From: a virus
Lineage: Duplodnaviria; Caudoviricetes
DNA length: 54,124 nt
Virus record (IMG/VR): IMGVR_UViG_3300037421_000099
Span: 1 to 54,124 of that record
Reading direction: 5' to 3' (one strand)
Shown: one piece after another, positions 1 through 54,124 of the stretch
Numbering within the stretch: position 1 is the stretch's first letter
How the letters are laid out: each line of letters opens with the position of its first letter
Notes under the pieces: generated by a model
Told to the model about the DNA's origin: nothing
Databases searched by the model: none
Seen by the model: the letters and a program-made list of their open reading frames with translations, nothing else
Translations under genes and position numbers: made by a program

Positions 1-485
1 CGTTCGTACCCGCCGCTCGCCACCGATGACGTGGGGTCTTCGAACTTCTTCACGCGCGCGTGCGCGACGACGACAATCGCGATCCCCCTGAACCAGATCC
101 TCTCGAGCTGCGAGATGACCTTGCGCCACTCGACCGTGACCGCATCGTCGCCCTTGCCGTATCCGCCCTTGTGGTCGGTAACCGTTCCTCCCTTGAAGAG
201 GAACTCGTGGCTCATCGCTTCGATGTCAGTAATTGAGTCTAGGACGAGCGTCTTGCACGCTGCCGTCCCGTTCTCGACCGCTAGAAGCCACTCCTGCATG
301 TCCCCCCAGTCCGCGATGTCCACCCGCTGCACGTCGTAGTTGTGGCTCCCCCGATTCGCATCGAGGAACAACGGCTCGGGAGCGCCAGCGGCGTATCCGG
401 TTTTCCCGATGCCGTCGAACCCGTAGATGAGAACCCTAGGGGGCCGCTTGATCGTCCCCTTCCGTATGCGTTTCAGATCCACCAT
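1..485 (-). CDS. Sak4-like / AAA_24 phage ATPase (single-strand annealing), 3' end runs off window
   Basis: Hand translation MVDLKRIRKGTIKRPPRVLIYGFDGIGKT (Walker A) ... TLVLDSIT (Walker B) ... GYGKG ... VVVAH; GGAGG RBS; absent from ORF track because truncated. Confidence 0.85.
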   Translation of the reverse strand, partial: MVDLKRIRKGTIKRPPRVLIYGFDGIGKTGYAAGAPEPLFLDANRGSHNYDVQRVDIADWGDMQEWLLAVENGTAACKTLVLDSITDIEAMSHEFLFKGGTVTDHKGGYGKGDDAVTVEWRKVISQLERIWFRGIAIVVVAHARVKKFEDPTSSVASGGYE

Positions 486-1509
486 CACTCACCTCCGTGG
501 TCGCAACAGGAATCGAACCCGCTGCAGAAGCACCAGCCGACCCGTCATCTTCGATCATCGCATCCGTCTTCCCGCCCAGCACGAACGTCCGCGAAGCAGC
601 CCCGGTGTCTGGATTCACCAAGGAGATCGACCACTCCTTCTCCACCGAGATGACCCCCGAGGGCTTACCCCAGTACGTATGATATCCGATCATCATCGCC
701 CGTTCACGCGCGTTGTCGTAGGGGTCCTCGTTATCCAGCTTCAGAAGCGCCCCTTGGATGTCCCCTCCCGACTTCCACCAGTGCTCCAGCCCCCGGTGAA
801 GCGAGCTTCCCATCCGTAGCGGCTCGGGCTTGGGCCCCGTCGGCTCGACCAGCATTTCGTACCGAAAGAAGAAGCGCCTGGCACACGCTCTGTAGCATCG
901 AATCGAGGATTGCGTAAGGACGTCTTCGCCCTGCGCGTCGAGCTCTTCGTGCCTCTTGGTGCGCACGCGAAAAAGCATTGGATCGTCGATCGTGGTCGCA
1001 CCCGTGCACACCGAGAAGTAGTCGCACGTCCGCCCGTACTGCATGCACTGGTCGGGGTTGCGCGGCCAGACCTTGAGGCGTCGCGAGTCGCGGATGAGGC
1101 CCGCGGTCTGCCAGACGTCGAGCGCGTTGTCCACGCGATCCGTCTCGAGCCGTACGACCACTTCCCGACGGTAGTAGTAATCCGGCTTCTCGCCGATCGC
1201 CGCGATGAGCCGCTGAAAGAACTCTTCCGGCGTCTCGTCGACCTCGCGCTGGTTGGCGTACAGGCGCGGGATAGGTTCCTTCTTGGTGGGCTTGGTGTAC
1301 GTGCGCTTCTCGAGAGGCGTCGCCTGCAGCGGCTGCAACATAGGTTTGCGCAGCACATTGAAGAGCACCCCCACCGCGTCGTAGCCGAGTGAGATTGCGC
1401 CCTCGTTGTACATGCTGACTTGTGGATCGATGATCAGGCGCTTCCAATAAGGAGAGCCGACGGAAATGTCTTCGCCCGTGGACTTGTTCTCGACGACGAG
1501 GGTTCTCAT
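436..1509 (-). CDS. Cas4-like PD-(D/E)XK exonuclease, circularly permuted
   Basis: VVENKS, QVSMY, PRNPDQC..C..C, LTQSSIRCYRAC, GSSLH, VEKEW and GKTD motifs all present, but in permuted order; adjacent to Sak4-like ATPase. Confidence 0.85.
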   Translation of the reverse strand: MRTLVVENKSTGEDISVGSPYWKRLIIDPQVSMYNEGAISLGYDAVGVLFNVLRKPMLQPLQATPLEKRTYTKPTKKEPIPRLYANQREVDETPEEFFQRLIAAIGEKPDYYYRREVVVRLETDRVDNALDVWQTAGLIRDSRRLKVWPRNPDQCMQYGRTCDYFSVCTGATTIDDPMLFRVRTKRHEELDAQGEDVLTQSSIRCYRACARRFFFRYEMLVEPTGPKPEPLRMGSSLHRGLEHWWKSGGDIQGALLKLDNEDPYDNARERAMMIGYHTYWGKPSGVISVEKEWSISLVNPDTGAASRTFVLGGKTDAMIEDDGSAGASAAGSIPVATTEVSDGGSETHTEGDDQAAP

Positions 1510-1934
1510 CGGGATGTAGCTCGATCATTCATTAGTCGAACTCCAATTTTTTTGAGACCATAAATCGTTCCGCGCTCATACTGTAAAGCAGTACGTTTGG
1601 AGCACCAAAATTTTCCCAAGAGGTGAATTGCTGGAATTTTCCCAGAACGTTTTATCCATTTTATCCACCGGCAACGAGCAGACGTATTTAGTCGACTATT
1701 TTTTACTATAGATAGATGAGCCTTCAATCTTTGATCTAAATCTAACGAGGTGCATCCTATATATTTTACATAGCCGCTAATAGGACACGTCAATGCGTAT
1801 ATACGCCATTCCGTAAGACATTCTACAGAACCGTTACACCCTTCAGTAGAGCGACAACCCATGAACGATGCCCACGGCGAACCTCGATCAAGCTGTTTGC
1901 GCCCACATCTTTTACATCTATAAAGCGTTTTCAT
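1506..1934 (-). CDS. GIY-YIG endonuclease with N-terminal Cys motif
   Basis: IYAL...YIGCT...R..H and a later E; markedly AT-rich relative to flanks. Confidence 0.8.
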   Translation of the reverse strand: MKTLYRCKRCGRKQLDRGSPWASFMGCRSTEGCNGSVECLTEWRIYALTCPISGYVKYIGCTSLDLDQRLKAHLSIVKNSRLNTSARCRWIKWIKRSGKIPAIHLLGKFWCSKRTALQYERGTIYGLKKIGVRLMNDRATSR

Positions 1935-1947
1935 TCGCCCTACATGA

Positions 1948-2577
1948 TCAGTAATTGGGCCACGCCCACATCGAATCCCAGGGAACCTCGTTTTGCTCGT
2001 ACCAAACGGTTTTCTCTTGCTCCGTTGCGAAACGTGGAACAGGTTTGTCCTTGGGCCACTTTCGCTTCAAGGTGAACTTGTCGGATTCAGCCAGAGATTC
2101 CCATCCACTCCCGTAACGCGAAACTGGAAAATAGAAACCGACCCTACATTCTTTGCCGACTGCGTAGGACCATCCGTATACGTCAGCAATCAGTTTCCTA
2201 AGCAGCTCTCCAGGCTTCTCGCCTAGAACCTGATCTCCACGCAAATTCGGCTGCAGCGGGCCACCGCCGGTCCCGACCGGGATCACCGCAATCGAAACGC
2301 TTTCTGGCTTCCTACCAACCGAAGGGAGCCAGGCCAAGATGGCCTCCCAGAGTAAGCCGAGCTCTTTTGGCCAGCTGTCTCTCATTCTCTTTTCTTCTTC
2401 GTTCATGACCGGCTTCCTCAGCTCTAAAGCCAGTTCACGGGCGCAACGCTCAAGCATGATCAGTTCTGGTCTAGTAGTGACCTCTACACCAGGATCCTCA
2501 TCCAAGAATACGCCCCGACACCACTTCAAAAGAAGCTCTCGAAGCCTAGCCCGAAGAACTCTCTCAGACTGCTCCAT
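1948..2577 (-). CDS. hypothetical protein
   Basis: 209 aa ORF in operon orientation. Confidence 0.6.
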   Translation of the reverse strand: MEQSERVLRARLRELLLKWCRGVFLDEDPGVEVTTRPELIMLERCARELALELRKPVMNEEEKRMRDSWPKELGLLWEAILAWLPSVGRKPESVSIAVIPVGTGGGPLQPNLRGDQVLGEKPGELLRKLIADVYGWSYAVGKECRVGFYFPVSRYGSGWESLAESDKFTLKRKWPKDKPVPRFATEQEKTVWYEQNEVPWDSMWAWPNY

Positions 2578-2761
2578 GACCGAACCTCATCCGAATCTGC
2601 CGAATCGTGTGATGCGGCAGCGTCTTGCCGTTCGGCCCCTTGCGCCGATGCTTGGCGCAATAGAAGCGCACCGGCTGAATCGGTTTGCGTCCGCTGACCG
2701 GGACGTAGCCCCCAGAGTCGTGGCACCCCTGGGGGGACTCGCAACGCGGCTGGATCTTCAT
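2564..2761 (-). CDS. small hypothetical protein (Cys/His)
   Basis: Fills the gap between co-directional genes. Confidence 0.45.
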   Translation of the reverse strand: MKIQPRCESPQGCHDSGGYVPVSGRKPIQPVRFYCAKHRRKGPNGKTLPHHTIRQIRMRFGHGAV

Positions 2762-2770
2762 TCGCTCATC

Positions 2771-3625
2771 CTATCCGATGAGCGACACGAGCGGCTTCTC
2801 GTCGCCGAGAACCCAGTAGAGAGCCGCCTCGATTGCGGCGCGATGATTCTCCTTGATCGCCTCAGCCCCTTGAACCTCCTCGAGCTTCGCCTGCACCTCC
2901 TTCTTGCCGCGCATCCCATCGGTGAGCCCGAGCGCTTCGCGATTCTCGGCGCGAGCCTTGCGAGCCGCCGCGCGCGGCTTCTTCTCTCGGGTGTGGTCTC
3001 CGGGGGGAGGTAGGTCGGCCAGGCGCTTCTTGGCCTCGCCAGCGTCCAGCTTAGCGAGCTTGTAGCCGTCGCTCGCTGCGATCGTGCCGTTCTCGACGGC
3101 CTTTTTCACCTCCTTTGGAGCGTCGAGCAGGCGGACCATGTTCTTGATGGTCGTCGTCGAGACGCCCATCATGATGGCCGCCTCCTCTTCGGAGCGCCCG
3201 AGGTCCAGGAACCTGGCGACCTTTTGCGCCTTCTGAAGCGGTGTCTCGGCTCGGCGGTGAACGTTCTCGCTGACCATCACGCCCATCAGCACATGGGGCT
3301 CGCCCCGGCGAACGACCGCTGGCACCCAGATCGGCTCTTCGCCTTTCTTCTTCAGGCGCTTGTTCGCCTCGCGCGTCGCCAGGACTCGACCTCGGCCCGC
3401 AACAACCTCGGTCTTCCCGGTCTCGGGGTTCTTTCGGACGACGATCGGCTCGATGACGCCGTAGGCCATGATGTTGAGCACCATCGACTCTTCGGGCGCA
3501 TCGAAGATGCGCTCGTCGAAGATGGCGCTGCCCTTGTCGTCGACCAGGACCAGATCCGCCGGGTCGAAGAGGAGCGTTGCGCCTCTACCTTTCGCGTTGT
3601 GTGCGTCCTTGGAGCTCTTAGCCAT
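2771..3625 (-). CDS. parB: ParB/Srx-like N-terminal domain protein
   Basis: GVIEPIVVR...VVAGRGR...SENVHR, followed by HTH (EEAAIMMGVSTTTIKN). Confidence 0.85.
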   Translation of the reverse strand: MAKSSKDAHNAKGRGATLLFDPADLVLVDDKGSAIFDERIFDAPEESMVLNIMAYGVIEPIVVRKNPETGKTEVVAGRGRVLATREANKRLKKKGEEPIWVPAVVRRGEPHVLMGVMVSENVHRRAETPLQKAQKVARFLDLGRSEEEAAIMMGVSTTTIKNMVRLLDAPKEVKKAVENGTIAASDGYKLAKLDAGEAKKRLADLPPPGDHTREKKPRAAARKARAENREALGLTDGMRGKKEVQAKLEEVQGAEAIKENHRAAIEAALYWVLGDEKPLVSLIG

Positions 3626-4052
3626 GGCCGTTCCTTTCCTCTTTCTGCGCTTCGCGCGCTCTTCTCAGCCGCCCTGTCACTGCACTCATCGAACATCCTA
3701 GGCGCTGCGCGATCGCGTAGATCGGCAGGCCCTCCTTCTGCTGGAGGCGAAGCGCTTCCATCGCTTCGGGGCTCGCCTTGGCGAGACTCTTGGGCTTGTA
3801 GACCCTGACGGTGGGTTTGGGCGCCGGGTCAGGGGATGGGAGGTAGAGGCGCTCGGGCGTGCCGTTCAGCCGCGAGCCACGAAGACCGAACCGGAGCACG
3901 CGTAGAGCGAGCTTCACTTGCCGGCCGCGATCGGTCCTGCCGTGCGCGAAACCGTTTTCGATCCGATCGATCGTCACGTTCATCCGGCCGTCGGAGCCGT
4001 AGCGGTTCATCACGACGACCGACCAGCATTGGCCGACTTCGACGTGTCTCAC
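3618..4052 (-). CDS. HTH DNA-binding protein (sigma region-4-like C-terminus)
   Basis: GTG start overlaps the upstream stop; EGLPIYAIAQRLGCSMSAVTGRLRRA. Confidence 0.7.
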   Translation of the reverse strand: MRHVEVGQCWSVVVMNRYGSDGRMNVTIDRIENGFAHGRTDRGRQVKLALRVLRFGLRGSRLNGTPERLYLPSPDPAPKPTVRVYKPKSLAKASPEAMEALRLQQKEGLPIYAIAQRLGCSMSAVTGRLRRAREAQKEERNGHG

Positions 4053-4732
4053 GGCTGGACTACCGCGTGAAACGGAAGCTCCGCCACGTCTTCGAGCGGC
4101 ATATTTCTGTACCAGTGCTTTCGCGCCGGCTCCCAGAAGAACCCGTGTTCCTTGACGACGTCCTTCATCTCGAAAGGTGCCATCGACACGACGCGCACCT
4201 TGGGTCGGAGCGCGAGCCGGAAGAGTTCCTGAAGGTCTCCTCCTAGCTCGGCGACACGCGTCAGCACGCGGCTCATCATGTCGACGTCGGTCATCGCGCG
4301 GTGCGCTGCGATGACACCGAGGCCCAGGCCGAGGGCTAGGTGGACGAGATGATCGCCACGGAGGCCGCGGGGCCACTTAAAGTCTGACTTGGTGCAGACC
4401 CACTTGGCGCCGTTCCAGAGCGGCGGCGTGAACTTCATGTCGAACTCAGCCCGATGCGCAACGATGCACTCAGCACCCATCGAGATCGTTCGCACCCGCC
4501 GCCACACGTCCGCCGGAGTCGGCGCACCCATGAGCATCGCGGCCGAGATCCCGTTCACCTTCTCCATGGGGTTGTCGGGTTTCTCCGCCGGATCCCACAT
4601 GAGAGACGAGAAGCTCACAATCGGTGTCGCCTGCTCGATGTCGTAGAGCTGCACGGCGACCTCGATGCAGCGGGCGCCCTGCGCGGGGTCCATTCCGGTC
4701 GTCTCGCAGTCGAGGAGGAGAACGTTTTTCAC
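4049..4732 (-). CDS. DEDDh 3'-5' exonuclease (DnaQ-like)
   Basis: LDCETTG, AHRAEFD, HRAMTD motifs. Confidence 0.9.
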   Translation of the reverse strand: MKNVLLLDCETTGMDPAQGARCIEVAVQLYDIEQATPIVSFSSLMWDPAEKPDNPMEKVNGISAAMLMGAPTPADVWRRVRTISMGAECIVAHRAEFDMKFTPPLWNGAKWVCTKSDFKWPRGLRGDHLVHLALGLGLGVIAAHRAMTDVDMMSRVLTRVAELGGDLQELFRLALRPKVRVVSMAPFEMKDVVKEHGFFWEPARKHWYRNMPLEDVAELPFHAVVQP

Positions 4733-5007
4733 GCTTGCCTCCAGTAGCCCTGCTCGATATCCGACGCGACGGTCCGGATCAGAACCGACGTCACATTATT
4801 GTCGTCACCGGCTCGCTCGCGGATGTACGTCGCGATCTGCTTCACCACCCGCGCCTCGGTGCCCTCGGTATCCGGCGTGAGCTCGCGGAGCATCCGATCG
4901 GCCATGTCGTCGTAGATACCCGGTACGATCGACTGCTCCCGAAAGCTCCTCAGCCACTTCGCTGCCGCCAGCACACCCTTCTCCCAGTCGCTCGGCCCCT
5001 GTCCCAT
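4729..5007 (-). CDS. hypothetical protein, first gene of leftward operon
   Basis: GGAGG RBS before ATG at 5007; stop overlaps next start. Confidence 0.65.
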   Translation of the reverse strand: MGQGPSDWEKGVLAAAKWLRSFREQSIVPGIYDDMADRMLRELTPDTEGTEARVVKQIATYIRERAGDDNNVTSVLIRTVASDIEQGYWRQA

Positions 5008-5029
5008 TCCGCAACCTCCACAATGGGCC

Positions 5030-5070
5030 ACGATAGAGCTTGTGTTGCTGAGTGTCAACTGGTATCTTTG
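5030..5070. promoter_or_regulatory. overlapping divergent promoters
   Basis: Minus strand TTGACA-17-TATCGT; plus strand TATCTT 8 nt before ATG 5077. Confidence 0.6.
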
Positions 5071-5076
5071 TCGACG

Positions 5077-5241
5077 ATGAACGAACAAGACTCCGTCGTC
5101 ATTCACGTGCGCCTCCCCAAGGAAACGCACAAGGCCCTCGTCATCAAGGCCAAGGAACACTTTGACCTCCCTGTCGGATCGCTCGCCCGCGGCCTCATAG
5201 AGGAGGGATTGGGCATCCGGAAGAACGGAAAGAAAAAGTGA
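5077..5241 (+). CDS. ribbon-helix-helix (Arc/Mnt-like) regulator
   Basis: VVIHVRLPKETHKALVIKAKEH...VGSLARGLIEEGL pattern; first gene at the divergence point. Confidence 0.7.
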   Translation: MNEQDSVVIHVRLPKETHKALVIKAKEHFDLPVGSLARGLIEEGLGIRKNGKKK

Positions 5242-5510
5242 GCAGCTGGAGAGAGATGCCCGCACCTTCGCAGCCGCCCGCGATCGATGCGGTATTCGGG
5301 ATGGCCCGAGAGCTACTCGGCTCACTCATGCCAGAGGAAGCGTACGAGTACAGAATGTGGCTCCGCGAAGTGCGCAAGCGGGTGCGTCACCGGCAGCTGC
5401 GAGAGGGAATCTTGGTGCGCCCGAAGCAGGCGCCACATCGGTGTTCAACTTGTCGCGCAACAGGACACAATAGGGTGTCCTGTCCTCAACGACGGAAGAC
5501 AGAGACATGA
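5238..5510 (+). CDS. zinc-knuckle protein
   Basis: CSTCRATGHNRVSC (CX2CX4HX4C). Confidence 0.65.
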   Translation: MSSWREMPAPSQPPAIDAVFGMARELLGSLMPEEAYEYRMWLREVRKRVRHRQLREGILVRPKQAPHRCSTCRATGHNRVSCPQRRKTET

Positions 5511-5854
5511 GCACCTTCCTCCGAGCCCTTTCCGACCTCATCCCGCGCGCTCTCGCCCGCCTGACCAGCGAACCGGAGCTGCAAGAGGTGCCGGCTACGG
5601 TCGGACGCTGGCGCGGCATCTTCGTCTCTCCCGAGACGCAAGCCGTCAAAGACCTCTTCGTCTACGCCAGCACCCGCGAGCAAGCGCAAGCCCTCTTCGC
5701 AGCGGTGAAAGAGATCCACGACCCCACCAACCCTCTTCGCACGGTAACGATCGGGCAAGACGGCTGGCAGCTCTCGAGCGTCGAGCCGGACGATTCGGAC
5801 TGGCAGCCGAAGCTCGTCAACGATTTCTACAAGCCGGAGACGAGGGCGGGATGA
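5507..5854 (+). CDS. hypothetical protein
   Basis: ATGA-coupled ORF. Confidence 0.6.
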   Translation: MSTFLRALSDLIPRALARLTSEPELQEVPATVGRWRGIFVSPETQAVKDLFVYASTREQAQALFAAVKEIHDPTNPLRTVTIGQDGWQLSSVEPDDSDWQPKLVNDFYKPETRAG

Positions 5855-6159
5855 AAAGAGAGTGGGCCGTGACACATGCTCCGACCATCATGAAACACGA
5901 CGGCACTGTCTCGGTCCCGTGCCCCCCAGAGGGGGACGGCTGGGACCTGCGCGGAACCGCACTTGCGACAGGAGGCGGAACAGACCTTGTCTGCTTCTAC
6001 TGGCAGCGCGACCTCGGTGATACTGCGAAAACACCAGGCCAGGTCGCGTTCGAGTCGTACCACTACGAACTCAAGAACCCGGAGGAAGCATGGAAGAACA
6101 CGTATCACGGCACCCGAGAGATGTGGGAACAGCTAGCGGCTCGCGTTCGGAGTCTTTAG
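5851..6159 (+). CDS. hypothetical protein
   Basis: ATGA coupling at 5851 (MKREWAVTH...). Confidence 0.55.
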   Translation: MKREWAVTHAPTIMKHDGTVSVPCPPEGDGWDLRGTALATGGGTDLVCFYWQRDLGDTAKTPGQVAFESYHYELKNPEEAWKNTYHGTREMWEQLAARVRSL

Positions 6160-6161
6160 TG

Positions 6162-6434
6162 ATGAATCGTACCTCCGACCTCGCCCTCCTCTCGCGCATC
6201 CTGCAGCCCGGCAACGACCCCGAGCTTTCTCCTTACGAGAAAGCCGCGTTCACCGGAATGCAGCAAGACTTGCAGAGCGGTCAGGTCGCGCTCACGCTCC
6301 GGCAGCGAGCGTTTGCCACCGAGGTCGAAAAGCGCCTCCAGCCGTTCGACACGAGCAAGGTTCCACGCGGTCGCGAGGTCATTACGCCCGCGGTTCTTCG
6401 TCAACCGCTACCCAAACGCCCGCCCGGCCGATGA
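6162..6434 (+). CDS. hypothetical protein
   Basis: Contiguous operon ORF. Confidence 0.55.
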   Translation: MNRTSDLALLSRILQPGNDPELSPYEKAAFTGMQQDLQSGQVALTLRQRAFATEVEKRLQPFDTSKVPRGREVITPAVLRQPLPKRPPGR

Positions 6435-6697
6435 TCGCCTGCGACGCCCCCCACTGCCGTCGCGGCATCGTCAGCGCCGGTATCGGCTGGGGTGACCCGT
6501 GTCCCGTGTGCCAGGGCCTCGGAACGCTTTCGCTCAAGCGCACTGCGACACTTCTCGAAATTCGAGAAAACACGCTGCGGGCGTTTCTTCGTCCCGACCA
6601 TCAGCCGCGAGCGCGGACCTGTCAGCGTATCCTCGACGCCGCTATCAAGATCCTGCACCTAGAAGCCGACGGGAAACAGCTGCGACTCCACAGCTAG
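6431..6697 (+). CDS. Zn-finger + HTH protein
   Basis: C..C...CPVCQGLG then HTH-like LKRTATLLEIRENTLRAF. Confidence 0.55.
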   Translation: MIACDAPHCRRGIVSAGIGWGDPCPVCQGLGTLSLKRTATLLEIRENTLRAFLRPDHQPRARTCQRILDAAIKILHLEADGKQLRLHS

Positions 6698-6706
6698 GAG
6701 AAGAAC

Positions 6707-7108
6707 ATGCGCAAGAAAGACGAGTTGTCCAAAAATTCCTGCATGAAGCGCGCACACCCCGAAGAGATGGTCTTCGTTCTGCTGAGTCGCGATGCGGCTG
6801 CGCCGGCTACCATACGAGCGTGGGCTGCCGAGCGCGTTCGACTCGGCAAGAACGTCGAGACCGACGAGCAGATCGTCGAAGCGCTCGCGTGCGCGGAAAC
6901 GATGGAAGCCGAAGGCCGCAAGTGGGTCGGCCATCCGACCCACTATCCGTTCGGGATGGGTGAAGAGTCTCGGCGTCTGCACCGCGAGTACAACCGCCTC
7001 GTCGAGGCGCAGATCAAAGGCGCGAAGAACGGCGCGGAGGTCAGACGTCTGACAGACGAATGTGCTGCCAAGCGGATCATTCTCGTTCCAGGCGGCGAAA
7101 ACCTCTAA
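6707..7108 (+). CDS. phage hypothetical protein
   Basis: AGGAG RBS; EMVFVLLSRDAAAPATIRAWA motif. Confidence 0.65.
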   Translation: MRKKDELSKNSCMKRAHPEEMVFVLLSRDAAAPATIRAWAAERVRLGKNVETDEQIVEALACAETMEAEGRKWVGHPTHYPFGMGEESRRLHREYNRLVEAQIKGAKNGAEVRRLTDECAAKRIILVPGGENL

Positions 7109-7112
7109 GCCG

Positions 7113-8855
7113 ATGGCTCGTAAGCTCAACATCTCCCTCCCCCTCTTCGAGGCCGAGTCCACCTCCGCCTCGGAGATCGTCTTGCGTCCTTACCAGGACC
7201 GGGCCGTGCGCCTCCTACGCATGCACAACACGTCCGGCAAAAAGCGCGTTCTCTGCGTGGCTCCCACGCGCGCCGGGAAGACCATTATCATCGTCGCCGT
7301 CACCAAGGCGACCAAGCTCCCGGTCATCGTGGTCGCACACCGCATGGAACTCATCGATCAGGCGGTCGCCCAGCTCGCGCGCGCTGGGTTGACGAACGTC
7401 GGGGTCCTTCGCGGAGACGACGAACGGGAGAACCCGAACGCGTCGGTACAGGTCTGCAGCATCGCAACACTGGCCCGCCGAGAGAAGCCGTACAAGGAAC
7501 AGCGCTGCATCATCTTCATCGACGAGGCGCACCGTTCGTGCTCCGACAGCTACATCCAGCACATCTTCGAGGCGTACCCCGAGGCCTTCATCGTCGGCTT
7601 CACCGCTACCCCCTGCCGGCTCGACGGCAAGCCCCTCGGCGACCTGTACGAGGTTCTTGAGGTCGTTGCGACCTACCAGGAATTGTTCAAACGGCCGGAC
7701 TGGCTCATCGCTCCCGACGTGTACGCCTCACCGCTTCAGGCGGACCTTTCGAAGGTGCGGACGATCGCGGGCGACTACGACGAGGGAGCGCTCGCCGAGG
7801 TGATGCACCAGAAGGACCTCGAAGGCAACGTCGTCGAGCACTGGCTCAAGTACGCGCACCTGCACCCCATGTTCTCGCCCAAGGGTGATCGGCTGCCCGG
7901 CAAGTTCGCCCCCGGCGAACGTCGCGCGACGTTTCTCTTCGCGTCGGGTATCGACCACTCGCTTTCGCTCTGCCAACGCTTCGAAGCGCAAGGCGTGCGC
8001 ATCGCGCACCTGGACGGAACGACCCCCGAAGAGCAACGCCGAGCCGCGCTCCGTGACCTCGCCGCCGGCAAGATTGAGATCCTGAGCAACGTGAACATCC
8101 TGCTCGAAGGCGTGGACCTTCCCGAAGCCAAGTGCGTGGTGCACGCTCGTCCGACGCAATCGATCACGCTCTGGCGTCAGAGCGCATGTCGCATCATGAC
8201 GCCCCACAAGGGGATCGTACCGCTGCTGCTCGACCACGCTGGGAATATGGATCGGCTCTATGCGCCGTACGAAGATGTCAACTGGTCGCTGACAGGAAGG
8301 CCTGCGCGCCGATCCAGCGCGCCCGCAATGAAGGTGTGCTCCACGTGCTACGCGTACGTACTCGCGGGACGCGCCTCGTGTCCGTATTGCGGCGTAGCCT
8401 TCTCGTCTGACTCGTCAGAACGGCAGGTGCCAAACGAGACGCCCGACGAGCTTCAGAAGCGTTCGACAGAGCCGCTCGACCTGCGAAAGCAGTTCTTCGA
8501 CAAGCAGGTAGAGTTCGCGCGCGCGCGCGGGTTCAAGCCGGGGTTTGCTTCGGCGAAGTACAAGGAACGGTACAAGGACTGGCCGCCGAAGGATTGGGGG
8601 GAGCTCGCGAAGTGGGAGTACGCGAAAGATGTAAACTGGCAGCGGGCTCTTGATAGTCGCGAGAGGCGACGAGCTGCGAAGAAGGAAGCGTCGGAACGCG
8701 AAGAGCAAGCTGCAGTCGAAGCGGCACGTACTGAACTGGGAGACGAAGAAGAGGTAGCGCCAGAGGATCCGTTCGTCGCCGACGACGACGACTCGTTCGC
8801 GGGGTGGGTGGAGCAGCAGGGGATCGCGGTGCACAAGCATGGAGGGACGCAATGA
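7113..8855 (+). CDS. superfamily 2 DEAH helicase (ResIII/RadD-like) with Zn ribbon
   Basis: LRPYQ, APTRAGKT, DEAH, TATP, EGVDLP, LLLDH, CSTC...CPYC. Confidence 0.92.
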   Translation: MARKLNISLPLFEAESTSASEIVLRPYQDRAVRLLRMHNTSGKKRVLCVAPTRAGKTIIIVAVTKATKLPVIVVAHRMELIDQAVAQLARAGLTNVGVLRGDDERENPNASVQVCSIATLARREKPYKEQRCIIFIDEAHRSCSDSYIQHIFEAYPEAFIVGFTATPCRLDGKPLGDLYEVLEVVATYQELFKRPDWLIAPDVYASPLQADLSKVRTIAGDYDEGALAEVMHQKDLEGNVVEHWLKYAHLHPMFSPKGDRLPGKFAPGERRATFLFASGIDHSLSLCQRFEAQGVRIAHLDGTTPEEQRRAALRDLAAGKIEILSNVNILLEGVDLPEAKCVVHARPTQSITLWRQSACRIMTPHKGIVPLLLDHAGNMDRLYAPYEDVNWSLTGRPARRSSAPAMKVCSTCYAYVLAGRASCPYCGVAFSSDSSERQVPNETPDELQKRSTEPLDLRKQFFDKQVEFARARGFKPGFASAKYKERYKDWPPKDWGELAKWEYAKDVNWQRALDSRERRRAAKKEASEREEQAAVEAARTELGDEEEVAPEDPFVADDDDSFAGWVEQQGIAVHKHGGTQ

Positions 8856-9130
8856 CAAATCAAATAGCGAACGACACAATCACGTTGCCTCGTGTGCTAC
8901 TGCAATGCGTTCTGGATGTTGCAGTGAATTCGATGAGCTTCACCTCAGGCTTCCTTGACAATGAGGAGGTAGAGGCGCTGCGGTCAATCGCAGCAATCTT
9001 GAGTATCGACCCAATGGTAGTCACACCGGACAACCGGGAAGTGCCATTATGGACGACCGCACGAGTACACCTCCTACGGAGGTGTCCGACCTCCGATGTG
9101 CTGGATGTGTAAGCAGACCAAGGTATCCAC

Positions 9131-9325
9131 GTGAGCCGCAGAACGACGTACGAGCTGCGTCACGTGCTCGACGATGACGGGAACACCTGCGACGGTCACG
9201 TGCTCGCAGAGGTTATCGAATTCTCGTCCGACGAGAAGAGCGGTCCCGCGCAGGTTGCAACCCCGGCGTATCGCGCAGGGTGGGAAGGCGTGTTTGGGAA
9301 GAAGCCGGTTGTGGGGCAAGCATGA
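9131..9325 (+). CDS. hypothetical protein
   Basis: AAGG RBS; coupled to next gene. Confidence 0.55.
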   Translation: MSRRTTYELRHVLDDDGNTCDGHVLAEVIEFSSDEKSGPAQVATPAYRAGWEGVFGKKPVVGQA

Positions 9326-9708
9326 AGACCGCCAAAGAGCTGCTCGCGTCCGGGGAACCTCTCCCCGAAGGCGTCTCGCCCGAAGACTTGCCAGCAGCGA
9401 TGGAGCACGACAGCTCCGACCTCGGCCACGGCGACTACATCCCGAAGACCTTCCTGCGCATCACGCCGCTCGACAAGGCGGGTCGTCGCGCTCTCTGGGC
9501 CAGGTTCGAACCGCTCTTCACTCCCACGTCCGTACCGGAGCTGAAAGAAGCTTTCTACGAGTGCGACGGACGCTTCGTCGAGCTACGCGCGGGTCGCGAA
9601 GGCGACGACGAACAGCTCACGCTCACGGAGGGTGATGTCCTCACGCGAGAGACGATTCAGAAGCTCGTCAGCATCTTGCTGCGCGCGAAGGATGGGTTGG
9701 ACATATGA
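9322..9708 (+). CDS. hypothetical protein
   Basis: ATGA coupling, typical codon usage. Confidence 0.6.
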   Translation: MKTAKELLASGEPLPEGVSPEDLPAAMEHDSSDLGHGDYIPKTFLRITPLDKAGRRALWARFEPLFTPTSVPELKEAFYECDGRFVELRAGREGDDEQLTLTEGDVLTRETIQKLVSILLRAKDGLDI

Positions 9709-10163
9709 CGAAACAAATCGACCTATTCGGCGTGGACATCTTCTCGTCCGACACGCCGCCCAAAGGCGTCACGACCGTAGCGACTACGCTCACAAACGGA
9801 CCTCTGGTCGACGTCGGGTGCCCTATCCACGGCATCGGCTGCCCTCCCTCGTGCCCCGTTCTGCAGGCCACCAAGGCGGCCGAGTACGCCCTGAAGCGTC
9901 GCGCGACCCACCGCTGCCACGCACGCGCCTGCACCAAGCACGTCCCGCCCGAGATGCTCATGTGCAAACGGCACTGGTTTCGTGTACCCAAGCGCGTTCG
10001 TGACGCCGTGTGGGCGCACTACCGCCCCGGCCAGTGCGACGACATGAACCCTTCGCAGGCGTGGCACCGAGCGGCGGATGCGGCGATCGGGTTTGTCGCG
10101 AGAGCGGAAGGACACGGAATCTCGAAGAATGAAGCGGATGCGCTGGAGGCGTTCGGCTTGTGA
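9705..10163 (+). CDS. Cys/His-rich hypothetical protein
   Basis: HRCHARAC...LMCKRHW. Confidence 0.6.
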   Translation: MTKQIDLFGVDIFSSDTPPKGVTTVATTLTNGPLVDVGCPIHGIGCPPSCPVLQATKAAEYALKRRATHRCHARACTKHVPPEMLMCKRHWFRVPKRVRDAVWAHYRPGQCDDMNPSQAWHRAADAAIGFVARAEGHGISKNEADALEAFGL

Positions 10164-10462
10164 AAACGCCCTACGAAGCTCCTCAGAAGGATTGGACGCC
10201 CACTATGAATCTGCTGAACACGATCGATACTGCAGTAAGCGGAGACCTACCCCTACCCAACCGAGCCGTAACGATGCTCGGCGCACTTCACGTTCTGACG
10301 TGCGCTCTTCTCGCCAACGAAGACCCAAAGCAGTGCTGCCATCGAAGCGACGAACAGCACGATAGTGGGTGCATGGTAGATCAGGCGCTTCGTCTCGTAG
10401 GGCTCGACACTCACGAGAAGCGCGACGAGGCCAGAGAAGACCTGGAAAAACCGAAACCGTGA
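10160..10462 (+). CDS. hypothetical protein
   Basis: GTGA coupling on both sides. Confidence 0.5.
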   Translation: MKTPYEAPQKDWTPTMNLLNTIDTAVSGDLPLPNRAVTMLGALHVLTCALLANEDPKQCCHRSDEQHDSGCMVDQALRLVGLDTHEKRDEAREDLEKPKP

Positions 10463-11520
10463 ACCGCATCGGCCCCACCTGCCCGCAGTGCAAGACCCCG
10501 ATCCTCTCCTGCGAGGCGGGCTACTTCCGCTGCTGGCGCTGCCACTGGATCGGCCAGCTCGACGAAACGTTTCGGCCGCTGCCTGACGTTCCGAAACTCG
10601 AAGCGCTCTGCAAGTCGATCCGGTTCGTCCGTGTCGAGGATTACATCTTCGGTGACGGTCTGTTTCACCCGTGCAACCCCACCGTCGCATGGCACGAGGG
10701 ACTACTCTGGCTATCGGTGCGCTTCGTCAGCTACAGGCTCGGTGAGCCGAACGAGTGCGGCCCCTACCACTCGCACAACGCCGTTCGCGCAATCGATGCG
10801 TCACTAGAAGACGTCGACCTGCGTCCAGAAACGTCCAGCGTCCTTCGTGAGCCGCGTACCGTCGACTGGAACAGCCGCAAGTTCGACACGTTCTCTCGCG
10901 GATTCGAGGACATCCGTCTCTTCAGCTACAAGAACGAGATGCGCGCGATCGCGTGCGCGTGCGATTACAACCGTCACGGCAAGCCAGAGCAGGTCACCTT
11001 TCGTCTCCTCGACGCCGGTTACGTACGTGACGTACGTGTCCACCGGTCTCCCATCGCCGAGAAGAACTGGCTTCCCATCGTCGAACCTGACCGCCTGCTC
11101 TACCTCTACGCGCTGCGCCCTTTCACGATCGTGCTCGACGAGAACTGCCAAGAGATGTCGCGCAAGCCGTTTCTCGACGGCCAGGCTCCTGACCAACCGA
11201 TGCTCTCGGGCAGCTCCCAAGCCGTTCCCTTCCTCGGCGGCTATCTCCTCGTCGCGCACGAACGTATCCGCGGCTTCTACCAGCACCGCTTCGTCCACCT
11301 CTCAGACCGGCTTCAAGTCGTCGCCATGTCCAAGCCGTTCTCGTTCCGGCACACCGGAGTCGAGTTTTGCTGCGGGGCCGCCATGCTCGACAGCAGTGTG
11401 CTCTTTTCGTTCGGCGTCGAAGACCGGGAAGCCTGGCTCTGCGAGATCAATCATTCAGACATCGAAAGGATCCTCTATGCACCGAGACATGAACCGAGAT
11501 CAGGTGAAAGCCCTCGCTGA
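10459..11520 (+). CDS. beta-propeller glycosidase-like protein (GH130/GH43-like) with N-terminal Zn ribbon
   Basis: CNPTV, GFEDIRLF, EKNWLP, SGSS, YQHRF, VEFCCG, SFGVEDRE. Confidence 0.7.
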   Translation: MNRIGPTCPQCKTPILSCEAGYFRCWRCHWIGQLDETFRPLPDVPKLEALCKSIRFVRVEDYIFGDGLFHPCNPTVAWHEGLLWLSVRFVSYRLGEPNECGPYHSHNAVRAIDASLEDVDLRPETSSVLREPRTVDWNSRKFDTFSRGFEDIRLFSYKNEMRAIACACDYNRHGKPEQVTFRLLDAGYVRDVRVHRSPIAEKNWLPIVEPDRLLYLYALRPFTIVLDENCQEMSRKPFLDGQAPDQPMLSGSSQAVPFLGGYLLVAHERIRGFYQHRFVHLSDRLQVVAMSKPFSFRHTGVEFCCGAAMLDSSVLFSFGVEDREAWLCEINHSDIERILYAPRHEPRSGESPR

Positions 11521-12127
11521 GCAGCTCTGCAACCCCTTGCCGGGGTGGTGCAAAAAAGAGAAGCGCGATGCGCTCGTCGACAGCGTCTTCATGCTGCACG
11601 AGGAGCTCAAACGGCCCCTAACGATCGTCGAGATCGGAGTCTTCGGCGGAAGCTCCTTCGGGGCCCTCGTCACCGCGGCCGGCTACATCAGCTCTGTCGT
11701 CTACGGCATCGACCCGTGGAGCGTCGAGAGATCCACCGAGCACATGATCGACAAAGCGAACCTCGATTGGTGGTCGAAGATCGACCACGGAAGGATGTAC
11801 CTCGACGTCGTGGATCTCTTCGCCTCCAAGTCGAGCTCTCGCGTGCTGCGCATGACGAGCGCGGAAGCGGCGAAGTACATTCACGTGGTCGATCTCATCC
11901 ACATCGACGGCAACCACTCCGAAGAGAAGTCGGTCTTCGATGTGCAGACCTGGATCCCCAAGGTCACGATCGGCGGCTTCGTTTGGATGGACGACATCGA
12001 CTGGCACGAGGCCGGCGTCTGCACAACCCTTGCCGCGTGCAAGCTCCTGGAAGCTCACTGCGAGCTTCTTCAGACAATCAAGATTCCAGGGATCAACGCC
12101 TGCGGTCTCTTTCGAAAGGTTCGGTAA
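11477..12127 (+). CDS. class I SAM methyltransferase (Methyltransf_24-like)
   Basis: VEIGVFGGSS, YGIDPW, DLIHIDGNHS, GGFVWMDD. Confidence 0.85.
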   Translation: MHRDMNRDQVKALAEQLCNPLPGWCKKEKRDALVDSVFMLHEELKRPLTIVEIGVFGGSSFGALVTAAGYISSVVYGIDPWSVERSTEHMIDKANLDWWSKIDHGRMYLDVVDLFASKSSSRVLRMTSAEAAKYIHVVDLIHIDGNHSEEKSVFDVQTWIPKVTIGGFVWMDDIDWHEAGVCTTLAACKLLEAHCELLQTIKIPGINACGLFRKVR

Positions 12128-12129
12128 AC

Positions 12130-13695
12130 GTGCCCCAGTCAGCCAACGAGCACAACGAGCAAATCCGAGCGATCGTCGATCGATTCCAGCCGCGGAAGAT
12201 CCTTGATGTCGGGATGGGACGCGGCGACTACGGCGTGTACCTGCGGAGAGACTGGGGGTGGACGCAAGGATTCCTCGTTGGACTCGAGATCTGGGAGCCG
12301 TACATCCGAGGCGAAAACGCCGTCGCGAAAGAGCAGCTGCAACACTACAACGCCGTCCACGTGCTCGACGTGCGCGACGCGAGCGATCTCGTTCTCGAAG
12401 AAAAGCCCGACCTCGTCTTCGCCTTCGACGTCCTGGAGCACATGCCCCAAGAAGACGCCGTGCGTGTTCTTCGCATGCTGCAGCGCGCGAGCAAGTACGG
12501 CGTGCTCGTGAGCCTGCCGATCATCCCGTACCCGCAGGGGCCCTACCTGGGAAACCCGTACGAGGCGCATCAGAAGGACTGGACGCCCGAAGAAATGCTC
12601 GCGCTCGGAAGCGAATTCTTGCACCGAGGGGTCGCCACGGGCCTCTTTCACTTTCCAGGCGGCGTTCTCGACCGACGCATCTCGGTCCTGATGAACACCG
12701 TTCGCGAGAACGAAGCATTCTCGATCCACCCGCACGACATCCTCGCGGGCCCCGTCGAGCAAGTCCTCAAGCAAACCGTCTCGCCCCACGAGGTCGAGAT
12801 CATCATCGTCGATGGTCTGCATTTCGAGCGGTGGCCCTACTTCGAGGCCTACCACTCGAGCGCTTCGACCAACGGGCTTCGCATCCTGCACGTCCCACCC
12901 AAGCAGTCGCAGATGGTCAAGGACAAGCGCTGCGCGATCAGTGCCTACAAGAATACCGCCCTCGCGCACATGCGTTCTCCCCTCGCCATCACAATCGACG
13001 ACGGAGCGGTCCTGCCTGCAACATACTTGGCCAACGTCCTCGAAGCGTGGGAAGAGCGCAAAGAGATGCTCTCCTCAATGTGCCAGATCCTCAACGGTAC
13101 CGAGATCATCGACTCGCGTCAGGTCTTTCTCGAGTCGGACGGCAAGGTCGTCGGCCCCATCGTCGGTGATGCACGGATCCCCTCGATGTACGGATACGCA
13201 GCGCTCCCTCTCGAAGGGGTGCTCGCCGTCAACGGCTACGACGAGATGTACGACGGCTCGCGCGGCATCGAGGACATGGACATGGGGATCCGCCTGCAAA
13301 AAGCCGGATACCGCATCGCGCTCGACCGCACGCACACCATGCAGCTGTTGCCTCACGGCGCGTGGTCACGGAAGGTCTTCGGCCAGAACATCTGCGGAAA
13401 CGGCGGCGACAACACGTGCGTCAAGTGCTGCCAGACCACGATCAACCTTCGCCTATCCGAGATTCTAAGCGGTGACGTACAAGCCAACCGCCGCGCGTGG
13501 GACGACGAGAAGTGGAGCAAAGTTAGGCCGCGCTGCTACCTCCTGTCGGGCAACCGCTGCTCTCTCAGCTGGCAGACGTGCCCCTACTACGGCTCGTTCT
13601 CTGACCGCGAACACCCGGGCCTGCAGTCCCTCATCGACCACCCGCCGATCTTCGATATGACCGAGGAACGGCGCAACAACGGAATCCGACCATGA
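12130..13695 (+). CDS. methyltransferase-glycosyltransferase (GT2-like) fusion
   Basis: ILDVGMGRG, DVLEH, NPYEAH; then EIIIVDG, IDDG, VNGYDE..GIEDMDMGIRL. Confidence 0.85.
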   Translation: MPQSANEHNEQIRAIVDRFQPRKILDVGMGRGDYGVYLRRDWGWTQGFLVGLEIWEPYIRGENAVAKEQLQHYNAVHVLDVRDASDLVLEEKPDLVFAFDVLEHMPQEDAVRVLRMLQRASKYGVLVSLPIIPYPQGPYLGNPYEAHQKDWTPEEMLALGSEFLHRGVATGLFHFPGGVLDRRISVLMNTVRENEAFSIHPHDILAGPVEQVLKQTVSPHEVEIIIVDGLHFERWPYFEAYHSSASTNGLRILHVPPKQSQMVKDKRCAISAYKNTALAHMRSPLAITIDDGAVLPATYLANVLEAWEERKEMLSSMCQILNGTEIIDSRQVFLESDGKVVGPIVGDARIPSMYGYAALPLEGVLAVNGYDEMYDGSRGIEDMDMGIRLQKAGYRIALDRTHTMQLLPHGAWSRKVFGQNICGNGGDNTCVKCCQTTINLRLSEILSGDVQANRRAWDDEKWSKVRPRCYLLSGNRCSLSWQTCPYYGSFSDREHPGLQSLIDHPPIFDMTEERRNNGIRP

Positions 13696-13973
13696 GAACG
13701 TTCATCACGGCTCTCGTCGTCGTCGCGGCGTGTAGCGCCTCCAAACCCGGAGGAATCCTCTACGTCGACCCTGCCGTCTACCCCTGCGGCATCAACGACA
13801 ACTACTGCAACGGGCCCGGACATCCCTTCCCGTGCTGCATCGAGAACAGCACGTGCGGAGGAGCCAAGTACGACCACTCGTGCCCGGAGAACGAGTGCTG
13901 CTTTGTCGGCGCGTCCTTCGAGATGAAAGAGGACGCTGGCCCCAGACACGGAACGCCCATGAGGCTGCAGTGA
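13692..13973 (+). CDS. Cys-rich lipoprotein
   Basis: Signal peptide ending VVAAC; several further Cys; DAG motif. Confidence 0.6.
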   Translation: MRTFITALVVVAACSASKPGGILYVDPAVYPCGINDNYCNGPGHPFPCCIENSTCGGAKYDHSCPENECCFVGASFEMKEDAGPRHGTPMRLQ

Positions 13974-14181
13974 CGACCCTCGACGTCGAGCGCGAGCGAC
14001 GGCGACCCTTCTGCCGGAGTGGGCAGCGGCGGAAAGTCGTCGCCTACGGAAACGCTCCGCGCGTCGGCCGGCAGTGCTGGCCCGAGCGCCAAGAAGATCT
14101 CCGTGGTCTCGCCAGCACACCCGCGCAACGCTTTCTCTTCTGCATATCGCTCGCGGGACGTCCGATGCCAGGGGATGTTCG

Positions 14182-14559
14182 ATGCCCCAACACGCCTTAG
14201 AATCGGACCTGCTCGCCGCCCTGCTCCTCGAAGCCCCTCGCGCCTTCCCCGAGCTCCGTCTCTTCCGCCGCAACGTCTCCAAGGTCAAAATTCTCGATCC
14301 GCGCACCGGACGCTCCCGCTCGATGCGCTTCGCCCTCCCGGGCCAGTGCGACCTCTGGGGCGTTCTCGTCGGCGGCATACACATCGAGATCGAACTCAAG
14401 TCCGCCACCGGCTCTCTCGAGCCCGATCAGCGCGTCTGGCGCGACTTCTGCGCCGAGTGGTGCATCCCGTACGCCCTTCTGAAGGCCCGCGCCGACGAGT
14501 CGATTCCCCAGACGATCGCCCGCTGGCTCGTCGAGCTTCGTGCCACCATTCCAGTGTGA
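14182..14559 (+). CDS. VRR-NUC domain nuclease
   Basis: LFRRNV...GQCDL...EIELKS..G...Q..W. Confidence 0.85.
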   Translation: MPQHALESDLLAALLLEAPRAFPELRLFRRNVSKVKILDPRTGRSRSMRFALPGQCDLWGVLVGGIHIEIELKSATGSLEPDQRVWRDFCAEWCIPYALLKARADESIPQTIARWLVELRATIPV

Positions 14560-14560
14560 G

Positions 14561-14596
14561 TTGTCAAGCCCCCCGTTCTGCTCGTACACTTCACCC
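14561..14596 (+). promoter_or_regulatory. sigma70-like promoter, leaderless start
   Basis: TTGTCA...TACACT 6 nt before ATG 14597; no SD. Confidence 0.5.
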
Positions 14597-15091
14597 ATGA
14601 ACACTCAGGGCGCAGTCATCGGCGGCGGAGCTGGAGCGGTCGCAGGAGGGCTCGCCGGCTACTTCACGGCTCACGCCCTGCGCGGGGGTCGAAAGAGCAT
14701 GCACCAGGCAGCCTACGCCGCGGGCGGGGCCATCCTGGTCGGAGCGCTGGGAGCGTTCCTCGGCGGACAGGTGCAGGCAGCTCCCCAGCTGCCCTCCAAC
14801 CCAGCGAACCCGAACGCCCCCGGCTCGAACGCGTACTGGAACACCCTCACGCCGCTGCAGCAGCAGACCTACAAGAGCAAGCTCTACGACTGGGCCACGC
14901 AAGCCACGACCTCGGGCACCTACCCGAGCTCCGTGCAGAGCCTCTCCGAGCTCGGCGTCAAGTCCGTCGCCGACCTCGACGACCCGGGCAACCTCGCCCT
15001 CGTCACCGACGCCTTCCAGACCGCGAGCGGCGGGGTCGGGGCGTACGCAGGAGTCATCGACGCGGCGGTGTACAAGGCTGTCACCGGCTGA
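14597..15091 (+). CDS. glycine-zipper membrane protein with possible peptidoglycan-binding-like C-terminus
   Basis: Two Gly-rich hydrophobic segments; VTDAFQ...AGVIDAAVYKA. Confidence 0.6.
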   Translation: MNTQGAVIGGGAGAVAGGLAGYFTAHALRGGRKSMHQAAYAAGGAILVGALGAFLGGQVQAAPQLPSNPANPNAPGSNAYWNTLTPLQQQTYKSKLYDWATQATTSGTYPSSVQSLSELGVKSVADLDDPGNLALVTDAFQTASGGVGAYAGVIDAAVYKAVTG

Positions 15092-15414
15092 GATTCTCGA
15101 GCGCCCTCGCATACTCCTCGCAAGCGACATCGAAACGCTGCACCGCCTCGTCCCACGCCTGCTGAGCGTGGGGCGTAGCGGGTGTACCGAGAAACGGACG
15201 AAGCGCCTCCAAGTCTGCCGAATACTCCCTCATCTGCTGGCGCGCATTCTCTAGATCACCCTCTCTCGTCGTCACAACGGACCTCCCGTCGGCCACGTAC
15301 CTTGCTGCTGACGCCCGGCGATGTAATTCGAGAGACGCTCATCGATGGCGTCGCGCTTACGCCACTGACGCGTCAGCGTGTACCAGGCCATTACCAGCAT
15401 CAGACGCCAAAACT

Positions 15415-15804
15415 TCATGCTGGGAGCTGCTCTCCGTACCCCTCGTGACGAAGCCCCTCGATCGCGCGACGAATCGCCGCCAGCACCTCACGCTTCGTAC
15501 GCCCCGGCGTATCCTCAAACTCACGACCCGTCCGAAACAGACGATCGGGGTATCCGTACGCGCGTAGCAGCGCATTCTGAGCGAGAAAACCGACGCGCCA
15601 CGGCGAATCGAATGCGACACGAAGCATAGCGCCCCAAGGCGTAAAGCTTCGCGCTCGCGCAGAGCGCTCATAGACAGACCGACCTCGGCGATCGCGTGCA
15701 AGCGCCCCTTGCGTCCAACCGCGCCGAACGAGCTTCATCGACCTGCGCAACACGTTACGAGCGCGCAAGCGGTTTCCGGGTGTATCCACTACGACCGTTT
15801 TCAT
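15415..15804 (-). CDS. phage hypothetical protein (DUF6197-like)
   Basis: GWTQGALARD...EDTPGRTKREVLAAIRRA. Confidence 0.55.
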   Translation of the reverse strand: MKTVVVDTPGNRLRARNVLRRSMKLVRRGWTQGALARDRRGRSVYERSARARSFTPWGAMLRVAFDSPWRVGFLAQNALLRAYGYPDRLFRTGREFEDTPGRTKREVLAAIRRAIEGLRHEGYGEQLPA

Positions 15805-16166
15805 CTCGCACCTTCCTCTGCGATCGCTTTGTTGAACGCCGCCATCCACTCGTCCATCACCTGGCCCCCGTCGGGAGAATTGAACTCCCTGTTCGACCCT
15901 TCTCGCGACACGGAGCTCGCTGCAATCGACTGCAACGGCTCCGCCAGCGTCGCGCTGGGCTCTGCTTCCAGCACGGGGCTCTTCTTTACTTCTCTGTTCT
16001 TCTCGAGACCGCATCCCACACACACCGCCGTCCCCCCGTCCCAAAGCCACCGGATCCGCTCGTCCAAATCCAAGATCATGTGCAGCCCGCACCCCGAGCA
16101 CACGTCCGCGCATCGGTCTTCTAGGTTCAGCGCAGCGAGCTGACGACGCGTTTCTACGTCGCTCAT
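15801..16166 (-). CDS. Zn-binding hypothetical protein
   Basis: CSGC...CVGC; ATGA coupling. Confidence 0.55.
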   Translation of the reverse strand: MSDVETRRQLAALNLEDRCADVCSGCGLHMILDLDERIRWLWDGGTAVCVGCGLEKNREVKKSPVLEAEPSATLAEPLQSIAASSVSREGSNREFNSPDGGQVMDEWMAAFNKAIAEEGAR

Positions 16167-16642
16167 GACGCGTGTCTCAGTCCTCGCGCGATGCGCGACA
16201 CCGAGTGCCGATGCAGACCCACGCGCTTGGCGACGTGCGCGTAGCTCAACCCTCGCGCCAGCAGATTCCGCACCTTTCGCACGTGCGACGCATCTCGATG
16301 ACCCGTGAACCCCCTCGGCGCCGTCCCGTGCCGGCGCTTGTCCGCCTCGTTCTGCCGGCGCGTCTTCCACGACAGGTTCCAGAGCGCGTTGTTGTCCTTG
16401 TTCCCGTCCGCGTGCGCCGCCTCGTGTCTGTGCGACGGCGGAGGTCCTACGAACGCCAGAAGCACCGCGCGCGCGACGAACAAGCGCCGACCGCGCGCCG
16501 TGACCCTCAAGTAGCCGCTGTCGCTGCGCGAGGGACGCAGCGCGTGACCGCGAGGGCCGTAGATGACGCCCCTGTCGGAGACGATGTAGCCGTCGAAGCC
16601 GGGGATGCGGCGCGAGCTCGCTGAGAACCGTTTCGCGTTCAT
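16163..16642 (-). CDS. NUMOD4-HNH homing endonuclease-like protein
   Basis: IPGFDGYIVSDRG, HADGNKDNNALWNL..N, C-terminal HTH. Confidence 0.85.
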   Translation of the reverse strand: MNAKRFSASSRRIPGFDGYIVSDRGVIYGPRGHALRPSRSDSGYLRVTARGRRLFVARAVLLAFVGPPPSHRHEAAHADGNKDNNALWNLSWKTRRQNEADKRRHGTAPRGFTGHRDASHVRKVRNLLARGLSYAHVAKRVGLHRHSVSRIARGLRHAS

Positions 16643-17289
16643 CGGCCCCTCAGATCGTGAGGATGAGGTGTCCGAGCCGCTTTGCCGGCGTTGCAATCCC
16701 AGCACAGCGTCTGAAGATTTCTCAGCTCTGTCAGGCCGCCTAACGAAACCGGGATCACATGGTCCACGACCAGCGTGACCACTGGAGAAGGCAGCCCACA
16801 ACGTCGACACCGAAACCCGTCTCGCTCGAAAACCTGTTGACGAAGAGCCGTGGTTACCTTGTTGCGCTCTTCTTCGACTTTCTCAGCAGAGACTTTTGCA
16901 TGCCGTTTATCAAACACAACGCTCATTCTCGACAGAAGCATGCACACGCCAGTGAAACGACGTAGAGCATCGCCGTTCCAGTTACTGTACGCAGCGACGA
17001 TCCGTTCGAACTCAAACAGATGTCCTCTACACTTCTCTACGTGCACATCACGCAAATACCCAGGCTTCGTCGCCCAATGCCACGAGCAGGCGTTCTCGCC
17101 CTGACAGTACACGCCCGACGCAAACGTAGCGCTGTAGTCGCGCCGCTCCCACCAAGCGACCATCGCCGTTCCCTGCTGCGACTTGGTCTGGATCGCCTGC
17201 GTGAGGTCTCGCCCGCAGAAGACGCATCGCAACAGGTCGTATTGCTGAACCTGATTCCACCACCTATCCGACTGAAATTCTTCGATCAT
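16639..17289 (-). CDS. HNH endonuclease
   Basis: VFERDGFRCRRCG...DHVIPVSLGG..NLQTLCWDCNAGK. Confidence 0.85.
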   Translation of the reverse strand: MIEEFQSDRWWNQVQQYDLLRCVFCGRDLTQAIQTKSQQGTAMVAWWERRDYSATFASGVYCQGENACSWHWATKPGYLRDVHVEKCRGHLFEFERIVAAYSNWNGDALRRFTGVCMLLSRMSVVFDKRHAKVSAEKVEEERNKVTTALRQQVFERDGFRCRRCGLPSPVVTLVVDHVIPVSLGGLTELRNLQTLCWDCNAGKAARTPHPHDLRGR

Positions 17290-19925
17290 TTGAGTAACGA
17301 TCTCTTCAATATTTCCAGAGCCGCATTCAGGCGCTCTTCCTCCCAGCCTTCATTTTTTACCCACACCCGCACGTCGTGCCCGATTCGCTGCGCGTTCTGC
17401 AGCGACCTCGCGTCCGCCTCCGAGTCCCACGGAGATGGGGTCGCCGGGGGGGAGAGCTCCAGACGCCACAACGCGGCGCCTAGGCGCCTCTCTGGCCAGC
17501 CTTTCTCCTCGGCGTAGGCCTTCGGGTCTATTCCGCGCGCGACGAAGCTACGCAGGACGTCAGCGTCACCAATGGCCCTCTGTACGCGTTCGGCGGCGAC
17601 CTGCCTGGCGAGCCGTCGTCGTTCGGGGCCCCAAGGCTTGGACGACATGTAGGTCTTCCACTGCTTATCCGGCAACCTGTAGAGCTCGTCAGCGTCCTCT
17701 TCAGCCTGCTGATTTGTGAGTGCCGCGTCGATTTTGTGAGTGCCGGAATGAGTGCCGGAAAAAGCCGGCACTCTCGTTTCGCTGTTTTTATAGGCGTTCG
17801 TGGAGTTTTCATCATGAGTGCCGCTGAGTGCCGCGCCGTTTTTTGCTGCGGCACTCTCCACACCCACTCCCATGAGTGCCGGTGTGCCGGCACTCTGGGG
17901 GGTGTGGGGGGAGATCTCTCTCTCTTGTGGTTCATTTTGACCCACCTGTTCCCAGCCCTTCGGGTAGTACCGAATCTCACGACTGCTCACCTCTTGGCAC
18001 ACGACTCTTCCGCCCTCAACGCATCTTGCTACCGCCACGTCCACGGTATCTTTCGCACATCCACCTTCAATCTGAGCGGACACATGGGTGCGTAGCTGAA
18101 CCTTACCGATTCCAGGCTTGTTGTAAATGACGGCTACAGCCGCGTCAGCCGCCGCGTTGATCTTGGCTTCCTTCTTGTCGGTGTTCTTCTGCTCGGTCTT
18201 CGAGGGCTTCGAAGCAGCCACCGAGACGAGGTCCGGCGACACGCTGCACTCGGTGATAGCCATTTTGTCGCGATTGATTTCGAGAAACAGTCCGGTACCA
18301 GAAGGACCGTGCTTGTTCTTGGCGACACCGAGAGAAAGAAGGTTTGTTACGTTCTTGACGGAACGAAGAACGAGCATCACACGCGCGCTGTACTCGATGG
18401 CTCCAGACTCCTTGGCGCTCGCCATATTGCCGGCGCTTTCAGCTTCTTCGACCGCCTCGATGCTGCGATAGCTTCCGCGATTCATCTCGCTGGTAGCGAC
18501 GACGAGCATCCTGTAAGCAGTCGCGGTTTCTCGGACTGCGCGAACGTTTGCGTTGACGATCTGCCTTTCGCTGACGTCGTCCTTTCGCTTGGTCAACGCT
18601 TCGCTCGAGACGCTTTGGATCGAGTCGACGACGAGCATGGATCCGGTTTTTCCGGACTCTTTGGCGTACGCGGCCAGGTTCGAAGCAGCCGCCTCGATCG
18701 TCCACATCGCGTCGTACATGCGGACCGAGACGTCGGCGAAAGCCGTGTGCAACGCTTGCAACGTCTCCTTACTGCGCTCCTCGCACTGCCGGCGAGAGAA
18801 GCCTCGCCGCTGGGCGAGGCGGGTCTGGACGTCCGGATCAGGGTCTTCGTCGACTGCCAGGATACCCACCGCCAGACCTCGCGCTGAAAACACGTCCGCG
18901 AGCTGCACGGCCAAGGCCGTCTTGCCGGCGTCTGGAGCTCCCACGAGGTACACCCGCGAGCCCAGGGTGAATCCTCCCCCGGTGAGCCCATCTAGGGTCG
19001 GCAGGCCCGTGGGAACGTGGATGAGTGGGCCCTCTTCTTGCCAACGGTCGATGATAGCAAGCGGGCTTAGCGGCTTGCGCTCGGTTGGCGGCGAGAATTG
19101 AGCGAAGATGCTGGCGCCGTTCGTGTGACCGTTGGCGTGGCCGTTTGTTTTCGAAGACGAAGGTACGTACGGCTGCATCTCGATGAGCTGATCGAGGTTT
19201 CCGCCTGAGGACAGGAGATCGGAGACGTCCTTGTGCGGTGGTGGACACTCGCAGAGCCGCATCGAGCGTGGGTGTCCGGTGAGGTTGGCTTGGACCTCTA
19301 GTGCGTGCTTTCGGCCTAGGCCGTCTTCGTCGGCGTCCGCGATGATGATGACGTCGCGACTCGCCAAGGGGGCCCACGCCGACGACGCGACGGCGGCCCA
19401 CTTGCCGGCCCCGCCAGGGTTGCAGGTGGCCAGCAGTCCACGTTTACGAAGGTTGTCGACGTCCTTCTCGCCCTCGACGATGTAGATGGGCCGGTCAGAG
19501 TCATCGACGGTGAGCTCGTGCAGGCGGTAGATGACACCGCGCACACCCTTGACGCCAGCGGTCCATCCGCCCGCTCCGTCGGAGCGACGTTGCCAGAACT
19601 TCTTGCCCGGGTCACGCACGACCTGGAAGAGATCGCGGCCCTCTTCGTCGTCGTAGGTATAGAGCGCTTCGTGGTCGGTGACGCCGCGAGAGACGAACGT
19701 GCCGCCGCTATGGTCGATGCCGCAGAAGCACGGGCCCCAGAGCCAGTGCACGTACCCTTTGCTGCCGTCGTTTTGCTGGATGCCGTGCGCGAACTCTTCG
19801 CGCATGCAGTGGGCGAATTGCCCGTCGTCGGTCAGGTACCCCCAGCAACGTGTTCCTTCTCCACGTTCCGACTTCTCCCATCCGCCGCAGATCGGGCATG
19901 GGTTGTCGCGCTTGAAGCGAATCAT
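17286..19925 (-). CDS. primase-helicase (Zn finger, TOPRIM, DnaB/RecA-like helicase, C-terminal extension)
   Basis: CPICGG, VEGEKD, ADADEDG, GAPDAGKT, VVDSIQ, SEMNR, ESGAIE, KNKHG. Confidence 0.92.
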   Translation of the reverse strand: MIRFKRDNPCPICGGWEKSERGEGTRCWGYLTDDGQFAHCMREEFAHGIQQNDGSKGYVHWLWGPCFCGIDHSGGTFVSRGVTDHEALYTYDDEEGRDLFQVVRDPGKKFWQRRSDGAGGWTAGVKGVRGVIYRLHELTVDDSDRPIYIVEGEKDVDNLRKRGLLATCNPGGAGKWAAVASSAWAPLASRDVIIIADADEDGLGRKHALEVQANLTGHPRSMRLCECPPPHKDVSDLLSSGGNLDQLIEMQPYVPSSSKTNGHANGHTNGASIFAQFSPPTERKPLSPLAIIDRWQEEGPLIHVPTGLPTLDGLTGGGFTLGSRVYLVGAPDAGKTALAVQLADVFSARGLAVGILAVDEDPDPDVQTRLAQRRGFSRRQCEERSKETLQALHTAFADVSVRMYDAMWTIEAAASNLAAYAKESGKTGSMLVVDSIQSVSSEALTKRKDDVSERQIVNANVRAVRETATAYRMLVVATSEMNRGSYRSIEAVEEAESAGNMASAKESGAIEYSARVMLVLRSVKNVTNLLSLGVAKNKHGPSGTGLFLEINRDKMAITECSVSPDLVSVAASKPSKTEQKNTDKKEAKINAAADAAVAVIYNKPGIGKVQLRTHVSAQIEGGCAKDTVDVAVARCVEGGRVVCQEVSSREIRYYPKGWEQVGQNEPQEREISPHTPQSAGTPALMGVGVESAAAKNGAALSGTHDENSTNAYKNSETRVPAFSGTHSGTHKIDAALTNQQAEEDADELYRLPDKQWKTYMSSKPWGPERRRLARQVAAERVQRAIGDADVLRSFVARGIDPKAYAEEKGWPERRLGAALWRLELSPPATPSPWDSEADARSLQNAQRIGHDVRVWVKNEGWEEERLNAALEILKRSLLK
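17718..17895. repeat. array of nine GAGTGCCG octamers (6 direct, 3 inverted); candidate replication origin
   Basis: Direct at 17718, 17738, 17750, 17816, 17826, 17874; inverted at 17766, 17849, 17888; T-rich spacers. Confidence 0.75.
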
Positions 19926-19934
19926 GCGCGATTG

Positions 19935-20045
19935 TCAGATGCTGTAAGAATAGTAAAATAGAACCGTGTACCCTCGCACTTTTGCGCGCATCGCGAAGTC
20001 GACGAGACTGAGCCAATACGAGCTGTTCTTCGGTGGGGTGGGCAT
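19935..20045 (-). CDS. putative 36-aa leader peptide
   Basis: GGAGG RBS; MPTPPKNSSYWLSLVDFAMRAKVRGYTVLFYYSYSI; stops about 10 nt before primase ATG, which lacks an SD. Confidence 0.45.
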   Translation of the reverse strand: MPTPPKNSSYWLSLVDFAMRAKVRGYTVLFYYSYSI

Positions 20046-20072
20046 GGGGGATCCTCCGCGTGCGAGAGAAGA

Positions 20073-20191
20073 GCCCCTGAGACAGCCGACTGAAACGACG
20101 TGAGAAGTCCTCCGCCGCGGGGGAGCGCGAAGTCCGAAGCCGTTCCAGCCAGCTGTCTCAGGGGCCCGAGCCGCTTCTCACGTCGGCTCGG
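20073..20191 (-). ncRNA. structured 5' leader RNA (two hairpins with complementary loops)
   Basis: 25-bp stem 20073-20097/20141-20165 whose three mismatches are all G-U on the minus strand; hairpin 20166-20191 with a loop complementary to 20098-20107. Confidence 0.6.
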
Positions 20192-20242
20192 ATCGATGAG
20201 CCTAGATCAGGCGAATCGAGAGAGGGAAGCACTTTGTTGGAT

Positions 20243-20282
20243 AAAAGCGAACGCCTCCGGGGTTGCGGTCCCGGAGGCGTTC
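20243..20282 (-). terminator. intrinsic terminator
   Basis: 13-bp perfect stem GAACGCCTCCGGG/CCCGGAGGCGTTC followed by a short T-run on the minus strand. Confidence 0.7.
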
Positions 20283-20348
20283 TAGGGCGGCTCGAAGAGC
20301 GAGGAAAAGTCCTCGACTACGAAACCGATCCTGAGCGTAGCAGCTTTT

Positions 20349-21530
20349 TTATTTCTGCTCGACCGCGAAAACGCTTGCGCCACCGATCCCGACGGTGAGA
20401 TTGCCGGCGTTACCTTGACAGGTGATGCGCCAGAAGTGGGCCAGCAGATCAGGGGCCGAGTCGAGCGCTGAGATCTCGACGCTCCAATCTCCCGATGCAG
20501 CTGCGGTCACAATGGTCGTCTTGATTACGCCCAGGTCCCGGATGAGAGAGACGGTGATGCGTTCTCCCGGAACGGAGTCTTGCCCTAACATCTGTCCGGT
20601 GACGAGATAGAGGCCCGCCCCTTGTCGCGTCAGAGTCCCTACGGACCGGAACGAGACGATGTTGGCGGGCCCGAGCGCACCGACATTGGTATCGTTCAGA
20701 TCGTTGGTTTGCGCGAGCTGGTTTAGGGCGTTCTTGACGAGGATGGGAACGGGATTCCAGTTTGTACCGCCCGGTGACGCGTCGTAGCTCACCTGCGTTG
20801 CTGTATCGACGGGGATGAGCCCCACGCCGGTCTGCGGTGTGCCTACGGTTGTATTTGCGTCGAATGACAGGGTCATACCGGCGCCAGCGTTCGCCCAAAA
20901 GTTCCCGGCTACATCCGATAGGTTGAATGCGTCCACGAACCAGGAGCCTGCGGCTCCACCTAAGACGGGCGTTATTCCGTCGCCGAGCAGTGAGTTGTCG
21001 AGCACGACCAGGAGCCCGGTATGGCCCGCGACCACCACAGCGAACGGCGCTTTGCCCGCTTCGGAGAGGATCTGGCAATTTTCTCTCATCCAGATCGTGC
21101 TGCCGTTGACCATCGTCACGACCGGCAAGGTGCTTGCGCTCTGGAACGTCACGTTGCCCTCGATCGTCATCGTCGTAAACGCGAGGTGAGCCCCTTGCGC
21201 AAACGTGACGATGCCTCCGAGGAAGTCGGAGGCGTTGCCATAAGTCCCGAAGGTGGTGTTGTCGACGTTCCAGCCGCCGGCTGGCTGTCCCGCCGCGGGG
21301 ATCGTGATGGGCGCGAGCGACGCGTCGAACCACACCCATCGTGGTCCTTGCGCCTGCGAGTAGGCAGAATAGAGAGACGGCCAGTCGGTGAATACGTTGC
21401 CGCTGGCAATACCCCCAGGTCGGAGAACAAATAATGATTCCAGGTTGGGTGTGACCGCACCTACAATCAGACGTATAAGCGCTTCGAGCTTTTTGACGCG
21501 CCCCTGCAGATCGAAGTCGTCAGTGCTCAT
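20349..21530 (-). CDS. putative spike/fibre virion protein
   Basis: N-terminal short coiled coil, then Gly/Ala/Thr/Asn-rich beta-type body. Confidence 0.55.
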   Translation of the reverse strand: MSTDDFDLQGRVKKLEALIRLIVGAVTPNLESLFVLRPGGIASGNVFTDWPSLYSAYSQAQGPRWVWFDASLAPITIPAAGQPAGGWNVDNTTFGTYGNASDFLGGIVTFAQGAHLAFTTMTIEGNVTFQSASTLPVVTMVNGSTIWMRENCQILSEAGKAPFAVVVAGHTGLLVVLDNSLLGDGITPVLGGAAGSWFVDAFNLSDVAGNFWANAGAGMTLSFDANTTVGTPQTGVGLIPVDTATQVSYDASPGGTNWNPVPILVKNALNQLAQTNDLNDTNVGALGPANIVSFRSVGTLTRQGAGLYLVTGQMLGQDSVPGERITVSLIRDLGVIKTTIVTAAASGDWSVEISALDSAPDLLAHFWRITCQGNAGNLTVGIGGASVFAVEQK

Positions 21531-21952
21531 GGATAATTCTTCCAGCCGATGACGGCTTTCACATCGTTTCTGCTATCGAGCGTCTTGGTACGCATGCGTC
21601 GAAAGCCTTTCGGGCTCTGCTGACGCAGCCGGATCGTGTTCTTCTTGAGGTCGGGCCTGGACGGTTTGAAACCGTTTCGCTTCGCCCAGCCCCACGCTTG
21701 TTTTACGGTGAAGCGATCGCGCGGGAAGATGAGCGACTGCACTTCGCTAGGGCTCTCGCCCGCGAGAAGCGCTTTTCGCCGCTTGGGCGTGGCTACGGAG
21801 GTGATGACACCGGCCGAGCCGATTACGATGCCTGAGATCGTCAGAACGGCCCCCACGGGTCCGAGAACGGTTCCACCGCGTGACCAGAGTAGGCCACCCA
21901 GGATCGCAGCTCCAATGCCGCCTCCGATGGCCCATTTTTGCGTGTCGTTCAT
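21527..21952 (-). CDS. membrane protein with basic C-terminal domain
   Basis: Two N-terminal TM segments; VQSLIF...W...RLRQ domain. Confidence 0.6.
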   Translation of the reverse strand: MNDTQKWAIGGGIGAAILGGLLWSRGGTVLGPVGAVLTISGIVIGSAGVITSVATPKRRKALLAGESPSEVQSLIFPRDRFTVKQAWGWAKRNGFKPSRPDLKKNTIRLRQQSPKGFRRMRTKTLDSRNDVKAVIGWKNYP

Positions 21953-22353
21953 CGTCGTCTCTTCCGTGAGAGAGCGTACGCGGCCCCGGCCCCCATGCCT
22001 ACGATCACCGCCCCGGCGATGGCGGCGCCCCATGGGAAGCTGCGGGCCAGGATGTCCTGGTAGGTCGACCAGGGCTTCCAGTTGGTGCCGCCGCTACTGA
22101 TCTGCAGCGCAGCGTGCGCGTTGTAGTCTGGGTCGAGTAGGCTTGACTCGTCGTACTGGGGGTGCGCGAGCGTGTTGATCTGCCAGAGGCCGAAGCTGCG
22201 CTCCGGGAGCGCGTTAGGGAGCGGTCCGTGGATGTTCGTCGCGTTCGTGTTGCCGCTGCTCTCGCGCAGTGCGATCGTCGCTGCGAAGCTCGGATCGGGA
22301 AAGCCCGTGTCGGCGGCCAGCTGGCGGAGCTGCGCGAACGAGAGAACGGACAT
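21949..22353 (-). CDS. lytic transglycosylase with C-terminal membrane anchor
   Basis: IALRESSG, SFGLWQIN, LLDPDYNA, WKPWSTY, then TM and RKRRR. Confidence 0.85.
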   Translation of the reverse strand: MSVLSFAQLRQLAADTGFPDPSFAATIALRESSGNTNATNIHGPLPNALPERSFGLWQINTLAHPQYDESSLLDPDYNAHAALQISSGGTNWKPWSTYQDILARSFPWGAAIAGAVIVGMGAGAAYALSRKRRR

Positions 22354-22406
22354 GCGCTCGGGTGTAGGCTACCCGTTCTGTCGCATGTGGGCTAGACTGC
22401 TCACGT

Positions 22407-22580
22407 ATGACGCGGGAAGAGGTTCGGGAGCACGCGCAGGCAGTGAGCGAGGGCAAGCCGCTCAAGAGCTACGTCGAGAGCGCGAAAGTGCTCGCGAAGT
22501 GGGTTCTTGAGCAGATCGTTCCGCCGGCTGTACCGCCGCTGCATGTCCCCTGTCCAGGAGCTATCGATGCGAGTCGTTGA
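22407..22580 (+). CDS. small hypothetical protein (57 aa)
   Basis: Hand translation MTREEVREHAQAVSEGKPLKSY...; TAGACT -10 box just upstream. Confidence 0.4.
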   Translation: MTREEVREHAQAVSEGKPLKSYVESAKVLAKWVLEQIVPPAVPPLHVPCPGAIDASR

Positions 22581-23256
22581 GATCCCCTGCGGGGCAGTCG
22601 GTGCCGACATGCTGACGCCGCTCACGCCCTCGATGGCGCGAGCATTCGCGGCGTTCACGATCCCGGGTACGCGCACGGGCCTCACATTCATGGAGCGCTA
22701 CCTCGAGAACCTTACCGCGGGGGAGCTCGCGGGCGATCTTGCTGCGGGCTTGGGTGTCGTCTTCGTCGGAGAGTCGCGCCCGCCCGGATGGCTGCCGTCC
22801 GCGCTACTCGGTGCCGAGGATGGTCAGCGCGAGGCGGACAAGCTTTCCGCGCTCAGCGTTCCCGAGGGTGTCACCGTGACGTGCGACCTCGAAGGGATGG
22901 GCGGAAGTGCGCAGGACGCGATCGCGTACGTCATAGCCTGGTGCCAGAGAAAGCGTCGCGGGGACATCGGTCAGGGGTACATCGGCGATCAGGTGCCGCT
23001 CAATCCGATGCAGCTCTACCAGCTGCCCTTCACGCGCTACCAGCGCTCGCTCTCCAACGTGCAGCAGGTGGCAGGCGTCGACTACTGCATGTTGCAAGCG
23101 TTTCCGACGCAGACGCTGAAGCTTCTCACGGGGGACCTGTCGGTCGATCTCGACTTCGTGACGCGCGACAAGCGCCTTCGCTTGCCGACGATGCTCATCG
23201 ACGACTGGAAGGTTCCGGCATCGGCTCCCCTAGTGGGGGAGGAATCGGAGTCTTGA
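22567..23256 (+). CDS. DUF1906/Rv2525c-like (GH25-like) cell wall hydrolase
   Basis: GADM, RYL..LTAGEL, GAEDG..A, V.CDLEG, G.YIG, VDLD; AGGAG RBS. Confidence 0.75.
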   Translation: MRVVEIPCGAVGADMLTPLTPSMARAFAAFTIPGTRTGLTFMERYLENLTAGELAGDLAAGLGVVFVGESRPPGWLPSALLGAEDGQREADKLSALSVPEGVTVTCDLEGMGGSAQDAIAYVIAWCQRKRRGDIGQGYIGDQVPLNPMQLYQLPFTRYQRSLSNVQQVAGVDYCMLQAFPTQTLKLLTGDLSVDLDFVTRDKRLRLPTMLIDDWKVPASAPLVGEESES

Positions 23257-23398
23257 CCGATTCGAGATAGCGCGAGAGCTCATCGTCGAGCTCTTGCAGC
23301 GAAGGTCCCGTGTTCTCGGCGATCGAGTCGAGCTTGTCTCGATACGTCTTTACCGCAGGGTGTTTGCCGCTTCCGCTCTTGGGTCTGGGGATGCTCAT
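23195..23398 (-). CDS. small hypothetical protein
   Basis: ATGA-coupled to holin-like gene. Confidence 0.45.
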   Translation of the reverse strand: MSIPRPKSGSGKHPAVKTYRDKLDSIAENTGPSLQELDDELSRYLESVKTPIPPPLGEPMPEPSSRR

Positions 23399-23634
23399 GG
23401 GCCTCTGCGTTGAGCTTCGAAGATGTCGGATAGCTTCTCTACGCTCGCGATGACTCGAGCCTGCAGGTTCAGGGCCAGATCAGTATACGCCTTGGCGTCC
23501 GCGATGCGCGCGGCCCTTTCTCGAGTGAGATCGCGGTCTTTGATCCAGAGCGCCCACAATAGGACCGCACACATCAAGCCGAGCACGCCATGGCTGGCAA
23601 GAGCTGCAACGAGAGAACCGCCGGTAGGATCCAT
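23395..23634 (-). CDS. holin-like single-TM protein (BhlA-like)
   Basis: LASHGVLGLMCAVLLWALW followed by coiled coil. Confidence 0.6.
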   Translation of the reverse strand: MDPTGGSLVAALASHGVLGLMCAVLLWALWIKDRDLTRERAARIADAKAYTDLALNLQARVIASVEKLSDIFEAQRRGP

Positions 23635-23693
23635 GCGCGTTCGATCGTAACACGCGCCTTGACGATGGCTCTGCTCGGCTTCAGGGTCGCCCG

Positions 23694-24164
23694 ATGTTCC
23701 AAACCATTCGAGCCCTCGTCTTCTCGATCTGGACGCTCATTTCTCCGGAGCTTGCACGCACGCCGGATGCGCCCGTGATCGCGGATGCTCTCGCGACAGT
23801 GGCCGTGCAGGATGCGAATTTGCCGCCTGTCTTCGGGAGTCACGATGTCGACGTCGTCTTGGAGGCTGTCTACGTGGCCGGTGAGAGCGGCGTCGATCAC
23901 AACCCTCGGCCGCAATCTTGGGATGCCAAGGATCTAGTTTCGTGCGGAATACTTCAGGAGCGGTGCTCTTTCGCCAGGACTCATTCGCTCGTTGAGCAGG
24001 CGCGCTATTGGAAGGTCCTTCTGCGCGCCGGCAAGAAGAGCTGCCCGCAAACGCCATCAGCTCCCTTGGGTGGTCACTGTAAGGCGGGCCAACCGCTCGC
24101 GGATGTGCGCATGGCGATCGCAAGGGAACTGTTGCGCGAGGTGATTCGCAGCGGTAGCCTCTGA
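23694..24164 (+). CDS. secreted lysozyme-fold (SLT-like) protein
   Basis: Hydrophobic N-terminus; AGESG...SCGILQ. Confidence 0.5.
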   Translation: MFQTIRALVFSIWTLISPELARTPDAPVIADALATVAVQDANLPPVFGSHDVDVVLEAVYVAGESGVDHNPRPQSWDAKDLVSCGILQERCSFARTHSLVEQARYWKVLLRAGKKSCPQTPSAPLGGHCKAGQPLADVRMAIARELLREVIRSGSL

Positions 24165-24202
24165 TCTGCGAGTCGGTTGGGTCGGCATTCTCCGTGTACA
24201 TT

Positions 24203-24242
24203 GAACGCCCCGCTCGGTCCTCCTTTCCCGAGCGGGGCGTTC
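24203..24242. terminator. strong hairpin / possible terminator
   Basis: 15-bp perfect inverted repeat GAACGCCCCGCTCGG/CCGAGCGGGGCGTTC. Confidence 0.55.
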
Positions 24243-24258
24243 GTGTATCCTTAGGGTC

Positions 24259-24513
24259 ATGACACCTCGAGAGGGAGCCTTCGTGGGCGGTATCCTGGGG
24301 CTCGCCGGGGGCGGGGTCTTGGGCTTGGTCGGCAAGCGGATGATCCGGGGCAACGCGGATCTGAAGGCTCTCACCTTCACGGGCGTGTCGCTGCTCGGTA
24401 CATACGTGGGAGCGGTCATCGGCGCCGGCACGTGTCAGCCCTGCCAGCCGTGCCCGAAGTGCCCGCCGTGCCCGCCGCCGCAGAACACGTTGTTCCCGCC
24501 CAATACGCAATGA
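24259..24513 (+). CDS. small membrane protein with CxP repeats
   Basis: Two Gly-rich TM segments; CQPCQPCPKCPPCPPP. Confidence 0.6.
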   Translation: MTPREGAFVGGILGLAGGGVLGLVGKRMIRGNADLKALTFTGVSLLGTYVGAVIGAGTCQPCQPCPKCPPCPPPQNTLFPPNTQ

Positions 24514-24661
24514 GCCTGGGTCCGGACACACTGATGCCCGAGGAGGCTCCAACCGATCCGGAGTTGCCCTCGATCGAGGTACTTCTGGCGGGACTGCAGG
24601 ACCCTCCGCCGCTGTCTCTTGCCGAGGAGTGGTCAGGATTCGCTTCGGAAGCGCTCGACGA

Positions 24662-24868
24662 CTAGCGGCTTCGGATACGCCAGAGAGCAAACTTCTCGCG
24701 CGTCAGGGTCTTCTGACCGTTGCACGTGAAACACTTCACTCGCTTGGAGAAGTGCCGTCCGTCGGGTAGGTCGACGGTTTGGAGCACCTCTCCCTCGCCG
24801 TGGCATGCTGGGCATGGCAAGCGCGAGAGATCGGGTTCGGTGGGGCGCTCGTCGTCGAACTTGGGCAC
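24662..24868 (-). CDS. DnaJ-type zinc finger protein
   Basis: CPACHGEG...CFTCNG. Confidence 0.55.
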   Translation of the reverse strand: MPKFDDERPTEPDLSRLPCPACHGEGEVLQTVDLPDGRHFSKRVKCFTCNGQKTLTREKFALWRIRSR

Positions 24869-24887
24869 CGGCCTAAGATAACCGCTC

Positions 24888-27800
24888 TTAGCGACGGGGC
24901 TTTTTCTTGCCGATGTAGCGCGAGCGAGCAACGCCGTCGGAGTCTCGCCAGTAGGCGTACCAGTAGGGCCCGTGGGGGCACTTGGTGCAGCCAGGCTTGC
25001 TGCATCGAACGTACTGCTGGGTCAGGGTGGCTTCGTCGGGAACGCCGTCTAAGCGCTCTTGCGCGGGCGGCAGAGGGTTCGGCTTGGCGTAGCCGGCGCG
25101 CACTCTGCTGGCGCGGCCTGCGGGCGCCAGGAGCTTGAACAGGCCCACGACGGCGGCCGTGCCGAGGACGGCGGTCGCGGTTACGACCACCGCCTTGTGT
25201 GCAGACTCATCTGTCTTGTGTGCAGACTCAGCAGTTTCGCCAACGGTCTTATTTACAGGCTCTACAGTCTTGTGTGCGGACTCATTAGTCTTATTTACAG
25301 ACTCAGCAGTCTTATATGCAGGCTCAGCAGTCTTATATGCAGGCTCATACGTAGAGCCCGTGAGCTGATTCATCCTCCGCCGGATGAACTCGAGCTCTTC
25401 GTCGTCGATGTTTGCGGACTCATCCGCTTTATAAGCGGACTCATCTAGTCGCAGGAGGTTCCACCACGACCACGTAGCGCCTCCGCCTCCTCCCGAGCTG
25501 GACACGCCGGGGATGAAGCCACGAGGCCCTGGGGGCGGTTGTGGAGGCGTGGGAGGAGTCGGCGGGGTGGGGTTGACCGGCGAGAGCGGCGGCTCTTCGT
25601 AGACCGACAGCGGTGGACGAATCCGCCGCTGCACGTCTTCGAAGACCCACCCGATGTTGGCCAGGACAACGAAGCGCGGTTCGAGCGCCGGGTCTTCAGG
25701 GACCGGTGGCTTGGTGCGTTCTCTTGGAGTCGTCTCCGATGGCACCCATCCGATCGACGGCAGGACGACAACGTGAAGCGTTTGGATGACCGGGTCTTCC
25801 GGAACGGGCGGCTTGGTGCGCTCGCGCGGCTGCACGTCGCTGGGTACCCATCCGATCGACGGGAGTGTGCTCTTGAGCGGGAAGTCCGCTTCGGCCAGGG
25901 CCGGCGGCTTTCGACGAGGGGTAACTTCGTCCGGAACCCACCCCAGGCCATCGATTCGGATCTGCGTTAGCGGCAGATCGAATTCGACGGGAGGCTTAGT
26001 GCGCTCTCTCGGTTGAACGTCGACACTTACCCAACCGATCGACGGCAGCACCGTGGGCAGGCCGTGTAGGATCGGGTCTTCTTGGATCGGGGGCTTGGCG
26101 CGCTCTCTGGGCGTCGAGTCCGACGGCACCCAGCCGAAGCTCGAGAGCGAGACGGACCTCGGCTCGAGAGTGGGATCTTCCTGAACGGGTGGCTTCATCC
26201 GCTCCCGGGGAAGGACTTCGATGGGTATCCACCCGATAGAACTCGCTACGAACGGAGATGTCGTTTTGACGAGCGGATCTTCTTGGATGGGGGGCTTGGT
26301 CTTCTCTCTGGGAAGAATGTCAACAGAGAGCCAGCCGATTGAAGGAAGCGACGGAGCTGTCAGTGATTTGACGAGTGGGTCTTCTTGGACTGGAGGCTTG
26401 GTGTGCTCACGAGGCTGGACGTCGACCGGGATCCACCCGAGTGACAGCAGAGGCTTGGTAGCTGTCAGCGCCGAGTCTTCTTGAATGGGCGGTTTCGCGC
26501 GTTCTCTGGAAGAGACGTCTGAAGGGATCCATCCAAGGTTCGAGAGGAGCGACTTGCCGAGCGCCGGATCTTCTTGAACGGGAGCTTTGGTGCGAGGGCG
26601 CGGGATAGTTTCGACAGGGATCCATCCGAAGCTCAGGAGCGGCGGCTTGGTCGACTCGAGCAGCGGATCTTCTTGAATGGGAGCCTTCGCACGAGCACGC
26701 GCATCAGCCTCGACGGGCATCCACCCGATGCTTCTTGGCATCAGGGGCGTGAGCGGCATTGGCGGGTCTTCGAAGGTCTGCTTTCTGCGAGATGGAAGCG
26801 TTTCGTCGCTCGCCCATCCGCTCGTAAACGGAATGGTCGCCGTGCTGGTGGCTTCTGATTCGGGACTGATATAGGGACGTCGCCGTGGAAGTGTTTCGTC
26901 GCCTACCCATCCAAAACTAGCGATCGTCTGAGCTTTGGCACTAAGGATTGGATCTTCTTGAATAGGCGCTTTAGTGCGTTCGCGCGGCTGAAAGTCGGAC
27001 GGAATCCATCCGATGTTGGTTGTGATAACCGTTCGCTGCTCTATTGGGGGATCTTCTTGAATTGGTGGCTTACTTCTTTCGTGCGGAAGTATGTCGACCG
27101 GTACCCAACCGATTGATCCGAGAGCCGCTGCAGCGATTCTAGCTAGAGCTTCAGGCCCTGACTCGAACGTATATTTGGATCCGTACTTGCGAGGTAATAC
27201 AAACTCATTTTCGTTATGAATTTGTTCCGGCTTGAACGCTACTAGATTGATGTCCCATGCTGCGCTTGAGGCCTGCGTGGGGGCCGACGTTTGCGAGCCC
27301 GCCGCGCCGGCGACCTTGTATTCGACGCAGTTACCGAAGGGATCATCGAGAAACAGTTGCGTCCAGCCCGCGGTACCTGCGCTGACGTGATTGGTAACTG
27401 AGGTGAGTGAGAGAAAGATTTCTCCGGCGAATTTAGAGGTGCCCGAGATTGATGGCGAACCGCTGCCTCCGGTCGTCACGTTCGCGACATCGAGCGGCGA
27501 CACGGTGTCCGCTCCCGTGATGTAGATGGCGGCGATCGACGCGAACGCATCGGTCAGGTTCCCTGATGCGGTGAGGGTGATCGTGTTGGCTCCCGCGCCG
27601 GCCGCCGCGATGTTCTTCGCGTAGTACGCGTACAGGCCGGGCGTCGCATTGCTGGCCCCCGGGATGTTCGCGTACGTGTTGCCGGACGCATCGATGATCG
27701 ACGAGATGCTCAGAGCCGGATCGAGGTTGATCAGCAGGAGGAGTAGCCCACCCGCGGCCTGCGCTGCGGGGAGCGCGATCTTGAGCTTCGTCGCCCAATC

Positions 27801-28094
27801 GCTACCGCCCGAGCCTGCCCCCCACTTGCCCCACACCCAGGACTTGCCGGCGATTGTCGTGCTCGCCGCCACGTGCAGCGTTGCGGATGTGCCGGTGGGA
27901 AAGGCGTCAAAGGTTGTCGTCAGGTCCGCGCCCGCCGCTCCAGCGCCGCGGAGAGTAACGCTCGTGTTTGCGGGCGTTACTGACGTGAACGGGATGTCTC
28001 CGCCGCTGACCGTGAACGCTGTCTGCGTAGCGGTAACGTTGCCGTTATTCAGCCAGTACGTGACGGTTCCGGAGTCGGCGACTGCGCAGGGCAT
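24888..28094 (-). CDS. large modular virion-associated repeat protein (beta domain, 16 GW repeats, heptad repeats, TM, DUF6788-like C-terminus)
   Basis: 1068-aa ORF; repeats SIGWxPxDxxPRERTKPPIQEDP; C-terminal RCSKPGCTKCPHGPYWY. Confidence 0.75.
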   Translation of the reverse strand: MPCAVADSGTVTYWLNNGNVTATQTAFTVSGGDIPFTSVTPANTSVTLRGAGAAGADLTTTFDAFPTGTSATLHVAASTTIAGKSWVWGKWGAGSGGSDWATKLKIALPAAQAAGGLLLLLINLDPALSISSIIDASGNTYANIPGASNATPGLYAYYAKNIAAAGAGANTITLTASGNLTDAFASIAAIYITGADTVSPLDVANVTTGGSGSPSISGTSKFAGEIFLSLTSVTNHVSAGTAGWTQLFLDDPFGNCVEYKVAGAAGSQTSAPTQASSAAWDINLVAFKPEQIHNENEFVLPRKYGSKYTFESGPEALARIAAAALGSIGWVPVDILPHERSKPPIQEDPPIEQRTVITTNIGWIPSDFQPRERTKAPIQEDPILSAKAQTIASFGWVGDETLPRRRPYISPESEATSTATIPFTSGWASDETLPSRRKQTFEDPPMPLTPLMPRSIGWMPVEADARARAKAPIQEDPLLESTKPPLLSFGWIPVETIPRPRTKAPVQEDPALGKSLLSNLGWIPSDVSSRERAKPPIQEDSALTATKPLLSLGWIPVDVQPREHTKPPVQEDPLVKSLTAPSLPSIGWLSVDILPREKTKPPIQEDPLVKTTSPFVASSIGWIPIEVLPRERMKPPVQEDPTLEPRSVSLSSFGWVPSDSTPRERAKPPIQEDPILHGLPTVLPSIGWVSVDVQPRERTKPPVEFDLPLTQIRIDGLGWVPDEVTPRRKPPALAEADFPLKSTLPSIGWVPSDVQPRERTKPPVPEDPVIQTLHVVVLPSIGWVPSETTPRERTKPPVPEDPALEPRFVVLANIGWVFEDVQRRIRPPLSVYEEPPLSPVNPTPPTPPTPPQPPPGPRGFIPGVSSSGGGGGATWSWWNLLRLDESAYKADESANIDDEELEFIRRRMNQLTGSTYEPAYKTAEPAYKTAESVNKTNESAHKTVEPVNKTVGETAESAHKTDESAHKAVVVTATAVLGTAAVVGLFKLLAPAGRASRVRAGYAKPNPLPPAQERLDGVPDEATLTQQYVRCSKPGCTKCPHGPYWYAYWRDSDGVARSRYIGKKKPRR
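25195..25445. repeat. 21-bp tandem repeats with internal dyad GACT-N4-AGTC
   Basis: Units such as ACAGACTCAGCAGTCTTATAT and GCGGACTCATTAGTCTTATTT; AT-rich. Confidence 0.7.
25600..27120 (-). repeat. 16 degenerate coding repeats of about 30-34 aa
   Basis: 16 GW-anchored units counted in the translation; boundaries approximate. Confidence 0.8.
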
Positions 28095-28100
28095 GGGCTT

Positions 28101-29720
28101 TTATCGAATCCCGTCTGCGACCAGCCATCGGCTCAATGCCGTAGGTGTGGCCTGCACGAGCAGAACCCAATCGTTGTCACCGCCTGCGTTTGCGCCTGGC
28201 ACCGTGAACGTGTGGCTGCCGACGCTTACGAGAGACGCGATAAACGTCCGCTGTCCGTTGGTCGGGTCGATCCAGTACGCACTCGCGTTGCTTCCGAGCT
28301 TGGTCATGTCCACACCAAAGCTCCCGGAGTGCGGGTCCGGTACGTAGGCCAGTAGGCACGACTTGTCGTCGGCCGCAGACGACACGATCCAATCCGTGCC
28401 GCCGCTCGGCGGATTCGTGTCGCTGTAGCTCGCGGCAGTCCCCTGTCCCGACGTGATGATCGTACCCATGGCCCCTAGGTTTTCGGGGATGAGTCGCCAC
28501 CAAGGAACCGTTGCAAGAAAGTTTCCGACTTGCGCATGATCGAGCGTGGCTACATGACTAAGTAGATTCGCCATGCCACCTATCGTACCGCTCACCGCGC
28601 AAAGCCAATTCCACGTGACTCCGCCGTCTACGATGCCGCTTCCTGTTCCTGTCGGCCCGCCGCTCCCTGCACTAGTGCCGGCGGCAACACATTGGTACCA
28701 ATTGCCTGAGTGATTCACGATTGTGTTGATCAGGTACGTGAAGCTGGCCTGCCAGCAGGTTGCAAGGCTTCCCGTGACTCCGTCTACACTGGTCGCGAAA
28801 CCCCAGAGCGGCGTGAGCGCGTTCATGCAGCCGCCGCATTGCGACGTGATGGAAGCGGCCCATGACTCGTATCGCGAGATCGCGCGCGTGACCGAGTGTT
28901 CCCCGAAGTACCAGTTTTCGGGTGAGATCATTGGCTGTCCATCGGGGTAAAGACTGCGCCCCATGGCGTACATAACTGGCTGCGAGTACAGGCTACGAGC
29001 TGTTATACGACTAGCGAAGTCTGTTTGATCCTGTTTGTAGTTGCGCTGCCAGTGGTATGAAACCGGCTGATTGCAGCCGTTCGCTTGCAGGCCCTTCAGG
29101 ATCTCGAGCGAACGAAGCGCTCCCGTGCCTCCGTTAGTTGGGAGCGTATCGCCGCCACAGATCCAGATAATGTTGCTACGGCTCGCAAAGCCGGTAAAGG
29201 CGCCGTGTCCGTTGGCGAGGTACGCGCCGAACGCGTTACATACCCCGGTCGTATTCGCGCTGTTCGTTACAGTGGTGAGCCACCCGTCGGCCGCGCCCTG
29301 ATTGAAACCCGAGTAACAGAATGCAAATGCGATTGTGATGCCGCGCGCGCCGGCATCATCCACGAACCCAGCGACCTTGGAGAAGTACGCGTCGTTCGGC
29401 GTAGAGAAGTCGGCGTCGTGATTCCCAAAGACGCCCGTCCACGTCGTGCCGGACGTGTTCTTCAGAAAGGGAAGCTCGCCCGTCTGCAAGGCGGGCGCAT
29501 TGCTTGCCGACCAGTAGGGCACGCTTGAACACACGTACGTGTAGAGAACCGTGAACCCTTTCGCCTTGCGATCGTCCAGGTACGCACGCCAATCTGTCTG
29601 ACTCAGGTTGATGTGCGCATCCCACGACGCTTCGCCGTGTATGCGAAACGGTATAGATCCGTTCGCAGTATCGACGAAATATCGACCGTTACCGGAAACA
29701 GCGGGTGAGGGGACCGCCAT
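28101..29720 (-). CDS. DUF4038 (GH140-like) hydrolase with CBM-like insert and collagen-binding-like C-terminal domain
   Basis: NGRYFVD...PF...YLDDRKAKGF, NIIWICGGD, ENWY, PWWRLIP, YWIDPTNG, NDWVLL. Confidence 0.8.
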   Translation of the reverse strand: MAVPSPAVSGNGRYFVDTANGSIPFRIHGEASWDAHINLSQTDWRAYLDDRKAKGFTVLYTYVCSSVPYWSASNAPALQTGELPFLKNTSGTTWTGVFGNHDADFSTPNDAYFSKVAGFVDDAGARGITIAFAFCYSGFNQGAADGWLTTVTNSANTTGVCNAFGAYLANGHGAFTGFASRSNIIWICGGDTLPTNGGTGALRSLEILKGLQANGCNQPVSYHWQRNYKQDQTDFASRITARSLYSQPVMYAMGRSLYPDGQPMISPENWYFGEHSVTRAISRYESWAASITSQCGGCMNALTPLWGFATSVDGVTGSLATCWQASFTYLINTIVNHSGNWYQCVAAGTSAGSGGPTGTGSGIVDGGVTWNWLCAVSGTIGGMANLLSHVATLDHAQVGNFLATVPWWRLIPENLGAMGTIITSGQGTAASYSDTNPPSGGTDWIVSSAADDKSCLLAYVPDPHSGSFGVDMTKLGSNASAYWIDPTNGQRTFIASLVSVGSHTFTVPGANAGGDNDWVLLVQATPTALSRWLVADGIR

Positions 29721-29746
29721 CGTGGCTCGCCCCTCTCATTTCCTTG

Positions 29747-29962
29747 CTACTTCGCAGCCAGGGCCGTGAAGTCGTAGAGGACGTCTTCGCTGAAGTGGTT
29801 GAAAAGCTTCTCGTCGGTCACGGTCAGCGTGAGCGTCAGTTCCTGCTCGGTGTGAACGTTGTGCCCCACCGACTCGGGGGAGAACTTGAACGTCTGGACG
29901 AGGATCTTACCCTCGCTGTCCTTGGAATCGTTCACGCTCTGGCATCGCAGTCTGGTCTTCAT
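29747..29962 (-). CDS. hypothetical protein
   Basis: GAGG RBS, typical codon usage. Confidence 0.6.
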   Translation of the reverse strand: MKTRLRCQSVNDSKDSEGKILVQTFKFSPESVGHNVHTEQELTLTLTVTDEKLFNHFSEDVLYDFTALAAK

Positions 29963-29969
29963 GGTTTCC

Positions 29970-30308
29970 TCACTCTAGGCCACACGCCCGGAGTACGCTA
30001 CGGCGCTGATGTGCTCTCTTGGAGAGCTCGACGAACGCTTTGAATTCCTGCTCGCGCTCGACATTGCCGGTCTGAAACCCGTTGACCAGCCCCGCATCGT
30101 ACTGGTCCAGCCGGCGCTCGAAGTTCATGCAGCGCCCGAACGCGTGACACTCGTCGCAGACCCACCACTGACACGACCAGCACTTGGCGACCTCGAGTTT
30201 CTTACCCTCGAGAGAGTACATCGGGACGATCTGCTGACAGTGGCAGCAGGTATGGGTCTCCTGTACCTGCTGCCGAAAGCCGTCGCCCTCGAGTATCCGA
30301 GCCGCCAT
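29970..30308 (-). CDS. Zn-binding hypothetical protein
   Basis: TCCHC, KCWSC, VCDEC. Confidence 0.6.
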   Translation of the reverse strand: MAARILEGDGFRQQVQETHTCCHCQQIVPMYSLEGKKLEVAKCWSCQWWVCDECHAFGRCMNFERRLDQYDAGLVNGFQTGNVEREQEFKAFVELSKRAHQRRSVLRACGLE

Positions 30309-30314
30309 GGCGGC

Positions 30315-30767
30315 TTACTGCTGGCAGTGGCAGTTGACGCCGAAGTTGCCGGCCGCGCCTCCGACGGAGGTGACGATCTGCCAGCCGACGCCGGTCGCAG
30401 CGCCAGCGGTGATGATGATCTCGTCTGCACGGTCGTAGGCCTGCCACTTGTAGGTCAGGCGCGGGTTCATCACGACCTCTTCCAAGAACCCCGAGTAGGT
30501 CGGCTCGATGGTCGCGTTCGCGCCGCCCGTCATCGTGAAGGTCAGACCTTCGTCCGAAGGGTCGGTCGACTTGGCGGTGACGGCTGTCGTCGTTCCGAGC
30601 GCGGTCGCGCGCGCGAGCTTCCAGTCGATGCCCTGGTCTGACGTCGGCGTGCCGTCCGTCCAGCAGTTGTACGAGAGGATGCGCGGCCGAGTGTTGGTGC
30701 CCGAGCCGAGGATCAGCGGGGTCTTGGTGATTGCGACGGCGATTTTGCCAGGCCAGAGGAGGTTCAT
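30315..30767 (-). CDS. putative small beta-rich virion protein
   Basis: Thr/Gly-rich beta-like composition. Confidence 0.55.
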   Translation of the reverse strand: MNLLWPGKIAVAITKTPLILGSGTNTRPRILSYNCWTDGTPTSDQGIDWKLARATALGTTTAVTAKSTDPSDEGLTFTMTGGANATIEPTYSGFLEEVVMNPRLTYKWQAYDRADEIIITAGAATGVGWQIVTSVGGAAGNFGVNCHCQQ

Positions 30768-30916
30768 GTGCGGGTTTTCCTGGGGGTTGCAGGAAATCGT
30801 ACCCGGCACAGTTGTGGCTAGCAAGCTTCTTCAGTGGAGCTCGCCGAGTAGCAAACAGAGCTGTACGATCGTTACCGCAGCGAAGAGAGCTACGCCGATC
30901 CAGGTCCAGCGCGGAA

Positions 30917-31444
30917 TCATGGTGTGCGCCGGACGTCGAACATGAAGTGGATCCGCGGCGTCTCGCCGTAGTTGTGCACGGAGTGCTCTTCGCGCGTGTC
31001 GACGAGGTACGCGGTCCCCACTTCGAGCTCGAAACCTGTTCCGTGCGTAGGTGAGTCCCATACGGTGATGTTGGCGCCGTCCGGGCATGGGGTTGGAGTC
31101 GTAAGCGGCACGTGTACGCGTGTAATCCATTCCGGCGGCTGCGCGTCTCGGTGCCGGTCGATGTGGTGGCCGGGCATGACGACGGAGAGCATGCGGTTGT
31201 ACGCTTCGGGCGCGGACAGTAGAGCCATGTGAGCTCTCAGCTCGAAAACGAGCCTATCCGTCCTATCGCCGAACCCGTGCCACTCCAGATCATTCACCAT
31301 CGCCGGCCGCAGCTCTCCGTTCAGCCGATGCTGCTGCGGCCACTCCTCGAACGGGATGGCCGTGATCCAGGCGACGAGATCGGACACGTCGACCTTGCAG
31401 AGAGGTCGAACGTGCTTCCAGAGTGAAGCTGCCTGAGGGCTCAT
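30917..31444 (-). CDS. aspartyl/asparaginyl beta-hydroxylase-like 2OG-Fe(II) oxygenase
   Basis: PGHHIDRHRD, RVHVPL, EHSVHN..TPRIHFMFD. Confidence 0.85.
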   Translation of the reverse strand: MSPQAASLWKHVRPLCKVDVSDLVAWITAIPFEEWPQQHRLNGELRPAMVNDLEWHGFGDRTDRLVFELRAHMALLSAPEAYNRMLSVVMPGHHIDRHRDAQPPEWITRVHVPLTTPTPCPDGANITVWDSPTHGTGFELEVGTAYLVDTREEHSVHNYGETPRIHFMFDVRRTP

Positions 31445-31734
31445 TCGCCGAGCCTGAATTTCTCGAATCGTTGCTGGCGAGTCACCGTGAAGAAGCTGAC
31501 CCACACCTCGTCGCGCGGCACGTGGTCTCCGCTCTCGACGAATCCAGCCCATGGGTTGGTCTCGAAGATGATGCTCGAAACTTTCTCGACTTGCGACGGA
31601 TGGCACGTGACGCGATCGAGGATCATTCTCGGTGTCTTGGAAAACTCCCAGTGGATGGAGCTCGCGTCGATGTGACGGCGCGTGGACTGGTACCAGGCGC
31701 GGAACGTCGAGATGTTTGATAGGGCTGCGCTCAT
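31441..31734 (-). CDS. hypothetical protein
   Basis: Coupled ORF. Confidence 0.5.
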   Translation of the reverse strand: MSAALSNISTFRAWYQSTRRHIDASSIHWEFSKTPRMILDRVTCHPSQVEKVSSIIFETNPWAGFVESGDHVPRDEVWVSFFTVTRQQRFEKFRLGE

Positions 31735-32474
31735 TACTCTTTCTCCCAGTCGAATTCCGCACCACCCTCTTCAAGCTGCTTTTGCATATCCCCCGAGTAA
31801 CCGTGCCGCACATAGTGCACCGTCTTCGCTGTCGTGCAGCAATGCACTTTCAGCCCCACCTGACGCGCGTGGTCGCAGAACGTGAAGTCCTCGCCTCGGA
31901 ACGAGGGGACCGGATTCTCGTCCTCGGTCTGCGTGCGCTTGAAGTCGAAGAGCATGTACCTGGGCTCGATCTTCGCCCCGATACGCGTCTCCGGCAGCTG
32001 TTCGATCATGCGTACGACGGCGCGACGCGAAGCCATGAACATGCCCGTGCCGACCGCGCGCATCTCGATGAAGCGGTGCCCATCGAGCTCGAAGCCGCGG
32101 AAGCGTTTCGCTTCTAGGTCTTCCGGGAAGTATTCGAGCGCGAAGCGAACGCCCGTGCTCATGACGTAGGCGCCGCCGATCACATCTCCCCTCCCGGAGA
32201 TAATCGCCTTAGCCATCGCGGTCGCCGAACTCGGATCGAATTGCGTGTCGGCGTCGAACGTGAACATGAGGTCAGCGCCCGTGTGCAGAAACCGGTGCTG
32301 GAGCTCGGTACGCGCGACATGGATCATCGAGCATCCGTGCAAGAGGTCTGGCCTGATGACCCTGTACCCCTCGGACTTGAGGTACTCGGTTACGTCCCAC
32401 ATCGACAGAGCCACCTCGGGCTCCATTTGCCGGTGGACAGGTCCGCAAAGAAACACGGTCGGAATCGGACTCAC
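31734..32474 (-). CDS. GT-A fold glycosyltransferase
   Basis: ARTEL, FDADT, GTGMF, GEDFTFC, H. Confidence 0.8.
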   Translation of the reverse strand: MSPIPTVFLCGPVHRQMEPEVALSMWDVTEYLKSEGYRVIRPDLLHGCSMIHVARTELQHRFLHTGADLMFTFDADTQFDPSSATAMAKAIISGRGDVIGGAYVMSTGVRFALEYFPEDLEAKRFRGFELDGHRFIEMRAVGTGMFMASRRAVVRMIEQLPETRIGAKIEPRYMLFDFKRTQTEDENPVPSFRGEDFTFCDHARQVGLKVHCCTTAKTVHYVRHGYSGDMQKQLEEGGAEFDWEKE

Positions 32475-33193
32475 GCGTCACCTCCCAGGTCGATCGTTAC
32501 ACCCATGCGCTCTAGCTGCTCGTCGAGTTTCGTCACGTAGGCGCGCTCACCGATGTGGACGACGCGCGAGGTCGAGAGCGCATGTACTTTGTAGCCGATC
32601 TCTTTGGCCATGCGCTCGAAGGTGTACTCCTCGCTCTGAAAAACGTGGTGTACCGTCTCCCAGTTGAAGATGATCGGCGTACGTCCTGAACGGGTCGGAG
32701 TGCGCGGCGGGTCACCGACAGATGCCGTAACGCGCTCGACGCATTCGCGCGAGAACGCGATCATGCCGGCGCCGATGCGGTCGACCTCGACGAACGTGTG
32801 CTCGCGCAGCTTGAATCCCTGAACGGTCTTGGTGCGCGTCGTGCCAACGGTAAGCTGCACGTTCGGCCGGCACGACTCGTCTTTGATCGAGATTGCCGCC
32901 CCGGCGATGTGTGCACGTCCGATACCGATTGCTTCGGCGAGGATCATCATCTCGTACGGTCGCCACACCTGATCGGCGTCAACCTGGACCATGATCTCGG
33001 ATTCGGAGCGCAGGAAGTGTTCCGCGATTGTTGAGCGCTGAAGTCCGAGCTGTGCGCTCCCGCGTGAGTGTGCGAAACGGTGGCGATGCACGACGTATCC
33101 GCGCTCGCGCATCGAGTCGAGCGTGTCGATGAAGGAGTCAGCGAACTCGGGGTGGAGCATCCCGTAGACTGGGGAGGCTAGAAAAATCTTCAT
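32471..33193 (-). CDS. GT-A fold glycosyltransferase (paralog)
   Basis: MKIFLASPVYG, VDADQ, GAGMI, SEEYTF, HIG. Confidence 0.8.
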   Translation of the reverse strand: MKIFLASPVYGMLHPEFADSFIDTLDSMRERGYVVHRHRFAHSRGSAQLGLQRSTIAEHFLRSESEIMVQVDADQVWRPYEMMILAEAIGIGRAHIAGAAISIKDESCRPNVQLTVGTTRTKTVQGFKLREHTFVEVDRIGAGMIAFSRECVERVTASVGDPPRTPTRSGRTPIIFNWETVHHVFQSEEYTFERMAKEIGYKVHALSTSRVVHIGERAYVTKLDEQLERMGVTIDLGGDA

Positions 33194-33441
33194 GGACTCA
33201 CGCTCACTCCTTCTCGCCCCGACTCGGGGTCCTTCCACGCAGTTGCTTCGCGAGCTTGCGCAACGCGCGCGCCCACTCCTCGCAGCCTTCGCCAACGCGA
33301 TCACGTCGACCGGCTCCAAGCCCCTGAACACCGTCAGCTTCCAACGCCCCGAGGCGACGTCGATATCGAAGGACCACGGCAACAGGCCGCGTCGCGCGCT
33401 GGCGGTCGTCATGTCGTGGACGGTGGCCTTCGGTCGCTTCT

Positions 33442-33699
33442 TCACCGCGTGTCGTCCTTTGCCGGGGGCACGTTCTTCCTGTCGCCGTGGTTGCCGAAGT
33501 GCTCCTTTGCGCACGGTACGCAGAAGACTGCAAAGCAGTAGGCGCATCGGATCGCGGTGTGCTCCACATCAAGAAATGGCCGGTCGAAGAACACCGGCTC
33601 TCCGCACCCGTCCTCACCCGGCGACCACTTGGTGCCCAGCGCTCCAGTTCCGCAGAACGAGTGCGGCTGCGTGCGGTCGAAGTCTACGATCCGGCTCAT
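33442..33699 (-). CDS. Zn-binding hypothetical protein
   Basis: RCAYC..FCVPCAKEHF. Confidence 0.55.
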   Translation of the reverse strand: MSRIVDFDRTQPHSFCGTGALGTKWSPGEDGCGEPVFFDRPFLDVEHTAIRCAYCFAVFCVPCAKEHFGNHGDRKNVPPAKDDTR

Positions 33700-33938
33700 C
33701 GGTCCTTGACTCCTTCCGGTTCGGTTGCGTGGTCGCGAGACGGGGGCACGTCTGCCCAGCCGTGCGAGACGGCTTTGACTCCGGTCAAGGCGTGCTCGGC
33801 GATGACCCGGAGAGCCTCTTCCTTGGTCTCGAATCGCCATGCCTTCGGATCGGTAAACGTCACCCACCGGAACGACGTGTCTCCGTTCGAGTAGCAGAGG
33901 TGGACGTCGAGTCGTTCGATCAGCCACGCGGTCGTCAT
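33696..33938 (-). CDS. hypothetical protein
   Basis: AAGGA RBS; AWLIE...AWRF..EEA...HGW. Confidence 0.6.
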   Translation of the reverse strand: MTTAWLIERLDVHLCYSNGDTSFRWVTFTDPKAWRFETKEEALRVIAEHALTGVKAVSHGWADVPPSRDHATEPEGVKDR

Positions 33939-34011
33939 GCTCACTTCCTTTCGGTCGTCTGCTCCGGAGAAGGGGGCAGATTCGCTAGCCGCGCGCTCGG
34001 TTGGCACGGTC

Positions 34012-34830
34012 TCATTTTGCTGCGCACATGCGCTTGAGCAGGTCGACTGCAGACGCCTGCATCGCCTCGACGATTGGCTTGAGTCGAGATCGCGCGGCGT
34101 CCCCTGCGGCGGCCCGTGCGGCGTCCCCTGCGGCGGCCCGTGCGGCGTCCCCTGCGGCGTCCCATGCGGCGTCCCATGCGGCGTCCCATGCGGCGTCCCA
34201 TGCGGCGTCCCCTGCGGCGGCCCATGCGGCGTCCCATGCGGCGTCCCCTGCGGCGGCCCATGCGGCGGCCCCTGCGGCGTCCCCTGCGGCGTCCCATGCG
34301 GCGGCCCCTGCGGCGGCCCATGCGGCGGCCCATGCGGCGGCCCCTTGTTTCTTCGCCTCTTCGCACGTTGCGCGAGCGTTGGCAAGATCCGTTTGCGATC
34401 GAATCTCCGCCAACGATTCCAGCGCCGTCGCGCACTCGTCGAGGTTCGTGAGTCGAAGGAACGCAGGCGTTCGCACGCGGATGTCCCAGTCGATCGCCAT
34501 CCACATCCGGCGGAGCATAAGCGCATCGTCGTCCTTCGTGTCGGGTAGTAGGTCCAGAAGTTCCGCCGTGAAGATCCGGGTGCGCGTCTCGTCGTTCGAA
34601 ATGTTGTCGTTCCACCGACGTACGAAGGCACCGATCGTCGGGCACACGCACGCCAGCGAGTCGGTCCAGCCCGACACGATCTGCTTCTTCGGCCACCCTT
34701 GGCGCGCTGCCCATCGGAGATACGCCGCCTCCATTGCGCAAGCCTGAACCGCTCCGTTCGGGGGCTCGTGTTTGCCGTGACGGATCGTCAGATTGTCGAT
34801 GTCCCAGGGGATGGTCGTCGTCGTCGTCAT
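34012..34830 (-). CDS. phage protein with AA(W/G/R)(D/A) tetrapeptide repeats
   Basis: CAMEA, CVCPTI..F..RWND and about 20 Ala-rich tetrapeptide repeats. Confidence 0.8.
   Translation of the reverse strand: MTTTTTIPWDIDNLTIRHGKHEPPNGAVQACAMEAAYLRWAARQGWPKKQIVSGWTDSLACVCPTIGAFVRRWNDNISNDETRTRIFTAELLDLLPDTKDDDALMLRRMWMAIDWDIRVRTPAFLRLTNLDECATALESLAEIRSQTDLANARATCEEAKKQGAAAWAAAWAAAGAAAWDAAGDAAGAAAWAAAGDAAWDAAWAAAGDAAWDAAWDAAWDAAWDAAGDAARAAAGDAARAAAGDAARSRLKPIVEAMQASAVDLLKRMCAAK
34093..34343. repeat. 12-bp tandem repeat (GCGGCGTCCCAT-like, about 20 copies)
   Basis: Directly visible. Confidence 0.9.
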
Positions 34831-34924
34831 TGTGGTCTCCGTCTCAATTCGGCCATGTAGGTGTCAGCCCGATCGCGTCGGGGGCACGATGGGTGTCAAC
34901 TTGATCGGGTCGGGGGCAGATCCG

Positions 34925-35416
34925 CTAACGACAAATCAGCCGTCCATTGTTGTCGACTGCAATGTACTCGTTCGACGGACACGGTAACTGAAGCGAAGGC
35001 CACAAGAACAAATGTCCATCCGATGCGGTGCACGAGTGACACACCAGGACGCAGCTCACAGCATCGACCGAGCAGCCACCGCAGCCCCACGGAAGACCCG
35101 GGTTTGTGTCGCACGAAGGCGCAGGGGCGGTCTCCGGGAGGGAGACCTCTGGAAGGCTCGCTTCTACCGGCGCAGGTGGGCTCGCTTCTGTCAGGCCAGA
35201 GTCGGCTTGCGCCGCTGCCTCGATAGGCGCATCCTCATCTCCGCCCTCGACGTCGCTGCACCTGAGACACTCCCCCCCTGTCTCGGCAGCTGCGTCGGGG
35301 GCAGTTTCATTTCCGTCGCTGATCGAGCGGCCGGTAGGGTCCTCGAGAATGGCGGCGGTGAACGGAGCTCCGCCGCAGCCGCACACGATGATGACGAAAG
35401 CTCTCTCGATATTCAT
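34925..35416 (-). CDS. myxobacterial-style lipoprotein
   Basis: VIIVCGCGG lipobox-like segment, DAA/DSG acidic linker, Cys-rich end. Confidence 0.6.
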   Translation of the reverse strand: MNIERAFVIIVCGCGGAPFTAAILEDPTGRSISDGNETAPDAAAETGGECLRCSDVEGGDEDAPIEAAAQADSGLTEASPPAPVEASLPEVSLPETAPAPSCDTNPGLPWGCGGCSVDAVSCVLVCHSCTASDGHLFLWPSLQLPCPSNEYIAVDNNGRLICR

Positions 35417-35417
35417 G

Positions 35418-36014
35418 TTACTTCACCACGTAGCAGAGTTTCGATGTGACCTGCTGAATCTGCCTTTTCTTGCCGATCGTGCGTCCGATCGCTTCTCTCA
35501 CCTCTGCCCAGTCCCAGTCGTCGATGAAGAGGAATCCGCCGGGCGATAGCACTTCCATCGTGTTGAGAATGTCGGCGCTCGCGCCATCGACAGTGTGGGA
35601 GCCGTCGACCAGGGCGAGGCGGAACCTACCGGAGTAGGGGACGGGGAGCATGGCGGTGAGTTTTGGTACGATCTCTTTTGAATCGCCGCGGTAGACAATA
35701 AGCGTCGAGTTGAAGTTGGATCGGTAGATACGTGCTCCTTCGTCATCACGGTGATGAGTTACATCGAGCCTGCGAAGATTTGCCTCGAACTCCGGAAACG
35801 AGTCGTGCTCCGGCAAGTCTTCGCCGCCCATGAACGTGTCCACCGCGACAGTGGTGCCGGCTACCTGCACCAGGCCCGAGGTCGTACGCCCCTTGTACGC
35901 TCCGATCTCGAGCACGTCTCCATCGACGTCGGCTGAGAGAAGCGTTGCGGCACCGACCATCGCGGCGATCTCGATATCGTGCATGTACCCTTGGCTGCTC
36001 GGAACAAGCTTCAT
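35418..36014 (-). CDS. class I SAM methyltransferase (Methyltransf_24-like)
   Basis: LEIGAYKGRTT, VDTF, VDGSH, GGFLFIDD. Confidence 0.85.
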   Translation of the reverse strand: MKLVPSSQGYMHDIEIAAMVGAATLLSADVDGDVLEIGAYKGRTTSGLVQVAGTTVAVDTFMGGEDLPEHDSFPEFEANLRRLDVTHHRDDEGARIYRSNFNSTLIVYRGDSKEIVPKLTAMLPVPYSGRFRLALVDGSHTVDGASADILNTMEVLSPGGFLFIDDWDWAEVREAIGRTIGKKRQIQQVTSKLCYVVK

Positions 36015-36379
36015 GGCTTCACCTTCCCCGATTCGTACGCCTGCTTCGCGACCTCTATCACCTCATCCAACGTAACCCCTAGCACTCTCATGCGCACGCC
36101 CGCAACTCGTAGAACCGCAATCGAGACAGCGCGGGAGGCTTCGCGCGAATCGAGCCGGTGAACCGCACGCACGGCGGTCTGCTCGGCCCAGAGCCAGGTG
36201 GCGAAGTCGTCGATGATGAGCGAAACGATTTCGTCGAAGGTCGGTTTCACCCTGCGATTGATCTCTTCTTCGCCCGTCAGCCCATCCTTGTTCGGGATCA
36301 CGACGTCTACGATCGGCGGAGGGTGACCGAGCCGGCGCGGCGTGTTCACGTCTTCAGCTACGTACTTCTTGTGATCCAC
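36011..36379 (-). CDS. hypothetical protein
   Basis: GTG start with GAGG. Confidence 0.5.
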   Translation of the reverse strand: MDHKKYVAEDVNTPRRLGHPPPIVDVVIPNKDGLTGEEEINRRVKPTFDEIVSLIIDDFATWLWAEQTAVRAVHRLDSREASRAVSIAVLRVAGVRMRVLGVTLDEVIEVAKQAYESGKVKP

Positions 36380-36938
36380 GCCGCTTTCCTCTCCAGCTCT
36401 TCGGCGTTCTGCTTCGCCTCGAGCTCGTCGTTGTGCTGCTTGTGCCTGGAAACGGTAACTGAGAGGGCACGCAAGCGCTCTGAGTGGCGCTCGTGAAGCT
36501 CGGCGAGGCGCTCTTCGCGTGTCTGGGTGTCGCGGGTCATAGATCGTCGTCTCCTGCTTCGAATTGTTCAATCAGTTGCCGAAGTCGCCGCGCCAGTAGC
36601 GGCACGCGCCAGTCCGGGTCTCCGTCCATCCTCCACGAGCCGCACTCGCAGCAGAGGTAGAGGCCGGTGGAGTCCGCCCCGGAGACCACCAGCGTGGTCC
36701 GACCGTGCAGGCAGGTCGCAAACGCTTTTGCGTCCGAGATGATGCTTCGCAGCGGCGAGACTAGGCCGCTCGCTGCTTGGGGGAGCGGCTGTCTGGACCC
36801 GGGGTTACCCAGCATGTTGGACACCAGTAGTGAAAGGAAACGCTACGGCGTTCCCCGAGTTGGAATTGCGACTGCTCGCAGAACTTGGCTGGCTTGCCAC
36901 ACGAGCAGTTGATACGCCGGGTCTCGCCCGGCTTGAGC

Positions 36939-37325
36939 TCACGACCGTTCCTCATTCTTACTCTCCTGAATCCTGCAGTTGCAGAACGCGTACGCATCGC
37001 GCGCCCGCTCTATCATCCTCTCGAGCACCGCTTCTACGGTACCCGAGCGGTGCACGCGCTTGCCCTTGTAGATGCCTACCGCAGCGGCGTTCACGCTCAC
37101 GTAGGCGTCGCGCCGGAAGAGCGCGACGACGCGGATCGCGTCTCGTCCGCAGCCGCGGATCCGGTCGACTCCGACCGAGGTGTAGACGCGGACGACGTAG
37201 CGGCGGTCCTTGTCGTGCTCGCGGTCGAAGACCGCTTCGCCGCTGGTAGATACGCGCTTGAAGCCGGCTGATTCCAGGCGAGCGAAGAGTAGGTCAACGG
37301 GGACTTCGACGTAGTTTCCACCCAT
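36939..37325 (-). CDS. hypothetical protein
   Basis: VRVYTSV...GRDAIRV...RVHR. Confidence 0.6.
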   Translation of the reverse strand: MGGNYVEVPVDLLFARLESAGFKRVSTSGEAVFDREHDKDRRYVVRVYTSVGVDRIRGCGRDAIRVVALFRRDAYVSVNAAAVGIYKGKRVHRSGTVEAVLERMIERARDAYAFCNCRIQESKNEERS

Positions 37326-37341
37326 GTTCGTCAGACGTCTT

Positions 37342-37641
37342 TCATTCCCAGAGATTCAACGCTTTTCGGATCTCTTGCGAGAGCTGTTGCTCGAGACGGT
37401 CCAGCTCTTTGCTCGCTGCTCGCGCGTCACGTATGACGTTTTCTGTCAGTGGGCCTTCGATGAGGGCGTCGTACGCATCTACGGCAGCTGAGAGGGCCAT
37501 CGCGTAAGAGAGCGGGAGCGTGACCGTCTCGACCTTGGGTGGTCGTGGTAACGAGAGCGAGATCCTTTGGTTCGGAATCACGATCTCTTCGTCGGACGCA
37601 ACGATTCTCATACGGCGCGTTCGTCGGCGTGTAGAGCTCAC
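37342..37641 (-). CDS. hypothetical protein
   Basis: Coupled ORF. Confidence 0.5.
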   Translation of the reverse strand: MSSTRRRTRRMRIVASDEEIVIPNQRISLSLPRPPKVETVTLPLSYAMALSAAVDAYDALIEGPLTENVIRDARAASKELDRLEQQLSQEIRKALNLWE

Positions 37642-37883
37642 GACGCCAGCACAACGCGCGCCAGCTCGCGTCCCTCCTTGGTGAGCCGGAACACCACGAC
37701 CTCTCCTGCGGGGCCACGGATGTTGTCCGCGATCTCCAGGACGCCATCGAGCCAGAGACGCGCGGCGAGAAGCGGGTTCACGAAGCTCGGGCTCGGAACG
37801 ATGCTCGATACAACGAGCCCCGTTTCGTGAGCTCGCTGGACGACGCCGCGAGCGGCGGGCGATAGCTTGATGACGTCAGCCAT
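37638..37883 (-). CDS. hypothetical protein (winged-helix-like end)
   Basis: FRLTKEGRELAR. Confidence 0.5.
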   Translation of the reverse strand: MADVIKLSPAARGVVQRAHETGLVVSSIVPSPSFVNPLLAARLWLDGVLEIADNIRGPAGEVVVFRLTKEGRELARVVLAS

Positions 37884-38295
37884 ATCGAATCTCTCCCAGT
37901 AGCGCGAGCTGGATGACGACGTCCTCTCGAGTCGAGTCTGTCTGCTCGTACCAGTCTGCTCCCCAGCGCTTGATGCCCTCCTCCCAGGCTCGGAGCGCAG
38001 CGGCCCTGTCGAGCCGATACCAGCGAGGCGGTAGCGCTTTGCCGGCACGCCATACACGTTCCACCGCGCATACCGTGGTCTGATTCGGACGCGGATCGTC
38101 GCTCTGCTCGTACACGAGCCATCCGAGCTCTCGATCGCATTCCGCGCCGTACGCCCAGTAGCCCGCGTATCCGCGTCCGAAAACGTCTGAGAATCTCGTA
38201 AGGTACTCGACCCAGAACCCGTCGACCTTCACGGTCATCGAGAACGTGTGCTCGAACGGTTCGTGCTTCTTCTCGACCGCTGCATTCTCTCCCAT
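37876..38295 (-). CDS. hypothetical protein
   Basis: GGAGG RBS; C-terminal DVVIQLALLGEIRYG. Confidence 0.65.
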   Translation of the reverse strand: MGENAAVEKKHEPFEHTFSMTVKVDGFWVEYLTRFSDVFGRGYAGYWAYGAECDRELGWLVYEQSDDPRPNQTTVCAVERVWRAGKALPPRWYRLDRAAALRAWEEGIKRWGADWYEQTDSTREDVVIQLALLGEIRYG

Positions 38296-38307
38296 GTTCG
38301 TTTCCTC

Positions 38308-38412
38308 CGTCCCAATCGACCCGCGAGCATCGCCAGAGGACACACCCAATGGACTCGAGCTAGCTCGCAGGTCGGTTGGGACGGGCGACCCTTCGGCGGG
38401 TCGCCCTCCCTT
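38308..38412 (-). ncRNA. intergenic structured RNA element, copy 1 (anti-RBS loop)
   Basis: GGGCGACCC/GGGTCGCCC hairpin plus 21-bp stem 38308-38328/38363-38383 enclosing CCAUUGGGUGUGUCCU. Confidence 0.55.
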
Positions 38413-38416
38413 CGTC

Positions 38417-39871
38417 TCACTCGTCGTCGTTGAAACGCTTCTTCTTCTTCCCGAGGCCGTACACGAGACGCAGATCGTTCTTCGCTCGCGTCACCGCGAC
38501 GTACCAGAGATTGTCTTCCTCCTTCTCGGGGCGGTTTCGGTACGTGTCGGCCAGGAGCCACACCCGTTCGCGCTCCAGCCCTTTCGCCTTGTGCGTAGTC
38601 GACAGTACGATCCGGTCGCCGTCGTTATTGTCGGCGAACAGGCGCTCGATCGTGTCGAGCATGTCCCGGACGGTGCGCGCGCCATCGGAGAGGACCATGA
38701 GGCACTCGGCGCGATCCTCGACGGCTTGCGTGCTCTTGCGCTTGGCCTGCAAGCGCTTAACCTCGCCGTCGAGCCACGCGTCCACATACTCACGGAACTC
38801 TTCGATCGTTTTCGCGTTGGACCGCTTGACGAACGAAGCGAGGTTGGCGCCGATGTCGCGTCCTTGAATGTGAGCGCGCCGGCCCTGCTTCAGAAACTGA
38901 AAGCAGAGCGAGAGCAGCGGCGCGTTGGTGCGTGAGAGGACGAAGTCTCCGGCGGCAGCATCCCGCATCAGGACGTCTACCGTCGCATCCTCGCCGTCCG
39001 AAACGCTTCCTTCGGCCGCGCCGGGCGCCGCTTCGAGGTCGCCCACGATCTCTTTCGCCAACTCGACGATCGATCGGCCGCACCGGTAGGTCACCGAAAG
39101 CGGAAGCTCGCGCGCGCCGAGGGCGTCACGCACGCGCTCGAACGCGCCTGCCGCTGCACCTCGGAAGCCGTAGATCGCTTGCTCGGGGTCTCCGACGGCG
39201 ACCACGCGACCCGTCGGCTTGACCGCTTTGAGCACGAGCTCGATCTGCGCCGGGTTCAGGTCTTGCGTTTCGTCCACGAAAACGAAGTCGTACTGCCACA
39301 CCTTCAAGCCCAGCACGACGGGGAGCCAGATCATATCGTCGAAGTCGAGGATCCCGTCGGAGGTGTCCTTGCACCGGTCCAAGATGTAGAGCACGTCCGT
39401 CACGAACGAGTCGCGATCGTCCACGCAATCGAGGCTGAGTTCATCGATCAGGTTGTCGATATCGTCGCGCGTCGACAGAAGACTCCCCTTGGCCCAGCTG
39501 ACGGCTTTGGCCATGTCGCGGCGCAGGTCGAAGTTGTGGTCGTCGCCCACGCGCGCAACGATCATCCCGTCAGTGCGCCGGCTTTCGATCTTGAGCTTGC
39601 CGAGGGCCTTGGTGCAGGCCCGCAGGCCGTAGGAGTGCAGCGTCGACACCTCGACTCCAATTACACCATCGTCGCGCACACGGGCTTTCAGCGCCTCCGA
39701 GATTGACTTGTTGAACGCGCAGAAGAGAGACGACTTGCCGTAAGGCACGTGCTTCAGCGCGCCGAGAATCGTCGTCGTCTTTCCGGAACCGGCACGGGCC
39801 TTGACGACGAGGTGGCCCGAACCGTCGGATACTTCACGGAAGATCGCTTGCTGCAGAGGGGACCATTGCAT
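38417..39871 (-). CDS. UvrD/Rep-like SF1 helicase
   Basis: ARAGSGKTT, VDETQD, GDPEQAIYGFRGA, YRC, STTHKAKGLE, YVAVTRAK. Confidence 0.92.
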   Translation of the reverse strand: MQWSPLQQAIFREVSDGSGHLVVKARAGSGKTTTILGALKHVPYGKSSLFCAFNKSISEALKARVRDDGVIGVEVSTLHSYGLRACTKALGKLKIESRRTDGMIVARVGDDHNFDLRRDMAKAVSWAKGSLLSTRDDIDNLIDELSLDCVDDRDSFVTDVLYILDRCKDTSDGILDFDDMIWLPVVLGLKVWQYDFVFVDETQDLNPAQIELVLKAVKPTGRVVAVGDPEQAIYGFRGAAAGAFERVRDALGARELPLSVTYRCGRSIVELAKEIVGDLEAAPGAAEGSVSDGEDATVDVLMRDAAAGDFVLSRTNAPLLSLCFQFLKQGRRAHIQGRDIGANLASFVKRSNAKTIEEFREYVDAWLDGEVKRLQAKRKSTQAVEDRAECLMVLSDGARTVRDMLDTIERLFADNNDGDRIVLSTTHKAKGLERERVWLLADTYRNRPEKEEDNLWYVAVTRAKNDLRLVYGLGKKKKRFNDDE

Positions 39872-39919
39872 GGGGGTGTGTCCTTTCAGAGAGTGAGACG
39901 GACCGCTAGCGCGGCCTAT

Positions 39920-40090
39920 TCAAGATGGCGAAGTTTTCTTGCAGCTCTCGCACGTCACGCGAACACGAGAGAGAGTAGAGAGCACTCCGACCTGAACGCC
40001 GAGCACACGCCCCGTTTCGCGTCCGCACACGGTGCGGCCGGTGTGCTGCTCTGGATGCCACGGTCGGATGAGGTGGATCTTTCGTTTCAT
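39920..40090 (-). CDS. small Zn-binding protein
   Basis: GGAGG RBS; H...VCG...VTCESC. Confidence 0.5.
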   Translation of the reverse strand: MKRKIHLIRPWHPEQHTGRTVCGRETGRVLGVQVGVLSTLSRVRVTCESCKKTSPS

Positions 40091-40103
40091 GACGCGCGGA
40101 CCT

Positions 40104-40305
40104 CCGCCGCAAGCTACCCACGAGACGGGCTCGGATCCCGGACACACCCCACTTGCCGCGTGTCTACGGCGGACTCCGCCCGGCCTCTCGACCGTGTGCG
40201 CGCCACCCTTTCGGGCTGCTGGGCATCGTCGCTGCAGTGGGAATACAACCGTTTCTCTCGTGGGTAGCTTGCGACGGGCGACCCCTCAATCAAGGTCGCC
40301 CGTCC
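40104..40305 (-). ncRNA. intergenic structured RNA element, copy 2 (anti-RBS loop)
   Basis: GACGGGCGACC/GGTCGCCCGTC hairpin plus 22-bp stem 40104-40125/40256-40277 enclosing GGGGUGUGUCC. Confidence 0.55.
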
Positions 40306-40311
40306 GTTGTC

Positions 40312-41049
40312 TCAGTGAACCGGTACGCCATCCTCCTCCCTCGGCTCGACGGGAGCCGGAACCGTTTCGGACCCCTTGCCCTCGCGTCGCTCGCGCTCGC
40401 GCCGGCAATCGTGGCACTCGTCGGAGCCTTCGAGGCCAGCGCGATCGATCGGGCGCCGGCACACGCGGCACCGTTCCGTCGTGTCGATGCGGGCGAGATC
40501 GGCGAAGAATGAACGGGCGCTACTCAGCTCCAGCCATCGCCAAGTCTGCCCACGGTGGTGGTCGCGCATCCGGACGCCGGTCGCTTCCGTGTACAGCTTC
40601 CAATCGATCGCGAGGTGCACGGCTTTGAAACACGCCATGATGCGCATCGCGTGCTCGGCAAAGTCGGCCGTTGAGCCGTACGTCTCACGTTGCTCGCTGA
40701 GCCGTCGTTCGACCGCGGTGAGCGAGGTACCGATCTGCTTCGCATCGTAGGCGTCCACGAGGTGCAGATCGGCATAGTTCGGTTCGGCCACGCTGGCCGA
40801 AAGCTCGCGCGGAGGATCGATCTCACCGCGGTAGTTTGGGCTTGTGCTCGCTCGATAGTAGCGCCACACGAGCATGCCGCGTTCGGGCACGGGGATGCCA
40901 GCCACGGCACCCTTAGGGCTTGAAGGGTAGTCGCCGCCGTCGGTCTCGCGGACGGCTAGGTGCAGCTGGACGTAGCGCGTACCGAGCGAGTCGGCGCCAT
41001 AGCTCGTGACGGTAATGCAGGCGGGTCGCTTGTCGTTCTTGGGTCGCAT
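40312..41049 (-). CDS. hypothetical protein
   Basis: GAGG-CACACACCC-ATG start. Confidence 0.6.
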   Translation of the reverse strand: MRPKNDKRPACITVTSYGADSLGTRYVQLHLAVRETDGGDYPSSPKGAVAGIPVPERGMLVWRYYRASTSPNYRGEIDPPRELSASVAEPNYADLHLVDAYDAKQIGTSLTAVERRLSEQRETYGSTADFAEHAMRIMACFKAVHLAIDWKLYTEATGVRMRDHHRGQTWRWLELSSARSFFADLARIDTTERCRVCRRPIDRAGLEGSDECHDCRRERERREGKGSETVPAPVEPREEDGVPVH

Positions 41050-41095
41050 GGGTGTGTGCCTCGTGAGAAGTTGGACGGGTGTCAGCGTGAAGTAT

Positions 41096-41335
41096 TCACG
41101 CCAGCGGACGAGAAAAGCGCGAGAGGTGGCCCGCGTCGGCAACGAACGGACTAGCGAACGTTGAATGCGGCTTCATCCGGAGCGTGGACGTTCGGAGGCT
41201 GTAGGTCCAAGACCCTAGGCCGGCGTCGAAACGTCGCGGACTCACGTCGAGCGGAGCCTGATAGTAGAGCGGTCGCCCGGTCGCTGCGTACTCGAGCACG
41301 GCGACCCACGAATCGAAGTGGACGTGGGCGATCAT
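41096..41335 (-). CDS. hypothetical protein
   Basis: Coupled to upstream gene; LYYQAPLD. Confidence 0.5.
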   Translation of the reverse strand: MIAHVHFDSWVAVLEYAATGRPLYYQAPLDVSPRRFDAGLGSWTYSLRTSTLRMKPHSTFASPFVADAGHLSRFSRPLA

Positions 41336-41550
41336 TCGCTCACCCGAACTTTGCCGGGATGCGCAGCGCAGAACGCCTTAGCAGCCGCCTTGCGGCCGAA
41401 AGTAAAGACGTGGCCGGGTGCGTACGAGACGCGAGACTCCGGCACTTCGATACGTGACACGACGGGGCCGCCAGCGAGTAACCGCGATTCGAGTACGGTT
41501 GCAGGCGTGACAATCTCGAACGATTCGATCGCTACGACTTTCGTTGCCAT
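41332..41550 (-). CDS. hypothetical protein
   Basis: AAGGAG-ACACACCC-ATG. Confidence 0.6.
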   Translation of the reverse strand: MATKVVAIESFEIVTPATVLESRLLAGGPVVSRIEVPESRVSYAPGHVFTFGRKAAAKAFCAAHPGKVRVSE

Positions 41551-41570
41551 GGGTGTGTCTCCTTTGCACT

Positions 41571-41612
41571 GCGATTGCGCCGGCCCGTTTGACGGGGCCG
41601 GCGGGGTCGCAA
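41571..41612 (-). promoter_or_regulatory. conserved intergenic hairpin with CCC/CAA internal loop (copy A)
   Basis: GCGA-CCC-CGCCGGCCC...GGGCCGGCG-CAA-TCGC. Confidence 0.5.
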
Positions 41613-41613
41613 T

Positions 41614-43326
41614 TCAAGCGGAGCGAACGATCGTGAACAGAGCGACGTTGACGTTCGTCCCTTGCGTTTTGAACGTTCCTTCGGGGAGGTCTTCCCACGT
41701 TGCCGCTATCGGCTTCAGCGCGTCACGCTGGCGCGGTCCGTTCGCGCAAAGGCCTACCAGGATCCCACCTTCACGGAGCATCGTGAGAGCGTGGCGTACG
41801 TGCTTGATATCGGCGCCGTCGGCGAAAGGCGGGTTCATGACGACGCGATCGAACGTGTCGAGGTCGCCTGGATTGAGCGCGAGAAAGTCAGCGTGTCGAA
41901 CGTTCATGAACGAATCGGCTAGCGCCTTCGCCAAGCGCGCGTCTACCTCAACCGAGGTCACGCACGCACCCTTCGCGCGAATCGCACGCACGAGGTTCCC
42001 TGTACCGGCGGAAGGCTCAAGCACGAGGTGATGCGGTTCGATCTTCGCAAGTTCTACCATGCGGGTTGCGAGGTCCGCAGGTGTGGGAAACAGTTGGGGC
42101 GCCGCGACCACTTGAACGCCCGCCTTCAGTTGCGCGCGCATCGCGTCCAGCTCCGCCGGAGCTTCACGCTTGGCGCGAGGCGGGCTTGAAAGCGCCGCCG
42201 CATTGGTGGCCTGCTCGTCTCGCCTTCGCTCGATCTCGGCGGAGAAGTCTTTGAACCGCGGAGGCGCGTCGCTGCCTTCGACCGGCGGGTCCACCCGTTT
42301 GGAGTCGGATAGATAGATCGCGCACAAGGCGCCACGCACGATCGCGGTCCGAACGCGAGCCCCACGCACGAGACGCGTTCCCTTGTAGTCGCAGTGTAGC
42401 TTCGCGTACTCGGCTTTCGTCATGGTCGCGTAGCCCTCGCCGGGGAAGTTGGCCATCGGAGCGAGGTCGCGACGCGACGGCTTGGGGGGCGTAGGCACGT
42501 CGCCAAGCATCGCCCGCTCATACGCGAGACGGAGATCGATATGGGCGATCCATCGGTTGGCATCCGCAATGATGACCACGTGTCGCGCAAGGGCCTTTTC
42601 GGCCGCCTGAGCCGCGTTGATCTCCCCCTTGTCGAGGCTTGACCAGACGCCAAACGGCGCCGCACGATCGTAGTTTGCAATCTGCTTTGCAGTGGCGTCC
42701 GTGAGGTCGGGTTTACTCCAGGCTTTGGAGTAGAATTCGCTCGCTTTGAGCGAGCGTTCATGTCGGCGCCGATCCGCCTCCAAACCCTTGATCCGACGCT
42801 GGCGCACGCCAGGAAGTTCCTTGTACTTGGCATGATGCAGCGCGCCGGCCGCGCGCCGCTCCCAATACTTGGACGTCTCCCACATGCGGATCGTCTTCCT
42901 CATGCCGTTTTCGATCCGTTCGGCATCCTTGCGCGCGTGGCGTTCGGAGTGATGGCCAACGAGGATCGGTTGACCCATCGGAATCCCGTCCGCGATCCGG
43001 TCGACTGCAGCGCGAGCCGCTTGCGCGTCGTGCGCTCGCTTGTCGCTGTAGCCTTCGAACCGTTCCGCGCGTTCCTCGGCTCGATCGCAAAGGCTCGTGT
43101 CCTCGTCTCCGATCTCGCCGCAAAGCTCCAGCAGAAGATCGGCCCGTTCCGGGGTCCACATGGGAGCCACGAAAAGGTCTTGACGAGGTGCCCATATGAA
43201 ACCGGCCGCGCGAACGCGATCGTATGTTTCTTTGGGCAGGCGTGTAGCGCTGTACAAGCGAAGCTTGTTGTCATCCGGGCTATATGTGCCCGTCATGCCA
43301 AAAGCCGTTTCAGGTGCGGCGTTCAT
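41614..43326 (-). CDS. DUF3560 domain + adenine methyltransferase fusion
   Basis: TYSPDDNKLRLY, GQPILVGHHSE, QLFPTP, LEPSAGTG, MNPPF. Confidence 0.88.
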   Translation of the reverse strand: MNAAPETAFGMTGTYSPDDNKLRLYSATRLPKETYDRVRAAGFIWAPRQDLFVAPMWTPERADLLLELCGEIGDEDTSLCDRAEERAERFEGYSDKRAHDAQAARAAVDRIADGIPMGQPILVGHHSERHARKDAERIENGMRKTIRMWETSKYWERRAAGALHHAKYKELPGVRQRRIKGLEADRRRHERSLKASEFYSKAWSKPDLTDATAKQIANYDRAAPFGVWSSLDKGEINAAQAAEKALARHVVIIADANRWIAHIDLRLAYERAMLGDVPTPPKPSRRDLAPMANFPGEGYATMTKAEYAKLHCDYKGTRLVRGARVRTAIVRGALCAIYLSDSKRVDPPVEGSDAPPRFKDFSAEIERRRDEQATNAAALSSPPRAKREAPAELDAMRAQLKAGVQVVAAPQLFPTPADLATRMVELAKIEPHHLVLEPSAGTGNLVRAIRAKGACVTSVEVDARLAKALADSFMNVRHADFLALNPGDLDTFDRVVMNPPFADGADIKHVRHALTMLREGGILVGLCANGPRQRDALKPIAATWEDLPEGTFKTQGTNVNVALFTIVRSA

Positions 43327-43357
43327 GGGGTGTGTGTCCTTTCGCTAGAGTGAACGG

Positions 43358-43403
43358 CGATTGCGCCCGCTCGTCCCCGTTAGACGAGCGGGCGGGGTCG
43401 CGA
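43358..43403 (-). promoter_or_regulatory. conserved intergenic hairpin with CCC/CAA internal loop (copy B)
   Basis: GCGA-CCC-CGCCCGCTCGTC...GACGAGCGGGCG-CAA-TCGC. Confidence 0.5.
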
Positions 43404-43404
43404 T

Positions 43405-43677
43405 TCAGGCCGCGGGCGCTTTGAACGTGTCCGGTTCGAAAGTACCGAGGAAAAGAGCCTTACCGCCGACCCGAACGTAGGCCGATCCGGCGTTGCTGTA
43501 CTGCATGACGAGCACGCGGCGCCAGCGACGATCGGCCAGCTGTAGCTCCCATGAGGTCGCGAGCCGCTTGCCGTAACCCGTGCGGGTCTGCCCACTACGC
43601 GGGGCGGGCGTGCGGCGAACCGCGATCACTTGCTTGGGATCTAGGTAATCGGGCTTGTTGGGATACTGTCCGGACAT
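43405..43677 (-). CDS. phage hypothetical protein
   Basis: GGAG-ACACACCCCC-ATG; TGYGKRL...RWRRV...YSNAGSAY. Confidence 0.65.
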   Translation of the reverse strand: MSGQYPNKPDYLDPKQVIAVRRTPAPRSGQTRTGYGKRLATSWELQLADRRWRRVLVMQYSNAGSAYVRVGGKALFLGTFEPDTFKAPAA

Positions 43678-44302
43678 GGGGGTGTGTCTCCGTTTCTGCT
43701 CTGTTGGACGGCTCCCCCCGCAGGGAATTCACCACCGGCTCACTTTTCTCAATTACAGCCCGCCTGTAACTCGGGCTCTTCAATATGTGGGCTGGAATCC
43801 CCAGGCGGCACGCCCCTCCCCCCGTACGGTGCGGGAAGTGATACGCGTCACACCGGCAGATTCCACGCTCGCGCCGTCGCCACCTCGATCGGGCCCGCTG
43901 CACTTGCGCCACATGCACGCCGGGCGGTCGCGGTGGCAATGCGCGGCGTGCGTCTCAGGCCCCACGCAACGCTTTCGGCTGCACATGTAGGTTAGACGAG
44001 CGTCCGCCGGCTCTATTCACTCGGCCGTGATTCCAGTGTGGCTGTAGCAAGCTCATCAATAGTCTAGCGCCTCGCTGGCGCGTCCACCGGTCTGGGGTAC
44101 CCGACCCCTGTACCGATCTCCGATCGCGCGTCTCGCGGGCGACAGTGCGGCGCGGAGGGCCATTGGAGCCTTCCCCGCGGCGGGCTTTCCGGCCGTTCGA
44201 GCGAAAGCGGACTCGACAATCTAATGGCAGACACGGCCTCGAAAAAGCTTGCAAAGTGTTTAAATCATTGAACTTTTCGTCTTCTGCGCTACCGGGCTCA
44301 CG

Positions 44303-44330
44303 GGTCACGATAATAGGCCTTACGTTGCAA
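44303..44330. other. dif-like 28-bp tyrosine recombinase site
   Basis: GGTCACGATAA-TAGGCC-TTACGTTGCAA versus E. coli dif GGTGCGCATAA-TGTATA-TTATGTTAAAT. Confidence 0.6.
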
Positions 44331-44335
44331 GGGCC

Positions 44336-45439
44336 ATGAATGCCGCTGAAAGCACCGATCTGGCGCCCTCTCCTGCAGCCGAAACGCCATCCGCTGCAGG
44401 AGACGAAAGCACCGCACTGGCGATCGTCGAGCCGGTATCGCCGGGGAGGGAGGCGATCGTCGCGTTTCGACGAGGAGACGAGCCATCGCCTGACGTTGGG
44501 CGACGTGCCGTCACTGTTTACCTAGAGACGCTGCGCAGCGATGAGAGCCGTGCGACAGTGCGTGCCTGCCTAAAACGCGTCGCGACGGCCTTGGACCGCG
44601 ACACGTCGGAGTGGGAGACGCTCCCATGGCACATGCTCACCGCCGACGGAGGGACGCGAGCGCGAGCCGCGCTGCTCGAGACGTATGGACCCACGACGGC
44701 GCGCACGACGCTCAGCATCCTGCGGAGCGTGCTTCGGACCGCTTGGCGCCTTGGCCAGATCGACGGCGACCGCTTCGAACGGGTGACGTCGTGGGGCCCC
44801 GTGAAGGGTGAGAGTCCGATCCGCGGCCGGGAGCTCTCGAAGGAAGAGATCGGCCAGCTGCGCGCCTGGTGCGACCGACAACCGGCCTTCTATGGCGCGC
44901 TGGCCTGGGGGATGATCGCGAGCGCCCTCGGCGCCGGCCTCCGACGCATCGAGATTGTTCGCCTACGGGTGGCCGACCTCGCGGACGACTCGCGGCACCT
45001 ACTCATCCACGGCAAGGGGTCCAAAGTCGTCGTGCACCCGATCGATGCGTGGGTCGGCGCGAGCCTGGAGAGCTGGATCGCGCAGCGCTCGCGCGTCCCC
45101 TTCGCGCACTCGGCGATGTTCTCCTACGCGACTCCCCAGCGCGTGCGTCAGGCGCAGATCTCCAAGTGGCAGGTGTGGAAGCTCCTGCAGGAGGTCGGCG
45201 ACGGAGCGAAGCTTGCGCACTTCACGCCGCACGACCTTCGGCGCACGTACGTGACGGCGTTCCTGCGTAAGCGCGGCGACCTGTCGATGGCGAAGAACCT
45301 CGCGCGTCACGCCAACGAGGCGACGACGGCCCGGTACGACATGCGGAAGAAGGAAGAGATCGCGGAAGCGGCCGAGGTCGTAGGGGCTGAGTGGTTTGGC
45401 GAAGCTAGTTCGTCGGATCGCCGTCGACCTGGATCGTGA
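44336..45439 (+). CDS. tyrosine recombinase (integrase/resolvase)
   Basis: GLRRIE, HGKG, HDLRRT, RHAN..TTARY catalytic residues. Confidence 0.92.
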   Translation: MNAAESTDLAPSPAAETPSAAGDESTALAIVEPVSPGREAIVAFRRGDEPSPDVGRRAVTVYLETLRSDESRATVRACLKRVATALDRDTSEWETLPWHMLTADGGTRARAALLETYGPTTARTTLSILRSVLRTAWRLGQIDGDRFERVTSWGPVKGESPIRGRELSKEEIGQLRAWCDRQPAFYGALAWGMIASALGAGLRRIEIVRLRVADLADDSRHLLIHGKGSKVVVHPIDAWVGASLESWIAQRSRVPFAHSAMFSYATPQRVRQAQISKWQVWKLLQEVGDGAKLAHFTPHDLRRTYVTAFLRKRGDLSMAKNLARHANEATTARYDMRKKEEIAEAAEVVGAEWFGEASSSDRRRPGS

Positions 45440-45722
45440 ACTCCGCGTCGTACGGAAGCTCGAAACGGCCTCGCATGGTCGCGAACGCTAGCTGCGCACC
45501 ATCGACCGGCGAGGTGCACGGCTGCAGCACGATCCCGAGCGCCGGCACGTCGAAGAGAAGCTCTCCCGTCTTAGGCTTGTAGCGTCGGATGTACTGCACG
45601 AAGCGTTTGGTCAGCGGCTCTTCGACCACGACGAACGGCCGGCGCTCGAGATCGCTCGTCATGAGCTCTTCGAGGATTGGTACGAGGCGCTTCTCGAGAT
45701 CGGCGAGCGTGCAGCGGATCAT
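45405..45722 (-). CDS. hypothetical protein
   Basis: Last gene of the minus-strand operon. Confidence 0.55.
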   Translation of the reverse strand: MIRCTLADLEKRLVPILEELMTSDLERRPFVVVEEPLTKRFVQYIRRYKPKTGELLFDVPALGIVLQPCTSPVDGAQLAFATMRGRFELPYDAEFTIQVDGDPTN

Positions 45723-45895
45723 CGTCGCTCCAGAGTGTATCCCATCTTCGCCAGCTCATCGAAGATGACCATCACGGCAACCTGTCCGTCCGTCGGAGGG
45801 TCTTTCGGGTCTCGCGGCTCTTTCAGTTTTTGATCGACAGCCTGCGCGAGTCTACGCGCAAGAATCCTTGCACCTGCTTCGAACGCAGCGCTCAT
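45719..45895 (-). CDS. small hypothetical protein
   Basis: ATGA coupling on both sides. Confidence 0.45.
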   Translation of the reverse strand: MSAAFEAGARILARRLAQAVDQKLKEPRDPKDPPTDGQVAVMVIFDELAKMGYTLERR

Positions 45896-46617
45896 CGCCC
45901 CACCATCTTCTCATGCGCCGCATCCACGTACGACGTCGCAAACCACTTCGGGACAGGCTCCGACGGAAGGATGCTGCTCGGGCTCGGGCGCTGCACGAAG
46001 AAGCGCGGCGAGGTCACGTAGAAGCGCATCCCTTTGGCGAGAACGGGCAGGATCGTGCAGTCGATCGCGAGCGGCCAGTCGTTCGTTGGGTAGAGGCACT
46101 GAAAGTCCCAATCGAGGGCCGCTGCGGATCGCTTGTTGAGGACGTACGCGTGCATCCCGAGCATGCCGGCTGTGCGCACGACGTGCGGCGCGACCAGGCC
46201 GAAAGGCTTCTTCTGGTAGCCGCCGCCGAGGAAGATCATGTCCCAGTCGGGAGGGATCTCGCGGTAGACGAGATCGAAGCGCTGCGAGAGGTCCCCTTGC
46301 AGGGAGGAGAAGATCCGCATCTCGTCAGAGGTCGGCGCGTAGCCGGCGCGCACGAGCGACTCAGCGTCCACCATCAGAAAGTCGTCTTCCAGGACCAGGA
46401 CGACGTTGCCGAACTCGCCCCCGGCGATGCGCTTCCAGACGCTCGTGTGCGTGATGGCGGCTCCGCGGTGGCCTTCGCGGTGGGGCGTCGCTGAGATGCG
46501 TTGAAGCTTCGTGATTCCAAGGCGCAAAGCCTCGCTGCAGGCGCTTGCCCACCTGTCAGGGCGATCGTCGAGGTTGAGGCAGAGGATCGAGTCGAAGTGG
46601 TCCTGGAACGGGATCAT
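45892..46617 (-). CDS. glycosyltransferase family 25-like
   Basis: LNLDDRPDRW, H...W, LVLEDD, WDMIFLG, HAYVL, ID. Confidence 0.85.
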   Translation of the reverse strand: MIPFQDHFDSILCLNLDDRPDRWASACSEALRLGITKLQRISATPHREGHRGAAITHTSVWKRIAGGEFGNVVLVLEDDFLMVDAESLVRAGYAPTSDEMRIFSSLQGDLSQRFDLVYREIPPDWDMIFLGGGYQKKPFGLVAPHVVRTAGMLGMHAYVLNKRSAAALDWDFQCLYPTNDWPLAIDCTILPVLAKGMRFYVTSPRFFVQRPSPSSILPSEPVPKWFATSYVDAAHEKMVGR

Positions 46618-46994
46618 GCTTTCGCTCGGATGACGCGCGGTTTGCCGCATCCCCAGCACTGCGCACGTGTGATCACGTTTGCGAGCTCTTCGCCTTGAGG
46701 ATGGTTGCGGCAGTACCAGTAGTCACTCTCGCGAGTCCAATCCGGCATCGCTGTCGCGTAGACCTCTTCTTGCGTCGGTGAATCGGTACCTGGCGTCTTG
46801 GCCTTGCCGTCGACACGTAGACCGCGCTTGTGTCGGTCGATCGCGGTCTCCATGCACTTCGAGCTGCACGCGATAGCTCCGATCGGAATCGAGCCAGCCA
46901 GGTAAGCCCACCCCGGAACGTTCTCGCCGCCAGGATGCTTCTTGCCGCACACGATGCACGCATTCGGTGCCAACTCGAGCTCAGGACCAGGCAT
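46614..46994 (-). CDS. Cys-rich hypothetical protein
   Basis: CIVCG, CSSKC, CWGCG. Confidence 0.5.
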   Translation of the reverse strand: MPGPELELAPNACIVCGKKHPGGENVPGWAYLAGSIPIGAIACSSKCMETAIDRHKRGLRVDGKAKTPGTDSPTQEEVYATAMPDWTRESDYWYCRNHPQGEELANVITRAQCWGCGKPRVIRAKA

Positions 46995-47367
46995 ACGCGA
47001 TCCTCCCCCAAACGCTCCAGAGCCAGCAGCGCCAGCACGAGCGGCTTTCGATCAAAGCGCGCGTGTAGCGCGGACCGTCGGCGAACTCGCCCGGTCTGTA
47101 CTCGTGCTCTTTGCACTTCCTCGGCGTCATGAGGACCTCTTCGCTTGCGGCGACTGCTTCCCAGTCGTCACGTCGTCGCCGTACTGATCGGTGAACGGTT
47201 GGGCCTCCGCTAGAAGCTCCGGCGCGACGTTGGCCACCGGGATCGTGGCCCACTTGTCGAGGCAGACCTCTTGCGAGCAGCACGGAGGCCCGTATTTCTG
47301 CGTGCGCGTGTAGAGCGTCGGCGGCATGCTCGTGAGAGCTCCGCAGTACGCGCACGGGTAGTGCTTA

Positions 47368-47529
47368 TCAGCCAAAGTGAATCGCCTTCCCACCGACCCA
47401 GTAGACGAGCCAGAAGAGACCCACGAAGAACGCGAGCTCACCCATGCGAGCAAGCTTCGGGTTCGCAGAGAGCGCGAAGAGTAGCGCGCCAGCGACGCAC
47501 ACGACCAGGGGAGCGACGACGGTTGCCAT
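47368..47529 (-). CDS. small two-TM membrane protein
   Basis: Hand translation MATVVAPLVVCVAGALLFALSANPKLARMGELAFFVGLFWLVYWVGG. Confidence 0.55.
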   Translation of the reverse strand: MATVVAPLVVCVAGALLFALSANPKLARMGELAFFVGLFWLVYWVGGKAIHFG

Positions 47530-47550
47530 GACCCTGATCGTGCGCCTCGG

Positions 47551-48297
47551 TCAGGCCTCGGGCAAGCTGCGTACGTACTTCTCGTGTCCTGGAAGCGTAA
47601 GGAACAGCGCGAGCTCGAGAAGCTCTTCGGAAGCAGGCACCGACCAGTCGTGCACGCACACGGGTCGCCCCTCAGTCACGTCGTAGACGCTGCGCCCGCC
47701 GGTCTCCCTGGTGAGTGGAGAGTGCCGGCTGACGAGCATGTACCGATGCCCCGTGTCGGCACCTTGAACGACGAAGCCTTGCGTGGTCTCGAAGTCCATG
47801 AGCTGCCGAGGAGTGAGAAACTCGCGGAGCACACGCGTCGCGCGGATCTCGGCGCGTTCGAACTCGGGCACCGGGCAGCCGATCGTCGGCTGCGCGACCG
47901 TGACGGCGGCCTTCGCTTTCTCGAGCAGGCCGCTACGTGCCGCCCCCTCTTCGCTGCGGTGGACCTCTTCGATCTTGCCGCCCGAGAAGACGACTGCCGA
48001 CAGAAGCTTGCGCCCACGCTTCATCGCCTTGGCGATCGTGTTCTCGACCTTGGCGATCGGAGCAGCGATCGTCACGGTGGCCTTGTCGAGCGGCCGACCG
48101 TCTTTGAACGCCGCGTCGAGCGTACCCATGCCGTAGTTCGCGAACTTGTCGGGCAGCACCGTAAGCGCTCGCCGCTCACCCTCCGTGAGATTCTTCCACT
48201 CCACTGACGTCGTTTCCCCCTGCGCCGTCAGGCGGATGTCCCCGTAGAACGTCGGGAGGTACCACGCCGGGCCCGTGCTTGTCTGCGAATGCTGCAT
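47551..48297 (-). CDS. hypothetical protein
   Basis: GGAGG RBS; good codon usage. Confidence 0.65.
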   Translation of the reverse strand: MQHSQTSTGPAWYLPTFYGDIRLTAQGETTSVEWKNLTEGERRALTVLPDKFANYGMGTLDAAFKDGRPLDKATVTIAAPIAKVENTIAKAMKRGRKLLSAVVFSGGKIEEVHRSEEGAARSGLLEKAKAAVTVAQPTIGCPVPEFERAEIRATRVLREFLTPRQLMDFETTQGFVVQGADTGHRYMLVSRHSPLTRETGGRSVYDVTEGRPVCVHDWSVPASEELLELALFLTLPGHEKYVRSLPEA

Positions 48298-49132
48298 TGT
48301 CGGCCTCCAATCGTTTCAAAAGAAGATCGAGACGGCGATCGAGCTGCGGAGTCGATGTGTTGTTCTGCTGCATCGTCCGGATCATCTCGATATCGCCCAT
48401 CATGAGCGAATGCGACATGCGCGCTTCGGTCGCTTCGTTCTTCGCTTCCGCTGCTTTGCTCTGACCCTGCAGTACCATCATGAGCTCGCGCATCATGTTG
48501 GCGAAGTCATTGTCTCCGGCGGCGGGAGGGGCTCCGCCACCGAGAAACGCCCCCATGGGGCCGAGCGGGTGTCCACCGAAGATCGGCGCTGCACCTCGCC
48601 GTACCGCGACGTCCGCGATGCTGTCGGCGAACATCCTTTGCAGCTGCGAAGCGATGCTGGACAGCTCGCCCGCGATGGCGAAGCGCGCCGGTCCGTCTGA
48701 CGCGAGCTGGCTCATGATGAGGTCGCGCAAGCCCCCCAGGACTCGCGACGTCGGAGGCTCTTCGTGTGTCAGCGCCGTCGAGCTGGAGCGAACGTGCTCC
48801 ATTTCGAGCCCATGGATCGGCTCTTCGAGAGGCGCCATGCAGACGACGATCGACTGCGCGAGTTGCGCCCCGTTGGGCACCATCGGAAAGACCTGCAGCC
48901 TCTTCGAGGCTGGCACCGAGGCAATCGCGAGCTTGTAGCCCTCTGGTAGGTTCACGAGAATCGTGTGATCAGCGCCGAGCGAAACGGCGAACGTCCCTCC
49001 CTCACCCCGAAGCGCCTCGAGCTCCGCAAGGCGCTCCGGATTCGGAGGCGGCGCCGGAGCTGGAATGGTTTCGCCGCTCGTCTCTGGGGGGCGGTTGAAG
49101 AATCGCCTCACGTTAGCGTCGGCCGTTCTCAC
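48176..49132 (-). CDS. hypothetical protein
   Basis: 318 aa, GTGA-coupled. Confidence 0.6.
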   Translation of the reverse strand: MRTADANVRRFFNRPPETSGETIPAPAPPPNPERLAELEALRGEGGTFAVSLGADHTILVNLPEGYKLAIASVPASKRLQVFPMVPNGAQLAQSIVVCMAPLEEPIHGLEMEHVRSSSTALTHEEPPTSRVLGGLRDLIMSQLASDGPARFAIAGELSSIASQLQRMFADSIADVAVRRGAAPIFGGHPLGPMGAFLGGGAPPAAGDNDFANMMRELMMVLQGQSKAAEAKNEATEARMSHSLMMGDIEMIRTMQQNNTSTPQLDRRLDLLLKRLEADNAAFADKHGPGVVPPDVLRGHPPDGAGGNDVSGVEESHGG

Positions 49133-49365
49133 GGCTCGTCCCGATCGTCGTCGTCAGCGGTGTACGGCCGCGCCGGCTGCACGTCGCGGATGCGCGTACG
49201 GACTTTCTTACGCGTCCCCTCCACCCGGCGGACTCCCTCCCGGAGAACACCCCCGACGTCGGAAAGCGCGCTGTCCAGGCCCGTGAGAGCGGCCTTCAGA
49301 CCTACGCGGCCTAGGTCTTTGAGCAGGCCGAGGCCAAGTTTCTCGAGTTCCGGATCGATGGGCAT
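49129..49365 (-). CDS. hypothetical protein
   Basis: AAGGAG RBS. Confidence 0.6.
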   Translation of the reverse strand: MPIDPELEKLGLGLLKDLGRVGLKAALTGLDSALSDVGGVLREGVRRVEGTRKKVRTRIRDVQPARPYTADDDDRDEP

Positions 49366-49399
49366 GGGACTCTCCTTTCTTGAGTCTGACTCCGCAGAG

Positions 49400-50098
49400 C
49401 TAGAGCCGCACGCCCCTGCGATACGTGCGTGAGTTCCAGTGCTGTTTACGCGCCAGCCTCAACGGGTGTACCTCGCCCTGCACCTGCGCTTCACCGCCTC
49501 CGCTTTGGCGCTTGATCTGATAGCCCCCATACATCGTCTGGAACGGACCCGCGGCGTCGGGTTGACCGATCGATCCGAGGAACGTGTACGGACCCGGTGA
49601 TCCGGGTGAGAAGAACGCCGGTAGAACGAACGCGCTCACGGCGATGCTGTCGATGGGATAGCTCCGCGCCTCGTCAGCATCGCAGGTCTCATTCGCGTAC
49701 TCGTTACCCTGTCCGTCGTCGCGCCACTCGTTGCACGCTGCGTCACCCGCGATCTCGCAGAGCTCGTGCGTAATACCGATCGATACGTCAGTGAGCGTGT
49801 TGCATGTCGAGAGCGCGAGCAGTGCGAACGGAACCGCAGTGCCGGTGCGATCGTGATAGGCGACGGCTCCTGGCGCCTCAGGAAGCGTGTCGACGAGCGA
49901 GTAAACGATCTCACCCGGAGCGATGTCCGTTGGATCCGAACCCACGCGAACGGAGTAGGAGCCGCCCCATGCGGGGGCGACGTCACGATTGAGCTGAATG
50001 GTTGCCGCCGCTGCAACGGCAGCGAGCCATTCCGGCGTGATGCTCGCCGCGATGGGTGAGGCGTCTGTACCCTCGTTGAGTAGAACGACGGTGACCAT
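49400..50098 (-). CDS. zincin-like metallopeptidase
   Basis: AYH, THELCEIAGD, ETCD. Confidence 0.65.
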   Translation of the reverse strand: MVTVVLLNEGTDASPIAASITPEWLAAVAAAATIQLNRDVAPAWGGSYSVRVGSDPTDIAPGEIVYSLVDTLPEAPGAVAYHDRTGTAVPFALLALSTCNTLTDVSIGITHELCEIAGDAACNEWRDDGQGNEYANETCDADEARSYPIDSIAVSAFVLPAFFSPGSPGPYTFLGSIGQPDAAGPFQTMYGGYQIKRQSGGGEAQVQGEVHPLRLARKQHWNSRTYRRGVRL

Positions 50099-50427
50099 CA
50101 CTTGCCCCCGTCCGGCCGAACGACGTAGCCCTCGACGACCATCGCTTTGCGATGCGCACCGAGTAGGCCTGTAGCTTGCGCAGCGGTCACTCCGCACTTG
50201 ATCGTGGTGTCGACGATGGCGGCCGTCTCGGCCTCTCCCCTCGCGATGTCGGCGGAGTACGTAGTCAGGATGCACTCGGCGGCGTTCAAGCCGACGACGA
50301 CATCGGTAGCGGTTTGCGGAGGGATACCGCCGCCAGGCGTGCACGCGTAGTGCGGCATGAGCAGGCAGACAACGACCGCAGCTGCAGACACGAGGCCCGT
50401 AAAGGCCCCGGGGAACATTCTTCTCAT
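50098..50427 (-). CDS. lipoprotein-like protein
   Basis: Hydrophobic N-terminus, then HYAC. Confidence 0.5.
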   Translation of the reverse strand: MRRMFPGAFTGLVSAAAVVVCLLMPHYACTPGGGIPPQTATDVVVGLNAAECILTTYSADIARGEAETAAIVDTTIKCGVTAAQATGLLGAHRKAMVVEGYVVRPDGGK

Positions 50428-50432
50428 GGTCT

Positions 50433-50699
50433 TTATTGAACCTCTGGTGGTGTGTGGATGGCCAACGATCCAGGCGGCAGCTTCGCTCGCTCTTCGTCGG
50501 ATATGACTTCGATGCTCTCGTATTGCGGGTAATAGCAGCACGCTTCGGTGCCGCATCGATTCGGACATGTGACGTGGAAGTGACCGACTTTGCCCAAGCG
50601 ATCCAGCTTCAGGCATGCGAAGCCGCCCTGCTCCGGGATCGGTACCTCGATCCATAGTTTGCCGCACTTTGCGCACCGGATCGCGAACGTCGCTTTCAC
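50433..50699 (-). CDS. Cys-rich hypothetical protein
   Basis: AGGAG RBS; CAKC, CPNRC. Confidence 0.5.
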   Translation of the reverse strand: MKATFAIRCAKCGKLWIEVPIPEQGGFACLKLDRLGKVGHFHVTCPNRCGTEACCYYPQYESIEVISDEERAKLPPGSLAIHTPPEVQ

Positions 50700-50709
50700 T
50701 TCTGAACTC

Positions 50710-51240
50710 CTACTGAGCTGCTTCGTCCTCCACCGCGCCAAGAACATCGAAGTCGTGCGCGATGAGTAGCCCTCGCCACTCTGTCGAGGCGACCTCGTAT
50801 ACGTGCCGCACAATCACGCGGTCGCCGACCTTCGAGACCATGGGTTCGTTCACGCCGATGCCGCCGCGACCCTTGTAGACGCGCGAAGTGGCTCGGCCGT
50901 CGAACCCTACGGCATGCGGGTTCTTGCGCATCGCTACGCCGGGTCCGACGGCGAGCACGTACCCGAGCGAGAAGTCTTTCGTACGGCGCTTGCGACCCTG
51001 GGGATCGCGCGACTGCTTCTCGACGAGAACGATGAGCGAGCTCGGCGGCTTCTCGAGATCCGCCAGCAAGACGACGTTGTCTCCGGTGGGAGAGGTCAGG
51101 GGTTGCCAGCCTCCAGGCTCGGCCTGCGCCCATTTGCGAGCGCAAGGCACGCACGCGAGGGTGTAGTCGGTGTTCCGACTCTTGAGGGCCGCGACGTGCG
51201 TGCATCCCTCGTGCTCGAAGACGCAGAGCTGACCCGTCAC
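50710..51240 (-). CDS. groES: GroES/Cpn10-like co-chaperonin with N-terminal Cys extension
   Basis: PTGDNVV, SLIVL, GYVLAVGPG, PMVSKVGDRVI, DVLGAVE. Confidence 0.75.
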   Translation of the reverse strand: MTGQLCVFEHEGCTHVAALKSRNTDYTLACVPCARKWAQAEPGGWQPLTSPTGDNVVLLADLEKPPSSLIVLVEKQSRDPQGRKRRTKDFSLGYVLAVGPGVAMRKNPHAVGFDGRATSRVYKGRGGIGVNEPMVSKVGDRVIVRHVYEVASTEWRGLLIAHDFDVLGAVEDEAAQ

Positions 51241-51590
51241 GCCGCCGCCTTTTTCGCGGCGTCGTTCGCGGCGCGCATCGCCAGAAGCTTCGCAGGAAGC
51301 GTCACGTGCGCATGGATCACAATTCCAGGCGTCGAGCTCGCGAGGAGCGCCGTGAACCCTGCCACGACGCCGTAGAAGATCGTCGCAGCGTCGAGCCGCA
51401 TCGAGGTTCCCAGGCCCGTGAAGTAGGCGACCGTGCCTCCGAGAAACGTTCCGAAGATCGTCAGGTACGGAAGCCACGGCTGGGGGATCGTCTTGATCCC
51501 CAGCAGCGAGCCGGACTGCACGCCATGGGTCACGAAGCCGAGTACGAGACTCAGTATCGTGACCACGACTACGGGAGCCGAGAGAGTCAT
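51237..51590 (-). CDS. three-TM membrane protein (holin-like)
   Basis: Three hydrophobic segments; IPQPWLPYL. Confidence 0.6.
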   Translation of the reverse strand: MTLSAPVVVVTILSLVLGFVTHGVQSGSLLGIKTIPQPWLPYLTIFGTFLGGTVAYFTGLGTSMRLDAATIFYGVVAGFTALLASSTPGIVIHAHVTLPAKLLAMRAANDAAKKAAA

Positions 51591-51826
51591 CGTCCTTCCG
51601 CCTTTCTGCGCGCGCGCGCAGCTCCACCGAGCGCACCGATACGCGCCATGTGCTCGGGTCCGTGCTTGGCAAGCATCGCTTGCGCACCACGGGTGCCAGC
51701 CTCGCTTGCCTCCTCAGAGGAGAACTCGTGAGCGAGACCTTGCGCGTGGGCGGCTTTGCCCCCCTTGCTCGCGATCGCGCGCTGCTTCTCAGGGTCCATG
51801 CCCCTGAATCCACGTTTGGATGCCAT
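51587..51826 (-). CDS. KGG-repeat stress protein (YciG/GsiB-like)
   Basis: RGFRGMDPEKQRAIASKGG...HEFSSEEASEAG; promoter TTGACA-18-TAGGTT just upstream. Confidence 0.85.
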   Translation of the reverse strand: MASKRGFRGMDPEKQRAIASKGGKAAHAQGLAHEFSSEEASEAGTRGAQAMLAKHGPEHMARIGALGGAARARRKAEGR

Positions 51827-51871
51827 CGACTGAACCTAAGGACGGACGGCTCAGTCTGTCAAGCGCGCCGA

Positions 51872-52123
51872 TCAGAGCTGCTGGTTGATCTTGCCCGGCA
51901 GAACTCCGGTGTGACGGAACCGATTCGGCAGCGCGCCGGTACCCGTCGTCGTCGTGGTCGACGGCGAAGGCGTCATCAGAACTGCAGTGGTGCCCACCGC
52001 GACTCCCGCGACAGCCGCGCCGATGCCGGCGCCTTTCCCCTTGTTGACGAGGTACCCGATGATCGAGCCGACGAGAGCTCCACCGAGACCACCCATGACG
52101 CCAGCCTGAACTTTCGGATCCAT
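51872..52123 (-). CDS. glycine-zipper membrane protein
   Basis: GGLGGALVGSIIG...GAGIGAAVAG. Confidence 0.65.
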   Translation of the reverse strand: MDPKVQAGVMGGLGGALVGSIIGYLVNKGKGAGIGAAVAGVAVGTTAVLMTPSPSTTTTTGTGALPNRFRHTGVLPGKINQQL

Positions 52124-52137
52124 CTGTTTCTGCTCTT

Positions 52138-52833
52138 TCAGCCGTACGGCCATTCGGTGACATCGAGTGACGCGTGCCCGATCGAATCGACGTTGGTGCC
52201 CTGCAGGAGAACCCCGAAGCACACGTTGTTTCCGATGGTGAACGGGACCTTTGTTTTTGTCGTTGGACTCGCAGAAACCTTGCCTGCGAACGACCACGCG
52301 TAGGCTGCGTTGCCGCCGCCCGCTTGCTGCGCAGTGACGGTTGTGCCGGTAGTGCTGTTCGATCCGTAGGTGGCCGTAGGGGTATTGAGGGGCGTTCCGT
52401 CGAACGTGAGACCGGTTCCACCCGCAGCATCGGCTCCGAGAACGCCGCTCGACGGGTTGCTTGCGTTCGCGCCGGATATACCGGCAGCGGTAAAGCTTCC
52501 TCCAGGGCCGATGACGCCAGCTCCAGAGGACTGCAAACCCACGAGCTGCACCAGGACGATGTCTCCGCTCGTGTTGCTGTTGAATCCGATGGATAGCTTG
52601 ACCTCAAAGATTCCCGTCTGCGTCGCCTTCAACGCAGCCGCGAGAACGCAAGTGAGAGCAGGCGCTGTCTGCGCACTGGGGAGTGGCTGACGAGTGGTCG
52701 AGCTGCCGGCTCGGCCGGCGTAGCTCACCCAGTTGCCCAGGGCCGTGACCAGTGGCGAAGCTTGGCCCTGTACGAGCTGAAGCCGTGCAGAAAGTTTGGC
52801 GATGTCCGCTTTCAGTTCGCTGTACGAGTTCAT
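52138..52833 (-). CDS. putative spike/penton-like virion protein
   Basis: N-terminal coiled coil, then beta-rich Gly/Thr body; same layout as 20349-21530. Confidence 0.55.
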   Translation of the reverse strand: MNSYSELKADIAKLSARLQLVQGQASPLVTALGNWVSYAGRAGSSTTRQPLPSAQTAPALTCVLAAALKATQTGIFEVKLSIGFNSNTSGDIVLVQLVGLQSSGAGVIGPGGSFTAAGISGANASNPSSGVLGADAAGGTGLTFDGTPLNTPTATYGSNSTTGTTVTAQQAGGGNAAYAWSFAGKVSASPTTKTKVPFTIGNNVCFGVLLQGTNVDSIGHASLDVTEWPYG

Positions 52834-52840
52834 GGGCTCC

Positions 52841-53431
52841 TCAACGCTTTCGCTTGTGCCGTCGCCAGAGAGCGTACCCCACGACGCCGCCGGCAACGAC
52901 GACGGCGCCGCCCACGATCCACGGTGTCAGGTTGGTCGGCTGAGAGGGGGTGACGACGACAGGCGGACTTCCGCCTCCACCCCCACCTCCGCCGCCTCCT
53001 CCTCCACTGCCGTAAGTGCACGCGGCGGGCACGGTCGCAAGCGACCCGTTCATCCCGCCGAGCGCGTTGGCGAGCGCGCTCGCGCAGTCCTGATCGTAGC
53101 GCCCGTTGTACGCGAGCGTCGGCAGACCCGATGCGCCTGGGTCTTCTGCGTTCCACGCCACCTTGAACGCGTGGACGGACACGTTGACGTCCGATCCGTT
53201 GACGCTGACGTTCGTGCAGTAATTTGAATCGGCGTCGATCGCGTTGGCTGCAACCTGCGCAGCATCTTGAAGACTTGCCGTGTCCCCCAGACCCGCTACC
53301 GGCGCGCGAAGCGTCTTGCCGTTCGACTGGACGTACCAGTGTCTCCCGAGCTTGAGCGGAACGTTCCCGAGACCCGCGCGCGCGATCGGGGCCGGAACCT
53401 CGCCGAGTCCAATCTCTTTCCACGCGTTCAT
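52841..53431 (-). CDS. membrane-anchored protein with GLG motifs and peptidoglycan-binding-like domain
   Basis: Three GLG motifs; VHAFK...NGRYD...AL; poly-Gly; C-terminal TM and RRHKRKR. Confidence 0.65.
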   Translation of the reverse strand: MNAWKEIGLGEVPAPIARAGLGNVPLKLGRHWYVQSNGKTLRAPVAGLGDTASLQDAAQVAANAIDADSNYCTNVSVNGSDVNVSVHAFKVAWNAEDPGASGLPTLAYNGRYDQDCASALANALGGMNGSLATVPAACTYGSGGGGGGGGGGGGSPPVVVTPSQPTNLTPWIVGGAVVVAGGVVGYALWRRHKRKR

Positions 53432-53622
53432 CAGGTCCTCTTCTTCTTCTTGCTGCTCACGACTGCGTAAGTGACGGCGGCTCCCACGAGCCCAGCTCCG
53501 AAAGCGATCGCAGCGACCGCTTTGCCTTCGATCCACACGCCCGGAGGCAGGGTCGTCGCTGGCGCCGTCGGAGGTGACTGTTGAGGCGCGGTTGGGGTGG
53601 GAATCACGTAGCTCAGGCTCAT
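53431..53622 (-). CDS. small membrane protein
   Basis: Pro-rich N-terminus, TM, SKKKKRT. Confidence 0.6.
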   Translation of the reverse strand: MSLSYVIPTPTAPQQSPPTAPATTLPPGVWIEGKAVAAIAFGAGLVGAAVTYAVVSSKKKKRT

Positions 53623-54124
53623 CGTCCACCTCCGACCTGCGGAGGTCCGCCGCCCACGTCCGTCACACCCAAGACTTCGACGTCGAGCGCCATGGCTATA
53701 CGCCATGGAAGAGCCGCGGTCCCGTAGGCAGCGATGAAGCGCCACTCTTGCGGGAGAGCACCCGGATCAGTCGGAGCCGTGATCGTGACGCCTGCGCTCT
53801 GCGCTATGCTCGCCCACCCAGCGAGAAACCCGGGCCCCTCCACAAGCAGATTGAGTGGAGGTAGACCCTGGCTCGCTCCCCAGGGGAAACGTCTGTCGCT
53901 GAAATTGGTGAAGCCACCGATCGCCTGGCCCCAGGGCCGACCTTGATTCGGAGCCGTGTACGCGCCCAGGTTCACGTAGTTGCCACCCGCGCCTACCGCG
54001 ATCGTCTCGTACAGAAGAGCGGGCGTGTCGCTGATCCGGAACGCAAGGTTCTCGATTCCCGCCGCCGCTTGAACCGGCTGCTGATCGCCGAGAATCGTGT
54101 CGTAGAGATTCGGCGGCACGAGGG
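53619..54124 (-). CDS. putative virion protein, 5' end outside window
   Basis: Frame open to the window edge; beta-rich; coupled to downstream membrane genes. Confidence 0.55.
   Translation of the reverse strand, partial: LVPPNLYDTILGDQQPVQAAAGIENLAFRISDTPALLYETIAVGAGGNYVNLGAYTAPNQGRPWGQAIGGFTNFSDRRFPWGASQGLPPLNLLVEGPGFLAGWASIAQSAGVTITAPTDPGALPQEWRFIAAYGTAALPWRIAMALDVEVLGVTDVGGGPPQVGGGR

Follow-up and report, generated by a model that had tools for sequence, protein, structure and literature searches.

Nucleases of the Cas4/AddB/AdnA/RecB type (PF12705) are built around the catalytic motifs E, D, ExK and QxxxY and four cysteines. DNA repair in phage Phi47 involves a Cas4-domain exonuclease that co-purifies with a Sak4-like annealase, according to the accessible part of the report (PMC13687109). 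Departures from the usual chain order are described in the wider PD-(D/E)XK superfamily. In the Hef/XPF type the first core helix comes from the C-terminus, and T7 endonuclease I is a domain-swapped PD-(D/E)XK dimer (both from the sections available of PMC3424549). No description of a permuted Cas4/RecB-type nuclease was found in the literature, part of which was judged by title or abstract, and nothing was found on an exonuclease of Tunturiibacter phages.

Here we describe P0001, a putative circularly permuted Cas4/RecB-like PD-(D/E)XK Fe-S exonuclease encoded in a soil phage, at 436-1509 on the minus strand of a virus record of 54,124 nucleotides (IMGVR_UViG_3300037421_000099), the whole of which is called the window below. 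This stretch very probably encodes a functional, naturally circularly permuted Cas4/RecB/AddB-type PD-(D/E)XK iron-sulfur nuclease, with presumed Fe-S binding and activity. The permutation is real, conserved and natural, and the protein is a new variation on a known nuclease type, with a predicted activity. What is established is the swapped order and how widely it is conserved, together with the conserved residues, the synteny with Sak4 and a confident single-domain model.

Concerning the layout of the gene, 439-1509 translates into 357 residues followed by a stop, and the nuclease family is present as a single copy in the 54-kb record. All parts of the protein named here are encoded on the minus strand. 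The module that forms the C-terminal half of canonical relatives (C-module) stands in first place, at residues 1-190 (940-1509), and shows 56% identity to residues 163-348 of the canonical relative P0088. It opens with motif III, E7-N-K9 (1483-1491), on the N-terminal beta-strand (strand 2-11 of the model), and continues through the QxxxY motif Q30...Y34, QVSMY at residues 30-34 (1408-1422), to a cluster of three cysteines, C155, C162 and C168, which are putative Fe-S ligands (CMQYGRTCDYFSVC, residues 155-168; 1006-1047). The linker HEELDAQGEDV (residues 187-197; 919-951) leads from the former C-terminus to the former N-terminus; its make-up is alike in other clades, where a C-tail 'HEEL' is followed by an N-head 'RLPLLTxSS'. 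The N-module comes in second place, at residues 191-325 (535-939). Here LTQSSIRCYRAC (residues 198-209) directly follows the linker and is closed by the fourth conserved cysteine, C209 (883-885). GSSLH with H238 (residues 234-238; 796-810) lies on its G..H helix, the motif I glutamate E290 (640-642) lies in VEKEW, which begins at residue 289, and GKTD (residues 313-316; 562-573) supplies D316, the aspartate of motif II, on the final beta-strand (strand 305-321 of the model), right after which the new C-terminus of the fold is reached. The remaining tail, residues 326-357 (439-534), is predicted to be disordered (AlphaFold2 pLDDT <50 at residues 329-349), and its coding region overlaps a hairpin, a Shine-Dalgarno sequence and the start of the neighbouring Sak4 gene. 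Inspection of the sequence revealed no strong Shine-Dalgarno sequence before the nuclease ATG at 1509.

Every motif named by the first-pass annotation is found at its place in this translation, and the permuted order that it proposed holds: ExK, QxxxY, three cysteines and linker, then Cys, H, E and D. Sequence and model also agree with its suggestion that the new termini are located in the hairpin, at the turn that would link the strand of motif II (D316) to that of motif III (E7-x-K9), and the four conserved cysteines (C155, C162, C168, C209) are brought together as it had said, within a span of 55 residues.

Profile comparisons point to the same arrangement. When the halves were scanned separately, residues 20-169 matched positions 167-330 of PHROG 1218 'exonuclease' (364 positions; E 1.8e-7) and residues 194-322 matched positions 6-151 (E 3.9e-10), so that the motifs of P0001 do not follow the collinear order of the family profile. 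Pfam PDDEXK_1 scored 33.9 bits, above its curated cut-off of 22, and covered residues 198-273 only, at positions 2-93 of 247; the N-module was further recorded at positions 2-97. The expectation of two matches in swapped order was borne out by PHROG 1218, to which the two halves of P0001 match in reverse, but not by Pfam PDDEXK_1, which detects the N-module alone. The canonical relative P0088, used as a control, is collinear with the Pfam profile (residues 18-326 to positions 2-246 of 247). No single collinear full-length profile match was found for P0001. Its reading as a Cas4/AddB-like PD-(D/E)XK Fe-S nuclease that has undergone circular permutation in nature is supported.

The order is not confined to this record. 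A search for homologs gave 259 matches, and among the 120 of them listed, 96 have the C-module ahead of the N-module (C-N order), 21 are canonical and 3 have a third order, N2-C-N1. Among 26 viral loci, 24 are permuted in the same way, and they lie within contigs that reach 124 kb in length; C-N order is kept across a large phage clade, beyond the single case. An exhaustive search of a 50%-cluster library returned 2829 matches at E<=1e-3, the best 150 of which comprise 106 canonical, 21 C-N1-N2, 9 N2-C-N1 and 14 partial proteins. In all of 81 C-N homologs with 43-69% identity, E7, K9, Q30, Y34, C155, C162, C168, C209, H238, E290 and D316 are invariant, and at the equivalent positions 100 canonical homologs show no or almost no variation. 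The canonical equivalents of the four cysteines (C29, C313, C320, C326) are invariant in 100 canonical relatives; in the canonical domain the first of them belongs to the N-terminal part and the other three to the C-terminal part, and all four are present in P0001.

The boundaries of the permuted genes are also alike. The chain begins 5-8 residues ahead of the E of ExK in 84 of 102 C-N proteins and extends 5-8 residues past the motif II D in 62 of 106, and an in-frame stop lies at most 20 codons upstream of the ExK glutamate in 9 of 22 C-N loci. ExK is absent from 11 of 113 C-N proteins as called. These look like miscalled starts, since for the P0069 type the DNA of L001 encodes the ExK strand ahead of the start codon that was called.

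AlphaFold2 predicts a single compact domain for P0001, at pLDDT 91.7 and pTM 0.84, whose strands include residues 2-11 and 305-321. The model of canonical P0088 (pLDDT 94.5) contains the same secondary-structure elements in rotated order and has 16 Foldseek matches at E<=1e-3, including AdnA (E 3.9e-7), AddB, RecE, ACE1 and Cas4 SSO0001, with E between 4e-7 and 4e-4; solved structures matched by this relative are 9np6_A, 4cej_B, 9iab_B and 4ic1_D. The P0001 model gave 0 matches at E<=1e-3 in Foldseek, a sequential aligner, and sequence searches of solved structures with P0001 and with profile A1 gave no meaningful match. In VIA-align, residues 141-336 of P0001 were placed on the N-terminal portion of the nuclease domain in AdnA, AddB and ACE1, and residues 1-174 on the C-terminal portion of Cas4, 3k93 and RecE (Z<=4.2 in each case). 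Because sequential aligners gave no significant match, the fold assignment of P0001 is based on the approximately 50% identity to canonical relatives and on the order of secondary-structure elements.

The chain thus starts with the motif III strand (E7-x-K9), passes through QxxxY and the three putative C-terminal Cys ligands, and crosses a linker of about 10 residues that combines the old C-tail with the old N-head; the old N-terminal part (C209, H238, E290) then follows and stops just past the strand of motif II (D316). We propose that the two terminal strands pair within one chain, which would restore the catalytic hairpin that canonical relatives have in uninterrupted form. The Fe-S site, presuming that a cluster is bound, would now close a short local loop instead of stapling two chain ends.

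A different use of the terminal strand is conceivable, in which the N-terminal ExK strand is donated to a second chain, whose sheet and active site it completes, giving a strand-swapped oligomer with a composite site. Domain swapping of core elements is known in the superfamily from T7 endonuclease I, as far as the available part of PMC3424549 goes, and new termini within the hairpin could favour such a swap. Moreover, homodimer prediction for P0001 came out at the mark of the tool, with a median score of 0.51 as against 0.02 for the best of 3 controls, at least 85% contact agreement between runs and a partner pLDDT of at least 85; this mark is reached by 20 of 30 proteins solved as one-chain pairs, compared with 1 of 23 whose solved structure is a single chain. 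However, the confident residues of the predicted interface (20-29, 127-138, 147-169, 204-208) form the face of the Cys cluster and do not include the terminal strands 1-11 and 286-321, residues other than those named being uncertain, and the monomer model packs residues 1-10 at pLDDT 96 with the pTM given above. We regard the swapped oligomer as unlikely. Still less probable is a decaying remnant, that is, a fortuitous and inactive in-frame fusion of the 3' half of one tandem nuclease gene with the 5' half of a second. The linker does resemble a C-tail joined to an N-head, as expected of a tandem junction. Yet the catalytic and Cys residues are invariant throughout the 81 diverged homologs, the order is kept in nearly all viral loci, P0001 is the sole nuclease of its family in the record, and its model is a single confident domain.

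An artefact was also considered, by misassembly or by insertion of a GIY-YIG gene that cut and rearranged a canonical one. A GIY-YIG homing endonuclease ORF indeed lies immediately upstream of the nuclease at 1506-1934, its stop overlapping the start of the nuclease in an ATGA, and the GC content falls to 0.38-0.53 over 1500-2600, compared with approximately 0.62 around it. Against this, the GIY-YIG gene is a separate polymorphic insertion of 449 bp: an allele skipping 1557-2005 occurs in contigs of three soil runs from three studies. Since this allele has an identical nuclease ORF and start, the GIY-YIG gene is not the cause of the split. Neither the GIY-YIG gene nor ORF209 is found in any of the 26 related viral loci, yet 24 of them are permuted. 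The first-pass annotation had named a misassembly near 900-940 or 1506 as a reason for doubt, but contigs of independent soil runs span both places (787-943, 914-1240, 1391-1558 and 300-1558) with no loose ends. The chance of an artefact is negligible. Rfam gave 0 matches at E<=1 in the stretch 300-2700, and ARAGORN found 0 tRNA genes in the window.

The natural permutant thus remains our reading, and its neighbourhood suggests a role. The partner gene at 3-488 on the minus strand, which runs off the window, encodes a Sak4-like annealing ATPase (AAA_24, E 4.4e-24; PHROG 124, E 3.6e-26). All 26 viral loci and 21 of 23 genome loci have a Sak4 homolog downstream of the nuclease, as does the cultured Tunturiibacter phage Tunturi_1, where an SSB gene comes next. 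It had been stated beforehand that phage Sak4 ATPases are usually paired with nucleases of normal order. Canonical proteins are indeed the majority at the 50%-cluster level, as counted above among the best 150, but Sak4 pairs with canonical, C-N and N2-C-N1 nucleases alike, and the nuclease stands directly upstream of Sak4 in every chain order. P0001 may serve as the exonuclease that resects ends in a phage module of two components for recombination and repair, with the downstream Sak4 annealing ATPase as its partner.

The third order, N2-C-N1, which includes the protein of Tunturi_1 (gp59), is dispersed among canonical sisters that are 58-67% identical to it; a single origin of this order was rejected (AU test, 34-row LG+G4). 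For the C-N order one origin was not rejected in the same test (delta lnL 42.5, p-AU 0.176); the trees need 5-6 changes for this order, and we do not claim several origins for it. At least three orders, namely canonical proteins, C-N proteins cut inside the catalytic hairpin and N2-C-N1 proteins with two different cut points, coexist at 45-67% identity. As normal, permuted and third orders coexist in related phages, this enzyme family has been repeatedly rearranged in nature; rearrangements in it occurred more than once. The Sak4-linked nuclease family is probably a natural hotspot of recurrent circular permutation, with the N2-C-N1 order alone having arisen about six or more times. The C-N order would most likely have come about when a head-to-tail duplicate was fused in frame and the outer halves were then lost. 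The likely reason for the hotspot is the Fe-S cluster: as it would hold both chain ends together, copies fused head to tail could fold and be trimmed from either side. An intein lies inside ExK in one canonical relative; that a cut at or near the D/ExK-coding DNA was favoured because it removed the homing site of active-site inteins or endonucleases is nevertheless doubtful.

Word-index searches, which are weak evidence here, revealed no duplication intermediate among proteins of 626-2000 aa and no short form of 30-195 aa, each at E<=1e-3. Three long proteins considered as tandem copies (P0167, P0183, P0256) were rejected, being canonical with unrelated N-terminal extensions or an intein. Relaxed tblastn (E<=5) with the locus's own product found no duplication remnants in the 1.5-kb flanks on each side of 16 loci (the window, 11 C-N loci and 4 loci of N2-C-N1 type), the only hits having E>=0.087. 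P0184 as query had no relative among viral contigs, and P0085 alone had none in the genome collection, whose loci were found with the smaller alignment A3.

To our knowledge, natural circular permutants with living canonical relatives at >50% identity are rare. The cut in P0001 separates the two catalytic strands of its PD-(D/E)XK active site, with the key residues still strictly constrained. The matched series of canonical, C-N and N2-C-N1 proteins, the last with two cut points, could be used to test how permutation by duplication proceeds and how a fold becomes permissive when its chain ends are joined by an Fe-S 'staple', and may show whether nuclease polarity, oligomer state or coupling to Sak4 depends on chain order. 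The question is accessible at the bench, because a cultured phage-host pair (Tunturiibacter phage Tunturi_1) has one permuted form. Permuted nucleases can be mis-annotated as fragments, because profile tools see only half of them, as Pfam does here, and Foldseek sees nothing for the model.

Compared with nucleases of the Cas4/AddB/AdnA/RecB type, P0001 has the catalytic motifs and the four cysteines in common with them but is rotated, with ExK, QxxxY and the three cysteines first, Cys, H, E and D last, and its termini in the D/ExK hairpin. The Gp61/Gp64 module of Pseudomonas phage Phi47, as described in the accessible part of PMC13687109, likewise places a nuclease gene beside a co-oriented Sak4/AAA_24 gene; here the nuclease is permuted, and cooperation with Sak4 is suggested by synteny. 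In T7 endonuclease I, elements of the active-site core are separated in the chain as they are in P0001; according to the sections available of PMC3424549 they come from two chains, whereas the monomer model of P0001 would complete the domain within one. The Hef/XPF type, to the extent covered by the same sections, resembles P0001 in being a naturally permuted version of the superfamily fold, and the N2-C-N1 relatives, which like Hef/XPF have their leading helices at the C-terminus, are closer to its pattern than P0001 is. In contrast to Hef/XPF, as described there, P0001 belongs to the Fe-S Cas4/RecB branch, in which canonical and permuted forms coexist at 50-67% identity, and it is cut between the D strand and the ExK strand and not before the first core beta-strand.

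The Cas4/RecB-like PD-(D/E)XK nuclease P0001 (436-1509, minus strand, 357 aa) is encoded on a virus record of 54,124 bases, which is classed as linear in IMG/VR and has a CheckV completeness of 67%. Since a TGA lies in frame six codons 5' of the ATG and no other start lies in between, the N-terminus is MRTLVVENKST. Translation of the minus strand placed every motif where the first-pass annotation had located it: motif III (E7-N-K9, residues 7-9), QxxxY (Q30...Y34) and the cysteine cluster (C155, C162 and C168) are followed by the linker HEELDAQGEDV (residues 187-197), LTQSSIRCYRAC (residues 198-209), GSSLH (residues 234-238), E290 and GKTD (residues 313-316). Canonical family members are ordered N1-N2-C, with ExK, QxxxY and three cysteines forming the C-module; profile searches show that in P0001 this order is swapped to C-N1-N2 (C-N). 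Residues 20-169 match positions 167-330 of the PHROG 1218 'exonuclease' profile (length 364, E 1.8e-7) and residues 194-322 match positions 6-151 (E 3.9e-10), which are the two matches in swapped order that a circular permutation had led to expect. Pfam PDDEXK_1 matches partially, at residues 198-273 only (profile positions 2-93 of 247), and the first half of P0001 scanned alone gave no match to it. The canonical relative P0088, used as control, is collinear with Pfam PDDEXK_1 over profile positions 2-246. In BLASTP its residues 163-348 align with P0001 residues 5-190 (56% identity) and its residues 17-155 with the second half of P0001 (38% identity).

The order might also have been produced by misassembly near 900-940 or 1506, and such an artefact is ruled out by homologs, viral loci, upstream stops and bridging soil contigs. 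A word-index homolog search gave 259 matches; among the 120 listed, to which an order was assigned and which include the query, 96 are C-N, 21 canonical and three of a third order, N2-C-N1. A scan of viral contigs yielded 26 loci, several of them the same phage in different samples, with C-N1-N2 in one frame in 24, the canonical order in one and truncation by the contig end in one. A Met or Val start stands a few codons ahead of the ExK glutamate in 22/22 C-N viral loci, and nine of the 22 have an in-frame stop at most 20 codons 5' of this residue. Logan contigs from three soil-metagenome runs (three studies), the best-matching of which may be the source sample, were mapped to window positions 300-2700. 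Individual contigs run across 787-943, 914-1240 and 1391-1558, and hence both suspected junctions, a 1377-nt contig of a ~93%-identical variant covers 300-1558, and no loose ends were found over 300-2700.

Upstream of the nuclease, a GIY-YIG homing-endonuclease-like ORF (1506-1934, minus strand, 142 aa, Pfam E 9e-5) lies in a low-GC region (0.38-0.53 vs about 0.62 around), and its 3' end overlaps the nuclease start (ATGA). In each of the three soil runs, contigs pass directly from 1556 to 2006 with a 2-nt overlap, skipping 449 bp (1557-2005), so alleles with and without this mobile segment coexist. The last 17 codons of the GIY-YIG ORF come from resident sequence, and the allele that lacks the segment retains the same nuclease ORF with the same start. 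The GIY-YIG insertion is separate from the permutation. The adjacent ORF209 (1948-2577, minus strand, 209 aa) has a lower GC of about 0.5-0.58 and no match in Pfam or PHROG; the mobile segment contains its final 19 codons, and in the allele without insertion the ORF would end differently. Neither the GIY-YIG gene nor ORF209 was found in any of the 26 related viral loci. Also on the minus strand are a ParB-like gene (2771-3625, HTH_ParB E 2.7e-10), homologs of which occur at varying places in related viral loci, and a putative DnaQ-like exonuclease gene (4049-4732), named from the look of its sequence only.

In canonical relatives the segment that is cut reads G-K-x-D-(strand)-turn-(strand)-E-H-K-T. 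ExK could be recognised in 102 C-N proteins, and in 84 of these 5-8 residues stand ahead of its glutamate; G[KR]xD could be recognised in 106, with 5-8 residues following the aspartate in 62. The new termini thus fall at the turn of the catalytic hairpin, as had been proposed. A short linker connects the old termini; it combines the C-tail ('...HEEL') and the N-head ('(R)LPLLTxSS') of canonical relatives, and exactly such a linker would be expected if two gene copies had been fused head-to-tail. No tandem duplication intermediate was found among longer proteins, the best 150 relatives or the flanks of permuted genes, and the search revealed no split form of the nuclease. Cysteine-rich inserts that look zinc-ribbon-like by sequence (CxxC...CxxC) occur within the new linker of the homolog P0006 and within the C-module of P0118. 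The canonical relative P0183 (712 aa) carries an intein (Pfam Intein_splicing and LAGLIDADG_3) directly behind the K of motif III (VEHK/C...THN/T), within a few residues of where C-N proteins are cut.

Searched exhaustively, 1.84 billion cluster representatives yielded 2829 proteins at E<=1e-3, 675 of them at E<=1e-30. The best 150 of the 2829 comprise 106 canonical, 21 C-N1-N2, nine N2-C-N1 and 14 partial proteins; the corresponding numbers in 265 pooled proteins are 126, 113, 12 and 14. The third order is real: N2-C-N1 is found in one frame within the long viral contigs L028 (32 kb) and L032 (39 kb), also in L027, and in the cultured Tunturiibacter phage Tunturi_1 (L057, PP887698.1), where gp59 'exonuclease' (2761-3795, motif III = DHK) is followed by gp57 (Sak4-like) and gp56 (SSB). 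Tunturi_1 thereby offers a cultured phage-host system with a permuted form of the nuclease. The phylogenies indicate that N2-C-N1 arose by repeated events. Its members are placed singly next to canonical sisters, with identities of the two aligned pieces of 67% and 65% (P0184 vs P0097), 62% and 65% (P0157 vs P0090), 62% and 64% (P0232 vs P0234) and 59% and 56% (P0185 vs P0186), and for eight of the 12 the top-scoring relative among the 265 is canonical, not another N2-C-N1 protein. Cut points vary, P0143, P0180 and P0184 stopping just past the 'WW' helix and the remaining members retaining one more C-terminal helix. Changes of the N2-C-N1 label number 10 in a FastTree phylogeny (251 rows), 10 under an IQ-TREE mixture model (94 rows; six forced by starred branches) and six under IQ-TREE LG+G4 (34 rows) for the six N2-C-N1 rows included. 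The C-N order requires 5-6 changes on the trees; the main clade, which holds P0001, contains 90 of 113 C-N rows with support 98. The AU test, whose p values carry the caveat that its rows were picked after the first tree had been seen, rejects a single clade for the six N2-C-N1 rows (34 rows, delta lnL 251.8, p 1.4e-39) and does not reject one C-N clade (delta lnL 42.5, p 0.176).

Among 81 of the 96 C-N proteins, aligned after omission of 15 in which the first ~26 residues are absent as called or which have long inserts or extensions, E7, K9, D28, Q30, Y34, C155, C162, C168, C209, H238, E290 and D316 are invariant; across 100 canonical relatives the corresponding positions vary little or not at all. 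AlphaFold2 with this alignment predicts P0001 as a single confident domain (pLDDT 91.7, pTM 0.84) with strands at 2-11, 286-298 and 305-321 and disorder limited to the tail 329-349. The same secondary-structure elements recur in the P0088 model (pLDDT 94.5, pTM 0.90), but their sequence along the chain is rotated. Foldseek against PDB gave 16 matches at E<=1e-3 for P0088, including AdnA (9np6_A, E 3.9e-7), AddB (4cej_B, E 8e-7), RecE (3h4r), ACE1 (9iab_B, TMt 0.63), Cas4 SSO0001 (4ic1_D) and Exo5, and none at this threshold for P0001, as expected of a sequential aligner given a permutant. VIA-align gave weak alignments (Z<=4.2) split into two halves, as expected: P0001 141-336 aligns with the N-terminal portion of the nuclease domains of AdnA, AddB and ACE1, and 1-174 with the C-terminal portion of Cas4 (7mi4_A 94-210; 8d3l_I 102-212), 3k93 and RecE. 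For P0001, terminal-strand pairing and cysteine geometry are inferred. A strand-swapped active site might instead be shared between two chains. Two-copy prediction gave a median score of 0.51 vs 0.02 for the best of three controls and thereby attained the threshold of the method, which 20 of 30 proteins solved as one-chain pairs and one of 23 single chains also attain; at least 85% of contacts agree between runs and partner pLDDT is at least 85. The confident interface of this predicted symmetric homodimer (20-29, 127-138, 147-169 and 204-208) is the Cys-cluster face and leaves out the terminal strands, and the prediction thus lends the swap no support.

Whichever of the three orders it has, the nuclease gene is followed closely downstream by a co-oriented Sak4/AAA_24 gene; this arrangement was seen in 26/26 viral loci and in 21 of the 23 from bacterial genomes and MAGs, the other two being contigs of 1.6-1.7 kb. 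These genomes and MAGs include Myxococcales (e.g. the Myxococcus sp. Y35 chromosome), Planctomycetota, Binatia, Bryobacteraceae, Gemmatimonadales and others; their loci are mostly canonical, and L034, from a Myxococcales MAG, is C-N. A DnaQ-like exonuclease gene is found upstream of the nuclease in 18/26 viral loci. Ahead of Sak4, a tRNA T-arm-like hairpin (503-525, minus strand; 5-8 bp stem, 7-nt loop TTCGAnT) recurs in L001 (~5006-5028), L003, L004, L005, L007 (~2791), L034 (~6140), L035, L037 and L050. It stands 8-14 nt 5' of a Shine-Dalgarno sequence and ATG, which is the Sak4 start in the window and the start of the gene after Sak4 in some loci. Six pairs are predicted from 10 sequences, four with compensatory changes; the hairpin has no Rfam match, and the window holds no tRNA gene. 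Many C-N nucleases share the tail 'GS(I/T)PATG(T/A)EV' because the hairpin is encoded there. In L001 and L002 (5047-6900, plus strand) the Sak4 homolog is a single open frame in which the P-loop (GVGK) is followed by an insertion of ~360 residues with an 'LLGDG' block and ending THN, judged from the translation to be a putative intein with a LAGLIDADG endonuclease.

The nuclease kind itself is known, and its permuted Cas4/RecB-type Fe-S form appears to be new: no description was found in the literature searched, and a sequence search of solved structures with P0001 and the family profile gave no match. In Pseudomonas phage Phi47, a Sak4-like annealase co-purifies with an exonuclease that carries a Cas4 domain, and the two function in DNA repair after cleavage (PMC13687109). 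Because of this co-purification and the Sak4 synteny, P0001 probably carries out resection as the nuclease member of an exonuclease-annealase pair. As far as the available part of a PD-(D/E)XK superfamily review goes, it lists one circular permutation, Hef, whose C-terminus supplies the first core helix, and also T7 endonuclease I as a domain-swapped case (PMC3424549). Whereas in Hef the first core helix has moved to the C-terminus, P0001 is cut between the two strands of its catalytic hairpin.

What the first reader, a model, noticed from the sequence alone, without database searches (positions are those of the whole stretch)
20349..54124. Virion gene set suggests a large tailless, membrane-containing virus
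Seen: no terminase, portal, HK97 capsid, tail tube or tape measure recognised in 54 kb. Instead there are many small Gly-rich TM proteins with basic tails (14597, 21527, 24259, 51872, 52841, 53431), a transglycosylase with a C-terminal anchor, two coiled-coil + beta spike-like proteins and a GroES homolog. Known: PRD1-like viruses have many small membrane proteins and a membrane-anchored transglycosylase (P7), depend on GroEL/ES for assembly, and are mostly under 20-30 kb. Inference: an unusually large jelly-roll-type virus with a full replication/recombination kit, possibly temperate or plasmid-like.
Basis: inference. Interest (0 to 1): 0.75.

Follow-up and report, generated by a model that had tools for sequence, protein, structure and literature searches.

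The report
Soil virus without tailed-phage hallmark genes
This is about two thirds of the genome of an undescribed kind of soil bacterial virus whose particle genes look membrane-rich and jelly-roll-based and include none of the genes that define tailed phages, so it may show a new way of building a large bacterial virus.

Summary
The window is the whole held record: an incomplete virus contig with genes cut at both ends and an estimated completeness of 67%. Only 49.4-54.1 kb belongs to a conserved particle-gene block, which runs off the right end. 20.3-30.8 kb holds spike, lysozyme and glycosidase-type genes. 30.9-49.4 kb holds enzymes, a helicase, a DNA methylase and an integrase.

The gene cut at 54124 belongs to a ~280-aa family with 352 representative clusters. 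Its model is a confident jelly roll. Through this family I reached four complete circular relatives of 73-78 kb, collinear with the window's right end. Their conserved block is a 455/249/~280-aa trio, a membrane-anchored transglutaminase-like protein, a very basic membrane protein, small anchored proteins, fibres and GroES.

Neither the window nor the four relatives match terminase, portal, HK97 capsid or tape-measure models. They also lack FtsK/A32 ATPase and PRD1 P3 matches. "Tailless and membrane-containing" is the best reading (about 0.55). "PRD1-like" is not supported. The fold of the 455-aa protein is undetermined and is the main gap.

The parts
53619..54124 (-). C-terminal 166 codons of a ~279-aa conserved jelly-roll protein (family A1). 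The N-terminal ~113 codons lie beyond the contig end.
53431..53622 (-). 63-aa protein with a C-terminal membrane anchor and a KKKKRT tail.
   Evidence: Hydrophobic segment at residues 36-54, mean 1.96.
52841..53431 (-). 196-aa protein with a Gly run, a C-terminal anchor and a WRRHKRKR tail. Homologs sit at the same position in the relatives.
   Evidence: It clusters with G6 68796, G7 43852/44391 and G10 57302/57796. There is no Pfam or PHROG hit. One relative has a sub-threshold PG_binding_3 hit, E 0.016.
52138..52833 (-). 231-aa protein with an N-terminal helix and a beta-rich body. It sits where the relatives have short fibre or knob proteins.
   Evidence: Translation, no family or PDB sequence match, position compared with G6 69367 and G7 44830-46785.
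51872..52153 (-). 93-aa Gly-rich protein with two hydrophobic segments.
50710..51690 (-). ORF whose last ~125 codons are a divergent GroES-like domain. The true start is uncertain.
   Evidence: No Pfam hit. hhalign to the relatives' Cpn10-positive proteins: 59% probability, E 9e-5, 92 columns. The G6 counterpart is Cpn10, E 3e-13.
49400..50418 (-). Two conserved genes of unknown function (232 aa and 106 aa), collinear with the relatives.
   Evidence: The 232-aa protein is 37% identical over 254 aa to G6 71520-72308 (E 6e-36). The 106-aa protein is 33% identical to G6 70964-71497.
44336..45439 (+). Tyrosine integrase, on the strand opposite the particle genes, as in all four relatives.
   Evidence: Phage_integrase, E 1.5e-20. 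It is in the cluster shared by all five genomes.
30917..43326 (-). Accessory and DNA-metabolism block: Asp/Arg hydroxylase, two glycosyltransferases, Methyltransf_24, UvrD/RecD-like helicase, DUF3560+DNA methylase, and many small ORFs.
29970..30767 (-). Mobile two-gene module: a 150-aa jelly-roll protein (30315-30767) and a Cys-rich 112-aa partner (29970-30308).
28101..29720 (-). 539-aa glycoside hydrolase-like protein, a candidate depolymerase or spike.
   Evidence: Apiosidase-like domain E 2.3e-23, Collagen_bind_2 E 8e-10, weak CBM_5_12.
24888..28094 (-). 1068-aa protein with 16 tandem ~33-aa repeats, a C-terminal hydrophobic segment and a Cys-rich end.
   Evidence: Translation and repeat count. 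No Pfam, PHROG or PDB match.
21949..22353 (-). Lytic transglycosylase-like protein with a C-terminal membrane anchor.
   Evidence: SLT_3, E 3e-23. Anchor followed by SRKRRR.
21527..21952 (-). 141-aa Gly-rich membrane protein.
   Evidence: No family hit.
20349..21530 (-). 393-aa spike-like protein with an N-terminal helix and a beta-rich body.
   Evidence: phrog_5596 (unknown function), E 1e-11, residues 24-133. No PDB sequence match.
3..488 (-). AAA_24 (Sak4-like) ATPase gene cut by the left contig end. It marks where the missing segment begins.
   Evidence: AAA_24, E 4.4e-24, matching profile positions 2-141 of 195. In the relatives the order is AAA_24 - PolA - ... - particle block - A1.

Best explanation
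The window is about two thirds of the circular ~80-kb genome of an undescribed lineage of soil bacterial viruses.

SHOWN. Both ends cut genes. The right-end gene belongs to a large ~280-aa family whose model is a jelly roll. In four complete circular relatives this gene closes a conserved block with this order: RadC-like, acidic 181 aa, 269 aa, disordered ~500 aa, small membrane proteins, membrane-anchored transglutaminase-like protein, 154 aa, very basic membrane protein, 455 aa, 249 aa, ~280 aa, anchored proteins, fibre/knob, GroES. An integrase follows on the other strand. The window's 49.4-54.1 kb is collinear with the distal end of that block. The window's cut left-end gene (AAA_24) is the gene that in the relatives lies ~29 kb upstream on the same strand. 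The missing ~27 kb should therefore hold the polymerase and the main particle genes. None of these genomes matches terminase, portal, HK97-capsid or tape-measure models, or FtsK/A32 ATPase models. Their only P-loop proteins are helicases, a primase-helicase and AAA_24.

INFERRED. The particle is tailless. It has a shell built from the conserved 455/249/~280 trio, at least one member of which is a jelly roll. It has a protein-studded lipid membrane made from the many anchored small proteins, and collagen-like fibres or glycosidase spikes for adsorption. An anchored lytic transglycosylase serves wall passage, and a virus GroES helps fold shell proteins. Because no packaging motor is visible, DNA is more likely condensed on the very basic membrane protein during assembly than pumped into a preformed shell.

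In the window, 20.3-30.8 kb carries adsorption, entry and lysis-type genes. 30.9-49.4 kb carries accessory enzymes and the integrase.

For: Relatives: G006 78,382 bp, G007 73,439, G010 76,031, G012 77,874. All are 100% complete by CheckV, with end overlaps of 97, 172 (171/172 identical), 110 and 50 bp and break points at different places, some inside genes, which gives circular maps. Nineteen gene clusters are shared by all four. The order 455-249-~280 is kept in 8 of 8 loci long enough to show it. The 455-aa family has 270 proteins at E<=1e-3, the 120 listed are all >=50% identical, and 18 of those 120 sit on contigs of 65-82 kb.

Collinearity with the window.

Absence of hallmarks: there were 0 matches over cut-off for 15 Pfam families in the window and the four complete relatives. 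All 14 G006 proteins of >=390 aa were scanned with Pfam and/or PHROGs and none is a terminase or portal. Of the proteins >=380 aa conserved in all four, only the 455-aa one is an unassigned globular protein. P-loop census.

Membrane proteins are about twice as frequent in the block as elsewhere: 23 of 84 genes against 45 of 317 (G006, G007 and G010 summed, crude hydropathy at >=1.8). The 455-aa and A1 families have no match in 50,697 GenBank phage records, and the 455-aa family has none in 72,556 plasmids.
Against: The 455-aa protein could still be a very divergent HK97 capsid, portal or terminase.

Absence rests on sequence models only. Tail-tube, sheath and baseplate models were not searched. 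One core protein (G006 269 aa) has a local PHROG hit to 'head closure Hc2', E 3.5e-7, over 79 residues. G012 has a sub-threshold Terminase_6C hit (11.7 bits) in a 106-aa ORF.

The window shares only about ten genes with the relatives, at 24-39% identity, so what its own missing third holds is inferred. No lipid, particle or host evidence exists. The hydropathy census is crude in Ala/Gly/Val-rich proteomes.
Confidence: 0.55

Rival explanations
1. It is a tailed phage (Caudoviricetes) whose terminase, portal, capsid and tail proteins have diverged beyond the reach of Pfam and PHROG models. The jelly-roll proteins are then cement, decoration or fibre parts, and the membrane proteins are ejection, holin-type or superinfection-exclusion proteins.
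Against: A tailed phage needs at least three large conserved proteins: terminase, portal and capsid. Only one unassigned globular protein of >=380 aa is conserved in all four complete genomes. No ATPase other than helicases, primase and AAA_24 is present. There were 0 hits over cut-off for 12 tailed-phage families (as listed in the report). The ~280-aa protein in the 'capsid' position is a jelly roll, not HK97. The 'tail fiber' PHROG hits cover only the Gly-X-Y repeat stretches.
Confidence: 0.2
2. It is a virus or virus-like element with a different particle type: enveloped, pleomorphic or vesicle-borne, without an icosahedral shell. The jelly-roll and fibre proteins are surface adhesins and the basic membrane protein wraps the DNA. 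Alternatively it is an integrative plasmid-like element that is not a virus at all.
For: No packaging ATPase of any known type was found. The block holds many membrane proteins. The maps are circular. An integrase and ParB are present in the window. DUF932 and DUF3560, which are seen on plasmids, occur in G006 and in the window (the plasmid association is recalled).
Against: The strongly conserved trio (62%, 55% and 53% identity between G006 and G007, above the polymerase's 51%), the narrow genome length of 65-82 kb and a virus GroES all fit a geometrically constrained shell. No conjugation ATPase or relaxase-like P-loop protein is present. The 455-aa family has no hit in 72,556 plasmid records.
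Confidence: 0.15
3. It is the reader's version in the strict sense: a PRD1-like member of the double-jelly-roll lineage with an FtsK/A32-type packaging ATPase, only larger.
For: It has small membrane proteins, an anchored transglycosylase, collagen-like fibres and GroES. The best fold match of A1 is to a penton of a membrane-containing virus.
Against: FtsK_SpoIIIE and Pox_A32 gave 0 matches in the window and four complete relatives, and no spare P-loop protein exists. The PRD1 P3 model gave no match, although that search had no positive control. The relatives have a family-A polymerase fused to UDG and circular maps, not a protein-primed linear genome.
Confidence: 0.05

Closest known systems
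Sphaerolipoviridae / Thermus phage P23-77 group (single vertical jelly-roll capsid proteins over an internal membrane; HHIV-2, HCIV-1, SH1)
Tectiviridae (PRD1) and other double-jelly-roll phages
   Same: Many small membrane proteins, a virion-type lytic transglycosylase and fibre proteins with collagen-like stretches. The PRD1 P5, P7 and GroEL/ES parallels are recalled, not checked.
   Different: PRD1 packages a linear genome with the ATPase P9 through a unique vertex (passage of PMC6356626). Here there is no such ATPase, no P3 match, circular maps, a family-A polymerase and a genome about five times larger.
Portogloboviridae (Sulfolobus polyhedral virus 1)
   Different: It is an archaeal virus of ~20 kb (recalled). 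The matches are weak and generic, and there is no sequence similarity.
Caudoviricetes (tailed phages)
   Same: Genome size, integrase, replication and recombination kit, collagen-like fibres and depolymerase-like proteins.
   Different: No terminase, portal, HK97-capsid or tape-measure match was found in the window or in four complete relatives (as listed).

Membership tests
Caudoviricetes (tailed phages) | Large terminase subunit (ATPase + nuclease) | tested here: not met
   Terminase_6N, TerL_ATPase, Terminase_3, Terminase_6C, TerL_nuclease and GpA_ATPase gave 0 matches over cut-off in the window and in G006, G007, G010 and G012. One 11.7-bit sub-threshold hit occurs in a 106-aa ORF of G012. 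No spare P-loop protein exists. This is a sequence-level test only.
Caudoviricetes (tailed phages) | Portal protein | tested here: not met
   Phage_portal and SPP1_portal gave 0 matches. Head-tail_con gave 0 matches but had no positive control. Other portal families were not searched.
Caudoviricetes (tailed phages) | HK97-fold major capsid protein | tested here: inconclusive
   Phage_capsid and Phage_cap_E gave 0 matches. The ~280-aa protein is a jelly roll. The fold of the 455-aa protein is unknown.
Caudoviricetes (tailed phages) | Tail: tube, sheath, tape measure or podovirus tail proteins | tested here: inconclusive
   PhageMin_Tail gave 0 matches. The PHROG 'tail fiber/tail protein' hits cover only collagen-like repeats. 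Tube, sheath and baseplate models were not searched.
PRD1-like double-jelly-roll viruses (Tectiviridae and kin) | [quoted passage not shown] | tested here: inconclusive
   Phage_Capsid_P3_N gave 0 matches, but the control genomes were also silent. The 455-aa protein was not folded. The A5 profile has no PDB sequence match.
PRD1-like double-jelly-roll viruses (Tectiviridae and kin) | FtsK/HerA-type (A32-like) packaging ATPase | tested here: not met
   FtsK_SpoIIIE (which rang in 14 of 14 controls) and Pox_A32 gave 0 matches in the window and four complete relatives. In the lineage-wide core the only P-loop proteins are helicases and AAA_24; a D5-type primase-helicase is present in two of the four. 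G012 alone also carries an uncharacterised 628-aa protein with a strict Walker A motif.
PRD1-like double-jelly-roll viruses (Tectiviridae and kin) | Linear genome with inverted terminal repeats and a protein-primed type B polymerase | tested here: not met
   The window has no inverted terminal repeat. The relatives have circular maps and a DNA_pol_A + UDG polymerase. A type B polymerase was not searched for by name.
Internal-membrane-containing viruses in general | Set of small virion membrane proteins and a lipid bilayer in the particle | tested here: inconclusive
   Predicted anchored proteins are enriched in the conserved block: 23 of 84 genes against 45 of 317. Six are in the window. Whether they or any lipid are in a particle cannot be tested with these tools.
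Single-jelly-roll two-capsid-protein viruses (Sphaerolipoviridae-like) | Two vertical single-jelly-roll capsid proteins forming pseudo-hexamers, plus a jelly-roll penton | tested here: inconclusive

The most novel reading that the evidence does not exclude
The lineage is a widespread, previously unrecognised major group of bacterial dsDNA viruses with circular genomes of ~65-82 kb. Its particle module shares no hallmark gene with either the tailed-phage realm or the double-jelly-roll realm. It has a jelly-roll-based shell over or under a protein-rich membrane. The DNA is condensed by a very basic membrane protein instead of being pumped by a terminase or an FtsK-type motor. This would be a bacterial counterpart of motor-less archaeal viruses such as SPV1, at four times their genome size.
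Probability: 0.35. Interest if true: 0.92.

Novelty: new variant of a known kind. Interest (0 to 1): 0.8.

Why it matters
Nearly all known bacterial dsDNA viruses above ~45 kb are tailed. The known membrane-containing tailless phages are small and all use an FtsK-type packaging ATPase. This is a group with hundreds of sequence clusters in soil and peat metagenomes and a tight genome size of 65-82 kb. It has none of the hallmark genes of either kind.

If the particle is what the gene content suggests, it widens the size range of tailless phages several-fold. It also raises a directly testable question: how is ~80 kb of DNA enclosed without a recognisable motor? In practice, such genomes are invisible to marker-gene surveys based on terminase or major capsid models. 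Soil virus censuses may therefore undercount them or label them wrongly.

Tried and rejected
1. Simple circular closure of the window. There is no terminal overlap or inverted repeat, and the junction gives no continuous frame. I treat the contig as a fragment.

2. Close relatives. Megablast of 30-50 kb against GenBank phages found none. The primase-helicase has only distant hits at 24-43% identity.

3. The search for related loci with the truncated right-end protein or the 4-sequence alignment found none in viral or metagenome contigs. The 90-sequence alignment was too diverse for the tool. A 12-sequence alignment worked.

Metagenome loci cannot be used as genome handles.

5. Complex prediction of the ~280-aa and 249-aa neighbours returned 'no answer' (score 0.00). 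It is no evidence either way.

6. ESM Atlas. The 455-aa protein and a homolog gave no usable hit and no stored model.

7. Profiles or sequences against PDB sequences. The 455-aa, ~280-aa and 249-aa profiles and the 393-aa and 1068-aa window proteins gave 0 matches. The 231-aa protein gave only chance-level rows, E 0.11-0.64.

8. hhalign of the 455-aa family against the ~280-aa family showed no relation (probability 0.8%).

9. BFVD search with the ~280-aa model gave nothing usable (best TM 0.16-0.27).

10. The 'peptidoglycan-binding' reading of 52841-53431 has only one sub-threshold PG_binding_3 hit among the six homologs scanned. I do not claim it. The transglutaminase reading of the anchored core protein rests on a sub-threshold Transglut_core hit, E 0.0065, plus my reading of a Cys...His...Asp pattern.

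11. The PHROG 'tail fiber/tail protein' hits in G006 are collagen-repeat matches, so I rejected them as evidence of a tail.

12. A conjugative element (type IV secretion) was considered because of the small membrane proteins plus a transglycosylase. I rejected it because no VirB4/VirD4-like P-loop protein is present.

13. Three full-text searches for a published description of such viruses listed nothing relevant. Supplements were not available and subscription journals are not covered. One paper id recalled from memory was wrong and fetched an unrelated paper.

Full report
WHAT THE WINDOW IS. The 54,124-base window is the entire record held for this 'genome', and the tools class it as a virus record. 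It has 57-65% G+C and no tRNA gene. My codon-usage gene call gives 92 tightly packed ORFs. The contig is a fragment. It has no terminal overlap or inverted repeat, and joining the ends gives no continuous frame. At the left end an AAA_24 (Sak4-like) ATPase gene on the minus strand loses its C-terminus: E 4.4e-24, matching profile positions 2-141 of 195. At the right end a minus-strand ORF is open at its 5' side, and its three closest homologs are 274-279 aa and start ~113 residues earlier. CheckV's completeness estimate carried by the record is 67%, implying a genome of ~80 kb.

CHECK OF THE OBSERVATION. The negative part holds. Fifteen of 15 Pfam families searched in six frames gave no match in the window. 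These were six terminase models, three portal models, two HK97-type capsid models, a tape-measure model, FtsK_SpoIIIE, Pox_A32 and PRD1 P3_N. Two of them (Head-tail_con, P3_N) also rang in no control genome, so they say nothing. Tail-tube models were not searched. Pfam scans of 37 ORFs and PHROG scans of 20 ORFs named no morphogenesis gene either.

The six small proteins are real. All have a hydrophobic segment and above-median glycine content, and four have a K/R cluster right after the segment. The anchored transglycosylase is real: SLT_3, E 3e-23. The two spike-like proteins exist but match nothing informative. The GroES call is only weakly supported in the window itself. There is no Cpn10 hit, and hhalign to the relatives' Cpn10-positive proteins gives 59% probability, E 9e-5, at the syntenic place.

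The span 20349-54124 is not a virion gene set. 30.9-49.4 kb encodes a hydroxylase, glycosyltransferases, methyltransferases, a UvrD/RecD-like helicase, a DUF3560-methylase and a tyrosine integrase. The left 20 kb holds a PD-(D/E)XK nuclease, ParB, an exonuclease, an SNF2-type helicase, a methyltransferase-glycosyltransferase, HNH endonucleases and a Toprim-DnaB primase-helicase.

THE GENE CUT BY THE RIGHT END. A profile of the window fragment and its three homologs found 352 representative clusters at E<=1e-3 (268 at 1e-10, 55 at 1e-30) among 1.84 billion, nearly all 260-330 aa. AlphaFold2 on a 90-sequence alignment, with a homolog 77% identical to the window's fragment as first sequence, gave pLDDT 90.3 and pTM 0.88. 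The model is an eight-stranded jelly roll with insertions.

COMPLETE RELATIVES. A 12-sequence alignment of this family found four IMG/VR loci. The adjacent 455-aa family found eight. Four records are complete by CheckV: G006 (78,382 bp), G007 (73,439), G010 (76,031) and G012 (77,874). Their ends overlap by 97, 172 (171 of 172 identical), 110 and 50 bases. The assemblies break at different places, twice inside genes, so the maps are circular or circularly permuted.

I fetched all four, called genes and clustered the proteins. Nineteen clusters are shared by all four. The replication side is AAA_24, a ~200-aa protein, a family-A polymerase fused to UDG, a PIF1-like helicase, an SNF2 helicase and a PD-(D/E)XK nuclease. 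The other side is one co-oriented block. In order it holds:
- a RadC/JAB-like protein;
- an acidic 181-aa protein;
- a 269-aa Ala/Gly/Val-rich protein;
- a ~500-aa largely low-complexity protein;
- several small membrane proteins;
- a C-terminally anchored protein with a weak transglutaminase-core match (E 0.0065), split by an intein in G006;
- a 154-aa protein;
- a membrane protein with an extremely K/R-rich N-terminus (about 250 residues in G007);
- the trio 455 aa - 249 aa - ~280 aa;
- anchored proteins with basic tails;
- short fibre or knob proteins;
- GroES (Cpn10, E 3e-13);
- further on, an integrase on the opposite strand.

The trio is the best-conserved part of the genome: 62, 55 and 53% identity between G006 and G007, against 51% for the polymerase. 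Its order is kept in 8 of 8 loci long enough to show it. The 455-aa family has 270 members at E<=1e-3, and all 120 listed are at least 50% identical. Eighteen of those 120 lie on contigs of 65-82 kb and only one on a longer contig.

THE WINDOW IS COLLINEAR WITH THEM. Read on the minus strand from the right end, the window has this order:
- the cut ~280-aa gene;
- a 63-aa anchored protein;
- the 196-aa anchored protein (homologs in G006, G007 and G010);
- a 231-aa beta-rich protein at the fibre/knob position;
- a two-segment membrane protein;
- the GroES-like ORF;
- homologs of G006 70964 (33%) and 71520 (37%, E 6e-36);
- further on, a glycosyltransferase and the integrase on the other strand.

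In the relatives AAA_24 lies ~29 kb upstream of the ~280-aa gene on the same strand. In the window both genes are on the minus strand and are cut by the left and right ends respectively. The missing ~27 kb is thus best explained as the segment AAA_24 - polymerase - ... - 455 - 249. This is inference. The shared genes are only about ten, at 24-39% identity.

NO HALLMARKS OF EITHER KNOWN KIND. For the four complete genomes the six terminase models, Phage_portal, SPP1_portal, Head-tail_con, Phage_capsid, Phage_cap_E, PhageMin_Tail, FtsK_SpoIIIE, Pox_A32 and P3_N gave no match over cut-off. The one exception below cut-off is an 11.7-bit Terminase_6C hit in a 106-aa ORF of G012.

All 14 G006 proteins of 390 aa or more were scanned with Pfam and/or PHROGs. 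They are DUF932, SNF2, three fibre or pectate-lyase-like proteins, a GT1, PD-(D/E)XK, a D5 primase, the polymerase, RadC, and four block proteins with no hit. Of the proteins of 380 aa or more conserved in all four genomes, only the 455-aa one is an unassigned globular protein. A tailed phage needs at least three.

Strict Walker A motifs occur in the helicases, the primases and AAA_24. They also occur as chance matches in K/R-rich or small proteins, and in one 628-aa protein found only in G012. The PHROG 'tail fiber' and 'tail protein' hits of G006 all lie on Gly-X-Y collagen-like stretches. One local hit of the 269-aa protein to 'head closure Hc2' (E 3.5e-7, 79 residues) is the only pointer towards a tailed phage.

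Membrane-type segments are about twice as frequent in the block as in the rest of the genomes. G006, G007 and G010 give 7/27, 9/34 and 7/23 block genes against 15/109, 16/92 and 14/116 elsewhere. The method is crude.

The neighbourhoods of this pair differ widely. None of five viral records carrying it has the ~280-aa family, and one has a Terminase_6N gene (32.8 bits). It is therefore a mobile module shared with tailed phages, not the capsid gene of this lineage.

INTERPRETATION. The defining features of PRD1-like viruses, however, were tested and not met (packaging ATPase, genome type) or remain open (double jelly roll). With no motor in sight and a very basic membrane protein in the core, condensation of the DNA during assembly is my inferred mechanism.

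The chief weakness is that the 455-aa and 249-aa proteins could not be folded. A complex prediction for the 249/~280 pair returned no answer. A very divergent tailed phage (0.2) and a non-icosahedral or non-viral element (0.15) remain possible.

NOVELTY. The 455-aa and ~280-aa families have no match in GenBank phages, and the 455-aa family has none in plasmids. They carry no Pfam or PHROG family and bear no source name other than 'hypothetical protein'. Three full-text searches listed no description of such viruses. Supplements and subscription journals were out of reach. A review of membrane-containing phages (passages of PMC6356626) describes only smaller viruses, and its one passage on packaging ATPases names P9 for PRD1. 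I rate the finding as a new variant of a known kind (membrane-containing jelly-roll viruses). I put a 0.35 chance on it being a group of its own at the highest level.

Noticed in passing
window 24888-28094 (-): A 1068-aa protein with 16 tandem ~33-aa repeats (motif around GW[IV]P ... PRERTKPPIQEDP), then an acidic, Lys-rich repeat stretch, a hydrophobic segment and a Cys-rich C-terminal end. It has no match in Pfam, PHROGs or PDB sequences.
   Followed up: partly
window 34012-34830 (-), repeat at 34094-34343: A 12-base tandem repeat with 20.8 copies at 90% match. It encodes an Ala/Trp/Asp tetrapeptide array (AAWA/AAWD, 10 motif hits) inside a 272-aa ORF with no family hit.
   Followed up: no
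L099:5026-7329 (G006 59732-62035) versus L096:15717-16931 (G007): In G006 the membrane-anchored transglutaminase-like core protein is interrupted by an intein with a homing-endonuclease domain (LAGLIDADG_3 E 1.2e-4, Hint E 0.0024). It appears to sit at the putative catalytic Cys. The G007 homolog (404 aa) lacks it.
   Followed up: partly
L096:17859-19361 (G007 37859-39361); G012 8161-10083: The core 'basic membrane protein' carries a K/R-rich N-terminal extension of about 250 residues in G007 (640 aa in total in G012) but only ~30 residues in G006. It is a candidate DNA-condensing protein.
   Followed up: no
window 29970-31762 and loci L001-L084: The 150-aa jelly-roll protein plus its Cys-rich partner travel as a pair through very different soil virus contigs. 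In 7 loci an Asp/Arg beta-hydroxylase-like gene lies next to them, as at window 30917-31762.
   Followed up: partly
window 16163-17289 (-): Two adjacent HNH endonuclease genes (HNH_3 + HTH; HNH/HNH_5) lie directly downstream of the primase-helicase gene.
   Followed up: no
window 41614-43326 (-): A 570-aa fusion of DUF3560 (E 2.9e-38) with a C-terminal DNA-methyltransferase-like domain (PHROG methyltransferase families down to E 7e-34).
   Followed up: no
L113:16383-17143 (G012): G012 carries two adjacent GroES-like genes where the other relatives have one.
   Followed up: no
L107, L108 (genome contigs): The 455-aa gene occurs on short contigs (2.3 and 4.4 kb) binned into MAGs labelled Polyangiaceae and Chloroflexota. 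This is only a weak hint at hosts.
   Followed up: no
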